Assembly: GCA_964521295.1 (NCBI GenBank) | Contig: CAZFRF010000001.1 | Location: forward strand, 270,146-334,145 | Direction of reading: 5' to 3' | Source of the DNA: an uncultured Gammaproteobacteria bacterium | GTDB taxonomy: Bacteria > Patescibacteriota > Microgenomatia > Levybacterales > UBA12049 | DNA length: 64,000 nucleotides | In this document: positions 1-64,000 of the stretch, in pieces | Layout: the number at the start of each line of letters is the position of its first letter | How positions within the stretch are numbered: the first letter of the stretch is position 1 | Position numbers and translations under genes: made by a program | Notes under the pieces: model-generated | What the model saw: the letters and a program-made list of their open reading frames with translations, nothing else | Told to the model about the DNA's origin: nothing | Databases searched by the model: none

Positions 1-3000
1 ATTGCCATTACTGATCATGGCAATATGTACGGTGTTATTAATTTTTATAAAACCTGCGTCGCAGAAGGCATAAAACCAATCATAGGAGCAGAAATTTACA
101 TAGCCAAGAGATCTATGCACGACAAAGAAGCAGGAATTGATGGGGATTCAAATCATTTAGTACTCCTTGCCAAAAATCTAAATGGTTATAAAAATCTTAT
201 GAAAATTATTTCAGCCGCAGGACTTGAAGGCTACTATTACAAGCCTAGGACAGATTTAGATCTACTTGCAAAATATAGTAAAGATTTAATTTGTTTAAGT
301 GCCTGTGTCAATGGTTTTGTTTCTGACCCTCTTCTCCATGGAAAAGAAAAGTTGGCCGAAGAAAGAGCTCAAAAATTAAATGAGATTTTTGGTCAAGGTA
401 ATTTTTACTTAGAGCTACAAAAACATATCCATGTTCCAGATCAAGAAATTTTAAATCCAAAGCTTGCAGCTTTAGGCAAAAAATTAGGAATTCCTTTAGT
501 TGCAACAAACGATAACCATTACACCAAACCTGATGATGCTGAGGCTCAAGAAGCTTTACTATGTATCCAAACTCAATCAACACTAGATACTCCTGGTAGG
601 AAATTATCTATGATCGACTCCCCTGATTTCTATATCAAAAGTCCAGAAGAAATGACTGGACTTTTTGTCGATTATCCAGAAGCAATTGAGAATACAGTCA
701 AAATTGCTGACATGTGTAACGTGGAAATAACTTTAGGCAAATGGATCATGCCTATCTTTGAAGTTCCAGGCGGAAAAACTGCAGCTGACTATATGAAAGA
801 AAAAGTAGATGAGGGACTTATTAAAAGATATGGTGAAATAACAGCAGAAATTGCTGAAAGACGTGATTACGAATTATCAATTATTTTGGGTAAAGGGTAT
901 GAAACCTATATTCTAATCGTTGCTGACTTTGTTAACTGGGCAAAATCTAACGGTATTACAGTTGGTCCAGGAAGAGGATCGAATGCTGGCTCAATTGTTT
1001 CTTACGCCCTATCAATCTCAGATATTGATCCTTTATTTTTCAAATTACCATTTGAAAGGTTCTTAAATCCTATGCGTCCTTCCCCACCTGATATAGATTT
1101 AGATTTTGCAGACAACAGAAGAGACGAAGTTATTGAATACGTAAGGAGTAAGTATGGACGCGACAAGGTTGCTCAAATTATTACTTTTGGAACGATGGAG
1201 GCAAGAGGCTCTGTTAGAGATATTGGAAGAGTTCTGGGTTACCCATACGCTGTCCCAGATAGAATTTCAAAAATGATACCACCAGGCTGGCAGGGCCATG
1301 CTATGACGATTGATAAAGCTCTAGAACAAAGTCCTGGGCTTAAAATCGCCTACACGATGGAAGACGAAACAAAAAGAATGCTTGATCTTGCTAGGAAAGT
1401 AGAAGGAGTTGCAAGACATGCATCTGTTCATGCAGCAGGTGTTGTTATTGCTGATAAGGATATTACTGAATATACACCGCTTCAAAGAGAAACAAATGGT
1501 GAAAAAATTATTTCTCAATACGATATGTATAGCATTGGTGAAGATGGAGTAGGACTTTTAAAAATCGATTTTTTAGGGTTAAGAAACTTAACTATTATTC
1601 AAGAAGCTTTAAAATTTATTCAAGCCAATCAAAACATTGAAGTTGATTTTTCAAAAATCTCTTTTGAAGATAAAAAAACCTATGAACTACTCGCATCAGG
1701 TGAAACAACCGGAATTTTCCAGCTTGAATCGGCTGGAATGCGAAGATATATTAAAGAATTAAAACCTACCACTATTTTTGACCTTCAAGCAATGGTCGCC
1801 TTATACAGACCTGGCCCTATGGCTAATATCCCAGAATTTATTAAACGAAAAAATAATCCCAAATTAATCACTTATCCTGACCCAAGACTTGAAGACATTC
1901 TCAAAGAATCATATGGAATTATTACCTTCCAAGACGACATGCTCCTAACTGCTATCAAAGTTGCCGGATACTCCTGGTTAACAGCAGATAAGCTTAGAAA
2001 AGCTGTGGGTAAAAAAATTCCTGCTGAAATGAGAAAACAACATGAGAGCTTTGTTGCAGGCTGTGTTGAAAATGGAATGAAAAAAGATAAAGCAGAAAAC
2101 CTTTGGACTCTATTTGAACCATTCGCAGGCTATGGTTTTGGCAAAGCTCATGCTGCTTGCTATGCAACTATTGCCTTTAGAACAGCCTATCTTAAAGCAC
2201 ACTACCCAGTAGAATTTATGACAGCCCTGCTTACTGCTGAATCAAGAGGCACAACTGGACCGGTTAAAAATGAAAAAATTTCTCAAGCAGTTGCTGAGTG
2301 TAAAAGATTAAAAATTGAAGTATTACCACCTGATATCAATAAATCTGAGGATGAATTCTCTATCGAAGATAATACTAAAATTCGTTTCGGTCTATCAGCG
2401 GTTAAAAATGTAGGCGAGGCTGCAATTTCAAACATAATTGAAAATCGATCTAAAGGCCTATTTAAAAGTTTTGAAGATTTCTGCAATCGAGTAGATCTTT
2501 CTACTATTAATAAAAAGACTGTTGAAAGCATAATTAAGGCTGGTGGAATGGATTCATTCGGCAAAAGAGCGAAGCTTTTGATTGATTATCCAGAAATTGT
2601 CGAAAAAGCCAATAAAAAGAAAAAGAAAGACACAGGTGGACAGGCAAGTCTTTTTGGTGATGATGACATGCCAGCTATAAAAACAGTAGCTAATTTAGAT
2701 ATTGATGATTTTTCTGAAAATGAAAAATTAAGTTTTGAAAAAGAATTCCTAGGTTTTTATTTAACAGCTCATCCGCAAATGGGTAACTTGCTTAAAATTA
2801 AAGAAAAGATTACGCACGAAATTCAAGCCTTAGAGGAAGAAAAACAAAACGCTAATGTAATTATAGGAGGCATTATTGAAACAGTCAGAAAAATCTTTAC
2901 CAAAAAATCTAATAAAGAAATGGCATTCATAACCATTGCTGATGAAAATGGAACTCTTATGGAATGCGTAGTTTTTCCCAAAATATTCGATTTATATAAA

Positions 3001-3114
3001 AATACTCTAGTTAAGGAAAATGTAATCCTTATTTCAGGAAAAGTTGACTCAAAAAATGATAAACCAGTAATAATTGTCGAGAAAATATCTAATTTTACTA
3101 GTTTAGCTTCTTGA
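1..3114 (+). CDS. dnaE: DNA polymerase III alpha subunit (DnaE), 5'-truncated at the window edge
   Basis: The reading frame is open from nt 1 (IAITDHGNMYG...), so the listed M at 25 is internal. PHP-domain motifs are present (ITDHGNM, NHLVLLAKN). The polymerase core (GYGFGKAHAACYA), fingers and OB-fold tail are recognisable over 1029 aa. Confidence 0.9.
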   Translation: MAITDHGNMYGVINFYKTCVAEGIKPIIGAEIYIAKRSMHDKEAGIDGDSNHLVLLAKNLNGYKNLMKIISAAGLEGYYYKPRTDLDLLAKYSKDLICLSACVNGFVSDPLLHGKEKLAEERAQKLNEIFGQGNFYLELQKHIHVPDQEILNPKLAALGKKLGIPLVATNDNHYTKPDDAEAQEALLCIQTQSTLDTPGRKLSMIDSPDFYIKSPEEMTGLFVDYPEAIENTVKIADMCNVEITLGKWIMPIFEVPGGKTAADYMKEKVDEGLIKRYGEITAEIAERRDYELSIILGKGYETYILIVADFVNWAKSNGITVGPGRGSNAGSIVSYALSISDIDPLFFKLPFERFLNPMRPSPPDIDLDFADNRRDEVIEYVRSKYGRDKVAQIITFGTMEARGSVRDIGRVLGYPYAVPDRISKMIPPGWQGHAMTIDKALEQSPGLKIAYTMEDETKRMLDLARKVEGVARHASVHAAGVVIADKDITEYTPLQRETNGEKIISQYDMYSIGEDGVGLLKIDFLGLRNLTIIQEALKFIQANQNIEVDFSKISFEDKKTYELLASGETTGIFQLESAGMRRYIKELKPTTIFDLQAMVALYRPGPMANIPEFIKRKNNPKLITYPDPRLEDILKESYGIITFQDDMLLTAIKVAGYSWLTADKLRKAVGKKIPAEMRKQHESFVAGCVENGMKKDKAENLWTLFEPFAGYGFGKAHAACYATIAFRTAYLKAHYPVEFMTALLTAESRGTTGPVKNEKISQAVAECKRLKIEVLPPDINKSEDEFSIEDNTKIRFGLSAVKNVGEAAISNIIENRSKGLFKSFEDFCNRVDLSTINKKTVESIIKAGGMDSFGKRAKLLIDYPEIVEKANKKKKKDTGGQASLFGDDDMPAIKTVANLDIDDFSENEKLSFEKEFLGFYLTAHPQMGNLLKIKEKITHEIQALEEEKQNANVIIGGIIETVRKIFTKKSNKEMAFITIADENGTLMECVVFPKIFDLYKNTLVKENVILISGKVDSKNDKPVIIVEKISNFTSLAS

Positions 3115-3145
3115 CGCAAGGCTATTTTATTCGTAAAATATAAGC

Positions 3146-3877
3146 ATGGTTTCATTCGCAGCAGAACCTATTATTCGTTTGGGCAATTTTGCTATAACTA
3201 ATACATTTTTGGATATGTTATTAGTTGACGCTATTATCATTGGCATTATTGCCTTAACTAGAAAAAAACTAGCTCTTATTCCTTCTAAGCTACAAATGTT
3301 TGTTGAAATATTAATCAGCGAATTCTATAGCATTACTGAGTCAGTTGCGGGAAAAAACAGCAATAAGATTTTTCCTTATTTTATGACTTTTTTCTTATTT
3401 ATCTTAATTGCCAACTGGACAGGTCTTATTCCAGGACTTACAGCAATTGGGCTTAAGCATGAAGAAGAAATAATTCCTTTCCTAAGACCATTAACTAGTG
3501 ATTTTAATGGAACCTTGGGTCTTGCTATAGTTTCAGCTGTTGCCACCCATGTCATGGCAATTCAAACTGTTGGTATAAGAGATTATTTGAGTAGATATTT
3601 ATCGTTTAATCCTTTATACTTATTCATTGGTACTCTGGAAATCATTTCTGAGCTCACTAAAATAGTTTCTCTATCCTTTAGACTGTTCGGAAATGTTTAC
3701 GCAGGAGAAGTAGTTATGCATACAGTTTCATCAATTTTTGCTTTTATATTCCCCCTTCCTTTCCTTTCTTTGGAATTTATTGTTGGACTTGTCCAAGCAT
3801 TAGTATTTTCTATGTTGACGATGGCATTTATGGCGATTTTAACAACGCCCCATCATGCTGAGGAGGTGAGTCATTAA
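3146..3877 (+). CDS. atpB: F0F1 ATP synthase subunit a
   Basis: Polytopic protein with the conserved a-subunit motif LSFRLFGNVYAGEVV containing the essential Arg. It is the first gene of the atp operon. Confidence 0.85.
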   Translation: MVSFAAEPIIRLGNFAITNTFLDMLLVDAIIIGIIALTRKKLALIPSKLQMFVEILISEFYSITESVAGKNSNKIFPYFMTFFLFILIANWTGLIPGLTAIGLKHEEEIIPFLRPLTSDFNGTLGLAIVSAVATHVMAIQTVGIRDYLSRYLSFNPLYLFIGTLEIISELTKIVSLSFRLFGNVYAGEVVMHTVSSIFAFIFPLPFLSLEFIVGLVQALVFSMLTMAFMAILTTPHHAEEVSH

Positions 3878-4083
3878 TGAATTTTAGTATCTCTGGAGGA
3901 TTAATTGTAGCACTTGGAGGTATTTTGCCAGCTTTAAGCATTGGTCTTATTGGAGCAAAAGCTATGGAAGCGATTGGTAGAAATCCAGAAGCATCTGGAA
4001 AAATTTTACCAGCTATGCTTTTAGGAATGGCATTTGCAGAAGCTATTGCAATTTACTCTTTAATTCTAGCTTTTACAAAATAA
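3877..4083 (+). CDS. atpE: F0F1 ATP synthase subunit c
   Basis: 68-aa hairpin proteolipid. The GRNPEA loop and the MAFAEAIAIY helix with the proton-binding carboxylate are present. Confidence 0.9.
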   Translation: MNFSISGGLIVALGGILPALSIGLIGAKAMEAIGRNPEASGKILPAMLLGMAFAEAIAIYSLILAFTK

Positions 4084-4092
4084 CAATAAAAT

Positions 4093-4596
4093 ATGGAAAT
4101 ATTACATAACTTTGGATTTGATTTACCAATGTTGGTAGCTCAAATCATAAACTTTCTTGTTATATTTTTTGTTCTGAAGAAGTTTTTATACAAACCTGTC
4201 ATGAACATGATGAAAACAAGAGAAGACAAAATAAACCAAGGTTTAAAACAAGCTGAAGAAGCTAGTGTTAAGCTGGAAAAAGCACTTGAAGAAGAGAAAA
4301 AAATTCTCTCTAAGGCGCAGGACGAAAGCCGCAAGTTAATTGAGGAAGCTAGAGCTGAGGCTTTGTCATTGAGTTCACAAATGGAAGAAAACGCAAGAAT
4401 TCAAACTCAAAAAATGCTTGATGACGCACGAGCTCAAATGACTCAAGAATCAGAAGAAATAGAAAAGAAAATTTCTCAAAAAGTCAGTGAGCTTGCGGTG
4501 GAAATGCTTTCCAACTCTCTTAAGGGTGTATTTACAGAAAAAGATCAAAAAGCATTTTTAGATAAAGCTTTAAAGAAAGTAAAGAAAACCAACTAA
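4093..4596 (+). CDS. atpF: F0F1 ATP synthase subunit b
   Basis: N-terminal TM helix followed by a long charged Ala/Glu/Lys-rich coiled coil. Operon position is between c and delta. Confidence 0.7.
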   Translation: MEILHNFGFDLPMLVAQIINFLVIFFVLKKFLYKPVMNMMKTREDKINQGLKQAEEASVKLEKALEEEKKILSKAQDESRKLIEEARAEALSLSSQMEENARIQTQKMLDDARAQMTQESEEIEKKISQKVSELAVEMLSNSLKGVFTEKDQKAFLDKALKKVKKTN

Positions 4597-4940
4597 TGAA
4601 ATTAAGTGAAATTAAAAAATTAGCTCAAGCAAGTTATAAGAAAAATGAATTAAATGAAGAGATTGTCCTAAAAATTGCCAAGAACTTAACAAGAAGCGAA
4701 CTAAGACAATATATTAAAGAACTAAAGCTAATTGAGGCTAAAAACACAGTTAAAGTTTTTGTCTCTTCAAAATCTAGAGCTTTAGAAGTAGAATTAAGAA
4801 AGATTTTTAATTCTAAAAAAGTCGAGTTTACAGAAGACAAAAATTTAATAGCTGGAATTAAGATAGTAGATTTTGATAAAATCTATGAGGTGAATTTAAA
4901 AAATACCTTAGATTCAATGGTTGAATATATAAATAAATAA
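4596..4940 (+). CDS. atpH: F0F1 ATP synthase delta (OSCP) subunit, unusually short (114 aa)
   Basis: Position between atpF and atpA. The C-terminal [25 protein letters not shown] resembles the conserved delta C-terminus (GG..I..GD.V.D.S....L..L). The N-terminal helical domain appears reduced. Confidence 0.5.
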
Positions 4941-4941
4941 T

Positions 4942-6465
4942 ATGAAAACAAGCGATCAAATCTTACAACAATTAGAAAAAAAGCTAGCAAGCTTTGACCA
5001 ACAGATTGGCTCAAAAAATGTCGGTATAGTTGAAAAAAATACTGACGGCGTTATTGTTGCAACTGGTCTCTCAGAAGCTCAAATGGGAGAATTGGTCGAA
5101 TTTGAAAACAAAAGTAAGGGCGTTATTTTAAACCTAGATCAAGATAATGTTTCGATTATCCACTTAGATAAGGCAACTAACATTAAGGAGGGAGATACTG
5201 TAAAAAGAACCGAAAGGCTTTTGAGTATTGAGGTATCAGAAGAACTTTTCGGCAGAGTTATCAATCCACTTGGGGCTCCACTTGATGGTAAACCAGCAAT
5301 CAAAAAAGGCAAATTTATGCCACTTGAGCGAATTGCAGCTGGAGTTGTTGAAAGAGAGCCAGTTACTTCCCCGCTTAAAACTGGAATTAAAGCTATTGAT
5401 GCTATGATTCCAATCGGAAGAGGTCAAAGAGAATTAATTATCGGCGACAGAGGTACAGGTAAAACAGCTGTTGCAATTGACACAATAATTAACCAAAAAT
5501 CTACACATAAAAATAAAAATGTAAGACCTGTTTTCTGTATTTATGTAGCAATTGGTCAAAAACAAAGCACTATTGCTCAAGTTGTTGAAAAGCTTAAGGA
5601 AACCGGTGCACTTGACTATACAATCGTTGTAGCAGCATCTGCATCTGATCCAGCAGCACTTCTCTACCTTGCTCCATATGCAGGAGTTTCAATTGCAGAA
5701 TACTTCATGGAAAAAGGCCAAGATGTTTTAGTTGTTTATGACGATTTAACTAAACATGCTTGGGCGTACAGACAAATTACCTTAGTTTTGAAAAGACCTG
5801 CAGGCCGTGAAGCCTATCCAGGAGATATTTTCTACCTTCACAGTAGACTCTTAGAAAGAGCTGTTAAGTTGAATAAGGAAAATGGCGGTGGATCCATTAC
5901 AGCCTTACCTATTATTGAAACTCAGGCCAATGATTTAAGTGCCTACATTCCAACCAATGTTATCTCAATTACTGATGGACAAATCTTCTTTCTAACTGAC
6001 CTTTTCTATAGCGGTATTAGACCAGCTATTGATGCAGGAAATTCAGTTTCAAGAGTCGGTGGAGCTGCGCAAACTGGAACAATTAAATCCGTTGCAGGCA
6101 AAATGAGACTCGAACTTGCACAATACAATAACTTAGCAGCCTTTGCTCAATTTGGAAGCGATTTAGACGAGGCAACAGCCAAGCAGTTAGATCGCGGCAA
6201 GAAAACAATTGAACTTTTAAAACAACCACAATATCAACCTTTATCTGAAGCTTTGGAATATTTAAGTATTTACCTTGCTGCTAATGGTCTATTAGACGAT
6301 ATTTCCTTAGAAAACGTTTTAAGATTTGAATCAGAATATCATGATTATATGACCAGAAAAAATCCAAAGATTTTAGAAGAACTCTCAACCGGTACAAAAC
6401 CAAATGAAGAACTTCTTAAAAAGTTAGAAAAATCTGTTACAGAATTTAAAAAGATGTTCAAATAA
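4942..6465 (+). CDS. atpA: F0F1 ATP synthase alpha subunit
   Basis: Walker A GDRGTGKT plus the alpha-specific [14 protein letters not shown] and the C-terminal helical domain. 507 aa. Confidence 0.95.
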
Positions 6466-6468
6466 ACT

Positions 6469-8703
<2,235 letters not shown>

Positions 8704-8704
<1 letters not shown>

Positions 8705-9120
8705 TGAAACTAACTCTTGAAGTAATAACTCCAGCTAAAATAGTTCTTTCTGAGGAAGTTGATGAAATTACAGTTAGCACTACTAACGGTGAAATTAGTA
8801 TTCTTCCAAATCATATTGATTTATTAACTAAACTTGTACCTGGAGAGATGGTAATTAGAACAGGTTCAAAAATGCAAAGCTTTGCTGTTACCGGTGGCTT
8901 CCTAGAAGTCTCTAAGAATAAGGTTACTATTCTAGCTGACTATGCAGTCAGAGCAACTGAAATTGAAGTTGCTAGGGCACGTGAAGCCCAAGAGAGGGCA
9001 GAAAAAATAATGAAGAACAAAGAAGACAATAAAGAATTTATTATTGCAGAAGCGGAGCTTAGAAAGGCACTTCTAGAATTAAAAGTTGCGAATAAACATA
9101 GAACCAAATCCACTTCGTAA
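8704..9120 (+). CDS. atpC: F0F1 ATP synthase epsilon subunit
   Basis: 138 aa. N-terminal beta-sandwich (LEVITP..IV....V.EI.V.T..GE..ILPNH) and a C-terminal helical hairpin. It is the last gene of the operon. Confidence 0.8.
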
Positions 9121-9159
9121 ATTTGCTCTTTGCCTCTTAATTTCATAAAATATACCCAA

Positions 9160-9231
9160 GCCGAAGTAACTCAGTGGTAGAGTAGCTCTTTCGTAAAGAG
9201 CAAGCCGTGAGTTCAAGTCTCACCTTCGGCT
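9160..9231 (+). tRNA. tRNA-Thr (anticodon CGU)
   Basis: Manually folded cloverleaf. Acceptor stem GCCGAAG/CTTCGGC, D-stem ACTC/GAGT, anticodon stem GCTCT/AGAGC with loop TTCGTAA (anticodon CGT), T-stem GTGAG/CTCAC with TTCAAGT loop, discriminator T. CCA is not encoded. Confidence 0.85.
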
Positions 9232-9235
9232 CAAA

Positions 9236-9791
9236 TATGGAAGATAAGCAAATTTTTAAAGGTACTACAGAAAAGAATCTAGAACTTATAATTAGGTATC
9301 CAGTTAAATCGGATGTAGAAATTATGCTTAATTATATAAATACTCTATCTGATGAACGTACATTTATTACCTATCAGGGAGAACATGAAACCTTAGAATC
9401 TGAAACAAGATTTCTCGAAGAAAAACTTAAAAATATCGAAAACAAATCTGAGATCTTTTTACTTGCCTTCTCCGGAGATCAACTCGCTGGCATTACTTGG
9501 ATAGGAATGAGCAAAAAAACAGCCAAACACGTAGGCATATTAGGCATCTCGGTTGCCAAACAATTTAGAAATAAAGGAGTCGGAAAACAATTAATGACTA
9601 CAGTAATTGAAGAGGCAACAAAACAAATCTCAAGACTTGAAATTATTACCCTAGAGGTATATTCTAAAAATCTAGTTGCCCTTGAGCTATATAATGAATT
9701 TGGATTTATTGAATACGGCAATTTACCTAATGGCGTAAAACGAGAAGATGAATATGATAACGCTATATTTATGTATAAAAAAATAAAATGA
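9236..9791 (+). CDS. GNAT family N-acetyltransferase
   Basis: Acetyl-CoA binding motif FRNKGVGKQLM (Q/R-x-x-G-x-G/A). The start was moved to the ATG at 9236 (MEDKQ...) because the listed start at 9207 lies inside the tRNA-Thr gene. Confidence 0.75.
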
Positions 9792-10498
9792 GAAGACGAT
9801 CAAGATTATCAAGCTCACAAGAAAAAAAGAACAAAAAAACTATAATTTTTAGCATAATAGGCATCTTAATTATTGTTATCATCATGTATAAATTTGGCGT
9901 TGAAGCATTAATCAACTTCAGTCTCTTCTTAGGAGGCGGAAAAGACTCTCAAGCAACAACCAACACCAAGCAAATCGACTATGTTTCCCCTCCCATAATC
10001 AACTCCCTTCCTTCAGCTACAAATAGCGCATCAATAATAATTACAGGCTCTGCAAAAAAAGGACAAACAATTGAGCTTTATATCAACAGGACTAAAAAAG
10101 CTACAATGACTAAAATTGATAAGGATGGATTCGAATTTACCCAAGATCTAAAAAAAGGTGAAAATCTAATTCAAGTTAAAGCCAAAGAAGAAGATAAGGA
10201 AAGTGATTTTTCTAACTTTTACACTGTTAACTTTCAAAATGAACCACCCAAGCTTGAACTATCCTCACCCGCGGATGGAGATTCATTTCACAGAGAAGAT
10301 AAATCAGCCAATGTAAGAGGTCAAACAGATGCCGGAGTAACTGTTACAGTCAATGGATTTTTTGCGGTAATTGATGAAAGTAATAATTTTTCTTATACAC
10401 TCCCCCTTCACGATGGAGACAATGATATTCAAATAATTGCCCAAGATCAAGCAGGTAATAAAACAGAAAAGAAAATTAGAGTTAACTATTCTCAGTAA
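9788..10498 (+). CDS. Membrane-anchored protein with two tandem Ig-like (Big-type) repeats
   Basis: N-terminal basic stretch plus a TM helix (IIFSIIGILIIVIIMY). There are two about 70-aa repeats with the pattern GQT..G..V.VNG.........F.....L..G.N.I.I.A.D.AGN. Confidence 0.5.
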   Translation: MRRRSRLSSSQEKKNKKTIIFSIIGILIIVIIMYKFGVEALINFSLFLGGGKDSQATTNTKQIDYVSPPIINSLPSATNSASIIITGSAKKGQTIELYINRTKKATMTKIDKDGFEFTQDLKKGENLIQVKAKEEDKESDFSNFYTVNFQNEPPKLELSSPADGDSFHREDKSANVRGQTDAGVTVTVNGFFAVIDESNNFSYTLPLHDGDNDIQIIAQDQAGNKTEKKIRVNYSQ

Positions 10499-11675
10499 TT
10501 CCAATATATATCCATAAAAACTGCATTATATATACATAAAATAGACTATTAATAAATTGACTATTTGCAATTAAACCAACGATTATCGCAACTACAACTA
10601 CGGCCATCTTATTATTTCTTTTTATTTTTGTTAACGCAAAAATCTTTGACAATAAAAATAAATAAATAGTAAGCCCAATTAAACCGGTCGTCGCAATTAC
10701 AAAAAGAAAGCTATTATCCGTACCCGCACCGGCATGCGTTGTCTCCCACTTAGCGTCATTTACTATTCCGTAATCAAACATCACATATCTAAATGCATTA
10801 AAACCTACACCATAAATTAAATTTTGATCAATTATCTTAAGTGCTGCCTTAGCCGAATCAAGCCTAGCTTCTGAGGAAGCTATTCTAAATAAATTTGTGC
10901 CTTCGGTTTGAAAAGATTTAGGTGAAAAAATAGCTAATATTATTAACAAAAACGTAAACAAAACAAGTAATCTTTTTTTGCCAATTAAAATTAAATAAGC
11001 AACCAAAGAAACAACTAACATAACCAAGGCACTTCTGGAAAAGGTTAAGTATATTTCAATGAAATTAAGGGTTAATAATGAAAAGAGCAATACAATCTTT
11101 ATGTAACTTTTACTTTTATATATTTCAAACAGTAAATTTAGTAAAAAGATAAAAGTAATAACCAAAAAAGCCCCTGCGAAATTTGGATCCAAAAATGAGC
11201 CGAATAATCTGTATAAATGCTCATCCCAACCAAGGTAGTATAAATTTCTTAAGCTTTGATAAAAGTTATACTGTATAAGACCAAACCCCAAAATAACCGT
11301 TATAGGTATTAATAAAAAATATTTTATTCTTTTTACAAATTCTTTATCGAAACTACCTATTATGAAATATACTGAAGCATAAAGTATCCAACGAACTAAA
11401 TATAAAGACGAAACAAAAAGTGAATCAATGTCTAGTCTATAAGCATTTAACGCTAATGAAATAATACAGACAGCAATAAACAGCAGTATGGGTTTAGTAA
11501 GATAATATTTTTTAAAACTAATCTTTTTGTTTTGAAAAATGACCCATGTAAATAAATTTGTTAATAATAAAATGTCATTAAGCGTAAATGCAATTGATCC
11601 AAGTTGAATCCTTCCAATTTCTGCAATTGGGAAAATTAATAAACTAATTAAAAAGGAAAATTTTAATAAACCCAT
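10482..11675 (-). CDS. O-antigen ligase / Wzy_C family polytopic membrane protein
   Basis: About 10-12 predicted TM helices. Wzy_C-like conserved Arg (LTFSRSALV), the GVGFNAF motif and the C-terminal HAGAGTDNSFLFVIATTGLIGL (H..N..L.....GLIG) resemble WaaL/O-antigen polymerase signatures. Confidence 0.5.
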   Translation of the reverse strand: MGLLKFSFLISLLIFPIAEIGRIQLGSIAFTLNDILLLTNLFTWVIFQNKKISFKKYYLTKPILLFIAVCIISLALNAYRLDIDSLFVSSLYLVRWILYASVYFIIGSFDKEFVKRIKYFLLIPITVILGFGLIQYNFYQSLRNLYYLGWDEHLYRLFGSFLDPNFAGAFLVITFIFLLNLLFEIYKSKSYIKIVLLFSLLTLNFIEIYLTFSRSALVMLVVSLVAYLILIGKKRLLVLFTFLLIILAIFSPKSFQTEGTNLFRIASSEARLDSAKAALKIIDQNLIYGVGFNAFRYVMFDYGIVNDAKWETTHAGAGTDNSFLFVIATTGLIGLTIYLFLLSKIFALTKIKRNNKMAVVVVAIIVGLIANSQFINSLFYVYIMQFLWIYIGITENS

Positions 11676-11681
11676 ATTTTA

Positions 11682-13235
11682 TTATTTTGAATAGATTTTA
11701 ACATTTGTAACTAGATTTGTATGAATTAATTTCCAATTTCTAAACTCATTTGGCAAAGCTGTATTTTGAACTGCAATATATTTAAATCTATCACCCTTTT
11801 TATAATACGAGTAGTCAATAAAATTAAAATTTGCATAATATAAGTTATGAAATCCAATGGTTAATACCGTATCATTTTCCCCTAGATTAGTTTTAAAAAA
11901 ATTATCCGTATCATAAAAATCTCCAAAAGAAAAATTTAAATGTTTTACTAAAAATTGATCTTTTGTTTCTAAACCAACAATGTATGGCATGTATTTAACG
12001 CTTGCAATAAATCTATAAACTGTTGAGAAAATTGCAATGAAAATTAATAAAATAAACAATATATTTTTTAATACTTTAAATTCAAGCGAGTTATATACTA
12101 CTATAACCAGAATTGAAAAACCTGCAAGATAAGGCAGTAGGTACCTTGCGCCTCCAATTTGCCCGATTATATACCAAGTAACTAAACTTAATATGCAATA
12201 TAAAATCATTACCTTATTATTAAAATTTAACTTCTTATAAACAATAAGCAACAATGGGAAAATAATTATGTATAGTGGATTTATTGGATCAGAACTAAAT
12301 ACCCAAACGCTTATAAAACTTAATAAATCAAAAGAATGAGTAAATACAATTGATTTGGTAAATAAGGGGTAAAATGGATTTCCTGTGTTTAAATATGGAA
12401 TTATTAAACTTGGTAAAACAATAACAAAGGAAATAAATATAAATATGATCAAATATCTTAAAAACGAAATTAATTTTATTTTTTGGTAGTAAAAGACTAC
12501 AAGCAATAAACTGGAATAAATAAAAAGTGAAGAAACTGCTGACAACTTTACACAGATAGATAAGCCAACAAATAATCCCAAAAAAAAGATACTTTTGAAG
12601 GATTTTCTATTAATAAATTCAATAAAATAAGTTAGGGATAAGACCTCAAAAAATAACCATGCCAAATCCACATAGCTTGTATTAAGCTCCCATGCAAAAA
12701 CTAAATTCGAAGACAGAATAAGCGTTGATAGTAAAGATAGTTTTTCAGAAAAAAATTTACGTGATAGATTATAAATTGCAACTAATGCTAATATTCCAAA
12801 TAAAAAATGGATAATCTTTGTAGTAATTTCACTACCAAACATTAATGCAGGAATATACAGAATATCAACTAATTTTGGCATATCAGAATAATAAAAAAGA
12901 TTTCCTGGTATGTGGAAAATCATATGATGAGCTATAAAAATTTTGGGAATAGTTAAGTGATACCATAAGGCGTCAAATCCAATTTCTGGAGCAATTGTAC
13001 CGATTGAATAGATAGTTAATTGAATAAAAAGCAAAACAAGAAGTAATAAATTAGTTTTAATTTTTAAAATATTAGTTATTCTTAAATTAACTTTTAATTT
13101 AGTTAAAATAACTATGCAAAATACTAAATAGAAACCGGTTAATAGTAAAACATTTTGCGGATAAAGAAGCTTAAAAATTCCTAAAAAATAAATTAAATAT
13201 GAATAGATTCCAATTAATATTGCTATTTTAGACAT
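11682..13235 (-). CDS. Polytopic membrane protein, GT-C fold glycosyltransferase-like (ArnT/PMT-like)
   Basis: 517 aa with more than 12 hydrophobic helices and a C-terminal soluble domain. An early periplasmic-loop acidic motif (IGFDALWYH) and paralogy in architecture with 16252-17805 and 40820-42436. No catalytic motif was confirmed. Confidence 0.4.
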   Translation of the reverse strand: MSKIAILIGIYSYLIYFLGIFKLLYPQNVLLLTGFYLVFCIVILTKLKVNLRITNILKIKTNLLLLVLLFIQLTIYSIGTIAPEIGFDALWYHLTIPKIFIAHHMIFHIPGNLFYYSDMPKLVDILYIPALMFGSEITTKIIHFLFGILALVAIYNLSRKFFSEKLSLLSTLILSSNLVFAWELNTSYVDLAWLFFEVLSLTYFIEFINRKSFKSIFFLGLFVGLSICVKLSAVSSLFIYSSLLLVVFYYQKIKLISFLRYLIIFIFISFVIVLPSLIIPYLNTGNPFYPLFTKSIVFTHSFDLLSFISVWVFSSDPINPLYIIIFPLLLIVYKKLNFNNKVMILYCILSLVTWYIIGQIGGARYLLPYLAGFSILVIVVYNSLEFKVLKNILFILLIFIAIFSTVYRFIASVKYMPYIVGLETKDQFLVKHLNFSFGDFYDTDNFFKTNLGENDTVLTIGFHNLYYANFNFIDYSYYKKGDRFKYIAVQNTALPNEFRNWKLIHTNLVTNVKIYSK

Positions 13236-13302
13236 ATGTTTATTTTACAAAGTAAATTTAAAAAATAAATTAACAATATTATTAAAGAATAAACAATAAA
13301 TG

Positions 13303-14067
13303 TTAAGAAGTAGATTTTTTTTGCCATAACTGCCAAAGCTTTGCTCTAACTAAAAATGAATGAAGGCTCATCATCAAAGCAAGAATCAATCCTTCAATTT
13401 TGTCTAAGCATCCTAATTTAAGAAAATAATTTACTAGGAATTTACCCAATGGGTACATTATGATGTCACTGGCTTTAACCTTAATTTTATTACTGTATAA
13501 TTCATTTGCTCTAATTGTTGAATAAAAATTAATTTCACTTAAAAATTCGTTAATTGAAGAATGTGGAAAGTGATTTAAAACTCCTTCCAAATCTCCTATT
13601 TTCCCATCAATTATTAACCTCTCATGTACTTTTCCAACCCAAGCACCACTTCCCTTTTTAATAAGCCGTGCTAAAAAAACTTTTCCTACCTCTCCGTGCA
13701 AAAATTTCTTATTCCACATATAATCAATGCGCCTAATCATATATCCAGCGTATTTTCCTTCGTTATTTATGATTATTGAGTTAATTTCTTCCCTTAATTC
13801 CTTTGATAGCCTTTCATCGGCGTCAACAAATAGTATCCACTTTTTAGTAGCCTTAGATAAACCAAAATTTTTTTGTTTTGCGAAGTCAAAATCCAAATGA
13901 TTTTGATAAATTTTAATTTTCTGAGTATTAAAATTGTTAATTATCTCGAGCGTTCTGTCAGTTGAATAATCATCAATAATAATAATTTCATCGGCCCAAA
14001 TTACACTCTCTAGGCAATCGACTATATTTTTCTCTTCATTTTTAGTTAAAATTATTATGCTTAACAT
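13303..14067 (-). CDS. Glycosyltransferase family 2
   Basis: LSIIILTKNEE...IIIIDDYSTDRT...FVDADE are the classic GT2 DXD and nucleotide-binding motifs. 254 aa, soluble. Confidence 0.75.
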   Translation of the reverse strand: MLSIIILTKNEEKNIVDCLESVIWADEIIIIDDYSTDRTLEIINNFNTQKIKIYQNHLDFDFAKQKNFGLSKATKKWILFVDADERLSKELREEINSIIINNEGKYAGYMIRRIDYMWNKKFLHGEVGKVFLARLIKKGSGAWVGKVHERLIIDGKIGDLEGVLNHFPHSSINEFLSEINFYSTIRANELYSNKIKVKASDIIMYPLGKFLVNYFLKLGCLDKIEGLILALMMSLHSFLVRAKLWQLWQKKSTS

Positions 14068-16255
14068 TTCTATCCCCTTTTATAATTTTAGTTCCAGATG
14101 GCGTTTCATACAAGATATATATCAAATTACTTTTTTGATCGATATTTCCTCCATAAAACCAAATTAAATATTTATAATAATCCAGAAAACTTATAAATTG
14201 ACTACCATCACCTTTTCCAACCAAACGCGCTCCTCTTCCATTAGAATCTTTAACGATGTATTTAGCGGCTTCATTTTTTGAAAAATATTTAACTTTATCT
14301 TCATAAGCTTGATAATATCCAGATGTATTAAGATAAATTAAATTAGTAAGAAGAGATGTGGCAATCAATGCTATAAAAATGATATTTAAAATCTTGCTTT
14401 TAAATATACTACCTAAAAAGGCAGAAACTAAAAGAATTAAGGGAATTATTAGAGAGTAAAGATAAGCATCAGACAAAGTTTTATTTATAAAAATACCCAA
14501 AACTAGAAAAAAACAAATTAAAATAATAATTACAAAACTGCCAGATTTTTTAATAAAAACTCTATAAAACCCATAAACGCTACTAATCAAAAATAAACTT
14601 AACGATATTAAACTAAATTGAATATAAAATAAGCGATTAATAAACTCACTGAAATAACTAACAATTGGACCCAAAGCAAATTCTGAATTAGAATTTAAGA
14701 AAATAGATGACGCTTTATATATTATCCATCCAGCAAAAACAAATGTTTGAGGAAATCCATTTTTTAAATCAAATATTAAAATCGGTATTAACGGGATAAT
14801 TACTGAAACAAGGGACAATATTACTATCTTGTGATTCTTTAGAGATGTAACCCAATTCTTTTTTTTTATTAAACCATAAACAAAAAATAATAATGTAATA
14901 AAAATAAAGATTACAGTTTGTAATTCGAAATTATATAAAAGCGCAAGAAGTAATAAAAGTAAAGGAAAATACATAAAATTACCCTTGGTCCATTTATATA
15001 AAGAGTAAATTGTTAAAATTGTTAGAAAAGGAATTAAGCTTGTATGATATGACATCCTAGATGCCATAATTACATATGGGGAAAATGCATAAAATACTGA
15101 AGCTACCAAACCAGTAGTATTGTTAAATATTCTGGAGGATAATTTATAAACTAAACTTAAAGTTATTAAATCAAGAAACACCGTAAAAAACACAGGGGAT
15201 AAGGGATTAAAATTAAAAACTTTGAAAATTGCTGCTAAAACATATGTCCATAATGCTCCTTGATGTAACCATAAGTGACTTGACGTTATTCCAACTAATG
15301 GTAATTCATTTAGTAGCAGCATATCTCTTGCTGACAAATAAAACCAACCCTGGTCACCAATTCCCAGATTGATTACTGAAGATAAATGGAATATTCGCAT
15401 AGAAGCTGCAAAAACAAAAATTAAGAGAAATATCAAATTATTGATATTTATACTTAAAAATAGATTTAATACTAAAGATTTAAATAACCCAAATTTTTTT
15501 TGAAAATAGTAATTCCTACTTTCTATAAAAATCTCATTTTTATTTTCTAATAACTTTGTCGAGGTTCCCCATTTATGCACTAACTTTAACCTAGAATCAA
15601 TAAATATTTCATAACCCAATGCTCTTACTCTATCGCACAAATCAAACTCTTCGAAATATAAAAAGAATTTTTCATCAAATCCTCCAACTTCAATAAAGAC
15701 TCTTGTTCTAATAACAAACGCCGTGCCAGGAACATTATCTACCCTTGTCGGCTTATTAACATTCCATTTCTTTGTCCAATACTTCTTAGATATAAAATTA
15801 TTAGGGAATATCTTGTCTAAAAAAGAAAATTTTACTACTGCATCAAAAAAATTAACATTCTTGGCTCCTTGGCTCATAATCGATTTGTTGGAATTTAATA
15901 AAAGTGGAGCTACAATCCCTATGTTTGTTTTTTTACTAAATTCTTTGTAAATTGTGGATAAAATATTTTGCGTAAAAACTACATCCGGATTAAGAATAAA
16001 TAAAAATTCTCCTTTGGCATGCTTTGCGCCATAATTAACTCCTGATCCATAACCCAAATTTCTACCAGAATTAAAGTAAATTAGATTTTTATATTTAGTT
16101 AATTTACTTTTTACCGAAGTGTCTTCACTGTTATCTACGATAATTACTTCAAATAGATTTTCTGGATTGAATTCGTACAAGCTGTCTAACGTAATTATTA
16201 AGTCTTGTTCATTTTTATAATAAACAATTATTATCGAATATTTAAAATTTTTCAT
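14042..16255 (-). CDS. Fusion protein: N-terminal GT2 glycosyltransferase plus C-terminal polytopic GT-C-like membrane domain
   Basis: Residues 1 to about 250 show GT2 motifs (IIIVYYKNEQDL, VDNSEDT, GYGSGVNYG, LNPDV, FDE). Residues from about 270 form more than 12 TM helices with a C-terminal soluble tail. 737 aa. Confidence 0.7.
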   Translation of the reverse strand: MKNFKYSIIIVYYKNEQDLIITLDSLYEFNPENLFEVIIVDNSEDTSVKSKLTKYKNLIYFNSGRNLGYGSGVNYGAKHAKGEFLFILNPDVVFTQNILSTIYKEFSKKTNIGIVAPLLLNSNKSIMSQGAKNVNFFDAVVKFSFLDKIFPNNFISKKYWTKKWNVNKPTRVDNVPGTAFVIRTRVFIEVGGFDEKFFLYFEEFDLCDRVRALGYEIFIDSRLKLVHKWGTSTKLLENKNEIFIESRNYYFQKKFGLFKSLVLNLFLSININNLIFLLIFVFAASMRIFHLSSVINLGIGDQGWFYLSARDMLLLNELPLVGITSSHLWLHQGALWTYVLAAIFKVFNFNPLSPVFFTVFLDLITLSLVYKLSSRIFNNTTGLVASVFYAFSPYVIMASRMSYHTSLIPFLTILTIYSLYKWTKGNFMYFPLLLLLLALLYNFELQTVIFIFITLLFFVYGLIKKKNWVTSLKNHKIVILSLVSVIIPLIPILIFDLKNGFPQTFVFAGWIIYKASSIFLNSNSEFALGPIVSYFSEFINRLFYIQFSLISLSLFLISSVYGFYRVFIKKSGSFVIIILICFFLVLGIFINKTLSDAYLYSLIIPLILLVSAFLGSIFKSKILNIIFIALIATSLLTNLIYLNTSGYYQAYEDKVKYFSKNEAAKYIVKDSNGRGARLVGKGDGSQFISFLDYYKYLIWFYGGNIDQKSNLIYILYETPSGTKIIKGDRNVKHNNFN

Positions 16256-17805
16256 TTTGCTTTATATACATAAACTAGCACTGCATTACTTACTTTTACT
16301 TCATAAACGAGATTATATTTTTTCCTTATTTTTTCGTCGTTAAAACCATCTCTAATTATATGATAATGATTAACAACCACATAATCGTATTCTGACTCAT
16401 CATTATATCTTGAATAATTAAAAATGGGATTTTTGGGAAATGTAATTTCCGGTGAAATAGCTAATCCAATTCTCGAATTATCAATGGCATTTTTATTCAA
16501 ATATATCCCGGCTTCTCTTTGCCCTTGGCCCCACCAGCCAATCTGGAATAGGTTGTATTTATATACATTATCTACTCCCCCAATTAATTCATTATAATAG
16601 TCTAAATAATAAGGGGAAACATATACTAAGCTAAGTAATAGATATATTCCAAAGAAAATTAAAATAATTATTTTCTGAAGATACCTTAGTCTTTCTAAGA
16701 CAAAATTCAACCCAACTGCTGAAATAATTGCAATTGCTGGATATATTTCAATAATATATCTAAGCCCATGCTGTCTCCATGAATAGAAAGAAAGCAGGAA
16801 AGGCACTATAAACCATAAAACAATTAGCCACTTTTGATAATTAATACTCTTTAAAACCTTAATCAAGCCTAGGAAAAACAAAACAATTATCACAACTGGT
16901 ATCGAGATAAAAAAATATACTAAATAATAAAAAATAGGCGTTATCCTTAAACTACCCATAAATACTTCTGGCGGTGACAGGGTAAAAATTAATGGGTTAG
17001 GTGAAAATTTAACCGACCAAAGCTTGTCATTTATCTCCATAATTTCTGAAAAATGAAGAACTGCCTGTGGCCAAACTGCAATAAAAACAAAACAAGAAAT
17101 AATAAAAACTTGAATAAAAATTTTAAAATATTTTTTAATATGCTCTTTTTTTTCTTTTTTTATAAAACTTTTACACTTAAACCACATTGCAAAACCAAGA
17201 ATTATAAAAAGAAGCAGATCACTCTGCTTTGCTTGCAATGCAAAACCTGTTAACACTCCTGCTAACAATATTCTTTTCTTAGTAGTTTCCTCTAATAACA
17301 ATAAATAAGAATATATTGCAATTGGATATATAAAAAGTTTTAAGCTTTCTGCAGTCACCAATTGAGACAATCCAACCGTAAAAGGCAACATTAAGTAAAT
17401 AAAACCACTTATTATACCTATATTAAAATTGAATATCTTACCTGAGATTAAAATTACAAATAATAATCCAATTGAAAACAAAACTGCTGATAAAATACGT
17501 GAAAACGTATAATCATAATTAAAAATTGCATTATTCTTAACAGTGGCTTCCTTGTCAAACACGGCACTTACTCCATAGATATATTTAACTAAAGGCGGAT
17601 GATCATATGATGTATAAAAATATTCATTATTAAAATCTCCCTTTTCAAAAATTTTAATAAATTTATATCCTTGCTCTATATATACGCTTTCATCCCAAGT
17701 CCTTCCAATTTCATTTAAGGTTGACAACCTTACTACTAACGAAAAGACAAAGAATAAGAATAAAATGAATACTTTTTTATAGATAATATTAATTTGCAAA
17801 TTCAT
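16252..17805 (-). CDS. GT-C fold membrane glycosyltransferase (GT39/GT83, ArnT/PMT-like)
   Basis: N-terminal TM followed by a periplasmic-loop DE motif (TWDESVY) and YDHPPL, both typical of the PMT/ArnT family. More than 12 TM helices. 517 aa. Confidence 0.6.
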   Translation of the reverse strand: MNLQINIIYKKVFILFLFFVFSLVVRLSTLNEIGRTWDESVYIEQGYKFIKIFEKGDFNNEYFYTSYDHPPLVKYIYGVSAVFDKEATVKNNAIFNYDYTFSRILSAVLFSIGLLFVILISGKIFNFNIGIISGFIYLMLPFTVGLSQLVTAESLKLFIYPIAIYSYLLLLEETTKKRILLAGVLTGFALQAKQSDLLLFIILGFAMWFKCKSFIKKEKKEHIKKYFKIFIQVFIISCFVFIAVWPQAVLHFSEIMEINDKLWSVKFSPNPLIFTLSPPEVFMGSLRITPIFYYLVYFFISIPVVIIVLFFLGLIKVLKSINYQKWLIVLWFIVPFLLSFYSWRQHGLRYIIEIYPAIAIISAVGLNFVLERLRYLQKIIILIFFGIYLLLSLVYVSPYYLDYYNELIGGVDNVYKYNLFQIGWWGQGQREAGIYLNKNAIDNSRIGLAISPEITFPKNPIFNYSRYNDESEYDYVVVNHYHIIRDGFNDEKIRKKYNLVYEVKVSNAVLVYVYKAK

Positions 17806-18904
17806 TTTTTATAAAACTAGTTTTACTTATTAATAATTTTTCTAACTCTTTTCCTTTGATTTTCCAATCCCATCTTTCAACCATTTCTTTTCTAGCATTC
17901 ATTCCCATTTTTTTTATTATATTTTCATTTCTTAATAGTCCGTCAATTTTTTGTGCAAATATTTTTGCATTCCGATTTAATAAATATCCTGTTTTAGAAT
18001 CAACTATTGTTTCTTGATGTCCCGCTTCATCAACTGCAATTACTGGCACACCACAAGACATTGCCTCCAGAGGAACCATACCCATTGGCTCCTTATAAGA
18101 TACAGAGATTAATATTTTAGATTTTCTATATACATTTATTAATTCATAATCCGATAACCACTCGTTTTCGAAAACAACGGCTCTAATCTTGGGGCTTAAT
18201 TCCATATTTTCAATGGTTTTCCTAAAAAAAGGATAACCATCTAGCTTATCAAAAGAACCAATAAATAATAAATCGAATTCTTTTTTTATTTTTTTTGGAA
18301 AGAATTGTTTTACATTAACTCCACAATGAACAACATCTCCATCGACCCCGTAAATTTTTTTAAATTGCCTTCGGGTATAATTTGAATTAAAAATAATATG
18401 GCAGGCGGATTTAATATTAAAAATATCAAGTTTTTTTCTTATATATCTATTTAAATTTTCGTAATACGTTCTAAATATGTCAACATTTACTGGTTTAAAT
18501 AGTTCTGGCTCATAAATGATTCTGTAATATGGATCATGGCAATAAAAAAACGAGGGTACTTTAAGATATTTTAAAATAAAAGGAGATTCAATAAATTGTG
18601 AGGCACAAACAAACACTAAATCATATTTTATACCAATATCTTTTCCTATTTTCCTATTTAAATTATTTAATTTTATAAGTTCAACTGTATCTTTATATAA
18701 TCTTACAAAAGGATTATTCCCTGTCCATTTTTTGACATGAAAAGAATATGAATAAATACGTGAATAAAAAGATTCTTCATTTTTTATAAAATCTATTGTG
18801 TATAAATCTACAGTATGACCAAGAATTTTAAGTTGCCTTGCGAACTCATTCGTAGACCTTCTTGCTCCTCCTTTATGTAATTCATGATAAACAGCTATTT
18901 TCAT
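17789..18904 (-). CDS. Glycosyltransferase family 4 (GT-B fold)
   Basis: The C-terminal EPMGMVPLEAMSCGVPVIA..D.GHQE motif (E-x7-E) is characteristic of GT4. Confidence 0.8.
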   Translation of the reverse strand: MKIAVYHELHKGGARRSTNEFARQLKILGHTVDLYTIDFIKNEESFYSRIYSYSFHVKKWTGNNPFVRLYKDTVELIKLNNLNRKIGKDIGIKYDLVFVCASQFIESPFILKYLKVPSFFYCHDPYYRIIYEPELFKPVNVDIFRTYYENLNRYIRKKLDIFNIKSACHIIFNSNYTRRQFKKIYGVDGDVVHCGVNVKQFFPKKIKKEFDLLFIGSFDKLDGYPFFRKTIENMELSPKIRAVVFENEWLSDYELINVYRKSKILISVSYKEPMGMVPLEAMSCGVPVIAVDEAGHQETIVDSKTGYLLNRNAKIFAQKIDGLLRNENIIKKMGMNARKEMVERWDWKIKGKELEKLLISKTSFIKNEFAN

Positions 18905-20124
18905 TTATTATTAAAAATTTTCCTTAAGAAATATAAGGAAACTGGAATAGGCACGATAACACCTAAGAGGGCAGCGAATGCAACGCCAAGTAATCCAAAA
19001 TAGGTTATTAAAGGGAAAATACATATTACTAAAACAATCAGGTTAATTAACGTAATTATTGATGAATAAATTTGCTTATTTACCGACAAAAACACAATTG
19101 CAGGAAAACCAAAGATTGAATGAACTACGCCCAATACGACTAAGATTTTTAAAATATTTACCATTGGTAACCATTGTTTTCCTAAAAAAAACTCAATCAA
19201 ACCATTAGCAAAGAAAAAAACAACAAAGCCAAATGGAACCGTTATCAATATCAATAATAATTCCGTTTTCAAAAAAGCTTTTCTTAACCTTTCTAAATCA
19301 TCAGAAAACTTTGAATATACCGGAAAAGTTACCCTTGAGATAACATCCGCAACATCTGTAATAGGTAACATTGCAATATTGTAAGACATCTCATACAAGC
19401 CAAGATTGTAAGTTCCTAGAAATTTACCAACAATAATATTGTCTAAATTATGAAACAAATAATTAAAAATTCCGCTTAACGTAACCCACTTACCTTGGTT
19501 GATTATTCTATAAATGTATAAACGTTTAAATTTTATCTGAGGCCTTGGTTTTATCAATAAAAAAGAAAGAATTACTTGAAAAATTACACCAGTTAACATG
19601 CCTATAACCAGACCAGAAATATTCTTAATTATTAAAACCAAAAATATTGTTGCCAACATGTCTATGAATGCTATTGACATTCTATAAATAAAATCTTTAT
19701 CAAAATTAATTTCTTTTTGAAATTTAATCTCTGCAGGATTAATAAACCCTCTTATTAAAGGTACAAAACTAAATAGAATTAAAATATTTTTTATATGCGG
19801 GGCCTTAAAAAAATCAGCAATAAACCCCGAAAATATTATAAATACAAAGAAAATTATAAAACCTCTAGCAATTGATACAATCCATGCAGAATTAATATAT
19901 TTACTCAAATTTTCCTTTTTTTGTATTAAAAAAACATTTACTCCTGTTTCTGTTAATGTTTCTAATAAGGCTAATATTAATAATGAAATACCAAAATCAC
20001 CAAATTCTCGTGGGGTTAAAATTCTAGCTAATATTAAAATTTTTAATAATGAAATACCTCTTATAAATATACTTTGGGCCCATGCCCACGAAAGACCATG
20101 AATAGTTCTAGAAGAATAACCCAT
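18901..20124 (-). CDS. Polysaccharide biosynthesis protein, Wzx-like flippase (MOP superfamily)
   Basis: 407 aa, about 12 TM helices. N-terminal GLSWAWAQSIFIRGISLLKILILARILTPREFG is typical of the Wzx/polysaccharide_synt N-terminus. Confidence 0.6.
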   Translation of the reverse strand: MGYSSRTIHGLSWAWAQSIFIRGISLLKILILARILTPREFGDFGISLLILALLETLTETGVNVFLIQKKENLSKYINSAWIVSIARGFIIFFVFIIFSGFIADFFKAPHIKNILILFSFVPLIRGFINPAEIKFQKEINFDKDFIYRMSIAFIDMLATIFLVLIIKNISGLVIGMLTGVIFQVILSFLLIKPRPQIKFKRLYIYRIINQGKWVTLSGIFNYLFHNLDNIIVGKFLGTYNLGLYEMSYNIAMLPITDVADVISRVTFPVYSKFSDDLERLRKAFLKTELLLILITVPFGFVVFFFANGLIEFFLGKQWLPMVNILKILVVLGVVHSIFGFPAIVFLSVNKQIYSSIITLINLIVLVICIFPLITYFGLLGVAFAALLGVIVPIPVSLYFLRKIFNNK

Positions 20125-20151
20125 ATTGGTGATTGAAATTATAACATTTTC

Positions 20152-21396
20152 ATGTTTATAATAATATGCTGCCCCATAAAAATGAAAATTAACCAGTGTA
20201 GATCTTGTGGATCAAAGAATTTATTAAAAATAGTATCTTTAGGTAAACAGTATTTGTCTGACTTTACTAAGACGAATAAGAAACCTAAATCCTTCCCCTT
20301 GACAATGATGGTATGTAAAAAATGTTTTCTAGTCCAATTAGACTACAATACTCCACAAAAATATTTATATACTCCTAGATATGGGTACAAATCAGGCATA
20401 AACCAAACAATGCACGATGAATTAAGAGGCATTGCTCAAGAAGCGTTTAAAAAAATCAAAAAAACAAAGGAAAAAATTGTAGTAATCGATATTGGCGCTA
20501 ACGATGGCACTCTACTAAGCTACTACCCAAAAAATCTACATAGAATTGCTGTTGAACCAATAAAAAAACTTGCAGAAATATCAAAGAAGCATGCTAATGA
20601 GGTTGTAAATAATTTCTTTAGTTATGAATCCTACAAAAGAAAGACAAAAAATTTACATGCAGATGTTATTTCTGCAATATCTTGCTTCTATGATATGGAA
20701 GATCCAAACAAATTTGTTGCTGATGTAAAGAAAATAATGAAAGAAGATGGAATTTTTATAATTCAACAAAATTATTTAGTTAGTATGTTAAAAATAAATG
20801 CATTCGACAATATCGTCCATGAACATTTAGAATATTACTCCTTACTATCCTTAAATAATCTTTTAGAAAAACATGGCATGGAAGTATTTGATGTTGAAAC
20901 AAGAACTTTAAACGGCGGAAGCTTCAGAACATATATTGCGCTAAAAGGGAAGAGAAAAATATCTAAAAGTGTTTTAGAGATGCAGAAGACGGAAAAAAGG
21001 CTAAAATTAAATAATAAGAAAATTTACCTCGATTTCGCTAAAAGAATCGCAAAAGAAAAAGAAAAAATTACAGAGTTTATTAAAAAAGAAGTTAAAAAAG
21101 GAAAAAGAGTTTATTTATATGGAGCTTCAACTCGAGGCAATACAATGCTTCAGTACTTTGGTCTTGACCATAAGCTTATTCAATTTGCAGTCGAAAGAAA
21201 TCCAGAAAAATTCGGAAAAATAATATCCTCAGTTGGGATACCAATTATTTCTGAGGAACAGGCCAGGAAAGATAAGCCAGAGTATATGTTAGTATTACCA
21301 TGGTTTTTCAAAGAAGAATTTCTAAAGAGAGAAAAAGATTATCTAAAAAAAGGCGGTCATTTTATCTTCCCCTTGCCTAAATTGGAAATTATCTAG
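20152..21396 (+). CDS. Sugar C-methyltransferase: N-terminal Zn-ribbon plus class I SAM methyltransferase plus C-methyltransferase C-terminal domain
   Basis: CRSCGS...CKKC zinc ribbon, SAM-binding VIDIGANDGTLL, and an NDP-hexose C-methyltransferase-like tail (TylCIII-like architecture). The true start is probably the ATG at about 20182 (MKINQCRSCG). Confidence 0.65.
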   Translation: MFIIICCPIKMKINQCRSCGSKNLLKIVSLGKQYLSDFTKTNKKPKSFPLTMMVCKKCFLVQLDYNTPQKYLYTPRYGYKSGINQTMHDELRGIAQEAFKKIKKTKEKIVVIDIGANDGTLLSYYPKNLHRIAVEPIKKLAEISKKHANEVVNNFFSYESYKRKTKNLHADVISAISCFYDMEDPNKFVADVKKIMKEDGIFIIQQNYLVSMLKINAFDNIVHEHLEYYSLLSLNNLLEKHGMEVFDVETRTLNGGSFRTYIALKGKRKISKSVLEMQKTEKRLKLNNKKIYLDFAKRIAKEKEKITEFIKKEVKKGKRVYLYGASTRGNTMLQYFGLDHKLIQFAVERNPEKFGKIISSVGIPIISEEQARKDKPEYMLVLPWFFKEEFLKREKDYLKKGGHFIFPLPKLEII

Positions 21397-22099
21397 TTAA
21401 TCTTAATTTAATAACATAAAACAAAGAAACTAATAGCTCTTGAATGTTAACATTTGATTTTCCATAAATTCTATAATTCCAAGTAATTGGTACCTCGCCG
21501 ATTAGGAATTTTTGTTTATTAATTTTATATAAAACTTCCGATAAAGTAATAAAGCCCTTTGATTCAATTCTTGTTTTTAACAAATAATCAATACTTTTTC
21601 TTGAATACAACCTAAAACCACTTGTAAAATCAGATACTTTAACATTTAACCAAAATTTTAAATAAAAATTTATAACTCTACTTAATATTGTTCTATTTTT
21701 TGTAATATTTTTAATTCTACTTCCTTTCAAGTATCTCGATCCAATAACCAAATCATATTGATTAGTTTTAATTTTATTTATAAATCTTTTAATTTCTGCT
21801 GCATCATGAGCTAAATCAGAATCCATCTCTAGGAAATAATGTATGTTTTTTAATTTATAAGCTTCCCTGAAGCCCAACATTACTGCACTTCCTCTTCCAG
21901 ACTTTTTCATACGTGAAATAAGCTTAACATTTGTATACAAACGCATGGCTTTTTTAATTTTTTCATTCTCTTCGGGCCTAGAATCATCTATTATAAAAAT
22001 CTTAAAAGAGGGATATGAATTCTTAATTTTTTTTACCAAAATTTTAAGGTTTTCGGATTCATTGTAGGATGGAATAATAACAGCAAAATTATTTTTCAT
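21389..22099 (-). CDS. GT2 glycosyltransferase, polyprenyl-phosphate sugar synthase (DPM1/GtrB-like)
   Basis: AVIIPSYNESENL, IIDDSRPE, MDSDLAH and the size (236 aa) match dolichyl/undecaprenyl-phosphate mannose or glucose synthases. Confidence 0.7.
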   Translation of the reverse strand: MKNNFAVIIPSYNESENLKILVKKIKNSYPSFKIFIIDDSRPEENEKIKKAMRLYTNVKLISRMKKSGRGSAVMLGFREAYKLKNIHYFLEMDSDLAHDAAEIKRFINKIKTNQYDLVIGSRYLKGSRIKNITKNRTILSRVINFYLKFWLNVKVSDFTSGFRLYSRKSIDYLLKTRIESKGFITLSEVLYKINKQKFLIGEVPITWNYRIYGKSNVNIQELLVSLFYVIKLRLTR

Positions 22100-24675
22100 T
22101 TTTTATAAATACTTATTTCAACAGGGCTTTGAACAATCGCAGCCATATAGTAGTTTAAATCATTTGTAAACAGAAATAAATATTTAAAATTAGGAGAAAA
22201 TTCTTTTATCAATTTATATTTATTTTTCTGTAAATTTTTATATATATCTTTTGTTTCTGAATTATGTTTATACATAGATTCAATACCAACGTTAGTTAGA
22301 ATTACATATTCAGGATAGGTTTTATCACTTGTTTGTATTATTTTGTATTTATATTTATTATTATTCTCGATCTTATACTGCTTAAAATAAAACTCTTTAA
22401 CAACCAAGTCTGGCAACCCTTGATAAATTGGAATATTTTGTATTCCAATTGTAGAATTTATTGGAATATTTTTATTTATCCAATACGTTGATGATTGACG
22501 AGGATCACTAAATAATTTTAGAGGCATCCATGAAAATGATTCAACTACCTGGAGAAGGATAATGAAAATTATAAAAATTAGAATTAACAAGTTATTAAAT
22601 CTTTTCAACAAAAACTTAATAAGATAACTAACAAAATATGCAAAAAATGGAATTAAAATTAATACTCGATTATTTGTAGCATCTAATTTTAAAGGAATTA
22701 AGCTACAGGCAAATAAAATAAAAATTATAATAAAAGTAATTAATGTTCTATTTTCAAAAATATATCTATATTTATTTTTTAAAATAAATATGTTTCCTAG
22801 TAAAATAGAAATAAAAAGAATCATACCTAAAATTGCAATAATATAAAAAGTATGACTAAAAAGAGTAGGAAATAAATCTATTAATAAATAAGGCCAAATT
22901 TTGTTTGTAATTTGAAAATTTGCCACATTAAAATCTGGTGTCCTAGATAAAGTAGATGAAAGATATTCATTTAAACTACCCTTAGCCAAAAGAATATCTA
23001 TGACTCCGAAAGATAAAAAAGTGGATATATATATCACTCCTCCCTTTATAAGAGTAAAGATATGACTTCTCCAATTTTTATTAAAAATAAATATTAATCC
23101 TAATATCGGAATAAGCGCAAAAGGTGAAAGCTTTACGGATAAAGCCAAGGCGGATAATAAACATGCAAAGTAAAAATAATAATACTTAAATTCTTTTACG
23201 TATTTCAGAATAAATAGTATTGATAATAATGTCCAAAACATTAAGGCAATATCGTACTTAAAATACCCACTTAACATTAGCCACATAGGATTAAAAGTAA
23301 AAAAGAAGGTTGAGATCACTGGATTAATTTTTAAAATTTTTTTAGATAAATAATAAAACGCAAGAATACTTAATATTCCAAACAAAATAGTATTTGTACG
23401 CAAAACAATAAATAAGACCTGTTGAATATCAATGTTTAATACAGATGATTTGATTAAAAAAGGATTTACGACTTTTATTACCATAAACGGAATTAAATAT
23501 AAACCCGTTAAGAAAAAATGGAATATTGATCCATTTGCGGAGCCAGAAATATTTGGAGAACCAAATTTAAATAAGTTTCTTACTGACTGACTTTGATGCC
23601 ACTCATCCATAAAGTAATTAAAAGGATGACTATTTCCAGGAATTCCCCAACTAATCTGCGCCAGGCAAGCCCCAATGTAAATTAATAAAATAATTAAAAG
23701 CATTCTTTGCTTAAACAGTTTTCTTGTTAATAAATTAAAATTTACACCTACAAAAAACGCCTTAACTGTTCCAGACAAAACAGCAAAATCTGCAATAAAT
23801 TGAATCAGCGGCAAAAATATTAAACCTTTAATATTTTTTACATATTTATAATTTTTAAGAATTATCCAGAACAAATAAACTATCGCCCCTCCAGTAATCA
23901 ATAAATTTAGATACAATGATTTCATAATTGGAATCAAAATTACTAAATAGAGAGCAATAAAATATCTATAAATAAGCCAAAAAACTTTTTCTCTAATAAT
24001 ACCCGACTCAATATCTCCATATGCAAATCTATAAAACATTTTAAAAGCTGATTTTATATTAGATCTAGGTTGCCAATAGACAATCGCGTTTTGAATAAAT
24101 TTAATATTAAAACCTTCGTCCTTTATTTTGTTTGCAAACACATAATCTTCATTGTGGGAATATTTAACATCAAAGCCCCCAATACTCGACCATACTTTTT
24201 TCCTTAAAGCCATTGATCTTGTAGCAGGTAAAAAAGTGTTTGGATCCACTTTATCTGGCATAACCAATGCATATGGTATTAATGACTTTTGAAAAATACT
24301 TGCATGTTTCCCTTTATAATATCCAGCAACAACATCTACATTTGGAGAAAAAGATGAATACATATTTTTTACCCAATCTTTATGAAGCTCACATCCAGAA
24401 TCAGTAATTAGTATAATCTCAAATTTTGATTTTTTAATCGCTAAATTTCTACCTAAAGACCGATTCCCTTTTTTAACAAAAAATTTGATATTTAATTTTT
24501 TATGTTTCGAAGAAATTTCTTGGATTTTATTAACAGTTTTATCATTACTTCCCCCGTCAACAATTATAATTTCCGATGGTAATAGTGTCTGCTTGACTAC
24601 AGACTCTAAAAACCTACTAACTGTATCCTCTTCGTTTAAAACAGTACAAATTAATGAACATTTAGCCTTAGCCAT
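22096..24675 (-). CDS. Fusion protein: N-terminal GT2 glycosyltransferase plus large C-terminal polytopic membrane domain
   Basis: N-terminal CSLICTVLNEEDTV, IIIVDGGSNDKT, ITDSGCE, NEDYVF are GT2 motifs. About 15 TM helices and a Lys/Tyr-rich soluble tail follow. 859 aa. Same architecture as 14042-16255. Confidence 0.7.
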   Translation of the reverse strand: MAKAKCSLICTVLNEEDTVSRFLESVVKQTLLPSEIIIVDGGSNDKTVNKIQEISSKHKKLNIKFFVKKGNRSLGRNLAIKKSKFEIILITDSGCELHKDWVKNMYSSFSPNVDVVAGYYKGKHASIFQKSLIPYALVMPDKVDPNTFLPATRSMALRKKVWSSIGGFDVKYSHNEDYVFANKIKDEGFNIKFIQNAIVYWQPRSNIKSAFKMFYRFAYGDIESGIIREKVFWLIYRYFIALYLVILIPIMKSLYLNLLITGGAIVYLFWIILKNYKYVKNIKGLIFLPLIQFIADFAVLSGTVKAFFVGVNFNLLTRKLFKQRMLLIILLIYIGACLAQISWGIPGNSHPFNYFMDEWHQSQSVRNLFKFGSPNISGSANGSIFHFFLTGLYLIPFMVIKVVNPFLIKSSVLNIDIQQVLFIVLRTNTILFGILSILAFYYLSKKILKINPVISTFFFTFNPMWLMLSGYFKYDIALMFWTLLSILFILKYVKEFKYYYFYFACLLSALALSVKLSPFALIPILGLIFIFNKNWRSHIFTLIKGGVIYISTFLSFGVIDILLAKGSLNEYLSSTLSRTPDFNVANFQITNKIWPYLLIDLFPTLFSHTFYIIAILGMILFISILLGNIFILKNKYRYIFENRTLITFIIIFILFACSLIPLKLDATNNRVLILIPFFAYFVSYLIKFLLKRFNNLLILIFIIFIILLQVVESFSWMPLKLFSDPRQSSTYWINKNIPINSTIGIQNIPIYQGLPDLVVKEFYFKQYKIENNNKYKYKIIQTSDKTYPEYVILTNVGIESMYKHNSETKDIYKNLQKNKYKLIKEFSPNFKYLFLFTNDLNYYMAAIVQSPVEISIYKK

Positions 24676-24722
24676 ATTGTGGTTGAATTATAGCACCTCC
24701 TACATTAGAATACAGAGATATT

Positions 24723-26582
24723 ATGGGATTCATTAATTCTTTATTTACTAATATAATTCAGAATTTTAATTATGTAAAAAATGATTTTACGGGATTTAAT
24801 TTAGATATTAGTTTTATACTAAATTTTATTTTCAATTTAATCGTAACAGTAATTATATTTAATCTAACATATTTATTTGGAAAGAAAATATTTTCATTAT
24901 TTAATAAAAACTTTGAAAGTAAACCATACTCTTATCTTGTCTCAATTGGAATAGGATATATTTTTTCATCATTAGGAATTACCTTACTCGGCTTCTTTCA
25001 TTTGCTTTACCCTCAATTAATCTCAATCTATCTTTTATGCATTATTTTTATTTCATTTTTTCCATTTAATAATTTAAAAAAAACATTTTTTGAATTATTT
25101 ATATATATTAAAAATGAAATTATCTATTTCAAGCAATTTAAGGCAATTTTTATTGTTGCTTTTCTTTTTATTTTACTCGGATTTATTAATCTTATTAATC
25201 CCGAATACAGAGAAGATCAATACCATGTTGACTTACCAAGGCAGTATTTAAAATTTAACACAAATATGATTCCACCAAAGGAACAACTACATGTTTCAGC
25301 AGCTCCTCAAACCGCAGAATCGTATTATTTAATTGGAATATTTTTATTATCTAAAGAAGCAGCTAGATTTTTACATTTTTACTTTTATTTACTAACAATC
25401 TTAGCATTGATAAACTATTCAAAAATAAGCAGTAAATATAAATTTGCTATCTATACACCTCTACTATTAGTAAGCAGTCCTGTCATTATTAAAGAAACCT
25501 CATCCATGTATACAGACTTCCAATGGCTCTTCTGCTTACTCATTTCAACTTTAATATTAATTGATCAGTATAAAAATAAATTAGCTACTTATTCATTGTC
25601 TGGATTATTCTTTGGTGGCATAGTTGCTTCAAAACTCTGGACAATTATATTTTACCCAGTGTTCATTATTTTTCTTACTTTTCTAAATAAATTTAAAAAA
25701 ATAACAATTAAATATATAGTATTATTTATTTCTTTTTCTCTTGTTACGTATGGAATTTGGATAATAAGATCATATATTTTAACAGGTAATCCGTTATATC
25801 CAGCATTTATTGATCATCTAAATCTTGATGGGACAAGAGAGAAAATAAATTTGTTTCAGTATATTGGAATAAATTATGGGTTACTTAATCCAAAGTATTT
25901 TATAAATGTATTTTCTCCTTTGTTTTTTGTTGGAATATTATTTTGTATTTTAAATTTCAAAAACATTTATAAAAAAATAAATCTATTACAAATTAATAAA
26001 ATAATTTTCATCACGTTTATTACATATTTACTAGTCCAATATATCTTTGGGAGATATATGATTGGACTCTATATTTTCTTAATCTTCATTTCCGCTCTTT
26101 CAATTAATGAGTTTGTTAAAAAAAATAAATTACTAAACGCTGTTTTAATATTTATGCCAATAATTGTATTTATTTATTATTTTATAAATTCTTTTTTAAT
26201 ATTGCCCTACTCGCTTGGCTTCAGCGATAAAAATAATTATTTAACGCGAATTTTAATAAGAGATAATTCAAGTTATTTTGATTTTGGGAAACAGTTTAAT
26301 AAATATATAAAAAGTGATGATGTTGTTGGATTCTATAATTTCCATGGGTATTATTATGCAGACTTTCAATATACTGATGTAAATTTTTTAATTAATAAGA
26401 GAGAACAGTCGATTCTGACATTGAAAAAAAATGGCATAAAATTATTAATATTAAGAGGTGATAATTTTAAATTTTTCTGTAAGAAATATTCACTAAAAGA
26501 TTGTGATACATATCAACCCAAACTTATTTCGCAATATAATTTCTTTCCTTTCATATTTTTATATTCTTTTAAGAATTTATGA
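24723..26582 (+). CDS. Polytopic membrane protein (possible GT-C-like), function unknown
   Basis: 619 aa, more than 12 hydrophobic helices with a C-terminal soluble region. Lies inside the glycosylation locus. No motif identified. Confidence 0.4.
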   Translation: MGFINSLFTNIIQNFNYVKNDFTGFNLDISFILNFIFNLIVTVIIFNLTYLFGKKIFSLFNKNFESKPYSYLVSIGIGYIFSSLGITLLGFFHLLYPQLISIYLLCIIFISFFPFNNLKKTFFELFIYIKNEIIYFKQFKAIFIVAFLFILLGFINLINPEYREDQYHVDLPRQYLKFNTNMIPPKEQLHVSAAPQTAESYYLIGIFLLSKEAARFLHFYFYLLTILALINYSKISSKYKFAIYTPLLLVSSPVIIKETSSMYTDFQWLFCLLISTLILIDQYKNKLATYSLSGLFFGGIVASKLWTIIFYPVFIIFLTFLNKFKKITIKYIVLFISFSLVTYGIWIIRSYILTGNPLYPAFIDHLNLDGTREKINLFQYIGINYGLLNPKYFINVFSPLFFVGILFCILNFKNIYKKINLLQINKIIFITFITYLLVQYIFGRYMIGLYIFLIFISALSINEFVKKNKLLNAVLIFMPIIVFIYYFINSFLILPYSLGFSDKNNYLTRILIRDNSSYFDFGKQFNKYIKSDDVVGFYNFHGYYYADFQYTDVNFLINKREQSILTLKKNGIKLLILRGDNFKFFCKKYSLKDCDTYQPKLISQYNFFPFIFLYSFKNL

Positions 26583-28324
26583 TAACACCATATAAATTAG
26601 TATTCATAAACCTGTTATTTTTAATTTTTTTAACTTTGCTTATTTTTATATTCAAAATAATTTTTCCAAAAAAGAAAGTTAACCCTTTATTTTTACTTTT
26701 ATTATTAAGTCTAGGTACATCAATTAGCATATTACGCATTGGCTCATATGAAAGTGGGGATTTCAATATACATGCCTACAGGTCCATTGAATTCTATAAA
26801 AATATCCTTGAAGGATTCATTTATCCTTCTTGGGCAGGAGACTTAAACGCATTATATGGTTTACCATTATTTATGTTTAATTATACTTTACCTTACTACT
26901 TTACAACGATCGCGCACCTTATAGGATTTTCATTTATTAATTCGTTAAAATTTTTTCTAATTACTAATTTAGTATTAACAAGTTTATTTAGTTATATTTT
27001 AGGATTAACAGTATTTAATAATAACAAGTTGCATGCATTTGTATTTGCAATCTTATATTCTTTTTTTCCTTATCATCTGATTTCTGTGCATTATAAGATC
27101 ACACTTGGTGAAATATCTTCCTATACATTACTTCCTTTATTTTTTTATTTTGTCTCACTAACTAATAAAACTAAAAAAAATATATTTCTTATACATTCAT
27201 CGTTAATTTATTATTTTATATTTATTAGTCATATTTTCATAGCAATTTTTACTATTCCACTATTGTTCTCATATTTATTTATAAATGGCAATGATAAATT
27301 AAGAAATTTAATCAAATTTTCTTTTATAGTGATTTTTTCATTAACATTATCAGCATACCAATGGGTACCAAGTATTTTATTTCAATCTCAACTTTATATA
27401 ACACATATTAATATAGATCTAAACAACATATTCTTCCCATCAATCATCGATCTACTATATTCGCCTTGGAGATTTGGTTTTTTATTTCAAGGGCCAAACG
27501 GAGAAATATCTTACTTACTCGGTTACACTCAAATAGCATTAATTTTAATTACGATAATTTTTATATATAAACGTAGATTTTTAAATTTTGAAAAAAAACA
27601 AATATACTTTTGGCTTATTTTTTTCGTTTTATATTTATTTCTACTACTCCCTCAATCTAAACTATTTTGGGACTTTATACCTATATTGGGTGGCTCTGGA
27701 CCACATAGACTACTAGTTATTATGGGTTTAATAACAACTTTTATCTGCTCTATTACAATAAGTAAAATAAAAAATAAAAAAGTAATTTACTTAATAATAT
27801 TATTTGCTATAGGATCAACCATTTTAAACTGGGGACATAGAAAAGTTATACCCGAAATAAACGATGAATATTTAATAAAAACTCTTCCTCTTAGCACTTA
27901 TAATATAGACAATCATTTTTATGCAGCTACAATTTATCAAAACCCAAAAAAGCTATGGGAAAATATGATTCCAATTAATTCATTTCAACCGAACGAATCA
28001 ATTTCTTCCATTATTATCAAAAGATCTCAAAATGAACATATATATAAAATGTCTGTGAAATACAATACAATCGTAAGTGAAAATACTTTATATTTTCCTG
28101 GATGGAATGTATATGCAAATAATAATAAATTAAAAATTTACCCAAATAATAAGGGGCACATTTCTTTTGCTATTAATAAAGGAGAATATATTGTTTTAAT
28201 TAAATATGAGGATGTTTATATTATCAGCTTACTTAAAAAAATAAGTTTATTTTTATTTATAGCATCTCTACTCACCATAGTCCTTATTAAAATTAAATCT
28301 TCCAAAGTTTTATATAAACATTAG
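26579..28324 (+). CDS. Polytopic membrane protein (possible GT-C-like), function unknown
   Basis: 581 aa, more than 12 hydrophobic helices plus a C-terminal beta-rich domain. Translationally coupled to the upstream gene (4-bp overlap). Confidence 0.4.
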   Translation: MITPYKLVFINLLFLIFLTLLIFIFKIIFPKKKVNPLFLLLLLSLGTSISILRIGSYESGDFNIHAYRSIEFYKNILEGFIYPSWAGDLNALYGLPLFMFNYTLPYYFTTIAHLIGFSFINSLKFFLITNLVLTSLFSYILGLTVFNNNKLHAFVFAILYSFFPYHLISVHYKITLGEISSYTLLPLFFYFVSLTNKTKKNIFLIHSSLIYYFIFISHIFIAIFTIPLLFSYLFINGNDKLRNLIKFSFIVIFSLTLSAYQWVPSILFQSQLYITHINIDLNNIFFPSIIDLLYSPWRFGFLFQGPNGEISYLLGYTQIALILITIIFIYKRRFLNFEKKQIYFWLIFFVLYLFLLLPQSKLFWDFIPILGGSGPHRLLVIMGLITTFICSITISKIKNKKVIYLIILFAIGSTILNWGHRKVIPEINDEYLIKTLPLSTYNIDNHFYAATIYQNPKKLWENMIPINSFQPNESISSIIIKRSQNEHIYKMSVKYNTIVSENTLYFPGWNVYANNNKLKIYPNNKGHISFAINKGEYIVLIKYEDVYIISLLKKISLFLFIASLLTIVLIKIKSSKVLYKH

Positions 28325-29324
28325 TCACTTCCTCCCATGTCAAAAGAATCTTGGAAGCACTTGAATAATTCAATATATCTTTATTTAATAAATATTTTTT
28401 TATAGAATTTGAGACTTGATAACTGTCTTTACATATAAATATGTTTTTGCTGAATGGCGTCATCTCTAAATAATCTTTTTTAATTTCGTTATTATACACA
28501 GCGAAAATAGGTTTTTTGGCAGCTAATGCCTCAAGTATTCCTAAATACCTAGAAACAAATACATATGAATAGTTGGGTAAAAATTTTTCAACATTATATA
28601 CAAATCCTTTAAAGGATACGTTTAATTTATGTCTTTTAACAAATCTAAAAGCATTTTTAAATTGTTCACCATTCCCATATACATCTAGACTTAGTTCATT
28701 ATTTTCATCTTTTAATATTTTTATCGCTTTCAAATAATCCATTATTCCAGCTTCCTCTTCTAATCTACCAATATACATTACTTTATTTGAAAATTTGATT
28801 TTACTGTTATTAAATTTTTGCTTTTCTACTCCTCCAAAAATAACGAAAGTTGGATTTGTTTTATACCATTTTTTAAAAAAATCTCCTACACATATATTTC
28901 CTCTTGAAAGTTTTTCCGCAAGTTTATGCATAAACTTCGCTTTTAAGTTTGGGATATTATTCCCCTCATAACCGTGAAAAGTTGTATAGATTTTTTTATT
29001 AAAAAATAAAAATCTAAATGGTAAATACCAATAGAAAACATCATGACAATGTACAATATCTGCTTGTCTTATTTCGTTCAGGTATTTAAATAAATTTATC
29101 CAAATAATAAACTTTTTAAGCTTATTCTCTTTTATTGAAGGTATGAAAATTACCTCCTCACCATTATTGTGTAGGTTTAATTTTTTATTATTGACTACAG
29201 GTTCTTCGGCAATAATTTTAACTGAGTATCCTTTTTTAATTAATTCTTTACTAATTTGCCAAATATGCTTTTCTACTCCTCCAATATTTGGATAATAAGA
29301 TCTTGTTAAAAATAAAATTTTCAT
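28293..29324 (-). CDS. Glycosyltransferase family 4 (GT-B fold)
   Basis: N-terminal MKILFLTRSYYPNIGGVEKH is a typical GT4 N-terminal donor-substrate loop. 343 aa. Confidence 0.7.
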   Translation of the reverse strand: MKILFLTRSYYPNIGGVEKHIWQISKELIKKGYSVKIIAEEPVVNNKKLNLHNNGEEVIFIPSIKENKLKKFIIWINLFKYLNEIRQADIVHCHDVFYWYLPFRFLFFNKKIYTTFHGYEGNNIPNLKAKFMHKLAEKLSRGNICVGDFFKKWYKTNPTFVIFGGVEKQKFNNSKIKFSNKVMYIGRLEEEAGIMDYLKAIKILKDENNELSLDVYGNGEQFKNAFRFVKRHKLNVSFKGFVYNVEKFLPNYSYVFVSRYLGILEALAAKKPIFAVYNNEIKKDYLEMTPFSKNIFICKDSYQVSNSIKKYLLNKDILNYSSASKILLTWEEVTNVYIKLWKI

Positions 29325-29371
29325 ATCCAGATTCTAACACAATCTAAGAAGCTAAAGAAGATAAAAAATCA

Positions 29372-29995
29372 TTATTCTGTTATTTTCTCGATTCCCTCAG
29401 GAGACTCTATTTCAATTGAATTTAAACAAGAATTGTATTTTCCAGTTACTATAACTAAATTGTTCGAAAATTTATAAAAATCGACGTCCTTATTATAAGG
29501 GAGATAGATTGCTTGATCTGATGAATCTGTTAACAAAACTGTTCGTTTTGTTATTTTCTTTTGTGGAGTAGAAATTATATTTAATACATAATCGACAGGT
29601 CCAACCCTATCTGTATATATTTCCCTAAAATTCAAGATTTTTACATATCCCAAAATACTTTGAGTTCCTTTTTCACAAATAACTTTATTTCCGCCAAATA
29701 ATCCAAAAACAGACAGAAACATTAATACACCAGCTATACCTAAACTTCCTTTAAACGTAAAACTAAATGCTTTTTGTTTTTTAATTTCCTCAAGTAGTTC
29801 AATAACTCTTCTTAATGGATTTCCAATTCTTATATCTAATAAATCGTCCTCGTCTTTATAGTTACCTGTATGACTATAAATAAATTTTTCTAAAGGATTT
29901 TTTGCTGATTTATAATCTGGAGCGCTAATAAAATGGCCTTTTTCGTCTCTAGGTCTACTCTTTGTCACTTCACTTCTTAATTTATCAGCAGACAT
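29372..29995 (-). CDS. Hypothetical membrane-anchored protein
   Basis: 207 aa ORF with one central TM helix (LGIAGVLMFLSVFGLFGG). No recognisable domain. Confidence 0.4.
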   Translation of the reverse strand: MSADKLRSEVTKSRPRDEKGHFISAPDYKSAKNPLEKFIYSHTGNYKDEDDLLDIRIGNPLRRVIELLEEIKKQKAFSFTFKGSLGIAGVLMFLSVFGLFGGNKVICEKGTQSILGYVKILNFREIYTDRVGPVDYVLNIISTPQKKITKRTVLLTDSSDQAIYLPYNKDVDFYKFSNNLVIVTGKYNSCLNSIEIESPEGIEKITE

Positions 29996-30033
29996 AATTA
30001 ATTATGAATATATATCATTACAAAAATCAAGTG

Positions 30034-30105
30034 TGGACTTGAGAGGATTTGAACCTCTGACTTTTTCAATGTGAATGAAACGCTCTACCCCTGAGCTACA
30101 AGTCC
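30034..30105 (-). tRNA. tRNA-Val (anticodon CAC)
   Basis: The reverse complement folds as a cloverleaf. Acceptor GGACTTG/CAAGTCC, D-arm GCTC-AGGGGTA-GAGC, anticodon stem TTTCA/TGAAA with loop TTCACAT (anticodon CAC), T-arm AGAGG-TTCAAAT-CCTCT, discriminator A. Confidence 0.85.
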
Positions 30106-30159
30106 ATAAAAATTATATCTCCAATTGACAAAAAAGTCTAAAGTTGACACAATTAATTA

Positions 30160-30720
30160 ATGAGGTTTCTTCAAAAAATCTGGGCGTTTTTACTTGATAG
30201 CGCCCAAACATTTTTAATAGCAGCAGCAATATTTTTGGTAATTTATCTATTTTTATTTAGACCATATGAAGTCCAAGGAGAATCAATGTATCCTAATTTT
30301 TATAATAAGGAATATGTTTTAACTAATTTAATTATTTTAAGATTTAAAGCTCCCAAAATGGGAGATGTGGTCGTATTTAAATCTCCTGCTGAACCAGAAA
30401 AAGACTATATCAAAAGAGTAATTGGTGTTCCAGGAGATAAGGTGATGATAAAAGACGGAAGCGTATACTTAAATGGTAAAATATTAGACGAGTCATCTTT
30501 TCTCAGCTCTAATGTAAAAACCTTCCCAGGCGGTTTCCTTCAAGAGGGACAGGAGGTAACAGTTCCAGAGGAAAAATACATTGTTCTTGGTGACAACCGA
30601 GGCGCGAGTTCTGATTCAAGAGAATGGGGATTTGTTTCCAAAAATGCAATTATCGGAGAGTCATTATTTGTTTATTTACCCGTAAATCGAATGAGGTTAG
30701 TTGAAAATCCCTATAATTAA
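30160..30720 (+). CDS. lepB: Signal peptidase I
   Basis: N-terminal TM, catalytic-Ser box (GESMYPNF), Lys box (YIKRVIGVPGD) and GDNRGASSDSREWGFV box E. Confidence 0.85.
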   Translation: MRFLQKIWAFLLDSAQTFLIAAAIFLVIYLFLFRPYEVQGESMYPNFYNKEYVLTNLIILRFKAPKMGDVVVFKSPAEPEKDYIKRVIGVPGDKVMIKDGSVYLNGKILDESSFLSSNVKTFPGGFLQEGQEVTVPEEKYIVLGDNRGASSDSREWGFVSKNAIIGESLFVYLPVNRMRLVENPYN

Positions 30721-31535
30721 CTTTTATTTAACAGCTCAAATATTTCTTTAATCTTAGGTCCTGTTACATCTACGTCACCTTTTAGAACGATTTGAATTTT
30801 TGCTTGAGTTCTAGATTGCGACATTGCAACCTTATTGAAACCTCTTATCTCCTCTAATTTTTTAGACATTTCATCTAATTCTGGTACCCAAAGCTTATTA
30901 ACTTTTGTTCTTGGCTCTTTCTTCTGAACCTCTCCCTTAACTTGTCTCGCCAACTCTTCTGTTTCTCTTACGGTACTATTTTCTTTAAGGATTCTTTTAA
31001 ACAACTCTAGCATTAGTTTAGGATCACCGAGAGAAATTAATGGCCTTACATGACCCTCCGTGATAACACCAGCAACAAGCGCGTCCTTAATAGCATCTGG
31101 AAGAGACAATAATCTTATCGTATTGGAAACAGTTGGCGCACTCTTACCAAGTCTTCTAGCAACCTCATTAGTTCCAAGCCCAAACTCTTCAATGAGTCTT
31201 TTGTATGCCATTGCTCTCTCTATTGGATTTAAATCTTCTCTTTGTACATTCTCAACTATTGACATCTCTAACATGCCTTGGGGAGTTGTTTCTTTAATAA
31301 CAACTGGTACTTTTGGAAGACCCAATACCTTTGCAGCTCTCCAACGTCTTTCACCTGCTATGATTTGATATCCTGCAGGAGTCTTAGCTACGACAATAGG
31401 TTCTAATATTCCTTGTTCTCTTATTGAATCAACTAATTCCTGAAGTGAATCGGGAGAAATAATACCTCTGGGCTGCAAAGGATTAGCTTGCAGCATATTA
31501 ATTTCAAGTTCAAAAATTCTATCTGATATTTCCAT
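30717..31535 (-). CDS. parB: Chromosome partitioning protein ParB/Spo0J
   Basis: ParB N-terminal domain GERRWRAAKVLGL and an HTH. 272 aa. No parA is adjacent. Confidence 0.85.
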   Translation of the reverse strand: MEISDRIFELEINMLQANPLQPRGIISPDSLQELVDSIREQGILEPIVVAKTPAGYQIIAGERRWRAAKVLGLPKVPVVIKETTPQGMLEMSIVENVQREDLNPIERAMAYKRLIEEFGLGTNEVARRLGKSAPTVSNTIRLLSLPDAIKDALVAGVITEGHVRPLISLGDPKLMLELFKRILKENSTVRETEELARQVKGEVQKKEPRTKVNKLWVPELDEMSKKLEEIRGFNKVAMSQSRTQAKIQIVLKGDVDVTGPKIKEIFELLNKS

Positions 31536-31549
31536 TTTTTATAAATTTA

Positions 31550-31798
31550 TTAAGCTGAAACTTCTATAAATTTCTTGGAATTTAATTTTTTAAATTTAAC
31601 AATTCCACTTATTAAAGAAAACAAAGTATAATCTTTACCCATGCCTACATTTTTACCAGCATGAAATTTAGTTCCTTTTTGTCTAACTAAAATACTACCT
31701 GGCTTAGCCTCCTGCCCACCATAAATCTTAACGCCTAAGCGCTTGGCTCTCGAATCTCTATTTCCTTTAACTGCTCCTTGTGCTTTTGTATGTGCCAT
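31550..31798 (-). CDS. rpmA: 50S ribosomal protein L27
   Basis: [24 protein letters not shown]...[15 protein letters not shown] is a near-universal L27 sequence. Confidence 0.95.
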
Positions 31799-31859
31799 AT
31801 TAGTGTTGTGAAAACTGATTTATTTTATCTCGACTTTTCACAGTCTGTCAAGATACAAA

Positions 31860-32204
31860 TTATTTCTTTTCTTCGGTTTTTTTAGCCTTAGACTCTCCAC
31901 CAATTTTTTCAATTTGTACTTTTGTTAAAGATGCCCTAAAGCCTGTTGTTCTTCTAAATCTAACCTTTGCTTTATACTTAGAAACTCTAATCTTATCTCC
32001 TTTTAGATGTTCGAGAATATTAGCTTCAACTGTTTCGCCAGGTACAAAAGGTTTTCCCACTTTTACGTTTGAATCATTAACTACAAGCAATACCTCATTA
32101 AAGGATACTATACCTTTTTCCTCAGACAATCTATCAACTAATATAGTGTCTCCTTCAGAGACTCTATATTGTTTCCCACCAGTTTTTATTACAGCGTATT
32201 GCAT
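31860..32204 (-). CDS. rplU: 50S ribosomal protein L21
   Basis: MQYAVIKTGGKQYRVSEGDTI is the canonical L21 N-terminus. It sits directly upstream of rpmA. Confidence 0.9.
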   Translation of the reverse strand: MQYAVIKTGGKQYRVSEGDTILVDRLSEEKGIVSFNEVLLVVNDSNVKVGKPFVPGETVEANILEHLKGDKIRVSKYKAKVRFRRTTGFRASLTKVQIEKIGGESKAKKTEEKK

Positions 32205-32227
32205 AGAAGCTAATTATAGCAAATATT

Positions 32228-33310
32228 TTAGCCAATTTCTAGAACTTTATCATCTTTTGCTGATTTCCTTATTGAATTTAAAAATCCTAAGAAAATAAAG
32301 TTAGATAAAAGCGAACTTCCCCCATATGAAACGAAGGGTAATGTGACTCCAACAATTGGTAAAATACCAACATTCATGCCTACATTAACAAAAAATTGAA
32401 TTAGAAAAACAAAAAATGTAATCACACAGAATATCTTACAAAATTTATCATTCGAATCAGAATAGATCTGAAACATTCTATACAAAATAATTATAAAGCA
32501 ACTAAAAATAATCAGAACACCAATAAATCCTAATTGCTCTGAGATAGTAGCAAATATAAAATCAGTTTGTCTTTCTGGTAGAAACCTAAGACTAGATTGG
32601 GTACCTTGACCTATGCCTTGACCCATCAACATACCACTCCCTACGGCAATAATCGACTGAATAACATTGTATGACGTTCCTAGGGGGTCAAGCGATGGAT
32701 TAATAAAGGTTAATATTCTTTGCCTTTGATAATCATGTAAAAATTCCCAAATAATTGGAAACGAGATGATAAGAGGGGAAAATATTATACCAAAGTACTT
32801 TAATGAATAACCCATATAAACCAACGTCAAAAGCACAATAAGACCGTAAATAATTGCATTTCCTAAATCAGGCTGGAAAAAGATTAGAAACCAAATTGGA
32901 GTCAGTAATCCAAAAACGCTTAAAAAGCTTGAAAAATTAAGCGATTTAAGATTAGCAAGATATGCAGCCAGACTTATACTTAAAAAGGGCTTAACAACTT
33001 CAGAAAATTGTAACCTAAATCCCAAAAACTCCACCCACCTCACTGCTCCCCTACTTTCGATACCAACTATAAGAACTAATACTAAAATAATCAATGAAGC
33101 AATATAAATAGGCTTAGCATATATATTTAAAATCTTATAATTTACCTGCGATACGATAATAAAAATTATAAATGAGGCTAAAAATAAAAAGAATTGCCCT
33201 TTGAAAAAATTAAAATTTAACGAAAATAGAGTTACTAAACTAAGTAAAATTAATACAAGTACGGGAATAACAATAAACCAATCAATTTCCTTAAATAGGA
33301 GCTTATTCAT
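32228..33310 (-). CDS. SEDS family peptidoglycan polymerase (RodA/FtsW-like), second copy
   Basis: 360 aa, 10 TM helices, and the conserved C-terminal LPFVSYGGSSL motif shared with the ftsW at 58281-59348. Confidence 0.75.
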   Translation of the reverse strand: MNKLLFKEIDWFIVIPVLVLILLSLVTLFSLNFNFFKGQFFLFLASFIIFIIVSQVNYKILNIYAKPIYIASLIILVLVLIVGIESRGAVRWVEFLGFRLQFSEVVKPFLSISLAAYLANLKSLNFSSFLSVFGLLTPIWFLIFFQPDLGNAIIYGLIVLLTLVYMGYSLKYFGIIFSPLIISFPIIWEFLHDYQRQRILTFINPSLDPLGTSYNVIQSIIAVGSGMLMGQGIGQGTQSSLRFLPERQTDFIFATISEQLGFIGVLIIFSCFIIILYRMFQIYSDSNDKFCKIFCVITFFVFLIQFFVNVGMNVGILPIVGVTLPFVSYGGSSLLSNFIFLGFLNSIRKSAKDDKVLEIG

Positions 33311-36113
33311 CTTTAGTTACTAAAAATTTATCGCCCTGTACGATCTTACTAATTAAAGCTCTTTTTTTAATATACTCCTCGTGCTCAATTGGCCAGAAAG
33401 GCATTGTAACTATTACCTTCTCCTCTTGATTTGTCTTTAAGTTTTTTCTTTCTTCTTGGATCTTTCGAATAATGTCTCTTGCCAGTCCAAAATTAAGGTC
33501 TAAATTATTATCGCTAGTTTCTGCTTCAACTAAGTATTCTGCGGTCTTTTTACCAAAACTTAACTCATATACATTAATCTCTGCCTTTAGAACCTCTAAT
33601 ACTTCTTCGTTTATTTCAGATGGTCCGTTGTATTTCATTTGCCTAATTGGAATTCTTACTTTAATTTCGGCATTTTTTCTTAATGCATGAGCAACTTCTG
33701 CCACTTTTCTTGCTCTTTCCATTTCCATTTCGAGCTCATCGTTTATTAAATCTAGTGAAAATTTAGGAAAATCTTGTAAATGAACGGATTCTTCATTAGT
33801 TAAATTCATAAACATATCTTCTGTCAAAAAAGGCGCAATTGGAGCCAAAACCAAACAAATATTCTTTAATACGAAATGTGCAGTATTATAAAAATCCTCT
33901 TTATCCTTTAAGTTATCTGCTGCTGGACCAACTCTATCTCTACTTCTTCTTATATACCAATTTGAAAAATTACCTACAAAATTATTAATCAGCTCAATAG
34001 CCTGTACGGTATCATAGTTATCCAAAGATTCTGTAACATTTTTAATCAACCTATTTGTTAATGAAATAATCCATTTATCTAAAATGTTTTCAGAAGCCTT
34101 GTAGTCATTTTTTACTTCATATTTATCAACTAAAGCATAGGTAATAAAGAAATTATAAGTATTCCAGAGAACAAGCATTAAGCCTTTAATTTGATTTCTA
34201 TAATTTTCTTCGGAAATAATAATATCTTCACCTTTCATAACCGGACTTCCCATCAAATACAGTCTTAAGGCGTCACCACCAAATCTTTCCAATAAATCTT
34301 TTGGATCTGGATAATTTCCATAGTTTTTGCTCATTTTTCTTCCATCAGTTCCTAGAATAACTCCTTCAACTGCGACATTTTTAAAAGCTATACTGTCATT
34401 CAAAACTGCTCCAATTACATGTAATACATAAAACCAAGCCCTGATCTGACCAGTATATTCTGCAATAAAATCTGGAGGGAAAAAGTCTTCCAATTTTTCA
34501 GACTTCACAAAGGGGAAATGTCTTTCTGCGAAAGATGCACTTCCAGCCTCAATCCAGCTATCTAAAACTTCTGGAACTCTTGAAACTTTTTTACCACATT
34601 TTTTACAAGTAACAAAAACATTATCTATAAATGGTTTATGTAAATCTATAATTTTTTGACCAGATTCCTGTTCTAATTCCGCGATTGACCCTGGCACAAA
34701 TCTTTCTCCACACTCGCATTCCCAAACAGGCACAGGACTTCCCCAGTATCTACTCCTAGATATATTCCAATCGGGTGCTGTTTCGATTGATTTAGCAAAT
34801 CTTCCTTTCTTAAAATGAGCAGGATACCAATTAACTTGTTCGTTTGTTTGCAAAAGCTTGTCCTTAATATCCTGAATATTGACGTACCATGCATTTTGAG
34901 GATTGAAAAAGAGTCGAGTATGACATCTCCAACAATGAGCAACTGAATGAGTAATATCTTCTGATTTATATAATAAATTTCTCTTTTCTAAATCTTCATT
35001 TACAAATTTATTGGCCTTTAAGTAATACATGCCACCAAACAATGGCACGTTTCCAACAACTGTACCTTCATCGTCCAAATGAACAACTATTTGAATATTT
35101 TTCTCTTTCATTATTTTTAAATCTTCCTCTCCATAAGCTGCAAGAGTTACTACTCCAGTTCCCTCATCTGCGGTAACAAAATCTCCACCAATAACAATAA
35201 AGGCTTTCTTACCCTCTTCAATCTGATAATAATCATAATGAGGAATAAATTCTAATCCTTCTAATTTTTCACCTGTAAATTCTTCAATGATTTCATATGG
35301 TGAATTTTTAAGCATCTGCAGTGTCGTTTTTGCCAAGATATATTTTTCACCATCTTGAATAATTTTTACGTAAATTAATTTTGGATTAACCGCTAACGCA
35401 GGCGTAACAATTTTTGTCCATGGAGTAGTAGACCATGCAAGCAAATATGTTCCCTTTTCATTTTTTAATTCATACTTATATGTATCTCCTGGCTCAGTTA
35501 CGTCTTTGTAGTTTTCAGCATCCATAGCAACTTCAAAATTGGAAATTGGAGTTGAGCAATGCGGGCAAAAAAGTGAAACTCTTAAACCCTTATAAATCGC
35601 TCCTTTATCATACATTTGCTTAAACACCCACATAACGGATTCCATATAATCCATATTCCAAGTCTTATATGCGTGCTCGAAATCGACCCAACGACCAATT
35701 CTATCTATATACCATTCCCACTCAGCTGATACCTCATTAACATAGGTTTTACATTCTTCAATGAACTTATCGACACCAACTACTTCCTCTATATCTTTCT
35801 TTCTTTTTATCTCCAATTTATTTTCAACCTTATTCTCTATTGGCAAACCATGACCGTCCCATCCCCAGACTCTTCTTACCCTATAACCCTTCATTGTCCA
35901 ATATCTACCGAATAAATCTTTAGGCAGAGACGAAAGCAAAGTTCCATAATGAGGATTTCCTGTTATAAAAGGAGGACCATCGAGAAATGTCCACTTCTTT
36001 TCTTCAGGTCTTGAGCTTATAGATTTTTCAAAGATATTATTCTCTTTCCAATATTTACTAATCTTAGCTTCTAATTCTGGAAAATTTACCTGTGGAGTTA
36101 CTGGTTTAAACAT
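33303..36113 (-). CDS. ileS: Isoleucine--tRNA ligase (class I, with Zn-knuckle motifs)
   Basis: HIGH-type motif PHYGT, KMSKS-type motif KMSKN, editing-domain WSTTPWT, PDWNISRSRYWG, and two Cys pairs (CWRCHT, CKKCGKK). 936 aa. Confidence 0.75.
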   Translation of the reverse strand: MFKPVTPQVNFPELEAKISKYWKENNIFEKSISSRPEEKKWTFLDGPPFITGNPHYGTLLSSLPKDLFGRYWTMKGYRVRRVWGWDGHGLPIENKVENKLEIKRKKDIEEVVGVDKFIEECKTYVNEVSAEWEWYIDRIGRWVDFEHAYKTWNMDYMESVMWVFKQMYDKGAIYKGLRVSLFCPHCSTPISNFEVAMDAENYKDVTEPGDTYKYELKNEKGTYLLAWSTTPWTKIVTPALAVNPKLIYVKIIQDGEKYILAKTTLQMLKNSPYEIIEEFTGEKLEGLEFIPHYDYYQIEEGKKAFIVIGGDFVTADEGTGVVTLAAYGEEDLKIMKEKNIQIVVHLDDEGTVVGNVPLFGGMYYLKANKFVNEDLEKRNLLYKSEDITHSVAHCWRCHTRLFFNPQNAWYVNIQDIKDKLLQTNEQVNWYPAHFKKGRFAKSIETAPDWNISRSRYWGSPVPVWECECGERFVPGSIAELEQESGQKIIDLHKPFIDNVFVTCKKCGKKVSRVPEVLDSWIEAGSASFAERHFPFVKSEKLEDFFPPDFIAEYTGQIRAWFYVLHVIGAVLNDSIAFKNVAVEGVILGTDGRKMSKNYGNYPDPKDLLERFGGDALRLYLMGSPVMKGEDIIISEENYRNQIKGLMLVLWNTYNFFITYALVDKYEVKNDYKASENILDKWIISLTNRLIKNVTESLDNYDTVQAIELINNFVGNFSNWYIRRSRDRVGPAADNLKDKEDFYNTAHFVLKNICLVLAPIAPFLTEDMFMNLTNEESVHLQDFPKFSLDLINDELEMEMERARKVAEVAHALRKNAEIKVRIPIRQMKYNGPSEINEEVLEVLKAEINVYELSFGKKTAEYLVEAETSDNNLDLNFGLARDIIRKIQEERKNLKTNQEEKVIVTMPFWPIEHEEYIKKRALISKIVQGDKFLVTKDE

Positions 36114-36189
36114 AACACTAATTTTAGCTTATATTGTGCTTACGTTCAACACTAATTTAAGTAATTAAAAACATCTGGTAATAGCATGC

Positions 36190-36756
36190 CTATGGCATCT
36201 GATTTCTATGTATGGGAACAAAGAATGCATTTTCTGGTGGTTTATAAATAAAAATTGCTTCAGGATGTGGATTTTCTTCGGTAGGTGTATCTAAATGCAC
36301 TATACTTGGATCACCAGAAGCCTTGTCCCATTCATAATCCAAAAACTTCAAACCGTTTTTATTCACTTCTACAGCAACATAATGACCAATATTTCCCCTA
36401 TACCTTAAGCTCCTCCCGTTAGCAAATACTGCCAATTTTTGATCTTGAGGTAAACAATCTGCTGTATAAACCTCAATTGGTTCAAATTGTGCAGATAATG
36501 GAAAACTTATCATTCTTGCCTTTCGAGTTGGAACAGCCTCACCTGGTTGTAATACAAAAAAACCGGTTCGTAAGGGACTTTCTTCATCTAATCTGTAATT
36601 TTGCATCATTACAGTCTCGACCAAAGAAACCTGAGGACCTTTTATTGTTCTTAGCTGCATTCCCGGCCAGACTTGATTAATTGGTAATATTCTTGATTCG
36701 TTATCGGGTGAACGCATATTCAAGCAGATAGTAACATTGACATTTAGATCTGTCAA
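36190..36756 (-). CDS. Hypothetical protein, compositionally atypical (GC-elevated)
   Basis: 188-aa uninterrupted ORF in a locally GC-richer stretch (visual estimate about 40% against about 30% background). Pro/Gln/Arg-rich. No recognisable domain. Confidence 0.4.
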   Translation of the reverse strand: MTDLNVNVTICLNMRSPDNESRILPINQVWPGMQLRTIKGPQVSLVETVMMQNYRLDEESPLRTGFFVLQPGEAVPTRKARMISFPLSAQFEPIEVYTADCLPQDQKLAVFANGRSLRYRGNIGHYVAVEVNKNGLKFLDYEWDKASGDPSIVHLDTPTEENPHPEAIFIYKPPENAFFVPIHRNQMP

Positions 36757-36768
36757 TTAAAATACATA

Positions 36769-39393
36769 TCAATGATCTATAGAAGGAAATTTATTTGCAG
36801 ACATATTTAAATTTCCCACTTCAGTCCATAATGACAAATCCAATACGCCTGAGCCTTGAGTATCCTCTGGGTAATTCAAGTTTTTAGTTAAACTTTTTAT
36901 TTTATTTTTTAATTGTTCCACAGTCATATCTGGATAAACTTGCTTAAGCAAAGCAATTGCTCCTGCTACATGAGGGGTGGCCATACTCGTACCACTCCAG
37001 GAAGTATATGCTTTATATGTATCATTACAACTTGGGTCAGTAACTATAATGGATTTTGCAGAACAAATATCTACACCCGGTGCTAAAATATCAGGCTTAT
37101 GAATGACTTCATTGTTCCAATTAACTGGACCAGTAGAGCTAAAATTTGCAATTTTTAAACTTTTATTAACAGCCCCAACTGTCAAAGCTTTTGTCGCTAC
37201 TCCGGGAGAGCGTATTGTTGCAGGCCTAGGCCCCTCATTACCAGCAGCTACCACTGAAATTATTCCCGCATCAGCCGCATTATTTAAGACAATTGACTGA
37301 GGGTCGCCAGGCCCACAATCAGCAGTGTAATTACGTTCACAATCAGCTCCTAGGCTTAAATTTACGACGTCAATATTATTCGTTGGATCAGAATCCATTC
37401 TTGTTGCAATGGCTACATCATATGCAGCTATTAATTCAACTTCTGAACCAGTTCCCGAATAGTCTAAAACTTTATAAGAAATAATATTTGCACCTGGAGC
37501 AACGCCTTTCAATATCCCATTCCCTGCAACGATATTGGCAACATGTGTTCCATGACCATGATCATCTAAAGCATCATAATTACCACTTATAAAGTTATAT
37601 CCTCCAACCACTTTTGAATTATAAACATTTGGCAAAGCATAGTTTTCGTTTGGATCATAAACTAAACAAGATATTTTAAATTTTTCTGTGCTAGAATCAG
37701 AAAAACAAAATCTATTTCCCAAAACCTCAATAATACTTCCGCTGGTAAAAATAGACATTTTTTCATATGTTTTTTTTATAAAGTTATAGGCATAAATTCG
37801 GTTATCAACTGCTCTTGAATAAAATACTGCATTTAACCCTAATTTAGCAGCGTATCGATCCCTTGAATCTACCCAATAATTTGACTGGATACCAAATTTA
37901 TTCTTACTAGAATCAGCATAATTATTAGGAGAAATAAAGGTTTCTTGTTTTGTTTTTAAATCAAATAGATAATATGATCCTGAATTATCTTCTTGATCAC
38001 GACATGTGGATTGGTATAAAAGCTTATCATTTTTATAATCTTGTAGATTACCCATGTGCGGGGGGTTAATCTCTCGCTTTTGACCTGTATCTATATTTTG
38101 AATAAATATTTTTCTAACCTTACACCACTCATCTGAATCATTACTCACGGAATAGGCAATTTGCCTATCTTTATTGCTCGCAAAATAACCTGCGTAATTC
38201 TTATTACTAAATTTTGCTAAAGTTTTTTGTGTACCATTTTTTAAATGATAGGTCATTAAATTCATTCCTTCATTCTTACGCGTTGTAGGATCAAAATAAA
38301 TTAAAGTGTTATCATCGATAGCAAAATCCAGTAAAAGCGAAAAATTTCCCTTATCTGCTCTTAAGTTATTTATTTTTTTTATTTTTTTTGTATCAAAGTT
38401 ATATGCAAATAAACCTGCATTATTGTTATCTGCCGCAAAATAGACAAGATATGCATTAGTTGCCTGGACTTTATAAATTAATGGATTATTTAAACCCGGT
38501 GTATGTAATTTAATTACTGATTTATTTTTATTAGCAAATATATATTGAGTAACCTGATCTATACCACTAATATAAATTACGGATTTTGAATTTAAAGCAA
38601 ACACCTGATCAGTTAAACCATTGTAATCTCTATGCTTAATAGCCTTATCTAAATCGAAGTTTGCCGGGACCACAAAATTCCTTTCTGTAATTGGTGAACT
38701 ACCTAATCCAAGATGAGTATAATCAACGCCAGTATCCATAACTGCAACATTTATTCCTGAACCATCAATATTTTTATTATTAAGATCTTTATATGTCCAA
38801 ATTTTATCTGCTCCTATTAAAGGTACTGATGCATATAAACTGGCTTTTATTTCAATATTTTTATATACACCAGATACCTGAGGCAGTGTTTTTAATAATT
38901 GTGCTTCAGAATCAGAAATATCTAATGCAAAACCATTTAATGCATAAGAATATTCTTTGATAATATTCAACGTATTGTTTTCAGATGGACTTGTGCGCAA
39001 CATGTCTGCATTAACATTTCTTGCACTTTTTTTGTTTAATATTCTTAATGCCAACGTTTTAAAAGATTCTCTATCTGCTTTTAAAGTAACTTGATTTAAT
39101 TTTTTCTTTACATCTACTGAATTATTTAAATTTCTTAAAACAACTATATATCCTGTTGACTTTTGATTACCCAAAGCAGCAGAGTTTGTCGATAAACCTG
39201 ATGAGGCATTTTGCTTAATACTTTGCGTATTTCGTAAAGAAAGAACTGTTATTGGAATTGCCAAAACTATAACTAAAACTGCTAGTAATTTAAAAGATTT
39301 GAAATTAATTAGTTTTCTGAAGTTTATTTTTTTCTGCTGGTTTATATTATCAGTTTGTTCAAAAGATAAATTCGTATTTAAGTTTTGGTCCAC
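36769..39393 (-). CDS. Subtilisin-like serine protease (peptidase S8) with N-terminal TM anchor, I9 propeptide and a large inserted repeat domain
   Basis: Asp box VAVMDTGVDYTH, His box DDHGHGTHVANIVAG, Asn box VVAAGNEGP, Ser box GTSMATPHVAGAIALL. An inhibitor-I9-like propeptide (YIVVLRN...ALNGFALDISDSEAQLL) is present. About 370 aa are inserted between the Asp box and the VVGGYNF strand. Confidence 0.85.
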   Translation of the reverse strand: MDQNLNTNLSFEQTDNINQQKKINFRKLINFKSFKLLAVLVIVLAIPITVLSLRNTQSIKQNASSGLSTNSAALGNQKSTGYIVVLRNLNNSVDVKKKLNQVTLKADRESFKTLALRILNKKSARNVNADMLRTSPSENNTLNIIKEYSYALNGFALDISDSEAQLLKTLPQVSGVYKNIEIKASLYASVPLIGADKIWTYKDLNNKNIDGSGINVAVMDTGVDYTHLGLGSSPITERNFVVPANFDLDKAIKHRDYNGLTDQVFALNSKSVIYISGIDQVTQYIFANKNKSVIKLHTPGLNNPLIYKVQATNAYLVYFAADNNNAGLFAYNFDTKKIKKINNLRADKGNFSLLLDFAIDDNTLIYFDPTTRKNEGMNLMTYHLKNGTQKTLAKFSNKNYAGYFASNKDRQIAYSVSNDSDEWCKVRKIFIQNIDTGQKREINPPHMGNLQDYKNDKLLYQSTCRDQEDNSGSYYLFDLKTKQETFISPNNYADSSKNKFGIQSNYWVDSRDRYAAKLGLNAVFYSRAVDNRIYAYNFIKKTYEKMSIFTSGSIIEVLGNRFCFSDSSTEKFKISCLVYDPNENYALPNVYNSKVVGGYNFISGNYDALDDHGHGTHVANIVAGNGILKGVAPGANIISYKVLDYSGTGSEVELIAAYDVAIATRMDSDPTNNIDVVNLSLGADCERNYTADCGPGDPQSIVLNNAADAGIISVVAAGNEGPRPATIRSPGVATKALTVGAVNKSLKIANFSSTGPVNWNNEVIHKPDILAPGVDICSAKSIIVTDPSCNDTYKAYTSWSGTSMATPHVAGAIALLKQVYPDMTVEQLKNKIKSLTKNLNYPEDTQGSGVLDLSLWTEVGNLNMSANKFPSIDH

Positions 39394-39424
39394 AGAACAA
39401 TAGTATTAATAAATTTAAAACCTG

Positions 39425-40381
39425 TCAATCAGCTATATATCTATTTATTATTTCTTTCATTTCCAAAACATTCTTAGCTCTGTTAACTTTTTCTCTCAAA
39501 GTACTGGAATCTGGAAAATTGTTAACCCACATTTTACTGAAGCGTTTTAAACTATCTGGATTCTTATCTTTCTGCCAAGTTTCCAAAAATAAATCAATAT
39601 GCTTAAGATATAGAATAAGTCTATCTTTGGCAGAAATTTTATTTAAATCTACATCCTTATTAAATACCCAAGGATTAGTAAAAATACCTCTTCCTACCAT
39701 ATAACCATCTGCTTTAGATATTTCATATTTTTCTAAAATCTCTGAATATGATTTAATATCACCGTTACCAATAACTACTGTTTGCGGTGCAATATTATTC
39801 CTTAAGTTGGTAATTTTAGGCATTTCTTCCCAATGCGCATCAACTCTAGACATCTCCTCGACTGTACGTAGATGAACTGTTAATGCAGATAAATTTTGTT
39901 CGAGTAAGAATCCTATCCAATCTTCAATTGCAATCTCTTTAAAGCCTATTCTAGTCTTAACGCTTACTGGAAGCCTACTTCCCTCTTTAGTTGCCTGAAT
40001 GATTTCTGCCGCTAGCTCATGATTATTTATGAGTGCTGAACATGCTCCCTTTTTAATTACTGTATCTATTGGACAACCCATATTTAAATCAATTCCATCA
40101 AACCCTAACTCTTTACAATATTTACCAGTATTATAAAAATCCTCAGGCTTAGTTCCCCAAATTTGAGCAACTATTGGTTTTTGTCTTTGTGTGAATTTAA
40201 ATGACCTTCCAACCTTAGCCCTACCTTTTGACATTATTCCACCTGTACTCACAAATTCAGTGAAAAACACATCCGGCTTACCAAGATCTGCAATTATTTC
40301 CCTAAAAACTACATCAGTAACTCCCTCCATTGGAGCAAGTACGGTAAATGGCTTAGGCAAATTTTGCCAAAATGATTTCAT
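39425..40381 (-). CDS. dus: tRNA-dihydrouridine synthase
   Basis: LAPMEGVTDVVFREI, the TIM-barrel FMN site GCP and the catalytic region. 318 aa. Confidence 0.85.
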   Translation of the reverse strand: MKSFWQNLPKPFTVLAPMEGVTDVVFREIIADLGKPDVFFTEFVSTGGIMSKGRAKVGRSFKFTQRQKPIVAQIWGTKPEDFYNTGKYCKELGFDGIDLNMGCPIDTVIKKGACSALINNHELAAEIIQATKEGSRLPVSVKTRIGFKEIAIEDWIGFLLEQNLSALTVHLRTVEEMSRVDAHWEEMPKITNLRNNIAPQTVVIGNGDIKSYSEILEKYEISKADGYMVGRGIFTNPWVFNKDVDLNKISAKDRLILYLKHIDLFLETWQKDKNPDSLKRFSKMWVNNFPDSSTLREKVNRAKNVLEMKEIINRYIAD

Positions 40382-40399
40382 AGGAGAATATTATACCAG

Positions 40400-40729
40400 T
40401 TACCTATTTCGAGGAATACCTAATGCTCTCATTCTTTGATGAGCTCTTTCCATACAACTGGTGTGCTTTACATATCCATTACTTACACTTTCCCTCCATG
40501 AATCTGGACTACCTGTCACATTTACAGGTATTGATCTCACTCTTTCTAAAAGCCGAACCTGGACTGTATCAACTAATGAAACTGGGTCTGGCTCTTGATC
40601 TACAGGTGCACATAAAGCTTCAAAAGGAACAATTGGAGGAACTTCTTCAACTCGCTCGCCAAGCGTAAAGTAATGCTGAAGACTTTGCCTACTTCCAACC
40701 TCAGCAGATTCTATGTAAGAAGATCTCAT
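40400..40729 (-). CDS. Hypothetical protein, compositionally atypical
   Basis: 109-aa ORF in a GC-elevated patch. An alternative + strand frame (40423-40668) is also open. The minus strand is preferred because it is longer and co-directional with dus. No domain recognised. Confidence 0.3.
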   Translation of the reverse strand: MRSSYIESAEVGSRQSLQHYFTLGERVEEVPPIVPFEALCAPVDQEPDPVSLVDTVQVRLLERVRSIPVNVTGSPDSWRESVSNGYVKHTSCMERAHQRMRALGIPRNR

Positions 40730-40819
40730 TTCCTAAAAAATATATATTGTTTAAGGTTTTAGGTCAATAGGTATTTTACATGTTCTTGAATTTTTCCCAA
40801 CCTATGTTATTCTTAAATT

Positions 40820-42436
40820 GTGACCAGAAAGGTTTTATTTTCCTTAATAGGAATATTTATTCTCTCACTTGCTTTAAGACTTTTTAGCTTAAACACCGTC
40901 CCATTCGGCTTACACACCGACGAATTATTTGCTGGTTATGTTGGTAAATATCTACTACTTCATGGACAAGATATTTATGGAAATGTTCTTCCCTTGTATA
41001 TAAATAAATTTGGAGATTTCCGACCGGTTGGCATATTTTTGTTATCAGGATTATCAGTAACACTTTTCGGGGCAAATGAATTCGCCATAAGACTACCTAC
41101 CGCTTTAATTGGAGCCTTGTCTATTTTTCCTTTATTTCTTGTTACTAAACAACTATTTAATAATGAAAAAATTGGGTTAGTCTCCGCACTAGTTTTAGGA
41201 CTTTTGCCTTGGCATATTATTCTATCCAGAACTACTTCTGAAGCGGTAATTGGAATTTTTATAATTCTTTGTGCGCTTTATTTTATGCTTTTATTTACAA
41301 AAAGTGGCAAAATAAAATTCATATTTATTGCAATTATACTGGGTCTAACCACTTATCTTTTCTATCATTCATTTAGAATTATTCTTCCACTTCTATTTTT
41401 ACCTTTATTTTTAATGGTTGAAGGCAAAAAACTTAAACAAATCGCCCTAATTTCTTTTACCATCATTGCAGGAATAACGTTTTTGGCTATTTCTACCAAA
41501 GAAGGATCAGGCAGGCTTAATCAAGTTGTATTTTATAAAAATACTATTCCTTTAAACACAATAGAATTTTTAAATAATGGCGAAGGAAATAATAATGTCC
41601 TACTTGCAAGAATATTTCATAATAAACCAATAATTTATGGGAGATATTTTATAAACCAGTACTTATCATATTTTTCTCCTGATTTCCTGTTTAACAATAA
41701 AGGTCTTCCAACACGCTATGCACTTCCTGAGCAAGGAGCGTTATATTATATCTTTGCCCCATTGCTCGTTTTAGCATTAATATTTTTCCATAAATATCCA
41801 AACAAAAACAAGAACGCGTGGATAGTATTTTATCTTTTAGCAATTTCCATACTACCTGCTGCTGTAACTTATGAAGATACTCCTAACTTATCTAGATCTG
41901 CTGTTATGATTATTCCTTTAGCTATATTAGCTGCCTTTGGCTTAGTTGCTGCATATGAAAATATAAAAAATAACAATTTCAGAAAAATATTTATTACTCT
42001 TTTTAGTGTCATCTTAATAATTGAAACAATCTATTTTTGGCATATGTACATAGTACATGAGAAAACATATTTTCCTTTTTATAGAAATGAAACAAACAGG
42101 GCTTTAATAAATTATGTAAAAGAAAATAAAGATAAATATCAAGAAATTTACATGCCTTCGACAGATGATCTACCAGTCTATTTCCTTTTTTATACTAATA
42201 ATTTTAATAAACTTGATAAATCGACAATTCACCAAATGGAATCAGGAGGGAAATTTTACGGTATTAATTTCATCAGTAATTTTTGCTTAAATAGCGTAGT
42301 TGACAAGCATAAGACTTCAGGACTCAAAAATTCACTTGTAATTGTTAATGGGCAATGTGATGATTTAGGTTTCCCTAGAAAAGCTGAACTAAATAGACAA
42401 GACGCAACAACTGCATTTAAAATCTTCGAATTTTAA
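40820..42436 (+). CDS. GT-C fold membrane glycosyltransferase (ArnT/PMT-like)
   Basis: 538 aa. N-terminal TM, then a periplasmic DE motif (HTDELFAGY). More than 12 TM helices plus a C-terminal soluble domain. Paralogous in architecture to 16252-17805. Confidence 0.55.
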   Translation: MTRKVLFSLIGIFILSLALRLFSLNTVPFGLHTDELFAGYVGKYLLLHGQDIYGNVLPLYINKFGDFRPVGIFLLSGLSVTLFGANEFAIRLPTALIGALSIFPLFLVTKQLFNNEKIGLVSALVLGLLPWHIILSRTTSEAVIGIFIILCALYFMLLFTKSGKIKFIFIAIILGLTTYLFYHSFRIILPLLFLPLFLMVEGKKLKQIALISFTIIAGITFLAISTKEGSGRLNQVVFYKNTIPLNTIEFLNNGEGNNNVLLARIFHNKPIIYGRYFINQYLSYFSPDFLFNNKGLPTRYALPEQGALYYIFAPLLVLALIFFHKYPNKNKNAWIVFYLLAISILPAAVTYEDTPNLSRSAVMIIPLAILAAFGLVAAYENIKNNNFRKIFITLFSVILIIETIYFWHMYIVHEKTYFPFYRNETNRALINYVKENKDKYQEIYMPSTDDLPVYFLFYTNNFNKLDKSTIHQMESGGKFYGINFISNFCLNSVVDKHKTSGLKNSLVIVNGQCDDLGFPRKAELNRQDATTAFKIFEF

Positions 42437-42439
42437 GTA

Positions 42440-42826
42440 CTAATTGGAGAGCTCACCGATATAGAAGGATTGAAGAAGAGTTTCTGGTTTTTCTTGACCC
42501 ATATGTTGCCCCTCGAACTGAGGAGTACCATCAGTGCCACAAATACCTAAAATCTTATCTGGTCCACCAGGGTGCTTACTAATCCACATAGTTAAATCAT
42601 AAACTTTATTATTTACCACTGCCCAACAACTTGATTCATCCTTATGAGACTCTACATCAGACATTGAAAATCCTTTTTTCTTTTCAGATGGAGTAGTTGT
42701 GGTTTCCATATTTGCTGGGACTGAATTAGTTTCTGGTTGACTATTTTTAGGCAAAAGCATAAAGGCTCCTACTCCTAAAACAACAATTACAGTTACTATT
42801 CCAACTAAGATAAAGTTTTTATTCAC
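42440..42826 (-). CDS. Membrane-anchored cytochrome b5-like heme-binding domain protein
   Basis: N-terminal TM helix, Thr/Pro/Ser linker, then the Cyt-b5 signature H..ESSCWAVVNNKVYDLTMWISKHPGG...ICGTDGT..F...H with both axial His positions. Confidence 0.7.
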   Translation of the reverse strand: MNKNFILVGIVTVIVVLGVGAFMLLPKNSQPETNSVPANMETTTTPSEKKKGFSMSDVESHKDESSCWAVVNNKVYDLTMWISKHPGGPDKILGICGTDGTPQFEGQHMGQEKPETLLQSFYIGELSN

Positions 42827-42871
42827 GTCAAAAGTATATAAAAAAATACAACATAAAACAATACCTAAAGA

Positions 42872-44260
42872 TCAACTTTTTAAGATTTTAATATATCTTT
42901 GATTATTTGGGTTTGTTATGTATTTATACAAAATCTTATAGGTATCATAATCAAAGATATATTCTTTATTTAAATCCTCTAAAGTTTCGAATTCATTTTT
43001 TAAACTTCCTAAATAACACCATTTATCGATAATATGGGTTTCGTTTTTATCGCCTTTTTCTAAAATAGCAATTGGATAATCATACAACCAAGATTTTACT
43101 TTATATTTAAAAAAAGCTTCTTCAAATCTTAAGTTATATTTTAAGGACTGCTCTTTTTCAACACATGCCCCTTTACAAATTCCTAGATGAGAATAAAAGC
43201 ATTCATCTTTTCCTTTCTCTAATCCTAAAAGCTTAGGGCACAAATTATTTTCTTTAGCCAGTACAAATAAAGTATCTTTAAATTGTTTTTGGGATTTAAA
43301 AACAGCTAGGATATTTTCATAATCATTAATATCTAGAGAATCTAAAACTCTTGGTTCCAGACTTAAATATCCATTACCTATTTTTTTCCTCAGTACAACT
43401 ATCATCTTACGAGAATCTCTTAACATTCTATTGTAAATGGGTTTATGTTTTTTAATTAATGATGACTCTAAGAGTAAAGCGCCTAATTCACCAGCAGTTG
43501 TAATCGCCTCGATTGATCTAATATTTTGTGAGATCTTCATTTCTTTTGCTGAAGAATGGTCGCTTGCAAAATGCGATAATACACGCTCTTTAATATTAAT
43601 GCTTTTACCAATATATATTGGGGTTCCTTCGTCTGAGTAAAAAATATACACACCTGAACTTTCAGGCAACTTTTCAACTAAACTCAAGGATAAATATGCT
43701 GGAACTGAAACCCTACTTAAGAGTTTATCTACAGTTTTCTCAAACACTTCTGGATTAATATGTTTTTGAGATTTTTTGTAAAATTCGTAAATAACCTTTG
43801 CATCATCAAACGCTCTGTGTCTCTTTTCACATTTAATATTGAAATTGGCGATTATACTATCTAAATTATATTTTTTAAGCCCAGGGTACAAAGCACGAGC
43901 AAGTTTTACAGTGCATAGCTGTTTAGCGGTAAAATTTATTCCCATTCTTCTTAATTCATTTTTAATAAATGCGTAGTCAAATCTTACGCTATGCGCAATA
44001 AATACAGAATCTTTCAAAATCTCTATAACCTCTTCTTTTATTTCAAAAAAAGTTGGTGCGTCTTCTAAATCTGAATACTTAATTCCAGTAAGCATTTCTA
44101 TATATGGATCCATGCGCATTTGTGGATTAACTAAGGTTTTGTACTTTTTGGTTATCTTTCCATTCTCAACTTTAATTATCCCGATTTCAATTATCCTGGA
44201 ATAAGTAGGACTCATTCCTGAAGTTTCCACATCAATAAAGCATAGGGATTTAGGTAACAT
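42872..44260 (-). CDS. DEDDh 3'-5' exonuclease (DnaQ-like) fused to a GIY-YIG / UvrC-N-terminal-like (Cho-like) nuclease
   Basis: Exo I FIDVETSG, Exo II FIAHSVRFD and Exo III HRAFDDAK motifs. GIY-YIG GVYIFY...IYIGKS...RVLSH follows, then a UvrC-like Cys cluster CPKLLG..C..HLGICKGAC. 462 aa. Confidence 0.75.
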   Translation of the reverse strand: MLPKSLCFIDVETSGMSPTYSRIIEIGIIKVENGKITKKYKTLVNPQMRMDPYIEMLTGIKYSDLEDAPTFFEIKEEVIEILKDSVFIAHSVRFDYAFIKNELRRMGINFTAKQLCTVKLARALYPGLKKYNLDSIIANFNIKCEKRHRAFDDAKVIYEFYKKSQKHINPEVFEKTVDKLLSRVSVPAYLSLSLVEKLPESSGVYIFYSDEGTPIYIGKSINIKERVLSHFASDHSSAKEMKISQNIRSIEAITTAGELGALLLESSLIKKHKPIYNRMLRDSRKMIVVLRKKIGNGYLSLEPRVLDSLDINDYENILAVFKSQKQFKDTLFVLAKENNLCPKLLGLEKGKDECFYSHLGICKGACVEKEQSLKYNLRFEEAFFKYKVKSWLYDYPIAILEKGDKNETHIIDKWCYLGSLKNEFETLEDLNKEYIFDYDTYKILYKYITNPNNQRYIKILKS

Positions 44261-44311
44261 TGCATATATAACTTAGCAAAGAGTCAAATTAAATTCAACC
44301 AAGCTACAAAA

Positions 44312-46714
44312 ATGGAAATTATAATCAGATTTCTGTACAATAAATATATGGTTCAAGGACTCTCATCGCAAGAAGCCTCTTTACGACTAAAGCAATACGG
44401 TAAAAACGAAATTAATATTAAATCTCAATTTAATGCTTTATCTATTTTTATCTCTCAATTCCCAACTTTTATCAACGGGATCCTTTTAACTGGAGCTATT
44501 TTCTCTTTAATTATCAGAAACTATATTGATTCATTTTTAGTTTTTTCAATTATGGTACTTAGTTCTGTGTTTGGTTTTGTTCAAGAATATAACGCAGAAA
44601 AATCTCTAGAAAAACTTAAAAGCTACATTAAACCACGGTCAAGAGTACTTAGAGATGGTAAGGAGATTGAAATATCTAGCCTTGAGATCGTGCCCGGAGA
44701 TATTGTAGTACTAAACGAAGGAGATCAGGTCCCTGCAGATGGAAAAATTTTATCCGCAAATCACCTAGAAATTGATGAATCTGTTCTTACCGGCGAATCG
44801 CTACCAGTAAATAAAAATGATGAAGACCAAGCTTTTTCCGGAACCACAATCTCAAAAGGAAAATCTCATCTTTTAGTAGAGAAAACTGGAATGGAAACTC
44901 GTTTTGGACAGGTAGCAAAAACACTCTCTACAATAGAAACAGATAAGACCCCTTTACAGAAAAATTTATCACAGTTAGGGAAAATAATTTCTGTTTTTGC
45001 AATCATTTTTTCTTTTTCACTCATTCCAATTGGACTAAGTCAAAATAGAGATTTAATTCACCTCATACTTCTTTCAATAAGCGCTGCTGTTTCTGCAATT
45101 CCAGAAGGACTACCAGCAGTTATTACTATTGCCCTGGCAATAGGAACCAGTAGAATGGCCAAGAAAAACGCTATTGTCAGAAAAATGTCATCAGTCGAAA
45201 CATTAGGAGCTGTCCAAGTCATTTTATCTGACAAAACTGGAACTATTACCCAAAACAAAATGAGCGTTAAAGAGTTTTGGATAAGAAAAAAAGATCAACT
45301 CAAATATCTCTACATGGCAGGTGTAATTGGCAATACCGCTTCGCTTGTTCAAAAAAATGAAATTGATAAATTTGAGGTTATTGGAGACAAAACAGATGGA
45401 TCAATACTCTACTGGATTAAAAAACAAGTTGGAGACTTAAAAACTTTAACCGATGATGGCGTTGTGACAGATGAATTTTTATTTGATCCTGAAACGAAAT
45501 TAATAACCAGTGTTTTTGAAGAAAACGGCAAAAGATATATTTTTGTAAGAGGTGCTCCAGAAAAAGTTTTGCAAATAAGTAATCTTTCAGAAACAGAAAA
45601 ACTAGAGATAGAAAATAAATTTAACGAAAACGCTAAAAACGGCTTAAGAGTTATTGGTTTCGGCTATAAAGAGTTAAAAGACAGCACTATAAAAGAGAGA
45701 AAACATTTAGAAAAAGAGATTGAATTTTTGGGCTTTGTTGGAATCTATGATCCTCCCAGAGAAGAAGCTCGCCAAGCCATCTTAGACGCAAAGGCTGCGG
45801 GAATTAAGACTGTTATGGTAACTGGAGATAATGAATTAACCGCCTTAACCATAGCCAAAGAAGTTGGGCTGATTGAAGAAAATGAAAATGTCATAACTGG
45901 AGCTGAACTTGATAAAATGTCAGACGAAGAATTAAAAAAAATAATACTAAACACCACAATCTTTGCAAGAACCAAGCCTGAAGACAAATTAAGATTAGTA
46001 ACTGCATTTAAAAATTTAGGATTTGTAGTAGGCGTTACTGGTGATGGCGTTAATGACACCCTTGCTCTAAAAAAAGCAGACGTTGGTATTGCCATGGGAG
46101 AATCAGGTACCGATGTTGCTAAAGAAGCTTCAGACATCGTTCTATTTGATGATAACTTTTCAACTTTAGTTAAAGCTATTGTCGAAGGTAGGACAATTTA
46201 TAATAATATCCTCAAAGCAATTACTTACCTTTTATCAACCAATCTCTCAGAGATCTGTTTAATCTTTTTTGCTGCTATTCTTAAAATGCCTGACCCCTTA
46301 CTTCCAACTCAAATTTTGTGGATTAATTTGGTTACTGATGGGCTCCCAGCCCTAGCGCTTGCCAGTGACAATAGGAATGCTAGCGTTTTAAAAGAAAAAC
46401 CACGCGATCCCAAACAGGGTATATTAACACTCCCTAGAATATCATTAATTACTTCAATTGGACTTTTTCTTTCAATTGTTTTAATTATTATTTTTGCATT
46501 TCTACTAAATACACAAAATCAACAAACAGCCAAGACTATCATTTTTAATCTTTTAATCTTCTCTCATCTTATACTTGCGTTTTTAGTCAGAGGTAAAGCA
46601 ATTTTCAAGCTTAATAAATTACTAATCGTCAGCTTAATTTTAACAATTGTTTTGCAATTTTTAATTACGACTACTTCACCATTAAAAGAAATATTTAAAT
46701 TGGGACTCAGCTAA
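44312..46714 (+). CDS. P-type cation-transporting ATPase (type IIA-like, Ca2+/Mg2+ class)
   Basis: Phosphorylation motif DKTGTITQN, the PEGLP ion-site motif, the TGES-type actuator motif (TGESLP), and the hinge VTGDGVNDTLALKKADVGIAMG. The start may be the internal ATG at about 44348 (MVQGLSS). Confidence 0.9.
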   Translation: MEIIIRFLYNKYMVQGLSSQEASLRLKQYGKNEINIKSQFNALSIFISQFPTFINGILLTGAIFSLIIRNYIDSFLVFSIMVLSSVFGFVQEYNAEKSLEKLKSYIKPRSRVLRDGKEIEISSLEIVPGDIVVLNEGDQVPADGKILSANHLEIDESVLTGESLPVNKNDEDQAFSGTTISKGKSHLLVEKTGMETRFGQVAKTLSTIETDKTPLQKNLSQLGKIISVFAIIFSFSLIPIGLSQNRDLIHLILLSISAAVSAIPEGLPAVITIALAIGTSRMAKKNAIVRKMSSVETLGAVQVILSDKTGTITQNKMSVKEFWIRKKDQLKYLYMAGVIGNTASLVQKNEIDKFEVIGDKTDGSILYWIKKQVGDLKTLTDDGVVTDEFLFDPETKLITSVFEENGKRYIFVRGAPEKVLQISNLSETEKLEIENKFNENAKNGLRVIGFGYKELKDSTIKERKHLEKEIEFLGFVGIYDPPREEARQAILDAKAAGIKTVMVTGDNELTALTIAKEVGLIEENENVITGAELDKMSDEELKKIILNTTIFARTKPEDKLRLVTAFKNLGFVVGVTGDGVNDTLALKKADVGIAMGESGTDVAKEASDIVLFDDNFSTLVKAIVEGRTIYNNILKAITYLLSTNLSEICLIFFAAILKMPDPLLPTQILWINLVTDGLPALALASDNRNASVLKEKPRDPKQGILTLPRISLITSIGLFLSIVLIIIFAFLLNTQNQQTAKTIIFNLLIFSHLILAFLVRGKAIFKLNKLLIVSLILTIVLQFLITTTSPLKEIFKLGLS

Positions 46715-46730
46715 TAAACAAACTTTAAAT

Positions 46731-47837
46731 CTAGACAAATATTCTACTAATTTCATTAATTTTATCTATACGTAGATGTTGCTCATCATTACTAAGTACT
46801 GCGCTTTGCTCTAATAATATTCGTCTATAAAGGTCTTCATATCGTCTACCCATAACTTTTTCATTAAAATTTTTCAAGGCATATTCTCTGCAATATTTCC
46901 TATCAATTTTATCTAAATTTAAAATTGCCTCCATCATTTCCTGATCATCTTTTACAACATATCCTGTTTTTCCATTTTCCATAACTTCTGATATGGAACC
47001 ATTATCAAAAGCCACTACTGGACACCCACAAGCCATTGCCTCAATCATTGTTAAGCCAAATGGCTCTCTCCAAGTTATTGGATTAATAAGACAGAGAGCC
47101 TCACTCATTAGCTTATTTCTCTCCTTTGTATCTACTTCCCCTATCCATTTAACCTGACCGTTATAAAGTCGAGGTTCAATATATTCTTTAAAATATTGCT
47201 CGTCTACTTTATCTACCTTGGCGGCAATTATTAAGGGAATATTTAGTGCTTGTGCAACATCAATTGCAATATGTGTTCCTTTAATTAAAGATATTCTTCC
47301 AACATATAAAATATATCCCTTTGAAATTGCACCAAATGGATACTTTTTAAGTTCTAAACCATTAGGAATCGTCTCAACGTGCTCAATATTTTTAGCATAT
47401 TTTATTTGATCTTTTGAAATAGAAACGTAATAGGGGTTTTTAAATGTTTCAATCAGTTTTTGCGTACTCGGCTTTAATAAACCATGTAAAGTAATTACAG
47501 TCGGCGTCTTGGATAAATTACCAAGTGGAGCACCATACGTTAGGTTATGATCATGAATTATGTCAAATTTATCTTGCATATCATAAACTTTCCCACTATG
47601 AATAGCGCTTAATTCATAACCCATGCTAGTATCTACTCTGGCTTCTCTTAAAGCTCTGGGATAAAAACCTTCCAGTTTTGCTTGGGTGATTGAATCTTTT
47701 GTCGCAAAAAGAGTGACATCATGCCCTCTTCTTACTAGCTCCTCAGTAAGAGTACTGACCACTCTTTCCGTTCCACCATATTTTTTGGGGGGAACTCTTT
47801 CAACTATTGGGGCGATCTGAGCAATTCTTAATTTCAT
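46731..47837 (-). CDS. Glycosyltransferase family 4 (GT-B fold)
   Basis: EPFGLTMIEAMACGCPVVA...G...E GT4 signature. N-terminal GGTERVV loop. Confidence 0.8.
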   Translation of the reverse strand: MKLRIAQIAPIVERVPPKKYGGTERVVSTLTEELVRRGHDVTLFATKDSITQAKLEGFYPRALREARVDTSMGYELSAIHSGKVYDMQDKFDIIHDHNLTYGAPLGNLSKTPTVITLHGLLKPSTQKLIETFKNPYYVSISKDQIKYAKNIEHVETIPNGLELKKYPFGAISKGYILYVGRISLIKGTHIAIDVAQALNIPLIIAAKVDKVDEQYFKEYIEPRLYNGQVKWIGEVDTKERNKLMSEALCLINPITWREPFGLTMIEAMACGCPVVAFDNGSISEVMENGKTGYVVKDDQEMMEAILNLDKIDRKYCREYALKNFNEKVMGRRYEDLYRRILLEQSAVLSNDEQHLRIDKINEISRIFV

Positions 47838-47906
47838 TTTTACTACTCTACTGTTTATAAATAAGAACGAAATTAAGCAACTGTAAAAATAACGTAAGAA
47901 GATAAA

Positions 47907-49217
47907 TTAATCGTATTTAAGTAAATCTAAAAGCGCTGCTGCGGACCAAGCCTGAATTCTGCAACTTTCTTGACCATAATCTGAACGATATGGCAAATAT
48001 TCACCACTAACACTTTTAATATATAGCTCAATAGGTGTACCAAAATATTGCATGGGCTTTAAAGATGCATCTTTTAAAATTAATGCCTCTTTGGCAAATC
48101 CCCACTTCTCTAATCCTTCATGAATCATTCCGTTTAATTTTGGCCAAAAACTTCCATTGTGATATGAATTAAAACTAGGATTGAATGTGGGTGAAGTAGA
48201 GCTCATGGTTCTAATTCCCGCATCTTTGTCAAACAAATCAGACATAAAAGATCTAGAAACAAGATACGAAACGTATCTTTTGTCTAAAATAGATTCAACT
48301 TCTTCTCCATTAATATAACTTGCCCATAATAAGAGTAATGGGTTACCTGTTATTGTTTTTATTTGATTTTTTTTACCATCTAAAGCTTGAGAAGGAAAAA
48401 GCTTGCCATTGTCATTAAACAGAAAAGCTTGGTTAAAAACTTTTTTCATATTCTTTGCTTTTTCCGAAAGCTCCAAATGAAACCTAGATGAAGGACTTTG
48501 TAATGGGTTATTTTTATAAAAATCTGCCCATAATTTAAGCGATAACCAAGCATAGCCCTGCACTTCAACTGGAGCAATAGGATAATCAGGAAAATGTCCT
48601 TCGCTATTTTGCAAGGACATTACTGAGTCTGTCCATGACTGAACTCTTAAACCACCGTGCTGTCTTAGACTTGGTAGTTCATATTCCAAAAGCTGATCAT
48701 TATCCATGTCACCAAAATTCTTAATCCAAACCAAGCCTTTTTCTACAGCTGGTAAAACTGTTAATAAGAATTCATTATCATTAAAAATTTGATAATACTT
48801 ATACAAAGCAATTAAAGCTAAGGGAGTTGAGTCTATTGAATCATAATTTCTTAAAATTCCATCATTGTATACGTACCATGGCTTTGGTCTATTAATAAGT
48901 CTTTCATACTTATCCTTTCTAAATTCATGAATAAATTTTCCAGGTTCTTCTCCGCTTTCCCTATTGATTTGCTTTCCTTGCAAAGCAATTAATTTAATTA
49001 ACGAATTTCTAACAATAGCTTGTAGTCTTTTGGTATCAACGCCATTAATATTGGGATGAGTTTCCAAGAGCCTTAATATCTTAAGACATGTTACAGCAGA
49101 ATCTCTACCAAAAATGCACCCGTAAACTTCTCCTTTGGAGGAAGCGTAGATACCTTCTTCTGTGGAGAGCTCTAGGAGAGAATTATATGCAATATTTCTT
49201 AAATCAATAAATCCCAT
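47907..49217 (-). CDS. Glycoside hydrolase, (alpha/alpha)6-barrel amylo-alpha-1,6-glucosidase (GDE_C)/GH63-like
   Basis: IFGRDSAVT and GEEPGKFIHE motifs resemble GDE_C family signatures. 436 aa, catalytic barrel only. Confidence 0.55.
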   Translation of the reverse strand: MGFIDLRNIAYNSLLELSTEEGIYASSKGEVYGCIFGRDSAVTCLKILRLLETHPNINGVDTKRLQAIVRNSLIKLIALQGKQINRESGEEPGKFIHEFRKDKYERLINRPKPWYVYNDGILRNYDSIDSTPLALIALYKYYQIFNDNEFLLTVLPAVEKGLVWIKNFGDMDNDQLLEYELPSLRQHGGLRVQSWTDSVMSLQNSEGHFPDYPIAPVEVQGYAWLSLKLWADFYKNNPLQSPSSRFHLELSEKAKNMKKVFNQAFLFNDNGKLFPSQALDGKKNQIKTITGNPLLLLWASYINGEEVESILDKRYVSYLVSRSFMSDLFDKDAGIRTMSSTSPTFNPSFNSYHNGSFWPKLNGMIHEGLEKWGFAKEALILKDASLKPMQYFGTPIELYIKSVSGEYLPYRSDYGQESCRIQAWSAAALLDLLKYD

Positions 49218-49384
49218 TAGAAATCTTATTCCAATCTATCAATCTAAGAAATGTGTGTCAACTAAATTAATGGCCTATATAAATTTTCTTACTGAAGTTT
49301 TACTTTTCTTTATTATTATTTACAATGAGAACATAAGATTTAAGTTCTCTGTCTTAAAACTCGGAATGTCCCAATTCACTTTTA

Positions 49385-50191
49385 TCAAGATGCAGCCCTA
49401 CTTCCAAGTACGGACTTAGATAATGCTTGATATTGCTCCTCTGTTAAAGGATCAGGAAGGACATCAACCTCCCGCGCTATTCTTCCATTCCTAATTGTTC
49501 CGCCCCGCTTAGCATCAAAGCGAAAAATTCCATGCTCTAGCTGAAACCGTCTTATATATTCCTCATACAATCTATACAATGTAGGGGCTTTGGTCTCTTC
49601 ACCTTCTTCTCTTTTACAAGCAATTAATTCTGCTGTAAGCCCATTAACTGCATGTCTAGCTTGATCGGGGGTTAATTTTTCTCTTGAAAAAGATAAATAA
49701 AATTCCCAACTTCTTGGATTTATTACCCCCACTATTTTTGTTTCACCTGTTAAAAGATCCTGCATGTCGCCAGCCCTTAAAGGCTCTGCTAGTGGATGCA
49801 CGCTGCCAAACCACTTATTAATCGTGGATCCATAACCTCTTTCTCTATATGCATGTAATACCACCAATCGACCCTTTGCCCCTTCCGCCAACTCCTTATT
49901 CACTGGATTAGTAGTTATTGGACCGGGAATAATTTCACCAGCTTCTGAAACATCAATTGCCTGTTCCATATCTCGACTATTTCTACCCTGATTATCATGC
50001 CAAAGTTCAGATGCCAGATTGCGACAAATTCCCCTTAAAGGTCCTAATCTTATTTCTGTAAATCTAGCAAGAGCCCCTGGGCTAGATTCGCCAAAAAAAA
50101 TACCAGCTAATGCTGGTATTGAAATAGCGCTGCCGGCTTTTTGCCGTTCTAAAGGCGGAATAAATATTTCTCTTTCTCGTAAAATTGCCAC
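49385..50191 (-). CDS. Hypothetical protein, compositionally atypical (GC-elevated)
   Basis: 268-aa uninterrupted ORF with visibly higher GC than its neighbours. Arg/Glu/Gly-rich. No recognisable domain. Confidence 0.4.
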   Translation of the reverse strand: MAILREREIFIPPLERQKAGSAISIPALAGIFFGESSPGALARFTEIRLGPLRGICRNLASELWHDNQGRNSRDMEQAIDVSEAGEIIPGPITTNPVNKELAEGAKGRLVVLHAYRERGYGSTINKWFGSVHPLAEPLRAGDMQDLLTGETKIVGVINPRSWEFYLSFSREKLTPDQARHAVNGLTAELIACKREEGEETKAPTLYRLYEEYIRRFQLEHGIFRFDAKRGGTIRNGRIAREVDVLPDPLTEEQYQALSKSVLGSRAAS

Positions 50192-50298
50192 TTTATGGAT
50201 AGTAACAAAACAAAAAATATGTTGTCAAGAGATAAGTTTTAATCTAATTCATAGATCTTAAAAATGCGGTAATTTATAAAACAAAATCCTTTAGAAGA

Positions 50299-50700
50299 TT
50301 ATTTTCCTGCTTTGGGCCTATCTTTCATAGCTTGGAAACTTTCTTTGACAAGTTTTTTTACTAAGCTTTCTGGAATTTGCTTATCTTCTAAGCAACTAAT
50401 ATCTCCTGCCCCAAGCTTATATTCACTAAGCTTGTTTTTGTTATTTACAATAACTTCAGGATATATATGTAGGCGAATATATGGTTTTTTATAACTAAAC
50501 CAGGCAAACATTCCGTTATAGTAATAATCACCGTCATAGTGGTAGCCAGGAAACTGAAAATAACTTAATGTTTCTGTGGCATCGGGAACAACTTGCCTAA
50601 TCGCAGCCCTTATATGCTTGAGTTTATCTTGAACTTCAACAGGTTGATTTTTAATATATTCGTCTACTCCGCCTGGAACTATTTTTCGTTTCGTCGCCAT
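50299..50700 (-). CDS. DUF1801 (YdhG/YjbR-like) domain protein
   Basis: The N-terminal VDEYIKNQPVEVQDKLKHIRAAIRQVVPDATETLSYFQFPGY matches the DUF1801 consensus (VDEYI...P...Q..L..LR..I....P.A.E.ISY..P.F). Confidence 0.6.
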   Translation of the reverse strand: MATKRKIVPGGVDEYIKNQPVEVQDKLKHIRAAIRQVVPDATETLSYFQFPGYHYDGDYYYNGMFAWFSYKKPYIRLHIYPEVIVNNKNKLSEYKLGAGDISCLEDKQIPESLVKKLVKESFQAMKDRPKAGK

Positions 50701-50894
50701 GATTAAATTATACTAAGGAATAGTTAAGGTTACAAATCACAGATTTACAATCATATACAGGATTGTATCCATGGAGAGAATGTAATCATTTCTTTTGTCT
50801 GAGGAATGCTGGTATGTCCTAGGTATCCCTTGTTTCTAGCTTCAATAATTACCAAAAACACCTAATTGAAATATAACCTTTTTATTATTAGTTG

Positions 50895-51359
50895 TCAATT
50901 ATTATTAACTGAATTTTTCGCATATTGTTTTAACCTAAAGTGTAAAATATCGTCCTCAGACCTAACTTCTCCTAATAAGATTTTATTCATTATCTCATCA
51001 TCACCATCAAGCGATAATCCGGCCCTTTTTTCCGGAGCACTATAAACCTCTATTAAAAAATCAATAAATTCATTTTTAGATAAACTATTAACATATCTTT
51101 CATACTCCACATCATCTGGTTTTACAAACGGAATATGATCTTTTTTAGTCCTATATATCTTGTATGAAATATTCTTTTCTCTATATACTGATCCGTGACC
51201 TTCTATCTCATGTTTTTTTTCATGGCTATTTAATTCTGATTCATCAATTTCATCAAAATCATTTGTAATTAAGCTGGAATACTCTGTCATAAGTTCCTGA
51301 GGAGACATCTGGCTGTTTTTAAATTTTATATATAATCTTGCTACCCTAATATCTACCAT
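50895..51359 (-). CDS. Hypothetical protein, co-operonic partner of the TIR-like gene
   Basis: 154-aa acidic ORF lying 42 bp downstream of 51402-52319 on the same strand. No recognisable domain. Confidence 0.45.
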   Translation of the reverse strand: MVDIRVARLYIKFKNSQMSPQELMTEYSSLITNDFDEIDESELNSHEKKHEIEGHGSVYREKNISYKIYRTKKDHIPFVKPDDVEYERYVNSLSKNEFIDFLIEVYSAPEKRAGLSLDGDDEIMNKILLGEVRSEDDILHFRLKQYAKNSVNNN

Positions 51360-51401
51360 AATAAAATATCTAAAGTATTAAAATTTAAGTATATTTTAAA
51401 T

Positions 51402-52319
51402 TTAGCTTAATGCGGCTTCAAAATTAAACTTAAGTCCAGCATCCTTTAATTCCTTAGCAATATTCAATTTCCATTCACCGCTTTCATTAAAAGGTATGTA
51501 TAAAATACCCAATAAATCTGTTGGTAGTTCTGTATTTTCTTTGTATAATACACATACATTCTTTCTCTTAAGTTTTCCGACAAAAAATCCAAGTTCCATA
51601 ATTACATTTTGTCTAGCTCTTGGTTTGGCATTATCTGGCTTTTCATTTTTTTCAAATCCTATGTCATCCGGCGTTATCAATACGATTGCAAATCCAACAC
51701 CTTCAGAATAATGCTCTAATTTTTCAATTAGTGTTCGACCTCCATTAGTTTGCTCGTGTAAAATAATTGGGATTAGGCCAATGCTTCTAATATATCCTGC
51801 TACAGCTTCCTTTATTACTTCATCATGCCCATGAACGACAAATACCTCTTTATTTTTACCCTCTCCTGGATTCTCAATCGGTGATTGAGACTTGCTAATA
51901 TTATCTATAGATTCTGGAATCAAATCTAATCGCCTAATAATTGACTGTAAAGCATTTAGCTTAGCTCTCATGTCGTTTTTAAAGTTATAAATTGAATCTG
52001 AAACATCGCTAATCATAACCATAGACCCATATGAATTCCTAAATTCTTTTTTATATGCTTCATTGTCAAAAATCCTAGTTAGGTATTCTGAAATAAACTC
52101 AACCCATTGTTCCTTTTTATCCTCTGCAATTGAAACATCCTCCTCATTATTAAATTGGGAATTTTGAATTGTTTTGCCTTCTTCTAAAAGTTCTTCAAGT
52201 TTTCCTTTTGCATCCAACTTGGGAATAATTAATCTTGGCGGTGGTAATTGTGGAGATATTACTGTTCTTGCCATATATTTATTATACCACTTTGTTTTAT
52301 CAAACATCATGTCGCACAA
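51402..52319 (-). CDS. Two-domain protein: unknown N-terminal domain plus C-terminal TIR-like nucleotide-binding domain (COG4271 / CAP12-PCTIR-type)
   Basis: The C-terminal about 150 aa (about 51402-51850) read KEVFVVHGHDEVIKEAVAGYIRSIGLIPIILHEQTNGGRTLIEKLEHYSEGVGFAIVLITPDDIGF. This matches the hallmark VF(I/V)VHGHD...ILHEQ...G.T.IEK.E....FA.VLLTPDD.G of TIR-like domains. The listed start is a TTG; the ATG pair at 52305-52310 or the ATG at 52274 are more likely true starts. Confidence 0.6.
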   Translation of the reverse strand: MCDMMFDKTKWYNKYMARTVISPQLPPPRLIIPKLDAKGKLEELLEEGKTIQNSQFNNEEDVSIAEDKKEQWVEFISEYLTRIFDNEAYKKEFRNSYGSMVMISDVSDSIYNFKNDMRAKLNALQSIIRRLDLIPESIDNISKSQSPIENPGEGKNKEVFVVHGHDEVIKEAVAGYIRSIGLIPIILHEQTNGGRTLIEKLEHYSEGVGFAIVLITPDDIGFEKNEKPDNAKPRARQNVIMELGFFVGKLKRKNVCVLYKENTELPTDLLGILYIPFNESGEWKLNIAKELKDAGLKFNFEAALS

Positions 52320-52339
52320 TCCATATATTACGACATGGT

Positions 52340-52381
52340 TTTGAAGCTAAAATTATATTAAGAAAAATCACTTGAAGCTAG
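52340..52381 (-). promoter_or_regulatory. Candidate promoter/operator upstream of the TIR-like gene
   Basis: On the minus strand there is a TATAAT at 52352-52357 with a TTCAAG -35-like hexamer at 52371-52376 (13-nt spacer, suboptimal). A 9-bp direct repeat TTGAAGCTA sits at 52341-52349 and 52372-52380, 31 bp apart. A second extended -10 (TGGTATAAT, 52282-52290) lies just upstream of the ATG at 52274. Confidence 0.3.
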
Positions 52382-52427
52382 TGGAGAAATAAGTTTATAT
52401 TTTCAATCTTTACTATCTTTCAATTTA

Positions 52428-53096
52428 TTAACGTGGCATTACTCCATTTCCAGGCATAAAGGCTCTTTTTAAGAGCCCAAATCTAGAACCCGTAGTTTGC
52501 TTTTCCGTAACAGCTTCCCCAAAAGCAAATAAATTCATATCACTTATCTTACGAAGTTTATCCACTACGCGATCATTTTCTTGCGTTCTTAGATGGGTTA
52601 CGCCAGAAATTAAATTGGGCAATCTTACAAGTCCTGGGTATATATCTCTTGCAGATGTCATCTCTTCTGACCGAGGATACCAAATAAGTACCCTAGTAAC
52701 ATCTTCTCCTTTGCCATAACTTTCTAAAACACCCCAAAAATCATGTGGTTTTAAGTATTCAAATTTCCTTACCCCACCATCAGTTATAGGAAATAATGCT
52801 TCAGAATTAAAGCCAATTATTGTTCCATCCTGATAGGCAGATCCAACAAACTCTTCACCTTCTCCAAATCTTTTCAAAGGAGTAGCTCCGGCAATTTGTA
52901 GAAAATCTTTTAAGGCCTGTCTTGCTCTCGAGTCAGCACCCCATTCACCACGAACTGATATTCGAGATGGGGAATGTGGCTGTACAGGGCAATCATCGTC
53001 AAAACCATGATCATCCCAATGCTCAGGACTTCTAAAATCTCCTTTTCCAAATGATCGATATTCATTCATGTGGGGTATTATACCAAAAATAGTCAT
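52428..53096 (-). CDS. Hypothetical protein, compositionally atypical (GC-elevated)
   Basis: 222-aa uninterrupted ORF with elevated GC. Gly/Asp/Arg-rich. No recognisable domain. Lies 108 bp upstream of the TIR-like gene on the same strand. Confidence 0.4.
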   Translation of the reverse strand: MTIFGIIPHMNEYRSFGKGDFRSPEHWDDHGFDDDCPVQPHSPSRISVRGEWGADSRARQALKDFLQIAGATPLKRFGEGEEFVGSAYQDGTIIGFNSEALFPITDGGVRKFEYLKPHDFWGVLESYGKGEDVTRVLIWYPRSEEMTSARDIYPGLVRLPNLISGVTHLRTQENDRVVDKLRKISDMNLFAFGEAVTEKQTTGSRFGLLKRAFMPGNGVMPR

Positions 53097-53128
53097 CCTA
53101 AAAAAAATATTTATGCTAAAATCTTTGC

Positions 53129-53956
53129 GTGAGTATTAATCAAAATAATTTTGACAAAAAATATTATTACGAAATCTGCTTTGGCTCAGAAGACTTTAAG
53201 AAAAGCAAAGGATTAAAGGTTGCTCCTCGTGTAAAGAAAATGATTGACGATCTAAACCTTTCTAAATCCATGGATGTTTTAGAGATTGGCTGCGGAAGAG
53301 GAGATACGGCTCTATACATAGCAAAAAAAGTTAACTCGGTTACTGCAATAGATTACTCAAAAGACGGAATAAAAATTGCAAACAGTATCAAAAAGAATTT
53401 TCCTAAAAAAATTCAAGATAAAACTAAATTTTTTGTAATGGATGCAACAAAATTATCTTTTAAAAATAATTCTTTTGACTATGTAATCTTAATTGACACA
53501 ATTGAACACTTAAATACTAAAGAACAAATTAAAATGTTAAATGAAATACAAAGAGTCTTAAGACCTCAAGGAAAACTATATGTAAGAACATGTACAAATA
53601 AGATCTTAAATGATTTTACATATAAATATTATTCATATCCTTTAAATATATTTCTCACCTGGATTGATAAAATGATAAAAGGCGTTGATTACGAATCTTT
53701 ACCTAAAAATCCCAGAAATAAAGAGCAGAAAAAGCAACACATAAATGAATGTACATATTTTAGTCTTAAAGAGTTGTTTGCTAAAACAAATTTCAAAGGA
53801 AATATAAAGTCAGAAGTTGGATTATTAAAAGAAGGAATCTCCAGAAGAACTAAATTATATAATTTTGCAATTGCACTATTTCCAATTTCTAAATATTTTC
53901 CACTAAATATCTTTTTTACGTCTTCATTTAATTGCTATCTTCAAAAAGAAAAATAA
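53129..53956 (+). CDS. Class I SAM-dependent methyltransferase (small-molecule/UbiE-like type)
   Basis: Motif I VLEIGCGRGDTALYIA, motif post-I AIDYS, motif II/III FDYVILIDTIEHL. No N6/N4/C5 DNA-MTase motifs. Confidence 0.8.
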   Translation: MSINQNNFDKKYYYEICFGSEDFKKSKGLKVAPRVKKMIDDLNLSKSMDVLEIGCGRGDTALYIAKKVNSVTAIDYSKDGIKIANSIKKNFPKKIQDKTKFFVMDATKLSFKNNSFDYVILIDTIEHLNTKEQIKMLNEIQRVLRPQGKLYVRTCTNKILNDFTYKYYSYPLNIFLTWIDKMIKGVDYESLPKNPRNKEQKKQHINECTYFSLKELFAKTNFKGNIKSEVGLLKEGISRRTKLYNFAIALFPISKYFPLNIFFTSSFNCYLQKEK

Positions 53957-53993
53957 TATATGAAGTTTAGATTGATTTGATAATCTAATTTAG

Positions 53994-54011
53994 TTTTTTT
54001 GCATCAAAAAA
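53994..54011. terminator. Putative bidirectional AT-rich hairpin between convergent genes
   Basis: TTTTTTTGCATCAAAAAA forms an 8-bp stem with a 3-nt loop. It sits in the 66-bp spacer between the convergent methyltransferase (+) and DUF4177 (-) genes. The stem is weak and AT-only. Confidence 0.25.
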
Positions 54012-54022
54012 GCGGAAATATC

Positions 54023-54277
54023 TCAAATTTCTTTTGAAAAAGTGATAACTGCGGCTTCTCTAGTCCAGAAAAGTAGTAATCTACGTTTCTCTAATACCAT
54101 AAAATCCATATTCCACCCTTCTTCTCCATACTTATTCATTACTTCTTCCATTTTCTTAACGGGCATTTTACTACTTGCGACAAGAAGCGTACCTATCGCG
54201 CCTTCTTTAACAACCTCAACTTTATATTGCTTTTTTGCCATTAATAAAATAATCACACAACCAATAATGAATGTCAA
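54023..54277 (-). CDS. Small DUF4177-like protein
   Basis: QYKVEVV...GTLL....MPVKKMEEVMNKYGEEGWNMDFMV fits the DUF4177 pattern (YKV..V....G......LE..LN..G..GWEL). The start may be the internal Met (MAKKQYKV). Confidence 0.4.
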   Translation of the reverse strand: MTFIIGCVIILLMAKKQYKVEVVKEGAIGTLLVASSKMPVKKMEEVMNKYGEEGWNMDFMVLEKRRLLLFWTREAAVITFSKEI

Positions 54278-54303
54278 ATGTTTAAATCAAAAGTGGATGG
54301 CCT

Positions 54304-55440
54304 CTAATTCTTTTGCCTTAGGAACGCGGGAATGTCCCATGAATCATCCTCTTCCTCAACTTGTGGTTGTGGTTCTGGATTAGTTGATGGAACATTATTA
54401 TTCGTACTATTCATCCCTTGAGCCTGGGAAGAATTAACTAATGGCTCTGTAACTGTTGGTGTTACGAATTCCTTCATTACTTGTCTTGTGGAATCAAATC
54501 CAGTTGCAACAACAGTAATTTTTATTTGATCATGCATCGAATCATCGATTGTAGCTCCAAAAATAATGTTAGCGTCTGGATCTGCTGCTGAAGCAATAAT
54601 TTTAGCGGCTTCATCAACTTCATTCATAGTTAAATCTGGTCCACCGGTAATATTAAAGAGTACGCCTCTTGCTCCATCCATTGATATTTCTAAGAGTGGA
54701 GATGCAACTGCACTTCTTGCTGCAGTTTGTGCTCTGTTTTCCCCAACTCCAGTTCCAATTCCCATTAAAGCAGATCCAGCATTTGCCATAATTGTCTTAA
54801 CATCAGCAAAATCAACGTTAATAAGACCAGGCAGAGTAATAAGCTCAGAAATTCCCTGAACACCTTGAGTCAATACCGAATCAGCAACTTTAAAGGCTTC
54901 TAAAAGAGACAATTTTCTATCAACTACATCTAGTATTCTTTGATTTGGAATAACAATAAGGGTATCAACTTTATCTTTAAGCTCTTCGATTGCATCTTCT
55001 GCTGCAACCATTCTCCTTGTGCCTTCAAAAGCAAATGGTTTTGTAACTACAGCAACGGTTAACGCTCCTACTTCTTTAGCAGCTTTAGCAATAATTGGCG
55101 TAGCTCCTGATCCTGTTCCACCACCCATTCCTGCTGTTAAAAAGATCATGTCTGTTCCTTCAAGAAGTTCTTTTGCTTTTTCATAGGATTCTTCTGCGGC
55201 TTGCTTACCAATTTCAGGATTTCCACCAGATCCTAATCCCTTAGTCAAATTTTCACCAATTTGCAATTTGGTTGCTGCTTGATTTAATAAAAGACTCTGT
55301 GCATCTGTATTAACTGCAATAAAATCTACACCTTGAATATTTGAAGAGGCTATCATGGAATTTAAGGCATTACTTCCACCACCACCGATACCCATTACTC
55401 TGATTTTCGCAAAATTAGTTGTTTGTGGTTTAATAAGCAT
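54304..55440 (-). CDS. ftsZ: Cell division GTPase FtsZ
   Basis: [13 protein letters not shown] and the tubulin signature [18 protein letters not shown]. Pro/Gln-rich linker and the conserved C-terminal peptide DIPAFLR. Confidence 0.95.
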
Positions 55441-55486
55441 ATTAATTTATACGGGCATACTAGCAAATAAAAATTTATTTTGCAAG

Positions 55487-56782
55487 TTAGGGCAGGAAGG
55501 ATTTTATAAATCCGAGTATTTTAGAAACAAGTTTATTATCTACCTTAAATGAGCCCATTCTAGGAACCCCAAATCCAAATGGAAGTTTTGCATCTGATTC
55601 TACATTTGAACCATACATCGCAAGACCTATTACCGTAGAAAAATTAGGCTCTTGGATCTCATCAATAATACCTTTAATGTTATTCGCTATTGCTACTCTG
55701 ACTGGCATAGCCAAAACTCTTTTAGCGCTATCAACTGCGCCTACAGTTTTTGCTCCCCCACCAGTTATTACAAGACCCGATGGAGTTTGTCCGGCAAAAC
55801 CTGATTTTTTAACTTCAATACTAACCATAGTAAAAAGTTCATTAAGCCTTGGCCTAATTATTCCATCGACTAAAGTTTTCTTAGAGACTTTTTTCAGCTC
55901 TTCAGCAAGTGCTAAATTACTTAAGTCTACTTCATCAGAGAATCTTTCTTTAACTTTTTCTTCCGAGGTTTCTTCAGTAATTTTAGGCGCTCTTTGAGGC
56001 TGAGACAAAAACATTTTAATCTTCTCTGCCGATTCCAAAGAGATTCTAAGTCCAATTGCAAGATCGTTAGTTATGTGCCTTGCTCCAATTGGCACAACTG
56101 AAGAATAAGCCACTGATCCTTCAACATAAATTGAGATATCTGTTGTCCCTGCGCCAATATCAACCAAAATTACACCCAATTCTTTTTCAGTTTCAGATAA
56201 TACAGCCATGGAACTTGCATAGCCCGAGAAAATTACAGAATCTAAATCAACTCCTACATTAGAAAATGCCTTTTCCATATTTCTAATTGAGGTGCTACTC
56301 GCAGAAATTATATGAGTATCAACTTCAAGCCTTACTCCAGTCATTCCAATAGGATCCTTAATGCCCTCTTGACCGTCTACAATGTAGCTTCGTGGCAAAA
56401 CATGAATAATTTCTCTACTCGATGGCAAAGAGACAGCTCGAGCCGCCTCAATTACTCTAGTAAGATCGCTTTCTGTTATCTCTCCCTCTGGCCTTGCCAC
56501 AGCAACAACACCTCTTGAATTTTGCGATTCGATATGACTTCCACCAATTGAAGCAACTACATGTGAAGCATTGTATCCAGCCATTCTTTCTGCAGCTTCG
56601 AGTGAGCTATTAATAGAAGCAACTGCCTCATCAATGTCTACAATTTGTCCTTTTCTAATTCCAGACGCAGGCACCTCAGATACACCTAAAACATTTACGT
56701 ATTCTTCGTCTACTTTTGCAATTACAGAAACTATTTTTGAGGTTCCAATATCTACACCGACTACTATTTTTCCATCATTCAT
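55487..56782 (-). CDS. ftsA: Cell division protein FtsA
   Basis: Actin-fold phosphate 1 VGVDIGTSKIVSVIA, phosphate 2 DIGAGTTDISIY, adenosine motif GGGA. It sits upstream of ftsZ. Confidence 0.9.
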   Translation of the reverse strand: MNDGKIVVGVDIGTSKIVSVIAKVDEEYVNVLGVSEVPASGIRKGQIVDIDEAVASINSSLEAAERMAGYNASHVVASIGGSHIESQNSRGVVAVARPEGEITESDLTRVIEAARAVSLPSSREIIHVLPRSYIVDGQEGIKDPIGMTGVRLEVDTHIISASSTSIRNMEKAFSNVGVDLDSVIFSGYASSMAVLSETEKELGVILVDIGAGTTDISIYVEGSVAYSSVVPIGARHITNDLAIGLRISLESAEKIKMFLSQPQRAPKITEETSEEKVKERFSDEVDLSNLALAEELKKVSKKTLVDGIIRPRLNELFTMVSIEVKKSGFAGQTPSGLVITGGGAKTVGAVDSAKRVLAMPVRVAIANNIKGIIDEIQEPNFSTVIGLAMYGSNVESDAKLPFGFGVPRMGSFKVDNKLVSKILGFIKSFLP

Positions 56783-56784
56783 AA

Positions 56785-57204
56785 TTAGTTAAAAGAAACA
56801 ACAGGATTAGCAAACCTAAAATCTAAGGTTTTCAGCTTCTTACCTTCTATTGTAAGTCTAGACAAGACTAGTTGTAAAGAGGTTATTTGATCAGAAATCT
56901 CTTTTTTAGGAGTGAAAATTATCTCACCTTCTGGCTCTCTATTTACCATTATGGATCCATCAGAATTTAAAGTTGTTCTTAAATATTTTATATTCTGTTT
57001 TCCCAACTCATCCTTCAATTTATTTTCAAAAGAATTGTAGTTTTTTGATAAAGGATTTACCAACACGCTTTTTCCAAATGAGAAGTTGTAATATAAAAAA
57101 GATCCAACTAAAGCAATGCAAATAGCTAATATTAAAACTGAAAATATATATCTAAATTTAAATTTAGATCTTTCTTTCTTAAAACTGCGTCTTTTTTGAA
57201 ACAT
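56785..57204 (-). CDS. Short FtsQ/DivIB-like bitopic protein (putative)
   Basis: 139 aa. Basic N-terminus, one TM helix, then a beta-rich ectodomain. Positional equivalent of ftsQ between murG and ftsA. No motif confirmation. Confidence 0.35.
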   Translation of the reverse strand: MFQKRRSFKKERSKFKFRYIFSVLILAICIALVGSFLYYNFSFGKSVLVNPLSKNYNSFENKLKDELGKQNIKYLRTTLNSDGSIMVNREPEGEIIFTPKKEISDQITSLQLVLSRLTIEGKKLKTLDFRFANPVVSFN

Positions 57205-58279
57205 TGTACAAAACCTTAATTATTTTTTGAGGAGCATCATCAGTAATAATATTGGAAGAATTTAATTTATAACTTTTAAGCTTATTAAACATTTTTTCTA
57301 TTTCGGCAAAAAAACTAGTCTCATCTAAATAATTTTCGTCCGCCACTTCAGCTAAACCGATACTCTTGGCAAGCCTGGCATTTTTTAATTGCTCGTTTCT
57401 TTGCGAAAAATGAATCGGAATTAATAAACAAGCTTTTTCTAAGAAAATTAACTCACATACGGTATTAGCACCAGCTCTTGCAATAACTAAATCAGATGAT
57501 GCAAAATTCAATGCAGCTTCTTTGGAATTAACAAATTTTAACAAAGTATATCTTTTCGCTAATTCCGCCTTTAAATCTTTTTTTAACTCAAGTAATCTAT
57601 CGAAATCATTAAATTCCTTAGCGTCTCCCGTCTGATGCACTATCTCGTACTTTTCCAAAAGTTTTGCCAAATTTTTATAAACTAAATCATTAATTTTATG
57701 AGATCCCAAACTTCCTCCCGTAATATATATTTTAGGCGTCTCATTCTTAGGAAACTTTTGCTTTTTTACATCAATAATTTCTTGTTTTAAAGGAATGCCC
57801 GTAAGTACTGCTTTATTCTTGGGAAAAAATTCTCTGGAACTCTCAAAAGAAATGCAAACTTTAGTTGCAATTTTTGCCATTAGCCTATTTGAGAGTCCGG
57901 CTTCTTGAGTTTGCTCATGCAAAACCACGGGAATCTGTAAAAGTTTGGCTGCCATAACAACGGGAATCTGTACATAACCCCCAAATCCTAAAATTACATC
58001 TGGTTTAATTTCTTTTAAGATCCTGACAGCGCTAGTAACTCCTAAGGGAAATTTAGTTAATGATAAGATGGTGTGTTTCGAAAACTTTCGCTGCAATCTT
58101 GCAGTTTTTAAATTATAAAAAGGAAGACCCATCTCATTTATAACCTGGAACTCTAATGACAATGCTTGATCTCCTTCTAAAGCATGCTTTCTACCAATAA
58201 AAAATATTTCCTCATTTTTTAAATTATTAATAATTGATATCGCTGGAGACAAATGTCCCCCAATAATTACAATTTTCAT
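57179..58279 (-). CDS. murG: UDP-GlcNAc:lipid I N-acetylglucosaminyltransferase MurG
   Basis: N-terminal MKIVIIGGHLSPAISI, Gly-rich loops GGYVQIPV and TGGSLGS, GT28 architecture. Confidence 0.85.
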   Translation of the reverse strand: MKIVIIGGHLSPAISIINNLKNEEIFFIGRKHALEGDQALSLEFQVINEMGLPFYNLKTARLQRKFSKHTILSLTKFPLGVTSAVRILKEIKPDVILGFGGYVQIPVVMAAKLLQIPVVLHEQTQEAGLSNRLMAKIATKVCISFESSREFFPKNKAVLTGIPLKQEIIDVKKQKFPKNETPKIYITGGSLGSHKINDLVYKNLAKLLEKYEIVHQTGDAKEFNDFDRLLELKKDLKAELAKRYTLLKFVNSKEAALNFASSDLVIARAGANTVCELIFLEKACLLIPIHFSQRNEQLKNARLAKSIGLAEVADENYLDETSFFAEIEKMFNKLKSYKLNSSNIITDDAPQKIIKVLYNVSKKTQF

Positions 58280-58280
58280 A

Positions 58281-59348
58281 TTAGCTAGATTGCTTCTTAA
58301 TATTTAACAAAATTCCAATCGAAGTTAAATTCATAATCAAAGCGCTTCCGCCATGAGATATAAAAGGTAATGGTATTCCAGTCAAAGGAACTAATGCAGT
58401 TTGCGCTGCAAGATTAATTAAAATTTGTCCTGCTAAAAACGTAGAAATACCTCCTGCTAAAAGTTTACCAAATAAATCATTAGCGTTTCTAGCGATTAAA
58501 AATCCTCGCCAAATAATGACAATGAAAATCAAAATAATAGCAACTGCTCCTAAAAACCCTAACTCTTCTGCAATAATGGCAAAAATAGAATCCGTAGCAC
58601 TCTCAGGAAGATATGCGTACTTTTGCAAAGAATTACCAAGTCCAACTCCCATCAGACCCCCTGAGCCCAAAGCGATTAATATCTGCCTAACATGATATGA
58701 AGACTCAGCTACGTCTTGATTAAAATTTAAAAAGGTAGCAAGCCTTGCAGCCCTATATGGCTCAAATATAGCAACCAGGAACCCAATAAAACCAATTATT
58801 GGACCTAGGATAAAGAAATAAATTACTCTTGCGCCGGACAAAAAGTATACAGCAATTGCTTCTAACAAGATGATTATTCCTGTTCCCATATCTGGTTGTA
58901 AAATTACTAATCCAAGAATTAAAGAAAGCAGCATTAAAAATGCCGGCAGCCTATTTCTTTCCTTAGATGAAAACCAAGCGGCCAGATAAACTGCTAAAGC
59001 AAGCTTAACTATTTCAGAAGGCTGAATTGTGAAAAAATGCAAATCAATCCAGCGTCTTGCTCCAAGCAGCTTTAATCCCAAACCTGGAACAAAAACTAGA
59101 ACCAATAAGAAAATAGATATTAAAAGTCCCGGAAGAGCTAAATTGTAAAACCTTTTATAATTAAAATTAGCAAAAAAGATTAAAGCAACTGACCCTAAAA
59201 TAATCCAAAATATCTGATCTTTTATGAAATGATATTTATCTGCAAAATCCCTAAAGGCAACATACGAAGACGCATCATAAATCATGAAAAGACCAAAGAT
59301 GGTCATGAAGTATACACTTGCAAGCAGTACAAGATCGAGCTTTTTCAT
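58281..59348 (-). CDS. ftsW: SEDS family lipid II polymerase/flippase FtsW
   Basis: 10 TM helices, conserved PLPFISHGGSAL motif. Positioned between mraY and murG as in dcw clusters. Confidence 0.8.
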   Translation of the reverse strand: MKKLDLVLLASVYFMTIFGLFMIYDASSYVAFRDFADKYHFIKDQIFWIILGSVALIFFANFNYKRFYNLALPGLLISIFLLVLVFVPGLGLKLLGARRWIDLHFFTIQPSEIVKLALAVYLAAWFSSKERNRLPAFLMLLSLILGLVILQPDMGTGIIILLEAIAVYFLSGARVIYFFILGPIIGFIGFLVAIFEPYRAARLATFLNFNQDVAESSYHVRQILIALGSGGLMGVGLGNSLQKYAYLPESATDSIFAIIAEELGFLGAVAIILIFIVIIWRGFLIARNANDLFGKLLAGGISTFLAGQILINLAAQTALVPLTGIPLPFISHGGSALIMNLTSIGILLNIKKQSS

Positions 59349-60361
59349 TATTTAATGAACGCGAGGTATAAACCCAAAATTGCAAAGAAAACTCCAAAAA
59401 GCCATCCTCTCATTACAATTTTTGGCTCATCCCAACCTCTTTGTAAAAAGAGCAAGTGTAAAGGAGCAACTGGGAAAATTTTTCTCTTCAAAAATTTCTT
59501 GCCTAAAATCTGAATTAAAGATGAACCTACTTCTAAAACAAAAACTCCACCAATAACTACAATCGCCAAAGTTTTTCCTGTTAAAAGACCAATTATTCCT
59601 AATGAGGCACCCAACGCCATAGATCCAACATCTCCTAACCAAAGTCTGGCGCGATAAATATTAAAGTATAAAAATGCAGCCACACTTCCCATTAAAATTG
59701 CAATAAATGCACCCAAACCCTGGTCAACATTGGTATAAGAAATTGCCAAAAAGGAAACTAAACAAATAAGTAAAAGTCCCGGAGAAAGTCCATCTAATCC
59801 ATCGGCGATATTAAATGCGTTTGCAAAAGAAACAATAACAAATGCTGCAAAAGGTATATATAAAAATCCAATATCAGCAGCTCCCAAGCCACGAATAAAA
59901 AGAAAGCTGTAGCCCAAGTGATAATATAATAATACTGCAGGAACCAAAGCCAATCCCCATTGAATTAGAAACTTATGCCTAAACCTTAAACCAAAAAAAG
60001 AATGTGCTTTAGTATCTTTAACCAACTTCTTAGCATCATCATAAAAACCTAAGACTCCGAAGGCAATAAAAGTAAAGAGAATTACGAAAAGCTCCCACAA
60101 ATTTACCTTAATATTAAATATGCCTATTGTCCACAAAAACAAAGCGGTGACTACTGCAATAATCAATATTCCTCCACCAAAAGGAGTTCCTACCTTCCAT
60201 GCGTTTAATTTATCAAACACAGGTGTCGGCTTATCAAAAATGTCTTTGGTTACCTGAACCTGCCTTCGCAATTTTAATTTATACAAAAAATCAATGAAAG
60301 GAATAATCAAAATAAAGGTAATTACCAACGAAAGTAAAGTAAGTCCCAACATTTGTGCCAT
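59348..60361 (-). CDS. mraY: Phospho-N-acetylmuramoyl-pentapeptide transferase MraY
   Basis: NAFNIADGLDGLSPG (DD motif region), the second Asp-containing loop and the His-containing loop. 337 aa, 10 TM helices. Confidence 0.9.
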   Translation of the reverse strand: MAQMLGLTLLSLVITFILIIPFIDFLYKLKLRRQVQVTKDIFDKPTPVFDKLNAWKVGTPFGGGILIIAVVTALFLWTIGIFNIKVNLWELFVILFTFIAFGVLGFYDDAKKLVKDTKAHSFFGLRFRHKFLIQWGLALVPAVLLYYHLGYSFLFIRGLGAADIGFLYIPFAAFVIVSFANAFNIADGLDGLSPGLLLICLVSFLAISYTNVDQGLGAFIAILMGSVAAFLYFNIYRARLWLGDVGSMALGASLGIIGLLTGKTLAIVVIGGVFVLEVGSSLIQILGKKFLKRKIFPVAPLHLLFLQRGWDEPKIVMRGWLFGVFFAILGLYLAFIK

Positions 60362-60419
60362 ATTTTGATATTATATAACCTAGTTCAGCTATATACAAAT
60401 ACTTGAGGCTAAAATACCC

Positions 60420-61157
60420 TTAGACAGCCTGCTGCATGATTTTTTCAGCTTCCAGAAGCTCCTCTTTTGTATTGACTCCACGCCAAACAATATTACCTGC
60501 TTTTTGCGTTTCCACTACTTCACCGTGCTTAATTCCAATATCAATTAAGCTAGTAATATAATATTCCCCAGATACTGGGCTTTTTTGAACCATTGGTAAA
60601 TATTTCTTCAAAAATTGAACACTGAATAAATAGCAGCCTGGATTTATTTCTTTAATTTCTCTTTCTTTATCAGTTGCATCTTTTTCCTCAACAATTGAAC
60701 TTAGTCTCCCATTTGTCCCCCTAACTATTCTTCCTAATCCAGTTGGATTATCTCTTTCAATTGTTAAAAATGTTAAAGCCGCTTTTGACTCGGAATGAGT
60801 CTTTATTAAATTTTCTAAAATTTCAGTTGTATAAAATGCACTATCATCACCATTAACAACTAATACATGCTCTATTCCTTCTGGTATTTCTTTTAATCCA
60901 CAAGTAACTGCATGCGCAGTGCCCAATCTTTTATTTTGAACTGCAAAGATTACCTTATTACCTAATGCATTCATTACGGATTCTTTAGCAAAACCCACAA
61001 CCACAACAATATCCTTAATATTCATTTTCTCTAAGCGCTCAATTGTGTGGATAATCATTGGTTTATCTAAAAGAGGCATTGCAACTTTATTAACTGTCGT
61101 TGCTTTCATTCTACTTCCTTTACCTGCGGCTAAAATAATTGCTCCAACTCTTCCCAT
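60420..61157 (-). CDS. Sugar-1-phosphate nucleotidyltransferase, GlmU N-terminal-domain-like without acetyltransferase domain
   Basis: Signature GAIILAAGKGSRMK and Rossmann-like NTP-transferase fold. It ends at 245 aa, before where a left-handed beta-helix acetyltransferase domain would start. Confidence 0.7.
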   Translation of the reverse strand: MGRVGAIILAAGKGSRMKATTVNKVAMPLLDKPMIIHTIERLEKMNIKDIVVVVGFAKESVMNALGNKVIFAVQNKRLGTAHAVTCGLKEIPEGIEHVLVVNGDDSAFYTTEILENLIKTHSESKAALTFLTIERDNPTGLGRIVRGTNGRLSSIVEEKDATDKEREIKEINPGCYLFSVQFLKKYLPMVQKSPVSGEYYITSLIDIGIKHGEVVETQKAGNIVWRGVNTKEELLEAEKIMQQAV

Positions 61158-62488
61158 TATTCTTCCTCTATTCTATTTATACTTGCACCAAGCTTTTTTA
61201 ATCTTTGCTCAAATTGTTCATACCCTCTATCTAAATACTCAAGTCCAAATAAAACACTCTCCCCCTCTGCAGCCAATGCACCGAGTACTAAAGTTGCTCC
61301 ACCTCTTAAATCGGGAATATCTAAAATTGCATTATGCAAAACAACTGGACCAGTAATTCTGGCTGCGTGTAGGAATTTTTTCTTATCATCCTTAATATTA
61401 AAATTATAAAATTTCTCAGGATTTTTAATAACTGGATTAAAAAGCTCAATCTCAGCTCCCATCTTTAATAGCTCATCTACGTAGGTAAATCTATTCTCAT
61501 ACACTCTTTCATGTAAAACAGAGGTGCCATTAGCAACAGTCATAAGCACTGCCCAAGGACCTTGCCAATCCGTCATAAAGCCTGGATAGTATCCAGTTGT
61601 TACATCGGCTGCTTTTAATTCTCCCTTGTAAAAAAACCTAATTCCATCTTTTTTAACCTCATATCCTGCTCCAATTTGATCAAACATGTCTAAAAATTCT
61701 TCCAAACCCTTCTTTTGTACATCTTTTACAAAAATATCTCCCTTTGTGATAACAGCAGCAACTGCAAATGTTACAACCTCATTCCTATCAGGAAATACTT
61801 TAAAATTTGTTCCTTGAAGCCTATCAACACCTTGAATTACTATTCTTCTTGGTTTTTCTCTAACTATCTTTGCACCCATTCTTTTCAAAAATTCAATTAA
61901 TTCGTCTACTTCTGGCTCTTGAGCTGCATTTTCTAAAACTGTTTTTCCTTTTGCTAAAACAGCTGCAAGTATCATTGTTTCTGTACCGGTATGAGTACTT
62001 TTTTCAAATTTATAATAAGTACCCTTTAATCCCTCTGGAGCTTCTGAATGGAAAAATCCATCTCTACTTTGATATTTAATCTTTACTCCCATTTTCTTTA
62101 AGCCCTCAACGACTCTGTCAATTGGCCTAGCTCCAATCCTACAACCACCAGGATTTGGAATAATTGATTGCTTACTCCTAGCTAGCAGAGGGGCTAAAAA
62201 CATATATGAAGTTCTAATTTCTGCCGCTTTGTCTAAAGCAATTTTTTGACTCGTAAATTCTTTAACTTGAATAGTTAACTTATTCCCCTTAAATTCAACC
62301 TTTCCACCCAAATGCTCAATAATCTCTGCCATTATATGAACATCAGAAATAAGTGGAACGTTATCTATAACCACCTTTTCATCTGTTAAACAAGCAGCAA
62401 CCAAGAGCTTTAAGGCTACATTTTTAGAACCAAAAATTGAAACTTGGCCTTTTAATTTCTTCCCACCATTAATTACATATTTTTCCAT
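61157..62488 (-). CDS. murA: UDP-N-acetylglucosamine 1-carboxyvinyltransferase MurA
   Basis: N-terminal GGKKLKGQVSIFGSKNVALKLL, active-site loop PGGCRIGARPID with the catalytic Cys, and the EPSP-synthase-like fold. 443 aa. Confidence 0.9.
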   Translation of the reverse strand: MEKYVINGGKKLKGQVSIFGSKNVALKLLVAACLTDEKVVIDNVPLISDVHIMAEIIEHLGGKVEFKGNKLTIQVKEFTSQKIALDKAAEIRTSYMFLAPLLARSKQSIIPNPGGCRIGARPIDRVVEGLKKMGVKIKYQSRDGFFHSEAPEGLKGTYYKFEKSTHTGTETMILAAVLAKGKTVLENAAQEPEVDELIEFLKRMGAKIVREKPRRIVIQGVDRLQGTNFKVFPDRNEVVTFAVAAVITKGDIFVKDVQKKGLEEFLDMFDQIGAGYEVKKDGIRFFYKGELKAADVTTGYYPGFMTDWQGPWAVLMTVANGTSVLHERVYENRFTYVDELLKMGAEIELFNPVIKNPEKFYNFNIKDDKKKFLHAARITGPVVLHNAILDIPDLRGGATLVLGALAAEGESVLFGLEYLDRGYEQFEQRLKKLGASINRIEEE

Positions 62489-62491
62489 AAT

Positions 62492-63904
62492 TTATTTTAG
62501 TTCCTCGGAAATTTTATATATATTTCCTGCTCCCATGGTAAGTATAACCCAATCTGAATTATACATATTTTCGTTCACATATTTTACCACATTAGGCAAA
62601 TTTTCGATGTATTTTACCTTACCAAAAATTTTTGCTATTTCATTCACTAACATCTGCGAAGAAACACTATCATCTTTTTCTTCTCTGGCTGAGGAATAAA
62701 TATCCGTAACAATAACTTCATCCGCAAACGATAATGAGTATTTAAATTGATCGAATAATTTTTTTGTTCTTGAATAAGTATGAGGCTGGAAAATGCAAAG
62801 AATTTTTTTATTTGGAAAAGTTTTTTTAAATGCTTGCAATGTACTTTTTATTTCTGTTGGATGATGCGCATAATCATCATATAAAATTGCTCCATTTTCT
62901 AAATCTTTAATATATTCAAATCTTCTCCTAGTACCATGAAATTTAGTCAGGGCTGATTTAATATTCGCAAGCGACAATCCGAGCTCTAAACCAATTACGA
63001 TTGCAGCGAGAGCATTTAAAGCATTATGATCTCCTGTAACATTTAACGAAAATTCACCCAAAGATGTTTCTTTATTATTTATCCAAAAATACATTTTTTC
63101 TTTATCAACATGAATTCTATCTACATAAAAATCTGCATCCTTAGAAAATCCATATGTTACAACATGACCTACAACATTTTTAGAAAGTCTTCTCGTAATT
63201 TCATCATCAATATTTAAAACTAGTCCTCCATTTACTGCAATATTTTGTGAGAAAGCTAAAAATGCTTTATACAAATCCTCAACTGAGGCATACAAATCTG
63301 GATGATCGAGTTCAATATTTGTAATTACAGCAAAATATGGTTTTTGCCACAATAGCTTTGGAGTCAAATCATATTTTGGCTCAGTGGCATACTCGTCTGC
63401 TTCTGCCACGAAATATTCTCCCTTTCCAAAATGACCACTTGAATCTAAAAATGGAATATTACCCGTACCCACAAGGAATGAAGGATCAAGTCTATTATCT
63501 TTTAGTATTGATGCAATCATTGCGGTTGTAGTTGTCTTCCCATGAGTTCCACTCACAGCAATACCTTTAAGATTTTTGCCAAATATTTCTCCTTTCATAA
63601 ATTCGCCTACAGCTTGTCCTTGAGTCCAGATAATAATACCCATCTCTTTTGCCTTACGCACCTCGGGATGGTCAAATCCTCCATGCGCACCAGTAGTAAT
63701 TAATAAATCAACACCCTCTAAATGGCCGACCGAAAAACCTGTTTTTATATCAATTTGCGCTTTTTCTAATACCTCATCCGTGATAAATACTTCGTCCAAA
63801 TCGCAGCCAGTAACGATAAATCCAGCCTCTTTAGCAATAATAGCTAAAGGCGCCATACCAACACCCTTTATTCCCACAAAATGAATATGTTTATTTTGCT
63901 TCAT
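62492..63904 (-). CDS. murC: UDP-N-acetylmuramate--L-alanine ligase MurC
   Basis: N-terminal HFVGIKGVGMAPLA, ATP-binding GTHGKTTTTAMI, Mur ligase middle and C-terminal domains. 470 aa. Confidence 0.9.
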   Translation of the reverse strand: MKQNKHIHFVGIKGVGMAPLAIIAKEAGFIVTGCDLDEVFITDEVLEKAQIDIKTGFSVGHLEGVDLLITTGAHGGFDHPEVRKAKEMGIIIWTQGQAVGEFMKGEIFGKNLKGIAVSGTHGKTTTTAMIASILKDNRLDPSFLVGTGNIPFLDSSGHFGKGEYFVAEADEYATEPKYDLTPKLLWQKPYFAVITNIELDHPDLYASVEDLYKAFLAFSQNIAVNGGLVLNIDDEITRRLSKNVVGHVVTYGFSKDADFYVDRIHVDKEKMYFWINNKETSLGEFSLNVTGDHNALNALAAIVIGLELGLSLANIKSALTKFHGTRRRFEYIKDLENGAILYDDYAHHPTEIKSTLQAFKKTFPNKKILCIFQPHTYSRTKKLFDQFKYSLSFADEVIVTDIYSSAREEKDDSVSSQMLVNEIAKIFGKVKYIENLPNVVKYVNENMYNSDWVILTMGAGNIYKISEELK

Positions 63905-64000
63905 GTTTTAAATTTAATGATACTAGAATTTCATTTGCAACTCGATACTCATCCCAAGGCTCCTCACCGTTTCCCATATTCATTGACGCCTCTGCTGCTT
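63888..64000 (-). CDS. 3' end of an unidentified upstream gene (partial, runs off the window)
   Basis: The minus-strand frame is open from the window edge (..AAEASMNMGNGEEPWDEYRVANEILVSLNLKHEAK*). It stops at a TAA overlapping the murC start. Identity is not determinable from 37 codons. Confidence 0.3.

Follow-up and report, generated by a model that had tools for sequence, protein, structure and literature searches.

The 64,000-nt window analysed here carries a real surface-glycan assembly locus of an ultrasmall Levybacteria-type bacterium (Patescibacteria/CPR, monoderm), whose glycan-assembly genes fill positions 10482-29324 end to end. The reading that we favour, with a probability of roughly 55%, is that the locus encodes a lineage-typical, polyprenyl-phosphate-based line for making a cell-surface glycopolymer, its core conserved and its decorating arm variable.

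Gene content of the locus

An earlier, sequence-only reading of this DNA was largely right in gene content and coordinates: its boundaries are exact, as the ORFs tile the whole interval with gaps of 6-67 nt or with overlaps. Its count of 18 genes was wrong, since 13 are present. These genes and the adjoining Ig-like gene are:

9788..10498, plus strand: membrane-anchored Ig-like protein with an N-terminal TM segment, a short S/T/N/Q linker and Glucodextran_B/Big domains (Pfam Glucodextran_B, E 4e-19)
10482..11675, minus strand: core, Wzy_C-family polytopic protein of the ligase / polymerase / O-oligosaccharyltransferase type (Pfam Wzy_C, E 4e-16)
11682..13235, minus strand: core, GT-C protein GTC1, 517 aa, paralog of 24723-26582 (PMT_2, 29.0 bits vs a cutoff of 26.1)
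13303..14067, minus strand: core, soluble GT2, 254 aa (Glycos_transf_2, E 4e-23)
14042..16255, minus strand: core, fusion protein, 737 aa, with an N-terminal Leloir GT-A and a C-terminal GT-C domain
16252..17805, minus strand: variable arm, PMT/GT39-like GT-C protein GTC3, 517 aa (PMT_2, E 1e-8, 36 bits)
17789..18904, minus strand: core, GT4 (GT-B) cytoplasmic glycosyltransferase (Glycos_transf_1, E 5e-22, and Glyco_transf_4)
18901..20124, minus strand: core, Wzx-type (MOP) flippase (Polysacc_synt_3, E 7e-72)
20152..21396, plus strand: variable arm, NDP-sugar-type C-methyltransferase (Methyltransf_14, E 9e-50; Methyltransf_13, E 6e-13)
21389..22099, minus strand: DPM1/DPMS-like polyprenyl-phosphate glycosyltransferase, 236 aa, without a TM segment
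22096..24675, minus strand: second fusion, 859 aa, membrane-embedded GT2 and GT-C
24723..26582, plus strand: variable arm, GT-C protein GTC5, 619 aa, GTC1 paralog (weak PMT_2 and LIC_10190 family matches)
26579..28324, plus strand: variable arm, PTPS_related/YfhO-like GT-C protein GTC6, 581 aa (PTPS_related, E 9e-6)
28293..29324, minus strand: variable arm, second GT4 cytoplasmic glycosyltransferase (Glyco_transf_4, E 2e-13; Glycos_transf_1, E 6e-12)

Pfam scans of the ORFs of 100 aa or more that were taken for genes, a set that excludes a few short ORFs and those nested in or overlapping longer ones, recovered every class named beforehand (Wzy_C, Wzx, GT4, GT2, C-methyltransferase and GT-C), including both GT4 enzymes and the one sugar C-methyltransferase. 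The inventory comprises one Wzy_C, one Wzx, two GT4, one NDP-sugar-type C-methyltransferase, four GT2 domains and six GT-C proteins. What had been taken for four GT2 enzymes are indeed four GT2 domains (13303-14067, 21389-22099 and the N-termini of 14042-16255 and 22096-24675), but two of them are parts of GT-C proteins, which had gone unnoticed. The polytopic GT-C proteins, of which at least five had been expected, number six (11682-13235, 14042-16255, 16252-17805, 22096-24675, 24723-26582 and 26579-28324). Since all 13 consecutive genes are glycan-related and their order is conserved across many genomes, chance clustering is no concern. Promoter and terminator scans showed no enrichment relative to shuffled sequence (132 promoter sites versus 140 expected; 6 terminators versus 5.6).

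A conserved core and a variable arm

The core order Wzx, GT4, GT2::GT-C, GT2, GT-C, Wzy_C, Ig-like is retained, with the ATP synthase operon as neighbour, in 43 of the 51 related loci of full length, and this arrangement persists from 82% down to ~35% protein identity in many Levybacteria and one Woesebacteria genome. The Wzx gene opens a long minus-strand operon, a position conserved in the related loci, and the Ig-like gene, convergent with the Wzy_C gene, adjoins it in nearly all of them. The Wzy_C protein has ~10 TM segments, and R214, R264, R271, H314 and D320 are invariant in 25 orthologs; its family profile matched nothing among the PDB sequences. The Wzy_C family also contains protein O-oligosaccharyltransferases. 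A hydropathy scan found no TM segment in the soluble core GT2 (13303-14067), whose best PDB sequence matches, confined to the N-terminal ~118 aa, are GmaR (1e-14) and SunS (6e-11), both protein or peptide glycosyltransferases.

Related loci differ in their accessory genes (methyltransferases, epimerases, GT87, heptose genes), as is typical of surface-glycan diversification. The C-methyltransferase of this locus has a Zn-binding N-terminus, a SAM domain and a C-terminal domain. GTC3 homologs occur in just 26 of 85 related loci and homologs of the DPM1-like GT2 in ~36 of the 85; this pair belongs to the variable arm, not to the core.

Six GT-C proteins, two of them fusions

Each of the six polytopic proteins has 8-13 TM segments by hydropathy scan, and all six match solved GT-C enzymes by structural criteria. 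Both fusions (14042-16255 and 22096-24675) adopt the GT-C fold, and their TM part is all-helical in AF2 secondary structure. An acidic motif past the first GT-C helix is invariant in all six families (D38/E39 in 16252, D301 in 14042, D357/E358 in 22096, E84/D88 in 11682 and 24723, and D61 in 26579), which marks these proteins as true GT-C enzymes and disposes of the concern, raised in advance, that they might be transporters lacking conservation of the GT-C loop. The acidic loop probably faces outward, given that the GT-A domain is cytoplasmic and given the number of TM segments. The six proteins may use polyprenyl-phosphate-linked donors, as is indirectly supported by the DPMS-like synthase encoded in the locus and fused to a GT-C in relatives.

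The 737-aa core fusion combines a GT-A domain (~residues 1-238, ~15542-16255) with a GT-C domain (~residues 265-737) that holds an invariant IGDQGW loop at 15341-15361; its GT-A domain resembles the glycan-elongating WrtF, GlfT2, RmlT and TarP, not DPMS/GtrB. The 859-aa fusion pairs a minimal cellulose-synthase-like GT2 (~residues 1-340), matching the Glyco_transf_21 and HpnI-type lipid glycosyltransferase families, with a GT-C domain (~residues 340-859), and carries an invariant MDEWH motif at 23596-23610.

GTC1, in which P83, E84, D88, Y92 and H93 are invariant, aligns with the PMT-like family in hhalign (98.4%, E 4e-15, 391 columns) and is 27% identical to GTC5 over 503 aa (BLASTP, E 2.7e-26), the two sharing an invariant PE..D..YH motif. 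GTC6, with G60 and D61 invariant, reaches 86% (E 5e-6) against the PMT-like family; its orthologs match PTPS_related in 10 of 10 cases (best 2.6e-14) and PMT_2 in three. The GT-C genes are not recent paralogs, as only the 11682/24723 pair is similar by BLASTP. Many GT-Cs in one locus are unusual for bacteria generally, so the number flagged earlier as unusual stands out at that scale; it does not within the lineage, where related 22-kb loci have a median of 3 and a maximum of 6 GT-C-bearing ORFs.

A PMT/GT39-like transferase and its candidate donor synthase

The DE and YDHPPL motifs previously reported in 16252-17805 are indeed present, as WDES...YDHPPL at 17590-17697 on the minus strand, and 18 GTC3 orthologs all keep D38, E39 and P70. 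A PDB search with the single GTC3 sequence returned noise only; the family profile was needed, and it matches the solved PMT 9i5k (E 9.9e-5, over 150 residues), with DHPPL aligned to HPPLGKLL of that enzyme. GTC3 itself matches PMT_2, not the curated PMT model (PF02366), which some orthologs do carry, and its homologs are labelled by NCBI as 'glycosyltransferase family 39 protein'. These sequence comparisons support a PMT/GT39-like assignment for GTC3, but a PMT_2 match implies neither a protein acceptor nor mannose.

The only PDB sequence matches of 21389-22099 are the P. furiosus Dol-P-Man synthase 5mlz (E 2.9e-23, residues 5-230), whose match spans the entire catalytic domain of the 236-aa GT2, and ArnC (~1e-8), which bears out the earlier DPM1-like call. 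Against NCBIfam equivalogs, all scores fell below cutoff (AglJ 65.5/325, PpgS 63.1/370, ArnC 50.1/529 and PgfS 48.5/500 bits); homology thus supports the enzyme class, not a specific enzyme or sugar. In three relatives (L003, L057 and L071), an ortholog of this synthase (52-61% identity) forms the N-terminal part of a fusion with the GTC3 ortholog, which argues that synthase and transferase work together, as in the Ppm1/Pmt logic, and we infer that 21389-22099 is the probable donor synthase for GTC3. Fusions to GT2 account for 26 of the best 120 GTC3 homologs and fusions to GT4 for nine, and in two further relatives (L013 and L050) the core GT4 (17789-18904) is joined to the GTC3 ortholog.

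A putative pathway and its alternatives

Both Wzx (E 7e-72) and Wzy_C (E 4e-16), required by a Wzx/Wzy-dependent pathway, are encoded here, and a GT2 polyprenyl-phosphate-sugar synthase, a flippase (Wzx type, as GacK/WpsG) and several GT-Cs occur together as in multi-component systems. On the favoured glycopolymer reading, an oligosaccharide would be assembled at the cytoplasmic face on polyprenyl phosphate as carrier by both GT4 enzymes, the soluble GT2 and the GT-A part of the 737-aa fusion, with the C-methyltransferase providing a C-methylated NDP-sugar; the Wzx protein would flip the lipid-linked glycan, and at the outer face Wzy_C and the core GT-Cs would polymerise it and/or pass it to an acceptor (wall polymer, lipid or protein). 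The variable arm would draw on polyprenyl-monophosphate sugars to append side-chain residues, with the DPMS-like GT2 (21389-22099) making the donor for the PMT/GT39-like GTC3 (16252-17805) and the remaining GT-Cs acting likewise, with other donors or acceptors. The cellulose-synthase-like GT2 module of the 859-aa fusion does not fit this simple scheme. Within the locus we found neither an LCP-type ligase nor a chain-length regulator or priming enzyme, so the locus falls short of a complete textbook pathway. The only phosphoglycosyl transferase detected by Pfam in the window is MraY (59348-60361) of the dcw cluster, and none appeared among the ten most frequent clusters of unassigned ORFs in the related loci (five of ten without a Pfam match); initiation elsewhere, or on polyprenyl monophosphate, would be consistent with this (compare lactococcal WpsA/B and streptococcal GacI/J).

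The sequence-only reading had placed the locus closer to protein O-mannosylation than to classical O-antigen synthesis. Its GT-C enzymes, DPM1-like synthase and PMT-like gene hold up; the contrast with O-antigen-type synthesis does not, as the core consists of Wzx, Wzy_C and Leloir GT4/GT2 enzymes, i.e. Wzx/Wzy-type logic. The nearest working analogues are found in cell-wall polysaccharide systems of monoderms that include GT-C steps (PMC10821137) no less than in protein O-glycosylation (PMC12041528).

Protein O-glycosylation is a possible alternative that we consider clearly less probable than a glycopolymer. The DPMS-like GT2 would make a polyprenyl-phosphate-sugar, the PMT/GT39-like and YfhO-like GT-Cs would transfer it to Ser/Thr, and Wzy_C would serve as an en-bloc O-oligosaccharyltransferase for a Wzx-flipped oligosaccharide. 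The PMT-type DE and HPPL signature of GTC3, its PDB match and GT39-named homologs, and the synthase::PMT-like fusions of relatives speak for it, as do monoderm GT2 and GT-C pairs (GtrB/PgtC2 and PgfS/PgfM1) that add sugars to Ser/Thr-rich stretches of proteins associated with the membrane (PMC12041528) and the membrane-anchored Ig-like protein next to Wzy_C. The kinship of the core GT2 with GmaR and SunS, together with the O-oligosaccharyltransferases of the Wzy_C family, makes a protein acceptor equally possible for part or whole of the pathway. Against it, the PMT-like and DPMS-like genes lie in the variable arm; the acceptor cannot be read off the family, since PMT_2 and YfhO enzymes also glycosylate teichoic acids and lipid A; and four more cytoplasmic GT domains and a Wzx suggest an oligosaccharide or polymer, not single-sugar O-mannosylation. 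Secreted or membrane-anchored candidate acceptors on this reading include pilins, an S-layer protein and the adjacent Ig-like protein. The last could be a partner or an acceptor of the pathway; as an obvious Ser/Thr-rich acceptor it is a weak candidate, its linker being short with an S+T fraction of just 0.22, which also counts against protein O-glycosylation.

It is conceivable, if rather doubtful, that the GT-A::GT-C fusions (737 and 859 aa here; DPMS::GT39-like and GT4::GT39-like in relatives) act as single-polypeptide trans-membrane modules building a CPR-specific polymer for episymbiont-host contact. Sugar transfer or donor synthesis at the inner face would be physically coupled to GT-C transfer at the outer face, and the fusion's own TM domain might pass the lipid-linked intermediate across without a GtrA-type flippase; neither a GtrA/GtcA-type small flippase nor a GacJ-like activator was found in the locus.

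Many different GT-Cs plus a polyprenyl-P-sugar synthase are the pattern of mycobacterial LM/LAM/AG synthesis. A lipomannan/LAM-type lipoglycan, in which GT-Cs would extend an outer-face glycolipid from polyprenyl-P-sugars and the 859-aa GT2::GT-C would modify a lipid acceptor, gains from this resemblance, from the GT87 genes of four related loci and from the Glyco_transf_21 and HpnI-type matches of the 859-aa protein, but Wzx and Wzy_C are foreign to LM/LAM synthesis and no PimA/PimB-type initiating enzymes were identified, and we regard it as improbable. A horizontally acquired O-antigen/capsule-type island between two tRNA genes is rejected as highly improbable, even though GC drops from 0.34-0.36 to 0.24-0.29 over exactly the locus and tRNA-Thr (9160-9232) and tRNA-Val (30033-30105) flank it, because synteny is kept in 43/51 loci across Levybacteria, GC3 within the locus (0.17-0.27) is close to that of the flanks (0.19-0.28), the GC dip sitting in codon positions 1 and 2 and so reflecting amino-acid composition, and Pfam found no integrase or mobility genes nearby; the locus is inherited vertically and is not a foreign island.

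Comparison with known systems

We found no paper on this locus and nothing specific on CPR/Levybacteria glycosylation loci or GT2-PMT_2 fusions. In the lactococcal Rha-CWPS/PSP pathway and the 'four-component' GacI/J/K/L glycosylation of the streptococcal group A carbohydrate, polyprenyl monophosphate is charged by a GT2 without TM segments, the chain is extended by cytoplasmic GTs and flipped by a Wzx-type protein, and GT-Cs polymerise or transfer at the outer face (PMC10821137). The locus shares with them a monoderm envelope, these four kinds of component, extra GT2 and GT-C pairs for side chains and a variable gene set underlying surface diversity. It differs in having Wzy_C, two GT-A/GT-C fusions and six GT-Cs together, and in lacking a rhamnan ABC-transporter branch, a GacJ/WpsB-like activator and an LCP ligase; sequence identity is negligible and the relations hold at Pfam level only.

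The DPMS/ArnC-like GT2 and GTC3 pair and the YfhO/PTPS_related-like GTC6 recall the three-component systems GtrA/GtrB/Gtr*, CsbB/GtcA/YfhO and ArnC/ArnT, but there is no GtrA/GtcA-type flippase here, the C-terminal TM helices found in GtrB are missing from the synthase, and relatives carry synthase and GT-C as a single polypeptide. Ppm1/Dpm1 and Pmt (GT39) are matched by the DPMS-like synthase and by a GT-C with DE and HPPL motifs in its first outer loop and a PMT profile match, whereas GTC3 lacks MIR domains and matches the PMT_2 model only, and the pair is accessory and set in a Wzx/Wzy_C locus. Wzx/Wzy O-antigen, capsule and S-layer-glycan loci share Wzx, Wzy_C, several Leloir GTs, a sugar methyltransferase and a GC below that of the flanks; unlike them, this locus has no priming phosphoglycosyl transferase, chain-length regulator or export proteins, holds six GT-Cs and is vertically conserved, not mobile, and CPR are expected to be without an outer membrane/LPS. 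The multi-component working mode of mycobacterial arabinogalactan synthesis is comparable, yet sequence-level orthology with arabinogalactan/LAM synthesis is absent, and genes scattered in mycobacteria are clustered and partly fused here, with Wzx/Wzy_C.

Biological significance

Next to nothing is known of the surface chemistry of CPR/Patescibacteria, ultrasmall episymbionts of which few have been cultured. The 19-kb locus takes up ~2% of the ~0.94-Mb contig. That its core is retained across Levybacteria speaks for a product central to the envelope; this product is an obvious candidate for a role in host attachment or phage recognition. The fusions of GT-A/GT-B to GT-C domains offer a direct, testable pairing of donor-making with donor-using steps, and would be compact structural and biochemical targets for the passage of lipid-linked sugars through the membrane.

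Gene content of the glycan locus

The ORF listing revealed that 13 ORFs, spaced by 6-67 nt or overlapping, fill 10482-29324 completely, fewer than the 18 genes claimed by the sequence-only reading, and Pfam matches gave a glycan-assembly assignment for all 13 of them, with every protein class named in that reading proving correct:

Genes of the glycan locus (coordinates, strand, Pfam assignment)
10482-11675, minus, Wzy_C
11682-13235, minus, PMT_2 GT-C
13303-14067, minus, GT2, soluble, 254 aa
14042-16255, minus, GT2 and PMT_2 in a single 737-aa protein
16252-17805, minus, PMT_2 GT-C (GTC3)
17789-18904, minus, GT4
18901-20124, minus, Wzx (Polysacc_synt_3, E 7e-72)
20152-21396, plus, C-methyltransferase
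21389-22099, minus, GT2, 236 aa, DPMS-like
22096-24675, minus, GT2 and weak PMT_2 in a single 859-aa protein
24723-26582, plus, weak PMT_2
26579-28324, plus, PTPS_related
28293-29324, minus, second GT4

Four GT2 domains are indeed present, but two of the four supposed GT2 enzymes turn out to be parts of larger GT-C polypeptides. Six GT-C-type polytopic proteins were counted where at least five had been noted, and the WDES and YDHPPL motifs lie in GTC3, where they had been placed. Strand and spacing predict four units. The first is a long minus-strand operon that starts with Wzx and ends with Wzy_C, and the second is the C-methyltransferase (20152-21396) alone; the 859-aa fusion with the 236-aa GT2 makes up the third, and the fourth is the plus-strand pair 24723-28324, on which the second GT4 converges. 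A scan for consensus promoters and terminators was uninformative on these units.

The polytopic proteins are predicted GT-C enzymes

Ortholog alignments were assembled for each GT-C family from related loci, and each was compared with the GTC3 family by profile-profile alignment. The values were 98.5% (E 2e-15) for the 859-aa fusion family, 96.4% (E 1e-9) for the 737-aa fusion family, 98.4% (E 4e-15) for the 11682/24723 family and 86% (E 5e-6) for the 26579 family, while the 26579-28324 orthologs matched PTPS_related in 10 of 10 cases and also PMT_2 in three of the 10. Just past the first GT-C helix each family has invariant acidic residues (D38/E39, D301, D357/E358, E84/D88 and D61). Because every family combines profile matches with these loop residues, the polytopic proteins do not read as transporters or as proteins without catalytic-loop conservation, the outcome that the sequence-only reading had named as its refutation, and all six are predicted to be GT-C enzymes. 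BLASTP similarity among the six was detectable only between 11682 and 24723, and the families are old and divergent.

Regarding the separate GT2 enzymes, the solved relatives of the DPMS-like GT2 (21389-22099) are polyprenyl-phosphate glycosyltransferases only, namely P. furiosus Dol-P-Man synthase (E 2.9e-23, spanning the catalytic domain) and ArnC; it reached no NCBIfam equivalog cutoff, a result that supports the enzyme class rather than a particular sugar. For the core soluble GT2 (13303-14067), the closest solved structures are those of two protein/peptide glycosyltransferases, GmaR of Listeria (E 1e-14) and SunS (E 6e-11), and they match its N-terminal ~118 residues only.

Predicted inner-face and outer-face transferases are repeatedly fused

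In three related loci (L003, L057 and L071), the DPMS-like GT2 ortholog (52-61% identity, full length) makes up the N-terminal part of a protein of 752-764 aa whose remainder is the GTC3 ortholog (41-57% identity). Of the 120 top-ranking database homologs of GTC3, 26 have an N-terminal GT2 and nine an N-terminal GT4, with the fused forms coming from many independent assemblies. A GT4 ortholog is likewise joined, in one reading frame, to the ortholog of the PMT-like GT-C (~885-900 aa) in two further related loci (L013:758-3463 and L050:7318-9978) as well as in these nine database proteins (P0246, P0249, P0250 and others), and since this GT4::GT-C (GT-B + GT-C) fusion recurs in independent assemblies, it is not a sequencing artefact. 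In other genomes the 859-aa fusion is split into genes of ~320 and ~550 aa. Inner-face transferases and predicted outer-face GT-Cs thus appear to have been repeatedly joined and separated in this lineage, which we take to indicate that they function in pairs, and the DPMS-like and PMT-like proteins would stand in a donor-synthase/donor-user relation.

A conserved core and a variable arm

Homologs that carry source names come from Candidatus Levybacteria, Microgenomates, Roizmanbacteria or Patescibacteria. When one genome per species was scanned, the core fusion turned up at 209 loci. The best 80 of the 209 are nearly all from Levybacteria/Levyibacteriota, plus generically labelled MAGs; they also include single records from Woesebacteria and Microgenomates and three whose titles name Saccharimonadales, Negativicutes and Actinomycetota. 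When ORFs were called in 85 related loci and matched to the window genes by phmmer, the core order Wzx, GT4, GT2::GT-C (~730 aa), GT2 (~250), GT-C (~530), Wzy_C (~400) and an Ig-like membrane protein (~236 aa) convergent to Wzy_C, with the ATP synthase operon adjoining, was found in 43 of the 51 full-length loci, and it is kept from 82% down to ~35% protein identity.

The variable arm here comprises the 859-aa fusion, the DPMS-like GT2, the C-methyltransferase, GTC3, 24723-26582, 26579-28324 and the second GT4, and in relatives it also holds SAM methyltransferases, epimerase/dehydratases, GT87, UDP-GlcNAc 2-epimerase, heptose-nucleotide genes and unannotated polytopic ORFs. The number of GT-C paralogs, previously considered unusual, falls at the top of the range usual for this lineage, 2-6 GT-C-bearing ORFs per related 22-kb locus (median 3).

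GT87 genes (mycobacterial mannosyltransferase-type GT-C) lie within the homologous locus L074 (12926-14026) and three others, and several further recurrent polytopic ORFs of ~400-660 aa in related loci have no Pfam match or a sub-threshold DUF7657 match. In another relative (L005:1557-6672), GHMP kinase, SIS isomerase, nucleotidyl-transferase, HAD phosphatase and transaldolase genes adjoin the C-methyltransferase, a set that resembles a pathway for heptose nucleotides and suggests that the glycan of this strain contains heptose.

Proposed pathway and alternative products

With the parts list, folds, conserved catalytic loops, pairings and core/variable-arm split taken as established, we propose that the GT4s, the GT2s and the GT-A domain of the core fusion would build a glycan on polyprenyl phosphate, that Wzx would flip it, that Wzy_C and the core GT-Cs would polymerise or ligate it outside, and that the variable-arm GT-Cs would decorate it from polyprenyl-P-sugars. 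Pfam scanning of the window ORFs of at least 100 aa that were judged to be genes found no phosphoglycosyl transferase beyond MraY in the dcw cluster, nor was one seen among the common accessory genes of related loci, and initiation may therefore occur elsewhere in the genome or on a monophosphate carrier. Lactococcal WpsA/B and streptococcal GacI/J initiate on such a carrier, in systems that pair a Wzx-type flippase with GT-C transferases and carry additional GT2 + GT-C modules for side chains (PMC10821137). By analogy, the locus would work like these monoderm systems, and like mycobacterial arabinogalactan/LAM assembly, although it is a sequence-level member of neither.

Protein O-glycosylation, by part or all of the locus, is a serious alternative, as GTC3 is PMT/GT39-like and the Wzy_C family includes O-oligosaccharyltransferases. 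Moreover, streptococci use pairs of a GT2 and a GT-C to glycosylate membrane proteins in their Ser/Thr-rich regions (PMC12041528). As the main function, however, it is opposed by the accessory position of the PMT-like pair, by a core whose composition is that of an oligosaccharide pathway and by the linker of the conserved Ig-like neighbour, which is short and only modestly S/T-enriched. A lipoglycan is a possible product.

GC content and flanks of the locus

GC falls from ~0.35 to ~0.26 across exactly the locus region, and tRNA genes lie on both sides, as a horizontally acquired island might show, but this origin is disfavoured by equal GC3 inside (0.17-0.27) and outside (0.19-0.28), by the lack of mobility genes in the Pfam scan of window ORFs and by lineage-wide synteny. 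Since the drop is confined to codon positions 1 and 2, the dip reflects how rich these proteins are in Ile, Phe, Lys and Asn.

On one flank, a GNAT ORF (9207-9791, GTG start at 9207) overlaps tRNA-Thr (9160-9232); given this overlap and orthologs of 184 aa, the true start is probably ~30 nt downstream. Between the locus and tRNA-Val lies a 207-aa single-TM ORF (29372-29995, minus) with no family match, and no counterpart of it was observed beside the related loci.

Other genes in the window

A seventh GT-C (40820-42436, plus; PMT_2 E 8e-13, ~11 TM segments) is located 11 kb outside the locus and adjoins a cytochrome-b5-like haem-binding ORF (42440-42826, minus; E 6e-20), a protein not expected in CPR genomes. 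A further GT4 (46731-47837, minus) and the adjacent GDE_C/MGH1-like glycoside hydrolase (47907-49217, minus) form a sugar-metabolism pair that does not belong to the locus. The product of 51402-52319 (minus), whose TIR effector domain is of the CAP12/Pycsar type (E 7e-39), may form a small anti-phage defence islet with its neighbours 49385-50191, 50895-51359 and 52428-53096, which have no Pfam match. In the mur/dcw cluster, a nucleotidyl-transferase (60420-61157, minus; NTP_transferase, E 2e-24) between MurA and MraY is a possible nucleotide-sugar supplier.

Implications

The protein families of the locus are all known, and public records label them generically as glycosyltransferases; our literature search found no paper on the locus, its Levybacteria conservation or the GT-A::GT-C, DPMS::GT39-like and GT4::GT39-like fusions. 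While the locus contradicts no current principle, it is a good entry point to CPR surface chemistry and useful for studying how inner-face and outer-face glycosylation are coupled.

What the first reader, a model, noticed from the sequence alone, without database searches (positions are those of the whole stretch)
14042..16255. GT2 catalytic domain fused to a about 470-aa polytopic membrane domain (first of two)
A single 737-aa ORF joins a complete cytoplasmic GT2 domain (DNSEDT, GYGSGVNYG, LNPDV) to more than 12 TM helices and a soluble tail. It may be a natural fusion of a polyprenyl-phosphate sugar synthase with the GT-C-like transferase or flippase that uses its product. That would be analogous in logic to mycobacterial Ppm1 (membrane-domain-plus-synthase fusion), but in the opposite domain order.
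Basis: inference. Interest (0 to 1): 0.55.

Follow-up and report, generated by a model that had tools for sequence, protein, structure and literature searches.

The report
Fused inside-outside membrane glycosyltransferase (GT2 plus GT-C)

Summary
The 737-aa ORF exists as described, on the minus strand (14042-16255). It carries a GT2 domain (aa 5-235) and a PMT_2/GT-C domain (aa 271-644, about 13 TM helices), followed by an 85-aa tail that lies outside the cell. It is not an assembly artefact. More than 120 protein clusters (38-82% identity, 94-100% coverage) and 38 of 52 related genome loci carry the same continuous fusion. Adjacent split versions and stand-alone GT-C versions also occur.

The membrane half is GT-C. 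Its top structural matches are STT3/PglB/AglB, ALG12/9, AftA, ArnT and PMT, and none is a transporter. An invariant Asp301 sits in the first outer loop.

The GT2 half is WbbL/rhamnosyltransferase- and GalNAc-T-like. It has NPD, EExD and His227, and shows no match to polyprenyl-phosphate sugar synthase families. A separate gene in the same cluster (21389-22099) is the synthase type. The same GT-C family is also found fused to GT4 enzymes.

The most likely function is a two-sided enzyme in a conserved Wzx/Wzy_C surface-glycan operon. The GT2 half would extend a lipid-linked glycan in the cytoplasm, and the GT-C half would transfer sugar outside the membrane. Interest is modest.

The parts
14042..16255 (-). 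Whole ORF, 737 aa plus stop codon: GT2~GT-C fusion protein
   Evidence: Identical protein P0001 is on a 935,984-bp NCBI contig. The start overlaps the stop of the upstream GT-C gene by 4 nt, and the 3' end overlaps the next GT2 gene by 26 nt.
15551..16243 (-). Cytoplasmic GT-A fold GT2 catalytic domain (aa 5-235). It carries the nucleotide-binding VDN (D41/N42), the NPD metal motif (N89, D91), the EExD acid cluster (E202, E203, D205) and His227.
   Evidence: Pfam PF00535/PF10111. The best NCBIfam match is TIGR01556 rhamnosyltransferase. These residues are invariant or at least 90% conserved in 46 homologues. Foldseek top hits are ppGalNAc-T2, WrtF and the Leptospira GT 6p61.
15455..15541 (-). 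Linker: a basic/aromatic interfacial helix (aa 239-255) and a short hydrophobic helix (aa 257-267) that lead into TM1
   Evidence: DSSP of the AF2 model. Composition. The rhamnosyltransferase profile still aligns up to aa 295, so this linker corresponds to the C-terminal membrane-association helix of stand-alone relatives (inference).
14324..15445 (-). GT-C fold membrane domain (aa 271-644), about 13 TM helices, N-terminus inside and C-terminus outside
   Evidence: PMT_2 is above the gathering score. The membrane-only AF2 model has pLDDT 88.2 and pTM 0.90. Foldseek hits with E<=0.001 are all STT3/AglB/PglB or ALG12, followed by ALG9, AftA, ArnT, PMT, AftB/D and Emb. The topology is inferred from the helices and the K/R-rich loops at aa 464-466, 568-571 and 618-620.
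15242..15364 (-). First extracytoplasmic loop (aa 298-338), motif GDQGWFYLSARD...PLVGITSSH.WLHQG. It holds the candidate catalytic Asp301 (codon 15353-15355) and Asp311.
   Evidence: This is the most conserved stretch of the protein. D301 is 100% conserved in 68 stand-alone and 51 fused representatives.
14741..14776 (-). Conserved outer-face motif D496...Q503-T504 (IFDLKNGFPQTF). Together with R400/H404 (15041-15058) and E444, these are candidate donor-phosphate or metal ligands.
   Evidence: Conservation is 92-100% (R400, D496, Q503, T504) and 86-98% (H404, E444) in both fused and stand-alone forms. The roles are inferred, not tested.
14063..14308 (-). Small alpha/beta C-terminal domain (aa 650-731), predicted to lie outside the membrane, with conserved Y696 and W699
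   Evidence: AF2 secondary structure. Conservation. The outside location follows from the 13-TM count (inference).
16252..17805 (-). Upstream neighbour: stand-alone GT-C (PMT_2), 517 aa
17789..18904 (-). GT4 glycosyltransferase, syntenic with the fusion in most loci
18901..20124 (-). Wzx-type flippase (Polysacc_synt_3, E 7e-72)
13303..14067 (-). Downstream small GT2 (254 aa), found immediately after the fusion in nearly all loci
11682..13235 (-). GT-C (PMT_2), 517 aa, syntenic
10482..11675 (-). Wzy_C domain protein (O-antigen ligase, polymerase or O-oligosaccharyltransferase type), syntenic
21389..22099 (-). Polyprenyl-phosphate sugar synthase-type GT2 (matches the AglJ, PpgS and ArnC models). 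This is the likely donor maker for the cluster's GT-C enzymes.
22096..24675 (-). Second GT2~GT-C fusion (859 aa). Its GT2 half is a different subtype, and its membrane domain is weakly PMT_2- and Agl23-like.

Best explanation
The ORF encodes a bifunctional glycosyltransferase with active sites on both sides of the membrane. It belongs to a conserved Wzx/Wzy_C-type surface-glycan (or protein O-glycosylation) operon of Levybacteria.

Shown here. An intact Leloir-type GT2 domain faces the cytoplasm. It carries a DxD-like NPD motif, an acidic EExD cluster and His227, and it is of the WbbL/GlfT1/GalNAc-T-like kind. It is tethered through an interfacial helix to a 13-TM GT-C domain. The conserved polar residues of that domain (D301, D311, R400, H404, E444, D496, Q503, T504) lie in loops inferred to face outward.

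Inferred. The GT2 domain uses a nucleotide sugar to add one residue to a polyprenyl-phosphate-linked or polyprenyl-diphosphate-linked glycan at the inner face. After Wzx flips the lipid-linked intermediate, the GT-C domain transfers sugar from a polyprenyl-phosphate-linked donor to the growing glycan or its final acceptor. That donor is either the monosaccharide carrier made by the DPM1-like synthase at 21389-22099 or the flipped oligosaccharide itself. On this reading the fusion ties a cytoplasmic elongation step to an extracytoplasmic step of the same pathway. It is not a donor synthase joined to its consumer.
For: Both domains are real and confidently modelled.

GT2 subtype. All 46 homologues hit rhamnosyltransferase TIGR01556, HpsN and MftF. 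38 hit GlfT1, 28 hit PglI and 19 hit AglG, and these last three act on lipid-linked sugars. PDB profile matches to GalNAc-Ts span aa 5-234, whereas matches to DPMS, GtrB and ArnC stop at about aa 110. Foldseek top hits are GalNAc-T2 and WrtF, an O-polysaccharide fucosyltransferase. The catalytic residues are invariant.

GT-C half. Every strong Foldseek hit is a GT-C enzyme. D301 and the other outer-face residues are equally conserved in 68 stand-alone and 51 fused representatives.

Context. The order FUS2-Wzx-GT4-FUS1-GT2-GT-C-Wzy_C is conserved across about 40 loci. A synthase-type GT2 is encoded separately. The GT-C family is also fused to GT4 in P0262, and the neighbouring 16252-type GT-C is fused to GT4 in L030. 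MraY, MurG and FtsW in the window show that the organism uses undecaprenyl-phosphate carriers.

Precedent. Lactococcal WpsC enzymes elongate C55-P-linked GlcNAc in the cytoplasm before GT-C-mediated transfer outside the membrane (PMC10821137).
Against: No biochemical data exist for any member, and the literature searches found no study of this architecture. The donor sugar, the acceptor and the lipid carrier are all unknown. The GT2 subtype assignment rests on sub-threshold family scores: 61.9 bits against a cutoff of 200.55 for TIGR01556. Stand-alone GT-C orthologues occur with no FUS1-type GT2 within 6 kb (L016, L036, L037, L041), so the two activities need not be obligatorily coupled. No priming phosphoglycosyltransferase was found in the cluster. 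The topology is inferred from helices and charge, not measured.
Confidence: 0.5

Rival explanations
1. The GT2 domain charges polyprenyl phosphate with a monosaccharide, and the fused GT-C domain uses that very product outside the membrane. This would be a covalently linked GtrB/GtrC-, ArnC/ArnT- or Ppm1/Pmt-type pair.
For: Fusions usually join functionally coupled steps. The GT2 domain is held at the membrane surface by an interfacial helix. GT2 plus GT-C is the composition of the known multi-component transmembrane glycosylation systems (PMC10821137). Adjacent split GT2 and GT-C gene pairs exist (L019, L027, L039).
Against: There is no match to any polyprenyl-phosphate sugar synthase family (AglJ, PpgS, ArnC) in 46 members, whereas the neighbouring ORF 21389-22099 matches them all. 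Similarity to the solved synthases DPMS, GtrB and ArnC is confined to the N-terminal ~110 aa. The acceptor half resembles GalNAc-T, beta4GalT and WbbL-like enzymes, with a His227 metal ligand and an acidic cluster typical of hydroxyl acceptors. The same GT-C family is fused to GT4, and it also exists without a nearby GT2.
Confidence: 0.2
2. The GT-C domain is an oligosaccharyltransferase- or ligase-like enzyme. It moves the completed, flipped polyprenyl-diphosphate-linked glycan en bloc onto a protein or cell-wall acceptor. The fused GT2 adds the last cytoplasmic sugar, the one that marks the glycan as complete.
For: The best Foldseek E-values are to STT3, AglB and PglB (2e-5 to 3e-4). Weak archaeo_STT3 hits occur in 8 of 46 members. 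The C-terminal outside domain carries a conserved Y-x-Y-L-x-W-W-x-G element. A syntenic Ig-like surface protein with an S/T-rich linker could be the acceptor.
Against: TM-scores are the same for ArnT, ALG12 and OSTs (0.54-0.59). The STT3 hits score about 18 bits against a cutoff of 450 and cover only aa 329-393. There is no WWDYG motif, and the C-terminal domain is 85 aa rather than roughly 250 or more. The cluster already encodes a Wzy_C protein, the usual ligase or O-OTase type.
Confidence: 0.15
3. The GT-C-like domain is catalytically inert. It serves only as a membrane anchor or scaffold that positions the GT2 domain, or binds the lipid carrier for it.
For: The same membrane module is fused to different cytoplasmic GTs: GT2, GT4, and a GT2 with two membrane modules in P0121.
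Against: The strongest conservation in the whole protein lies in the outer loops, not at the cytoplasmic face. Stand-alone copies keep the same residues. The fold and the position of the loop-1 Asp match active GT-C enzymes.
Confidence: 0.07

Closest known systems
Multi-component transmembrane glycosylation systems (GtrB/GtrA/GtrC, CsbB/GtcA/YfhO, GacI/J/K/L, ArnC/ArnT)
   Same: A cytoplasmic GT-A/GT2 enzyme works with a polytopic GT-C enzyme on a polyprenyl-phosphate carrier. The window's cluster also encodes a synthase-type GT2 and a Wzx flippase.
   Different: Here the GT2 and GT-C are one polypeptide. The fused GT2 is not of the synthase clade. No GtrA-type small flippase was seen in the cluster.
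WbbL / GlfT1 / TIGR01556 rhamnosyltransferase-type GT2 enzymes (COG1216-like), WrtF and PglI
   Same: These are the best sequence and fold relatives of the N-terminal domain. They share the NPD / EExD / His motif pattern, and they act on lipid-linked glycans at the inner face.
   Different: The scores are far below the family cut-offs (61.9 against 200.55). Those enzymes are soluble or peripheral proteins of about 280-320 aa and carry no GT-C domain.
GT-C fold family A enzymes (ArnT, PMT1/2/4, STT3/PglB/AglB, ALG9/12, AftA)
   Same: They share the fold, the roughly 13-TM topology with the N-terminus inside, and a conserved Asp in the first outer loop. The domain matches Pfam PMT_2.
   Different: Sequence profiles detect no similarity to any solved GT-C. 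The outside domain is very small. OST motifs are absent. The domain carries an N-terminal cytoplasmic GT.
   Same: A GT2 catalytic domain is fused to a polytopic membrane domain (from my own knowledge of the family).
   Different: In Ppm1 the membrane domain is Lnt/CN-hydrolase-like and N-terminal, and the GT2 is a true polyprenyl-phosphate mannose synthase. Here the membrane domain is GT-C and C-terminal, and the GT2 is not synthase-type.
Lactococcal Wps pathway (WpsA/B, WpsC, WpsG, WpsH, WpsJ)
   Same: Cytoplasmic GT2 enzymes elongate a sugar on C55-P. A Wzx-type flippase moves it across, and GT-C enzymes polymerise and transfer it outside (PMC10821137). This is the same logic as proposed here.
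   Different: The proteins are separate in lactococci. No sequence relationship to them was tested here.

Membership tests
GT2 (Pfam Glycos_transf_2, GT-A fold) | Profile match above the gathering score, and a GT-A fold with a DxD-type metal motif | tested here: met
   PF00535 scores 64.3 bits against a cutoff of 23.3. The AF2 and Foldseek hits are GT-A enzymes. D91 of the NPD motif is invariant.
Rhamnosyltransferase subfamily TIGR01556 (WbbL-like) | Whole-protein score at or above the curated cut-off of 200.55 bits | tested here: not met
   The score is 61.9 bits, although the alignment covers profile positions 13-275 of 281. All 46 homologues hit the model below its cut-off. The domain is a relative of the subfamily, not a member, so the sugar specificity is unknown.
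Polyprenyl-phosphate sugar synthases (DPM1/GtrB/ArnC/PpgS/AglJ clade of GT2) | Match to synthase family models over the whole catalytic domain, including the acceptor half | tested here: not met
   There is no hit to TIGR04182, NF058614 or NF007986 at E<=0.01 for the ORF, nor at E<=0.001 in 46 homologues. The neighbouring ORF 21389-22099 hits all three. PDB synthases align only to aa 2-114.
GT-C fold glycosyltransferases (PMT_2 / ArnT-like) | Profile match above the gathering score, the GT-C membrane fold, and a conserved acidic residue in the first extracytoplasmic loop | tested here: met
   PF13231 scores 41.1 bits against a cutoff of 26.1. All Foldseek hits with E<=0.001 are GT-C enzymes, with TM-scores of 0.48-0.58. 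D301 is 100% conserved. Catalytic activity itself cannot be tested with these tools.
Oligosaccharyltransferases (STT3/PglB/AglB) | A WWDYG motif in a large C-terminal outside domain, and a family model score above the cut-off | tested here: not met
   There is no WWDYG motif; the nearest element is YLIWFYGG at aa 696-703. The C-terminal domain is about 85 aa. TIGR04154 scores about 18 bits against a cutoff of 450, over aa 329-393 only.
Ppm1-type fusion | An Lnt/CN-hydrolase-like membrane domain joined to a polyprenyl-phosphate mannose synthase domain | tested here: not met
   The membrane domain is GT-C, and the GT2 is not synthase-type.
Lipid-linked sugar flippase or transporter | A Wzx/MOP, GtrA, ABC or other transporter fold | tested here: not met
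   Transporter hits in Foldseek have probability of 0.08 or less and TM-scores of 0.14 or less. A separate Wzx gene is present at 18901-20124.
Three-component periplasmic glycosylation system (as a system) | A synthase-type GT2, a flippase and a GT-C encoded together | tested here: inconclusive
   The cluster holds a synthase-type GT2 (21389-22099), a Wzx and six GT-C-like proteins. Sequence alone cannot tell which GT-C uses which donor.

The most novel reading that the evidence does not exclude
The fusion could be a self-contained, two-sided glycosylation module. A WbbL-like (non-DPM1-type) GT2 would build a polyprenyl-linked sugar or short glycan, and the same polypeptide's GT-C domain would take it over and transfer it outside. 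The lipid-binding groove of the GT-C domain might even provide the translocation path. More broadly, Levybacteria would organise envelope glycan assembly as repeated 'Leloir GT + GT-C' modules, with GT4~GT-C, GT2~GT-C and GT2/GT-C gene pairs, which is a design not described in model bacteria.
Probability: 0.1. Interest if true: 0.7.

Novelty: new variant of a known kind. Interest (0 to 1): 0.33.

Why it matters
Patescibacteria (the candidate phyla radiation, CPR) have tiny genomes, yet this Levybacteria genome gives about 20 kb of a ~0.94-Mb contig to envelope glycosylation, including seven GT-C-type membrane proteins in the 64-kb window. A conserved enzyme with one active site on each face of the membrane would be a compact way to couple the inner and outer steps of glycan assembly. 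It could also serve as a tractable single-polypeptide model for how cytoplasmic glycosyltransferases cooperate with GT-C enzymes. In practical terms, the result corrects a tempting annotation: 'GT2 fused to GT-C' does not by itself mean 'donor synthase plus consumer'. Both domains nonetheless belong to well-known families, automated pipelines already label the protein with both functions, and nothing here contradicts current models of polyprenol-dependent glycosylation.

Tried and rejected
1. Assembly or frameshift artefact: rejected. The continuous fused ORF occurs in 38 of 52 independent genomes and in more than 120 protein clusters. Three loci (L009, L014, L038) do look broken, but they are exceptions.

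2. Membrane domain as a transporter or flippase: rejected by the fold search.

3. The full-length Foldseek search against the PDB was swamped by GT-A hits. I therefore built a second, membrane-only model and searched with that.

5. Sequence-profile search of the PDB found no GT-C relative.

6. Seven literature searches for GT2/GT-C fusions, CPR glycosylation and Pfam architecture names found nothing describing this family. The Actinoplanes paper was not relevant.

7. STT3 membership: considered because of the fold ranking and weak TIGR04154 hits, and rejected.

8. A rough NJ tree of 120 GT-C domains shows fused and stand-alone forms interleaved, with at least 31 state changes. It has no support values, and some 'stand-alone' entries may be gene-calling fragments, so I do not use it to count fusion events.

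9. Model coordinates are not exposed to the scripting tool. I could not measure the inter-domain geometry or the positions of conserved residues, so the topology is inferred from helix order and charge.
Full report
**1. Observation**

The ORF lies on the minus strand at 14042-16255. It starts with ATG and encodes 737 aa.

Pfam finds Glycos_transf_2 (aa 7-119, E 1.7e-17), Glyco_tranf_2_2 (aa 9-212) and PMT_2 (aa 336-492, 41.1 bits, above the 26.1-bit gathering score). An AlphaFold2 model built on 46 homologues is confident, with mean pLDDT 87.1 and pTM 0.82. It shows these parts in order:
- a GT-A domain at aa 5-235;
- two linker helices at aa 239-255 and 257-267;
- a helical membrane bundle at aa 271-644;
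- a small alpha/beta domain at aa ~650-731.

**2. Not an artefact**

A search of 5.8 billion proteins returned 605 hits. The best 120 are all 711-753 aa long, cover 94-100% of the query and are 38-82% identical. They come from many independent assemblies of Levybacteria, Roizmanbacteria, Microgenomates and 'Patescibacteria group' bacteria.

A scan of one genome per species found 52 loci.
- 38 carry one continuous ORF of 717-767 aa.
- Three (L019, L027, L039) have a GT2 gene directly followed by a separate GT-C gene. In L027 the two overlap by 4 nt.
- Several have a stand-alone GT-C of 456-472 aa with no FUS1-type GT2 nearby (L016, L036, L037, L041; in L043 the only one lies about 3 kb upstream).
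- Three look broken (L009, L014, L038).

An exhaustive HMMER search with the membrane half alone gave 1726 hits (164 at E<=1e-30). Among the top 150, 51 are fused-length and 68 are stand-alone-length representatives. So the fusion is natural and dominant in these genomes, but not universal.

**3. The membrane half is a GT-C glycosyltransferase**

A membrane-only model (pLDDT 88.2, pTM 0.90) was searched against the PDB.
- The 18 hits with E<=0.001 are all STT3, AglB, PglB or ALG12.
- These are followed by ALG9, AftA, ArnT, Pmt1/2/4, AftB, AftD and Emb proteins, with TM-scores of 0.43-0.59 for the hits that align most of the domain.
- Transporters appear only at probability below 0.1.

The most conserved stretch of the whole protein is the loop after TM1, G-D301-Q-G-W-F-Y-L-S-A-R-D311...P-L-V-G-I-T-S-S-H-x-W-L-H-Q-G. 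D301, S326, Q332, R400, D496, Q503 and T504 are 92-100% conserved in both fused and stand-alone forms. D311, H404, E444, Y696 and W699 are 83-100% conserved.

Helix order and the lysine/arginine-rich loops (KKK 464-466, IKKS 568-571, FKS 618-620) fit a 13-TM topology with the N-terminus inside and the C-terminus outside. That places every one of these conserved polar residues on the outer face (inference). This is the canonical GT-C arrangement, so the domain is very probably catalytically active. The fold alone cannot say whether the donor is a polyprenyl-phosphate monosaccharide or a polyprenyl-diphosphate oligosaccharide. ArnT, ALG12 and the OSTs give similar TM-scores. The weak STT3 model hits (18 bits against a cutoff of 450, aa 329-393 only) reflect the shared N-terminal GT-C module and not OST membership.

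**4. The GT2 half is not a polyprenyl-phosphate sugar synthase**

- NCBIfam ranks rhamnosyltransferase TIGR01556 first (61.9 bits, nearly full profile coverage). Next come MftF-like, HpsN and GlfT1.
- All 46 aligned homologues hit TIGR01556, HpsN and MftF. 38 hit GlfT1, 28 hit PglI and 19 hit AglG. None hits AglJ, PpgS or ArnC.
- The 236-aa ORF at 21389-22099 in the same cluster hits AglJ (5e-18), PpgS (2e-17) and ArnC (2e-13). The method therefore does detect synthases when they are present.
- A family profile matches GalNAc-transferases over aa 5-234. It matches the solved synthases DPMS, GtrB and ArnC only over aa 2-114.
- Foldseek's best GT-A hits are ppGalNAc-T2, the O-polysaccharide fucosyltransferase WrtF and a Leptospira GT.
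- N42, N89, D91, E202, D205 and H227 are invariant, and D41 and E203 are at least 90% conserved. This is the pattern of metal-dependent GT-A enzymes that glycosylate hydroxyl acceptors.

All scores are below the family cut-offs, so the sugar specificity is unknown.

**5. Context**

The gene sits in a low-GC (24-29%) island at about 10-30 kb. It is tightly packed on the minus strand and appears to be translationally coupled, because its start overlaps the upstream stop by 4 nt and its end overlaps the next gene by 26 nt.

The order FUS2 - Wzx - (C-methyltransferase) - GT4 - FUS1 - small GT2 - GT-C - Wzy_C is conserved in about 40 loci. An Ig-like membrane protein is encoded divergently at the end of the cluster. 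The window also holds MraY, MurG, FtsW and MurA, so undecaprenyl-phosphate carriers are in use.

Cytoplasmic Leloir GTs and GT-C genes alternate along the operon:
- GT4 then GT-C;
- GT2~GT-C (the finding);
- GT2 then GT-C;
- GT2~GT-C (the second fusion).

In L030 the GT4 and the following GT-C are fused into a 901-aa protein. P0262 is a GT4 fused to the FUS1-type GT-C. GT4 enzymes are not known to make polyprenyl-phosphate sugars (established knowledge of CAZy families). Fusion to this GT-C family therefore does not imply a synthase-consumer relationship.

**6. Mechanism**

My best-supported reading (confidence 0.5) is a two-sided bifunctional enzyme.
- The GT2 domain is held at the inner membrane surface by its interfacial helix. 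It adds one sugar from a nucleotide sugar to a lipid-linked glycan.
- Wzx then flips the intermediate.
- The GT-C domain, using D301 as the catalytic acid/base, transfers sugar from a polyprenyl-phosphate-linked donor to the glycan or its acceptor on the outer face.

The existence, integrity and orientation of the domains are shown or strongly inferred. The substrates and the order of steps are inferred only. A precedent for cytoplasmic GT2 elongation on a monophosphate carrier followed by GT-C transfer exists in lactococci (PMC10821137).

The rivals are:
- an OST- or ligase-like en-bloc transferase (0.15);
- an inert anchor (0.07).

**7. Comparison and novelty**

The protein works like a covalent version of the GT-A plus GT-C partnerships of polyprenol-dependent glycosylation. 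By the tests run here it is a member of GT2 and of the GT-C/PMT_2 superfamily. It is not a member of the synthase clade, the OSTs, or the Ppm1-type fusions.

JGI's pipeline already names a homologue 'GT2 family glycosyltransferase/4-amino-4-deoxy-L-arabinose transferase-like glycosyltransferase', so the two-domain make-up is already visible to routine annotation. The searchable library held no paper on this family. I rate it a new variant of a known kind, with interest 0.33. It is real, conserved and mechanistically suggestive, but it is built from ordinary parts and has no experimental anomaly attached to it.

Noticed in passing
window 10482-24675 (minus strand); L030:758-3463; P0262: Cytoplasmic Leloir GTs and GT-C genes alternate along the operon: GT4 then GT-C, GT2~GT-C, GT2 then GT-C, GT2~GT-C. 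In other genomes the GT4 is itself fused to a GT-C (a 901-aa ORF in L030, and the 878-aa P0262). This suggests a modular 'inner GT + GT-C' design whose logic is unexplained.
   Followed up: partly
window 22096-24675 (-) and 21389-22099 (-): The second fusion (859 aa) has a different GT2 subtype (EpsD/HpnI/GT21-like). Its membrane domain hits PMT_2 only weakly and also TIGR03663 (Agl23, flippase-associated). Its stop overlaps by 4 nt the start of a DPM1/PpgS/AglJ-type polyprenyl-phosphate sugar synthase gene.
   Followed up: partly
window 14147-14182 (-), aa 692-703: The C-terminal outside domain carries a conserved Y-x-Y-L-x-W-W-x-G element (YLIWFYGG in this protein). Y696 and W699 are conserved in both fused and stand-alone forms. 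It superficially recalls the WWDYG motif of oligosaccharyltransferases, but this may be coincidence.
   Followed up: partly
window 9788-10498 (+): This is a 236-aa protein with an N-terminal TM helix, a Ser/Thr-rich linker and Ig-like domains (Glucodextran_B, Big_13). It is encoded divergently at the end of the glycan cluster in most related loci. It could be the glycosylation target or a glycan-binding surface protein.
   Followed up: no
window ~10000-30000: A low-GC island (24-29% GC against 33-36% in the flanks) coincides with the glycosylation cluster, as is typical of O-antigen-like loci. The cause could be horizontal transfer or the membrane-protein amino-acid bias; this was not resolved.
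   Followed up: no
window 24723-26582 (+), 26579-28324 (+), 40820-42436 (+): These are three further GT-C-type membrane proteins: one weak PMT_2, one PTPS_related/YfhO-like, and one clear PMT_2 at E 8e-13. That makes at least seven GT-C-like genes in 64 kb of a genome whose contig is about 0.94 Mb.
   Followed up: no
window 51402-52319 (-): A 305-aa protein carries a CAP12/Pycsar-type TIR effector domain (E 7e-39). It is a possible anti-phage defence gene in a CPR bacterium.
   Followed up: no
P0121 (1092 aa); L047:3734-7395; L039:5532-8555: These are architectural variants: a GT2 followed by two PMT_2 regions in one protein (P0121), a 755-aa fusion followed by an extra stand-alone paralogue (L047), and two tandem stand-alone GT-C paralogues after a separate GT2 (L039).
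   Followed up: partly
L001-L052 record titles: Many loci with Levybacteria-type synteny come from MAG records titled 'uncultured Gammaproteobacteria bacterium'. A few are titled Sulfotelmatobacter, Acidiferrales or Actinomycetota. These are probably placeholder or mis-binned labels rather than a true wide distribution.
   Followed up: no

Follow-up and report, generated by a model that had tools for sequence, protein, structure and literature searches.

On the minus strand of the window, the stretch of 64,000 nucleotides analysed here, lies an open reading frame that starts with a GTG codon, has no clear Shine-Dalgarno sequence upstream and encodes a protein of 874 residues (Table 1). An identical product, P0001, is found in a protein collection derived from NCBI. 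From its N-terminus onwards, the protein comprises a hydrophobic helix, an I9 propeptide and a subtilase catalytic domain, the last of which is split in two by a large insert with the predicted fold of a β-propeller.

Table 1. Features of the subtilase gene and its product (positions are those of the window)
Feature	Residues	Positions	Strand	Basis or remark
Pre-pro-subtilase gene with predicted nested propeller	874 aa	36769..39393	-	ORF list; Pfam S8 and I9; identical product P0001
N-terminal hydrophobic helix SFKLLAVLVIVLAIPITVLSLR	33-54	39232..39297	-	Signal peptide or signal anchor; AF2 helix, Kyte-Doolittle
I9 propeptide (Inhibitor_I9, PF05922)	82-183	38845..39150	-	Pfam, 30.6 bits against a cutoff of 21.2
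S8 catalytic domain, N-terminal piece	187-231	38701..38835	-	Asp box VMDTGVDYTH; D220 codon at 38734-38736
Predicted seven-bladed PD40/TolB-type β-propeller	232-591	37621..38700	-	hhalign, AF2, Foldseek, profile search
Predicted propeller blades (approximate)	265-295, 305-343, 357-394, 404-442, 450-487, 516-545, 554-578
Strand that probably completes the last blade (velcro closure)	241-246
Low-confidence loop within the propeller	491-511
Conserved Cys pairs of the propeller	424/464, 563/576
S8 catalytic domain, C-terminal piece	592-860	36814..37620	-	phmmer against PDB, Foldseek, codons
Catalytic His codon	H614	37552-37554	-	Codon check
Oxyanion Asn codon	N719	37237-37239	-	Codon check
Catalytic Ser codon	S803	36985-36987	-	Codon check

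A probably exported subtilase with an interrupted catalytic domain

The gene product is a subtilase of the S8A subfamily, and its catalytic domain is complete but interrupted. Peptidase_S8 (PF00082) gives a single match, to residues 211-847, which spans positions 1-286 of the 288 in the model and scores 182.4 bits against a cutoff of 21.8. Besides this coverage of the whole domain above the curated threshold, the marks of S8 membership include the catalytic order Asp-His-Ser, the oxyanion-hole Asn and an N-terminal propeptide of the I9 type, all of which are present. A codon-by-codon check placed D220 within VMDTGVDYTH, H614 within DDHGHGTHVA, the oxyanion N719 within AAGNEGP and S803 within SGTSMATPH. 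The original prediction, that all four S8 boxes are present with an abnormal separation of Asp and His, is thus borne out: D220 and H614 are 394 residues apart, against 33-91 (median 56) in 49 insert-free relatives. The spacing from His to Ser is 189 residues, with no PA domain in between, and the protein ends 71 residues beyond Ser803. Across 36 diverse family sequences, D220, H614 and N719 do not vary and S803 is kept in at least 90%; the Asp, His and Ser motifs are retained in 64 of 68 insert-bearing proteins. The N-terminal piece of the domain was modelled by AF2 with a pLDDT of 93-97, DSSP assigning a strand to residues 215-220, and the Cys pairs 685/693 and 777/789 of the C-terminal piece are conserved.

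The N-terminal helix is preceded by a Lys/Arg-rich stretch and followed by the motif IKQNASSG, which is invariant across three close homologs. It is the sole hydrophobic segment of the protein (Kyte-Doolittle maximum 2.9 at residue 36) and may serve as a cleaved signal peptide. In the family, such a segment is found at the N-terminus of 55 of 57 members and at the C-terminus of just one of the 57; the hydrophobicity profile of the 874-residue protein gives no C-terminal membrane anchor. A gene for a type I signal peptidase is also located within the window. I9 propeptides act as intramolecular chaperones and inhibitors of subtilases. Here the propeptide has a β-α-β-β-α-β pattern in the AF2 model, and 30 of 36 family members possess one. 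Because the hydrophobic helix comes before the propeptide, maturation should free the enzyme, which makes membrane anchoring doubtful. Of the expected membrane-anchored subtilase, the subtilase stands and the anchor is questionable. Together with the N-terminal export signal, eight conserved cysteines, four of them in the propeller and four in the C-terminal catalytic piece, indicate an extracellular enzyme.

A predicted β-propeller between the Asp and His boxes

The interruption lies in the loop past the Asp-bearing strand, directly ahead of the following core strand; it is flanked by DTGVDYTHLGLG and KVVGGYNF and falls at about positions 42/43 of subtilisin BPN'. Alignment to the closest insert-free relatives gives the insert a size of about 355-360 residues (232-591), close to the 370 or so first estimated. 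Degenerate repeats of about 45 residues had been proposed for this segment. The three that were quoted are located at residues 315-341, 364-391 and 411-442, and a 36-sequence insert profile compared with itself in hhalign produces off-diagonal matches (probability 99%, E 6.7e-18) that are offset in register by about 44-59 residues and multiples of these.

These repeats had been likened to blades of PD40/TolB-like propellers, a likeness that both structure models and profile searches support. For the insert alone, AF2 returned a model with a pLDDT of 83.9 and a pTM of 0.85 (79.9 and 0.70 for the full protein), with 28 strands that can be read as seven blades of four. A Foldseek search with this model retrieved seven-bladed propellers with E values down to 6e-11 and TM scores of about 0.55; the propellers matched include those of Gbeta, Cdc20, BamB, tricorn, prolyl oligopeptidase (POP) and acylaminoacyl peptidase. 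When the family profile of the insert was searched against the PDB, the best match was TolB (7mx5; E 4.6e-10), followed by tricorn (1.2e-8), POP (3.2e-5), acylaminoacyl peptidase (1.3e-4) and DPP-IV (1e-3); weak profile matches were to FG-GAP_2, Kelch, PD40 and DUF5050 proteins. The insert as a single sequence has zero Pfam matches at E up to 10, PD40 (PF07676) and TolB_like included, and DUF5050 matches one of 36 family members (E 3e-5). Similarity to solved propellers at the profile level and a predicted fold of four-stranded blades are both found; the Pfam PD40 model misses the single sequence, and the assignment to PD40/TolB repeats depends on the profile similarity. On these sequence profiles and models, the insert is a real domain, predicted to be a seven-bladed β-propeller of PD40/TolB-type repeats. 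A PA or fn3 domain, the outcome that would have spoken against a propeller, was rejected, as neither is matched in Pfam and the fold found by Foldseek is a propeller.

The first strand of the insert appears to complete its last blade; the entry and exit of the chain would then coincide, an arrangement apt for nesting. Across 36 sequences, the junction residues L230, G231, R238, C563, C576, Y579, Y585 and N592 vary little or not at all, and the full-length AF2 model has a pLDDT of 87-93 at both junctions. This strong conservation and confident modelling suggest that the propeller is rigidly attached to the catalytic domain.

The family and its relation to known proteases

At least 68 clusters (at 50% identity) carry the insert at the same Asp-His site. 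They come from NCBI, JGI, ENA and Logan assemblies and include a probable paralog in the same genome as well as proteins of DPANN archaea. All of the named members found belong to DPANN archaea; the window itself is from a bacterium and shows small-genome features. As judged from sequence, then, the nested-propeller design is common to at least 68 uncharacterised protein clusters of ultra-small bacteria and archaea. The comparison with related subtilases that had been advised supports the insert, and the notion that a propeller in this place is unusual survives, although it is not singular, given these clusters and the precedent of tripeptidyl-peptidase II (TPPII) for a large Asp-His insertion. 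In a neighbour-joining tree of the catalytic core, built without bootstrap, insert-free relatives (P0004-P0009) interleave with insert-bearing proteins. Neither Pfam nor NCBIfam has a model that describes a nested-propeller subtilase, none of the solved structures searched shows an entire propeller placed between the Asp and His of the triad, and the papers searched on propeller-bearing subtilases, DPANN subtilisin, and pyrolysin and TPPII inserts yielded no relevant report.

Other searches added little. Pattern scans of genome contigs and a first metagenome scan returned no relatives, which does not show absence, since the search patterns were narrow. A word-based homolog search with the insert alignment returned nothing, though P0001-P0003 are in that database, because word-based candidate selection is limited; with the full-length alignment, P0163 was the sole addition. 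As for genomic context, the order dus, S8 gene, small ORF is kept only in two close relatives in which the whole region is syntenic, and a functional operon with the neighbours was rejected on this ground. More distant family members have unrelated neighbouring genes, one of them adjoining dockerin-bearing genes that resemble glycoside hydrolases, and among the members compared no conserved neighbourhood points to a partner. The window also holds a large surface-glycosylation cluster.

The best sequence and structure matches of the catalytic domain are two S8A 'pyrolysin-like' enzymes, Tk-SP of Thermococcus kodakarensis (3afg/9ues) and Vpr (8jmw), at 37-39% identity (E 1e-40) and an rmsd of 2.7-3.6 Å; for the C-terminal piece, Foldseek matches to Tk-SP, Vpr and subtilisins have an rmsd of 2.2-2.8 Å. 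Residues 204-229 align with Tk-SP (3afg) 131-156 and residues 593-832 with Tk-SP 159-388 (E 1e-40), and no residue in between is aligned. Like the present protein, both enzymes have an N-terminal propeptide and the residue order Asp-His-Asn-Ser, but their Asp-His spacing is normal and they lack a propeller. In turn, the C-terminal β-jelly-roll of Tk-SP is missing from the 874-residue protein. Closer still are P0004-P0009 (for instance P0008, from a Candidatus Diapherotrites MAG), the nearest insert-free relatives of the catalytic domain (45-47% identity). These uncharacterised S8 proteins have a short Asp-His loop (DTGVDYTHxDLGGCFGxGCKVxGGYDF) and likewise combine S8 with a propeller, of the FG-GAP/VCBS type; in contrast to the insert, this propeller is made of another family of repeats and is attached at the C-terminus instead of being nested.

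Among other S8 enzymes, TPPII (S08.090, 3lxu) also has a large Asp-His insertion, of about 190-200 residues, its Asp box being near residue 44 and its His box near 272. TPPII is a cytosolic exopeptidase that forms giant homo-oligomers and has long C-terminal domains. Judged by eye from the sequence, its insert follows the strand equivalent to KVVGGYNF instead of preceding it, and by sequence it is no propeller; 3lxu is absent from the matches of the insert profile in the PDB at E up to 1. The present protein has neither a detectably homologous Asp-His insert nor the long C-terminal assembly domain of the TPPII type. In subtilases with a PA domain (plant SBTs/cucumisin, C5a peptidase, lactocepin, pyrolysin), a whole domain is also nested in the catalytic domain, but that domain is placed between His and Ser and its fold is not that of the insert; Pfam finds no PA domain (PF02225) in the 874-residue protein, which is not a PA subtilase.

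Outside S8, propellers of the PD40 type are combined with serine-protease domains in prolyl oligopeptidase, DPP-IV and acylaminoacyl peptidase (S9) and in tricorn (S41), in all of which they restrict substrate access. These propellers resemble the S8 insert at the profile level and in fold. Nevertheless, they form a separate N-terminal or adjacent domain that is not nested in the catalytic fold, and the catalytic domains belong to other clans (α/β hydrolase; tricorn core); neither of these is found in the 874-residue protein, whose catalytic domain is S8. Finally, the match to TolB of the Tol-Pal system (7mx5) extends over about four blades, whose repeat signature is that of the insert. The periplasmic TolB propeller binds Pal, consists of six blades and lies outside any enzyme, in contrast to the seven predicted blades inside a protease; in TolB, the PD40 propeller is a ligand-binding one.

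Possible roles of the nested propeller

The protein would be exported by a Sec-dependent route and folded with the assistance of its I9 propeptide. Self-cleavage of the propeptide would also detach the hydrophobic segment, thereby releasing the mature enzyme; that the propeptide and the signal or anchor are cleaved is assumed from the behaviour of other subtilases. Outside the cell, the product is predicted to be an active serine endopeptidase, and an extracellular setting is supported by the CBM96, dockerin, PA14, Big and CARDB domains that occur in other members among the 36 compared, and by the dockerin-bearing genes that adjoin one member. The fixed propeller would offer a protein- or peptide-binding platform that selects substrates for the cleft, acting as an exosite or a partial gate, and such selection would suit organisms with reduced genomes that rely on a host surface or on peptides from outside the cell. 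That the same site is used in at least 68 clusters supports selection on the insert, and we infer that the propeller probably selects or gates substrates. As a whole, the reading as an exported, self-released S8A protease whose fixed propeller is a substrate-selecting exosite or partial gate is the one we favour, with moderate confidence.

Alternatively, the propeller may be a true lid over the active site that admits only unfolded chains or short peptides, making the enzyme a gated oligopeptidase. The significant PDB matches of the insert profile are mostly propellers of gated peptidases (tricorn, POP, acylaminoacyl peptidase, DPP-IV), Foldseek also matches those of POP and acylaminoacyl peptidase, and the junctions look rigid and conserved. 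Nevertheless, the best match, TolB, is a binding module and no lid, and while the enzyme folds the I9 propeptide must still reach and bind the cleft, a step that a closed lid would impede. The insertion point, moreover, appears from its topology to be distal to the cleft. On textbook topology, we take positions 42/43 of BPN' to be where an edge strand close to calcium site A begins, some 15-25 Å away from the triad, so that the propeller may not cover the cleft at all. We therefore hold a true lid to be unlikely, and convergence of such a gate with prolyl oligopeptidase, DPP-IV and tricorn to be just as doubtful. Equally tentative is the idea that a capped cleft makes this a peptide-only protease, a reinvention within clan SB of the POP/tricorn design that has spread between CPR-like ultra-small bacteria and DPANN archaea. 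If it were true, the capped protease would be a tool for harvesting peptides from the host or the environment while leaving folded surface proteins undamaged.

A further possibility, also of low probability, is that the propeller serves adhesion or retention, binding the cell's own envelope or a host surface and localising the released protease with little effect on which bonds are cut. TolB-type propellers bind envelope proteins and TolB is the top profile match; in addition, the mature enzyme is otherwise without an anchor, other family members add carbohydrate-binding or dockerin modules, and the large surface-glycosylation cluster lies in the window. The closest insert-free relatives carry C-terminal propellers, so that this clade seems to need a propeller, whatever its place in the protein. 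By contrast, a simple retention module is more usually C-terminal, as in those same relatives, and the strict nested position and rigid junctions in 68 clusters suggest a fixed geometry relative to the catalytic domain.

It is very unlikely that the insert is mainly an assembly scaffold that, as the Asp-His insert of TPPII does, brings about oligomerisation and activates the enzyme once assembled. That enzyme is a solved S8 protease with a large insert in the same interval, but its insert is not detectably related, sits on the other side of the KVVGGYNF-equivalent strand and is accompanied by C-terminal assembly domains that are missing here. Least probable, and rejected, is a chimeric assembly, a fused gene pair, an intein-like insertion or an inactive pseudo-protease, as might be suspected from the odd spacing and the poorly marked GTG start: the reading frame is continuous, the catalytic residues are all conserved, Pfam matches no intein or transposase family, synteny is kept in two relatives, and homologs from independent assemblies have kept the insert.

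Few proteases have been studied as thoroughly as subtilases, and accessory domains such as PA, P-domain, fn3 and jelly-roll explain much of their specificity. DPANN archaea and bacteria with small genomes are thought to depend on other cells, and little is known about the enzymes that they export. The present proteins form a sizeable family that is without a Pfam or NCBIfam model of its own. If the propeller is a retention module only, the family would still illustrate domain nesting cleanly and be of use in annotation and protein engineering. If, instead, it selects or gates substrates, the family would be a new case of convergent protease design and would offer a way to study how such organisms acquire peptides or remodel surfaces.

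Gene, catalytic domain and export signal

The original prediction placed at 36769-39393 a subtilase with all four S8 boxes and an abnormally long stretch between those of Asp and His. Both points hold: the reading frame lies exactly there, an identical product is present in an NCBI-derived protein collection (P0001, from a 935,984-bp contig), and the catalytic residues, each checked at its codon, are D220, H614, N719 (oxyanion hole) and S803. As one Pfam match spans nearly the full Peptidase_S8 model, with HMMER bridging a large gap, the whole catalytic domain is present. Its catalytic residues are conserved, and the protein also has an export signal and an I9 propeptide. The Asp-His distance is 394 residues, against 33-91 (median 56, n=49) in related S8 proteins that lack the insert. 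A search of solved structures pairs the Asp box (204-229) with residues 131-156 of the Thermococcus kodakarensis subtilisin-like protease (Tk-SP, 3afg) and the His-to-Ser part (593-832) with its residues 159-388, with no alignment to Tk-SP between residues 229 and 593. At the Asp-His stretch, the sequence of the closest insert-free relatives is DTGVDYTHxDLGGCFGxGCKVxGGYDF, whereas the window protein reads DTGVDYTHLGLG, followed by about 360 residues and then NSKVVGGYNF; by this comparison, the insert comprises residues 232-591. Taken by itself, the catalytic domain is of the ordinary S8A type, with Tk-SP and Vpr as its nearest solved relatives.

The N-terminus consists of a Lys/Arg-rich stretch and a hydrophobic helix of about 20 residues (33-54), followed by the motif IKQNASSG, which is invariant across three close homologs. 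Among 57 proteins with the same insert, 55 have an N-terminal hydrophobic segment and one has a C-terminal one. The earlier description of the enzyme as membrane-anchored is doubtful, since this segment precedes the I9 propeptide, whose usual autocatalytic removal would release the mature enzyme. Each of the eight cysteines in the mature region is conserved in the close homologs, and cysteine spacing and strand adjacency suggest the pairs 424/464, 563/576, 685/693 and 777/789. Such a set fits an extracellular protein.

Features of the window protein and its surroundings (window positions unless residues are given)
Feature	Position	Strand	Remarks
Subtilase ORF	36769..39393	-	GTG start, 874 aa
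Inhibitor_I9	residues 82-183 of subtilase		Pfam match
Peptidase_S8	residues 211-847 of subtilase		single Pfam match, model positions 1-286 of 288
Small ORF	36190-36756	-	188 aa as listed; 12 bp downstream of protease gene
Type I signal peptidase gene	30160-30720		identified by reading translation
Low-GC block	~10000-30000		Wzy_C ligase/polymerase-like protein, three PMT_2 glycosyltransferases, GT2, GT1/GT4 enzymes, Wzx-type flippase
Large protein in low-GC block	24723-26582		no match
Large protein in low-GC block	26579-28324		weak match only
~110-aa ORF	40400-40729	-	between dus and PMT_2 gene; no family match

The nested propeller

The likeness of the insert to a PD40/TolB-like propeller, first proposed from degenerate repeats, is supported. 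The three repeats quoted then are located at residues 315-341, 364-391 and 411-442, and the insert profile, when compared with itself, yields off-diagonal alignments (99% probability, E 6.7e-18) in which the register shifts by about 44-59 residues or a multiple of this. AlphaFold2 with the family alignment gave a confident model, with a pLDDT of 79.9 and a pTM of 0.70 for the full-length protein, with the insert mostly at 80-95, and 83.9 and 0.85, respectively, for the insert alone. The 28 strands predicted in the insert may be read as seven four-stranded blades. Judging from strand order rather than coordinates, a velcro closure is likely, in which the first strand (241-246) would complete the last blade (554-578). 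Foldseek against the PDB matches the insert to seven-bladed propellers (E down to 6e-11, TM ~0.55), including G-beta, Cdc20, BamB, Kelch, tricorn, acylaminoacyl peptidase and prolyl endopeptidase. Its family profile matches TolB (E 4.6e-10), tricorn protease (1.2e-8) and prolyl oligopeptidase (3.2e-5), as well as the acylaminoacyl peptidase and DPP-IV propellers. The Pfam PD40 model does not match the single insert sequence, and the insert is fairly described as a distant relative within the PD40/TolB-like propeller group. It is not a PA or fn3 domain, a result that the original prediction had named as one that would overturn it. The nested TolB/PD40-type propeller appears to be rigidly joined to the S8 catalytic domain.

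Family, ancestry and genomic surroundings

The Asp-His insertion is real, but it is shared by a whole protein family and is not a one-off. A word-indexed search found only two close homologs, P0002 (68% identity) and P0003 (47%), both with the insert. Among 1.84 billion representative proteins, a profile built from the three inserts matched 84, 58 of them at E < 1e-10; the weak end of the list is made up of FG-GAP_2, Kelch, PD40 and DUF5050 propellers. When the three close homologs and the archaeal member P0163 are included, the Asp box lies 347-423 residues upstream of the His box in 68 of 89 proteins, 64 of which also have the Ser motif. In an alignment of 36 sequences, every member has the same insertion site, and invariant or near-invariant residues concentrate at the junctions (L230, G231 and R238; C563, C576, Y579, Y585 and N592). 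Some members are giants of 2300-3474 aa (among P0076, P0078, P0080, P0087, P0096 and others). A few of these have more than one S8 domain, as in P0080, where one catalytic domain is standard and the other bears a propeller; in other members, CBM96, dockerin, PA14, Big_7 or CARDB modules occur.

P0067 (1019 aa, 37% identity), which lies outside the window, shares the Asp-propeller-His design, with Asp 201 and His 588. Its NCBI contig has the same length, 935,984 bp, as that of the window protein, and P0067 is probably a paralog from this genome. The window is bacterial: it encodes DnaE; bL21, bL27, ParB, FtsW and LepB were also read from translations, supported by the Pfam-annotated syntenic locus of a relative (L001). 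Its GC content is low (24-37%), and the contig of ~0.94 Mb suggests a small genome; the episymbiont label of the original prediction is an assumption. By contrast, the few members named by source (P0065, P0073 and P0163) all come from Nanoarchaeota and Woesearchaeota MAGs. Thus, members seem to occur in both domains, in bacteria and in DPANN archaea, two groups of ultra-small organisms, a distribution that hints at gene transfer. In a neighbour-joining tree of the catalytic core, built without bootstrap, insert-bearing proteins are interleaved with S8 proteins that have C-terminal FG-GAP propellers. The nearest insert-free relatives (P0004-P0009 and P0011-P0019) have C-terminal propellers of other kinds: in archaeal and metagenomic proteins these are FG-GAP/VCBS, and in proteins of Bacillus, Neobacillus and actinobacteria they are BNR/sortilin-type. 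The pairing of subtilase and propeller recurs in this S8 branch, in differing arrangements.

No operon logic was seen around the protease in two syntenic relatives and more distant family members. The order dus, S8, small ORF, ileS is kept in the two relatives, as is their whole region, while the genes next to distant members are unrelated to these (acetyl-CoA synthetase, peroxiredoxin, SufBD, MFS transporter, PCMT and dockerin-bearing glycosidase-like genes). For the small ORF, the Met at codon 14 is probably the actual start. Neither Pfam nor NCBIfam matches it, its N-terminus is not hydrophobic, and in the two relatives its conservation (81% and 59% identity) exceeds that of the protease; its C-terminal NAFFVPxHRxQMP is invariant. 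The ~110-aa ORF, a candidate gene, overlaps opposite-strand ORFs in the window and recurs in L001 at 4662-4994, likewise between dus and a PMT_2 gene. The low-GC block (24-29%, against 31-37% elsewhere) is a surface glycosylation and polysaccharide cluster.

Precedents and a possible role for the propeller

A whole nested domain is already known in PA-domain subtilases, although between His and Ser. Tripeptidyl-peptidase II (TPPII) has a large Asp-His insertion (its Asp box lies near residue 44 and its His box near residue 272 in 3lxu), but it is unrelated to the propeller and, by sequence, follows the second core strand, which the present insert precedes. S9 peptidases and tricorn pair a propeller with a serine protease in clans other than that of S8, and appended propellers are common among the S8 relatives found here, whereas this one is nested. 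Solved structures, Pfam and NCBIfam models and open-access literature text yielded no description of a propeller nested between subtilase Asp and His. The protein represents an undescribed subtilase subfamily.

The enzyme would be exported by Sec, fold with the help of its propeptide, undergo autoprocessing and release in mature form, and act as an extracellular endopeptidase. The PD40 propeller of TolB binds ligands, and those of S9 peptidases and tricorn control substrate access to the catalytic site. Because the nested position is strict and the junctions are conserved, the geometry between propeller and catalytic domain appears to matter. By analogy, the best reading is that the propeller may be a fixed substrate-selecting platform, an exosite or a partial gate; a lid, a retention module, a TPPII-like assembly scaffold and an artefact are the less likely alternatives. 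The importance of the nested-propeller subtilase would rise if the propeller gates the cleft.

Follow-up and report, generated by a model that had tools for sequence, protein, structure and literature searches.

Islands and prophages at the 3' ends of tRNA and tmRNA genes use tyrosine integrases, and tandem island arrays are among them. In staphylococci, composite islands (SCCmec, pseudo-SCC and ACME) occupy the 3' end of rlmH (orfX). Here we describe an array of small gene modules behind ftsZ in a candidate-phyla-radiation (CPR) bacterium. As with tRNA and tmRNA islands, the inserted element would bring a replacement 3' end, with the displaced original becoming the distal direct repeat; the target gene remains functional, reuse of the reconstituted site would give tandem arrays, and an integrase adjoins one end of the presumed autonomous form (locus L107, below). 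As with SCC islands, insertion would be site-specific in the last codons of a conserved protein gene that is not inactivated, the integration sequence, directly repeated, marks the limits of the composites, and many modules carry no recombinase of their own. A full-text search of the literature found no description of such an ftsZ-end hot spot.

Layout and base composition of the array

The window, by which we mean the whole stretch of 64,000 nucleotides that was analysed, contains at 49340-54303 on the minus strand a tandem array of about 5 kb, in which four small gene modules follow ftsZ. The same 5.2 kb is carried at 100% identity by an independent run (L003), so the array is not an assembly artefact. 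The features are as follows; E values of the ftsZ-end copies refer to a core HMM built from other loci only.

54304-55440, minus strand: ftsZ, the target gene, with its stop at 54304
54304-54343, minus strand: resident ftsZ end, the last 33-40 nt of the gene, E 1.3e-11
54023-54277, minus strand: module 1, 84-aa DUF4177 protein (Pfam PF13783, E 1.9e-7, above the gathering cut-off)
53990-54022, minus strand: rem0, displaced ftsZ-end copy DISAFLMQKN*, abutting the DUF4177 stop codon, E 3e-5
53129-53956, plus strand (opposite to the array): module 2, class I SAM methyltransferase
52428-53096, minus strand: module 2, ORF222, of an uncharacterised family
51402-52319, minus strand: module 2, 305-aa TIR protein with a C-terminal CAP12/Pycsar-type TIR domain
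50895-51359, minus strand: module 2, ORF154, a singleton ORFan
50786-50826, minus strand: rem1, ftsZ-end copy within the arm junction 50777-50908, E 2.5e-7
50299-50700, minus strand: module 3, 133-aa DUF1801 protein (PF08818, E 1.9e-8, above the gathering cut-off)
50243-50275, minus strand: rem2, degenerate ftsZ-end copy ITAFLRSMN*, E 0.067 alone, its position backed by alignment with the relative L001
49385-50191, minus strand: module 4, ORF-A, 268 aa, A/G/R/P-rich, no family matches
49340-49373, minus strand: rem3, terminal ftsZ-end copy (TGGGACATTCC-GAGTTTTAAGACAGAGAACTTAA), E 0.066
47907-49217 and 46731-47837, minus strand: conserved distal flank, a GDE_C-type glycoside hydrolase (GH) and a GT4 glycosyltransferase

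The original prediction had proposed a small accessory islet of five minus-strand ORFs at 49385-53096, delimited by two GC-rich orphans. The five ORFs are present at exactly these coordinates with the spacers it gave (107, 194, 42 and 108 bp), and its DUF1801 and TIR labels hold in Pfam and PADLOC (PF10137 for TIR, E 7e-39). Its remark that spacers are longer here than elsewhere is also correct, as seen from the ftsZ-GH interval against 46 spacers outside it (median 3 bp; Mann-Whitney p = 0.0017). The extent had to be revised, because the actual unit spans about 49340-54303 and includes the methyltransferase and DUF4177 genes; the orphans are not delimiters, as ORF222 lies inside a module.

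A compositional deviation had also been taken as a sign of horizontal acquisition. The two outer ORFs (ORF-A and ORF222) are indeed GC-richer, with 0.415 and 0.393 against a gene mean of 0.320 +/- 0.045 (z 2.1 and 1.6), but not exceptionally so, and ftsZ and ftsA, both at 0.383, are similar to them. All of the excess comes from the first and second codon positions; GC3 resembles that of the host (0.253 and 0.224 vs 0.228 +/- 0.029), so that composition provides no evidence of foreign origin. Synonymous codon usage is mildly atypical only in ORF-A (z -1.8) and the DUF1801 gene (z -2.1). GC and codon usage within the genome-wide distribution had been named as grounds for giving up the islet; that test, when run, proved misleading and would have wrongly dismissed a real islet, because GC3 is host-like though the segment is horizontally exchanged.

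Copies of the ftsZ end and a conserved junction arm

Although the islet had been described as having no flanking direct repeats, the ftsZ 3' terminus recurs there in five co-oriented copies, within 49340-54343, which delimit the four modules. These copies were the top five matches of the core HMM in the window, all on the minus strand, and each is found just after a stop codon. A degenerate ftsZ-end pattern gave three minus-strand copies in the window with 0 expected; rem0 matched with two mismatches, also with 0 expected by chance. Taken singly, rem2 and rem3 are weak matches (E about 0.07), and the case for them lies in where they are placed and in the alignments to relatives. The target gene is intact after insertion, encoding a full-length FtsZ that keeps its canonical C-terminal end. 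The displaced copies are 71-79% identical to the resident end, a divergence which argues that the insertions in the window are not recent. In 670 kb of CPR loci, we counted 46 same-strand and 0 opposite-strand ftsZ-end copies, and further copies were found in the loci L006, L008, L009 and L015.

The insertion mechanism had been called not visible; direct repeats of the ftsZ 3' end, however, enclose the modules, and a conserved arm that is widespread in related metagenomes is present in full at one of the four junctions. The parts of this arm, all on the minus strand, are the following.

50777-50908: cassette arm with rem1, a conserved junction of about 130 nt
50898-50870: promoter-like TTGACA-17-TATATT
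50860-50852 and 50839-50831: 9-bp inverted repeat, TGTTTTTGG and CTAGAAACA
50845-50843: TTG start, followed by KLET codons
50821-50819: in-frame TAG
50818-50786: ftsZ-end copy GAC..TGA (rem1)

With nhmmer, this arm matched at E 2.3e-25 an HMM of 19 arm copies that include the window copy itself; support independent of the HMM comes from an exact 33-nt arm pattern common to the window and L008, with 0 expected by chance. An exact-pattern scan of metagenomes detected the arm in 25 loci, and nhmmer found 38 distinct copies in CPR metagenomes, all of them co-oriented with ftsZ and located between cassettes; the search was seeded with the exact pattern from two copies and is therefore biased towards conserved arms. 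Arrays of 6-8 co-oriented arms split units of 1-3 genes, including units whose cargo is read from the other strand, and wherever enough DNA was present ftsZ lay upstream of the arms on the same strand. Many junctions carry the ftsZ core only. Rfam gave no match at the gathering threshold across the window, and only noise at E <= 10 in 50700-50950.

A recombinase was found with such arrays in two cases. In L107, a PF00589 tyrosine recombinase gene (E 2.7e-35) and HTH genes lie between the ftsZ end and an arm, and in L015 a fragment 48% identical to the L107 recombinase lies between ftsZ and a displaced ftsZ end. For the window itself, the earlier statement that no integrase or tRNA flanks the islet agrees with the results obtained: the only tRNAs are at 9160 and 30033, and tblastn and phmmer found no relatives of the L107 recombinase in the 64 kb. 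Only L107 has an integrase at the end of an element, with the fragment in L015 as a second trace. Neither circular nor excised cassettes were observed.

Probable integration at the ftsZ end and other explanations

We consider it likely that the array arose by tandem site-specific integration of cassettes at an att site inside the ftsZ end. Synteny comparison, which had been suggested as a check of the islet, agrees with the prediction of an accessory, horizontally exchanged segment, in that close relatives differ in the genes between the same flanks. The ftsZ-GH region is hypervariable: its gene set is a different one in each of three relatives whose FtsZ is 95-98% identical. One of them, L109 (FtsZ 97.6% identical in amino acids), has the same ftsZ and GH-GT4 flanks at 88.6% and 86.8% nucleotide identity (GH protein 92.9%, GT4 protein 95.4%) and between them a different 7-kb set consisting of CNNM/CBS, the same methyltransferase gene (82.7% nucleotide identity), two small ORFs and a csoR-copA-DsbD/cupredoxin-HMA copper operon. 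ORF-A is absent from L109; in L001 (FtsZ 94.7% identical) it is found 53 nt after ftsZ. The breakpoints fall at the repeats. L001 homology starts inside rem2, which is exactly where L001 has its real ftsZ end, and a promoter-like site of ORF-A common to L001 follows at 50228-50199, whereas homology to the GH-side flank of L109 begins within rem3 (49356), the probable ancestral ftsZ end. Conservation in more distant relatives covers murG-ftsQ-ftsA-ftsZ but nothing downstream of ftsZ. Cassettes are also shared between loci: an AbrB-Doc cassette common to L088 and L091 begins at the right half of the core, and an NYN cassette found in both L085 and L101 has the arm and the left half at its end.

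Close relatives that share flanks at 87-89% nucleotide identity and differ in content would also be expected of a flexible island kept only by homologous recombination in ftsZ and GH, with the ftsZ-end copies as incidental debris. The methyltransferase gene, shared with L109 with no cores at its ends, fits such an island and indicates that the array is reshaped in other ways too, for instance by deletion or homologous exchange. As the whole explanation we regard it as improbable, since it accounts neither for the five co-oriented copies in the window and the bias of 46 to 0 across loci, nor for the half-cores at which cassettes start and stop, the arm that is conserved across junctions of unrelated arrays and the recombinase-bearing unit of L107.

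Under site-specific integration, the attachment site would be the last ~35 nt of ftsZ, which encode the conserved C-terminal peptide. Judging from the shared cassettes, the 5' end of a cassette would supply a replacement ftsZ terminus, the core right half GCATTyyTAmGrCArAArAAyTAr encoding AFLRQKN*, and the cargo would come next. In the best-preserved family, the 3' end would be the ~100-nt arm (promoter-like site, 9-bp inverted repeat, start codon and KLET codons), ending in the left half of the core (GTCTGGGACATCCCC), and crossover may occur near the boundary of CCC and GCA. Each insertion would keep FtsZ intact and push the previous terminus downstream, which would produce the ladder of co-oriented copies; the newest cassette would adjoin ftsZ, and the ancestral terminus would still adjoin the old downstream flank (GH). 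The recombinase is probably of the Xer-like tyrosine type and carried by autonomous family members (L107; a fragment in L015). As no relative of the L107 recombinase was found in the window, its modules would be either fossils or non-autonomous cassettes that depend on a recombinase acting in trans. The data show directly that the repeats exist, that gene content varies while the flanks are conserved, that cassettes are shared as modules and that a recombinase is associated with such arrays; the chemistry of recombination, the precise point of crossover and mobility today are inferred.

The architecture of co-oriented sites, 1-3-gene cassettes and toxin-antitoxin and defence cargo is also that of a true integron, in which the inverted repeat of the arm would be an attC-like folded single-strand site and an IntI-type integrase would be encoded elsewhere in the genome. 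The best NCBIfam match of the L107 recombinase is even a model named 'tyrosine recombinase/integron integrase', but the score is far below the cut-off (143 vs 220 bits), as are those on IntI models (86 vs 265 and 75 vs 435 bits). The platform here is ftsZ itself, with no divergently adjacent integrase gene, many junctions have no arm, and the arm is conserved in sequence, unlike attC sites. Its 9-bp repeat pairs in 90% of cells with no covariation beyond shuffles. We therefore give an integron a low probability.

The arm might instead be an independent small gene, encoding a 19-residue peptide (M-KLET-x4 plus a mimic of the FtsZ C-terminal peptide), or a promoter or leader module driving the next gene, located near ftsZ for functional rather than historical reasons. 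The -35 and -10 sites are conserved, well-preserved copies start only with TTG, ATG or GTG, and scoring of the 38 distinct copies gave 12 that retain an in-frame ORF containing the FtsZ C-terminal motif (the exact 19-codon ORF in about seven of them; one further intact copy was mis-parsed by the script). The reading frame, however, is interrupted by the in-frame TAG in the window copy and shifted in that of L008, and most copies are broken; orientation does not change where the following gene lies on the opposite strand; and purely synonymous differences in the peptide part would be expected just as much in real ftsZ ends that had been displaced recently. A gene or leader would also leave arm-less ftsZ-end copies and cassettes starting at half-cores unexplained, and as a replacement for site-specific integration we think it quite unlikely. 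The two are compatible, and the arm may be both. Finally, an ordinary lineage-specific gene cluster with no insertion history, in which the GC rise reflects amino-acid composition and the repeats are chance, would suit the host-like GC3, most of the codon usage and the individual weakness of rem2 and rem3, but is highly improbable given relatives with 95-98% identical FtsZ and none of these genes at the same position, three copies at 0 chance expectation and an arm match of E 2e-25.

Cargo and relation to known systems

The array cargo is accessory: the TIR protein, the methyltransferase, DUF1801, DUF4177 and three orphans. Besides PF10137, the TIR protein matched PADLOC PDC-S35 (PDLC05005) at E 4.9e-73, with residues 38-302 on profile positions 4-261 of 264, i.e., over the full length, PHROG 16442 (E 2.5e-65) and the Cap12 structures 7un8 and 9lmq (E 1e-5). 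It is a candidate NAD+-depleting anti-phage effector of the PDC-S35 type. PDC-S35 is itself only a candidate, single-gene system, and no mention of it was found in the literature searched. The PF10137 domain is shared with CAP12/Pycsar-effector TIR proteins, but no CBASS or Pycsar cyclase (CD-NTase or pyrimidine) or other partner lies nearby, the neighbours ORF222 and ORF154 having no PADLOC or Pfam matches. The methyltransferase is of the small-molecule type. ORF222, whose true start is probably M10 at 53069 (213 aa), had no match in NCBIfam or PHROG either, and its family has invariant W27, H30, C36 and H168. For ORF154, profile searches gave no family match and only itself was recovered among 5.8 billion clusters.

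It is possible, if on balance doubtful, that Microgenomates-type CPR have an undescribed cassette-capture platform, integron-like but differently built, that combines FtsZ C-terminal-peptide codons as attachment site, an Xer-like tyrosine recombinase and an arm whose promoter and start codon reconstitute, after every recombination, a 19-codon ORF for the free FtsZ C-terminal peptide. If so, the free peptide could act as a competitor of FtsZ for FtsA and thereby tie the carrying of cassettes to cell division.

Whereas tRNA and tmRNA islands target RNA genes, the site here is the coding end of a protein gene that is essential, at the FtsZ C-terminal peptide. Further differences are that the units are very small, with 1-4 genes in 0.3-3.2 kb, that most have no integrase, and that a shared arm of ~100 nt provides a promoter-like site and a start codon reading into the core. 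SCC elements use large serine recombinases (CcrAB/CcrC), whereas the only enzyme associated with ftsZ arrays is an Xer-like tyrosine recombinase; SCC modules are tens of kb long, and host phylum and target gene differ. Like sedentary chromosomal integrons, ftsZ arrays consist of short cassettes split by co-oriented recombination sites, with the newest cassette apparently beside the platform and a cargo rich in toxin-antitoxin pairs, defence candidates and orphans. Unlike them, ftsZ arrays have neither IntI nor an attI/Pc platform, their junctions are sequence-conserved ftsZ-end copies instead of structure-defined attC sites, and each complete junction has its own promoter-like site.

Gene content between ftsZ and the glycoside hydrolase gene

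The original prediction described an accessory, horizontally acquired islet of five minus-strand ORFs next to the glycoside hydrolase (GH) gene, and all five were found in place.

ORFs of the islet
49385-50191, minus strand, ORF-A (orphan)
50299-50700, minus strand, DUF1801 gene
50895-51359, minus strand, ORF154 (orphan)
51402-52319, minus strand, TIR gene
52428-53096, minus strand, ORF222 (orphan)

The spacers between them measure 107, 194, 42 and 108 bp as predicted, and the GH-ftsZ spacers are indeed longer than the other 46 of the window (median of the latter 3 bp; p = 0.0017). As expected, no tRNA gene was found in the region, nor was any Rfam family. The limits proposed for the islet, 49385-53096, were too narrow, as the true unit also takes in the methyltransferase gene and a DUF4177 gene.

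A search of 5.8 billion clusters returned a single homologue of ORF-A (84% identity), located on the contig of a close relative, L001. There, the gene order is murG-ftsQ-ftsA-ftsZ (the dcw cluster) followed by ORF-A 53 nt downstream, and the L001 DNA aligns with the window at 82.8% up to the ftsZ stop and then jumps 4.06 kb to 50273. In a second close relative, the 110-kb contig L109, FtsZ is 97.6% identical to that of the window and both flanks are the same (dcw cluster, 88.6% nt; GH gene and the GT4 glycosyltransferase gene beyond it, 86.8% nt). Different genes lie between these flanks, as the proposed synteny comparison brings out: the 7-kb set of L109 comprises a CNNM/CBS gene, a methyltransferase gene, two small ORFs and a csoR-copA-DsbD/cupredoxin-HMA copper operon, and shares with the window the methyltransferase gene (82.7% nt). 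Among GTDB species representatives whose FtsZ is 51-87% identical, one of them a Candidatus Levyibacteriota MAG, the dcw genes are likewise conserved, and none of these representatives matches the window downstream of ftsZ. These comparisons show that the ftsZ-GH interval is a hypervariable locus. Overall, the reading of the islet as accessory and horizontally acquired is partly supported.

Displaced ftsZ ends and the arm

In the alignment with L001, the last 30 nt of ftsZ are covered twice, which prompted a search for further copies of this terminus. In the window, a degenerate pattern for the FtsZ C-terminal peptide matched three minus-strand sites (chance expectation 0), at 54304-54336 (the real ftsZ end), 53990-54022 and 50786-50818. 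With an HMM of the core, i.e., the last ~35 nt of ftsZ, trained on other loci only, the top five hits of the window were five ftsZ-end sites.

Core HMM hits in the window
54303-54343, minus strand, at the ftsZ stop (E 1e-11)
53988-54027, minus strand, just after the DUF4177 stop (E 3e-5)
50788-50826, minus strand, just after the ORF154 stop (E 2.5e-7)
50256-50275, minus strand, rem2, just after the DUF1801 stop (E 0.067)
49340-49373, minus strand, rem3, just after the ORF-A stop (E 0.066)

Direct repeats, which the original prediction had reported as absent, are therefore present as five co-oriented ftsZ-end copies, three of them also detected by the pattern. The interval is an array of four modules.

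Modules of the array
M1: DUF4177 gene
M2: methyltransferase gene (opposite strand), ORF222, TIR gene, ORF154
M3: DUF1801 gene
M4: ORF-A

The hits rem2 and rem3 are individually weak, and the alignments with L001 and L109 support each of them independently. The position of rem2 is exactly that of the real ftsZ end of L001, and the ORF-A promoter region common to L001 comes next. Homology to the GH flank of L109 starts at rem3, and at the matching place L109 has a strong core (E 1.8e-6) together with the arm, a ~100-nt conserved element ending in the left half of the core. Given this coincidence, rem3 with the GH flank is most simply read as the ancestral terminus of ftsZ, which today lies 5 kb away from the gene. 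In the window, the copies share 71-79% identity with the resident end, so the insertions are not recent. Across 670 kb of CPR loci, 46 ftsZ-end copies share the strand of ftsZ and 0 lie opposite; displaced ends were also seen in the loci L006, L009 and L015. Promoter-like TTGACA sites (10/12 matches, TG extension) occur at 54249-54277, directly after the ftsZ stop and before the DUF4177 gene, and at 49233-49261, before the GH gene; it seems that every module or flank comes with a promoter of its own.

The ftsZ-end copy after ORF154 matches a displaced ftsZ end of the MAG L008, located downstream of a CNNM gene, far beyond the peptide codons. Common to both are a TTGACA-17-TATATT promoter-like site, TTAGGTGTTTTTrGTA, a loop with a start codon, and GAAGCTAGAAA. 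The exact arm pattern was found in 25 metagenome loci and in no viral contig, and an HMM search gave 38 distinct copies. Wherever upstream DNA is available, ftsZ lies upstream of the arm on the same strand. Single contigs carry 6-8 co-oriented copies dividing units of 1-3 genes, and the arms are co-oriented even around units with opposite-strand genes. In 12/38 copies, scored by script, a TTG/ATG/GTG start and KLET codons run in frame into the core; about 7 of those 12 are an exact 19-codon ORF (M-KLET-x4 plus the FtsZ-end peptide), 1 further intact copy escaped the count through a parsing error, and the window copy has an in-frame TAG. The 9-bp inverted repeat of the arm pairs in 90% of cells with no covariation beyond shuffles, DNA folding of the arm was no better than that of shuffles, and the arm has no Rfam match.

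In both L008 (7472-8602) and L109 (11202-12344), which are otherwise only ~72% identical at the nt level, the first cassette downstream of ftsZ is a CNNM/CorC-type (DUF21+CBS) gene; next come arm and core in L008, and directly the methyltransferase gene in L109. Repeats of the type TCCTTCG...ACTCAGGA, 25-80 nt long, are inserted in the arm hairpin loop or between the core halves (L085:3610-3675, 4899-5043, 6350-6500; L091, motif-oriented, 690-775) and may form a second, nested family of small repeats. The 7.4-kb contig L106, with an arm at 199-292, carries at 1826-7369 a putative large serine recombinase-like ORF (5975-7369, labelled by eye) and a 910-aa protein, and may be a different mobile element using or carrying the arm.

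The cassette ends fall within the core. An AbrB-Doc cassette, found immediately downstream of ftsZ in L088 and behind an arm in L091, starts with the right half of the core, GCATTyyTAmGGCArAAGAACTAA. In a NYN cassette common to L085 and L101, the end is formed by the arm and the left half-core GTCTGGGACATCCCCG. Partial copies are of two classes, left-only (arm up to CCCG, then unrelated DNA) and right-only (unrelated DNA, then CCNGCATT...TAA), which would place the crossover near CCC/GCA. A mini-insertion of 46-48 nt splits the ftsZ core (...GACATCCCC/GCCTTCCTTCGCCAAAAGAACTAG ACGAAGTTCGGCGAGGCAAGGCCC/GCATTTCT...TAA) at L006:11072-11150 and L085:2765-2845 (same sequence, L103:759-839). This insert has an AFLRQKN* of its own, with a G+C-rich stem spanning the stop codon, and resembles either an empty cassette or the scar of a recombination event.

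Composition and cargo of the modules

The window is AT-rich (GC 31.4%), and the two outer ORFs are GC-richer as predicted (ORF-A 0.415, ORF222 0.393; gene mean 0.320 ± 0.045; similar to ftsZ and ftsA, both 0.383), but their composition is not a sign of foreign origin. The excess is confined to codon positions 1 and 2, GC3 is host-like (0.253 and 0.224, respectively, vs 0.228 ± 0.029), and in synonymous codon usage only ORF-A (z -1.8) and the DUF1801 gene (z -2.1) are slightly atypical. The GC rise therefore stems from proteins rich in A/G/R/P rather than from a foreign mutational bias. Kinship of the two GC-rich orphans was rejected (BLASTP E 22), as was a structured RNA behind the GC rise, since GC by codon position is coding-like and Rfam is empty there. 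Giving up the islet on host-like GC or codon usage, as the original prediction proposed, would have wrongly dismissed a real one; composition-based island detection would miss or dismiss this array, since the genomes among which the cassettes move are equally AT-rich.

Arrays of different genomes repeatedly contain A/G/R/P-rich orphans in which GC is high at the first two codon positions and GC3 is normal (L103:6642-7385, 8170-8478; L101:4112-5062, 5269-6195; L088:1207-1854); these have no detectable sequence similarity to ORF-A or ORF222. Elsewhere in the window, a ~20-kb block at 10500-30000 has a GC of 0.22-0.30 vs 0.30-0.38 in the remainder; it is bounded near tRNA-Val (30033-30105), starts ~1.3 kb from tRNA-Thr (9160-9232) and could be another accessory region, e.g., of surface-polysaccharide genes.

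Over its full length, the TIR protein matches the PADLOC defence candidate PDC-S35 (E 4.9e-73); further matches are to PHROG 16442 (E 2.5e-65) and to Cap12 TIR domains of solved structures. No cyclase partner gene is present. By the biochemistry of CAP12/Pycsar TIR effectors, its predicted activity is likely NAD+ depletion. A full-text literature search returned nothing on PDC-S35, which is no proof of novelty.

ORF222, which likely starts at M10, is no true orphan, since searching with a profile gave 46 representatives with invariant W27, H30, C36 and H168. None of 34 family members has a Pfam match, and the only, marginal PDB hit of the family profile, the pRN1 ORF904 primase-polymerase (E 0.005), is a lead only. 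AlphaFold2 models from 2-sequence alignments were unusable (pLDDT 30 for ORF222, 38 for ORF-A). The only close homologue of ORF222 (61%) lies at L002:113-1782 between a small probable membrane protein and a 253-aa ORF that, read by eye, looks like a putative metallo-beta-lactamase/beta-CASP-type RNase; no TIR gene adjoins it, and a linkage of ORF222 to the TIR gene was rejected. ORF154 is a singleton with no homologues at all, and the methyltransferase is of the small-molecule class I type. Array cargo elsewhere includes MazE/AbrB-Doc pairs, a DUF4926/DUF6883 pair, NYN proteins, methyltransferases and many A/G/R/P-rich orphans.

A candidate recombinase and comparison with known systems

In the locus L107, a unit between the ftsZ end and an arm carries two HTH genes and the gene for a tyrosine recombinase (PF00589, E 2.7e-35), and is an autonomous-looking member of the system. 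This Xer-like recombinase falls far short of the curated cut-offs for XerA and for integron integrases; a 48%-identical fragment of it lies between ftsZ and a displaced end in L015. The window has no detectable relative of it, in line with the predicted lack of an integrase at the islet. IMG/VR viral contigs contain no close relatives of the arm or of this recombinase, and there is thus no evidence for a phage origin.

The insertion mechanism had been considered not visible, but the repeats, the half-cores and the recombinase unit indicate insertion at the ftsZ end. In this system, repeats of the target end all have one orientation, gene content varies between conserved flanks, half-cores delimit the modular cassettes, and an autonomous-looking member carries an associated recombinase. 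We propose that cassettes recombine, as circles, with the ftsZ core, and that the incoming cassette would restore the essential FtsZ C-terminal peptide while pushing the previous end downstream; any half-core exchange would automatically rebuild the putative 19-codon ORF. Cassettes lacking an integrase would be mobilised in trans or be fossils. The methyltransferase gene is shared by L109 and the window without flanking cores, suggesting that deletion or homologous exchange also acts on the array.

CPR bacteria (Patescibacteria) have tiny genomes, and their acquisition of accessory genes is little known. Here, a recurrent, directional insertion site lies inside an essential, highly conserved sequence, the FtsZ C-terminal peptide codons. 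It gathers defence candidates, toxin-antitoxin pairs, metal-resistance operons and many orphans, and the cargo turns over between genomes with 95-98% identical FtsZ. The core HMM, the arm HMM and one candidate recombinase give a handle on the flexible gene pool of these uncultured bacteria. No description of ftsZ-end attachment sites or cassette arrays in CPR was found in a full-text literature search, which does not prove novelty. The architecture is similar to that of integron arrays, but the integrase sets the ftsZ-end array apart from integrons. Its logic is that of tRNA-gene islands and SCC-type composite islands, with the FtsZ C-terminal codons in the role that tRNA gene ends have elsewhere.
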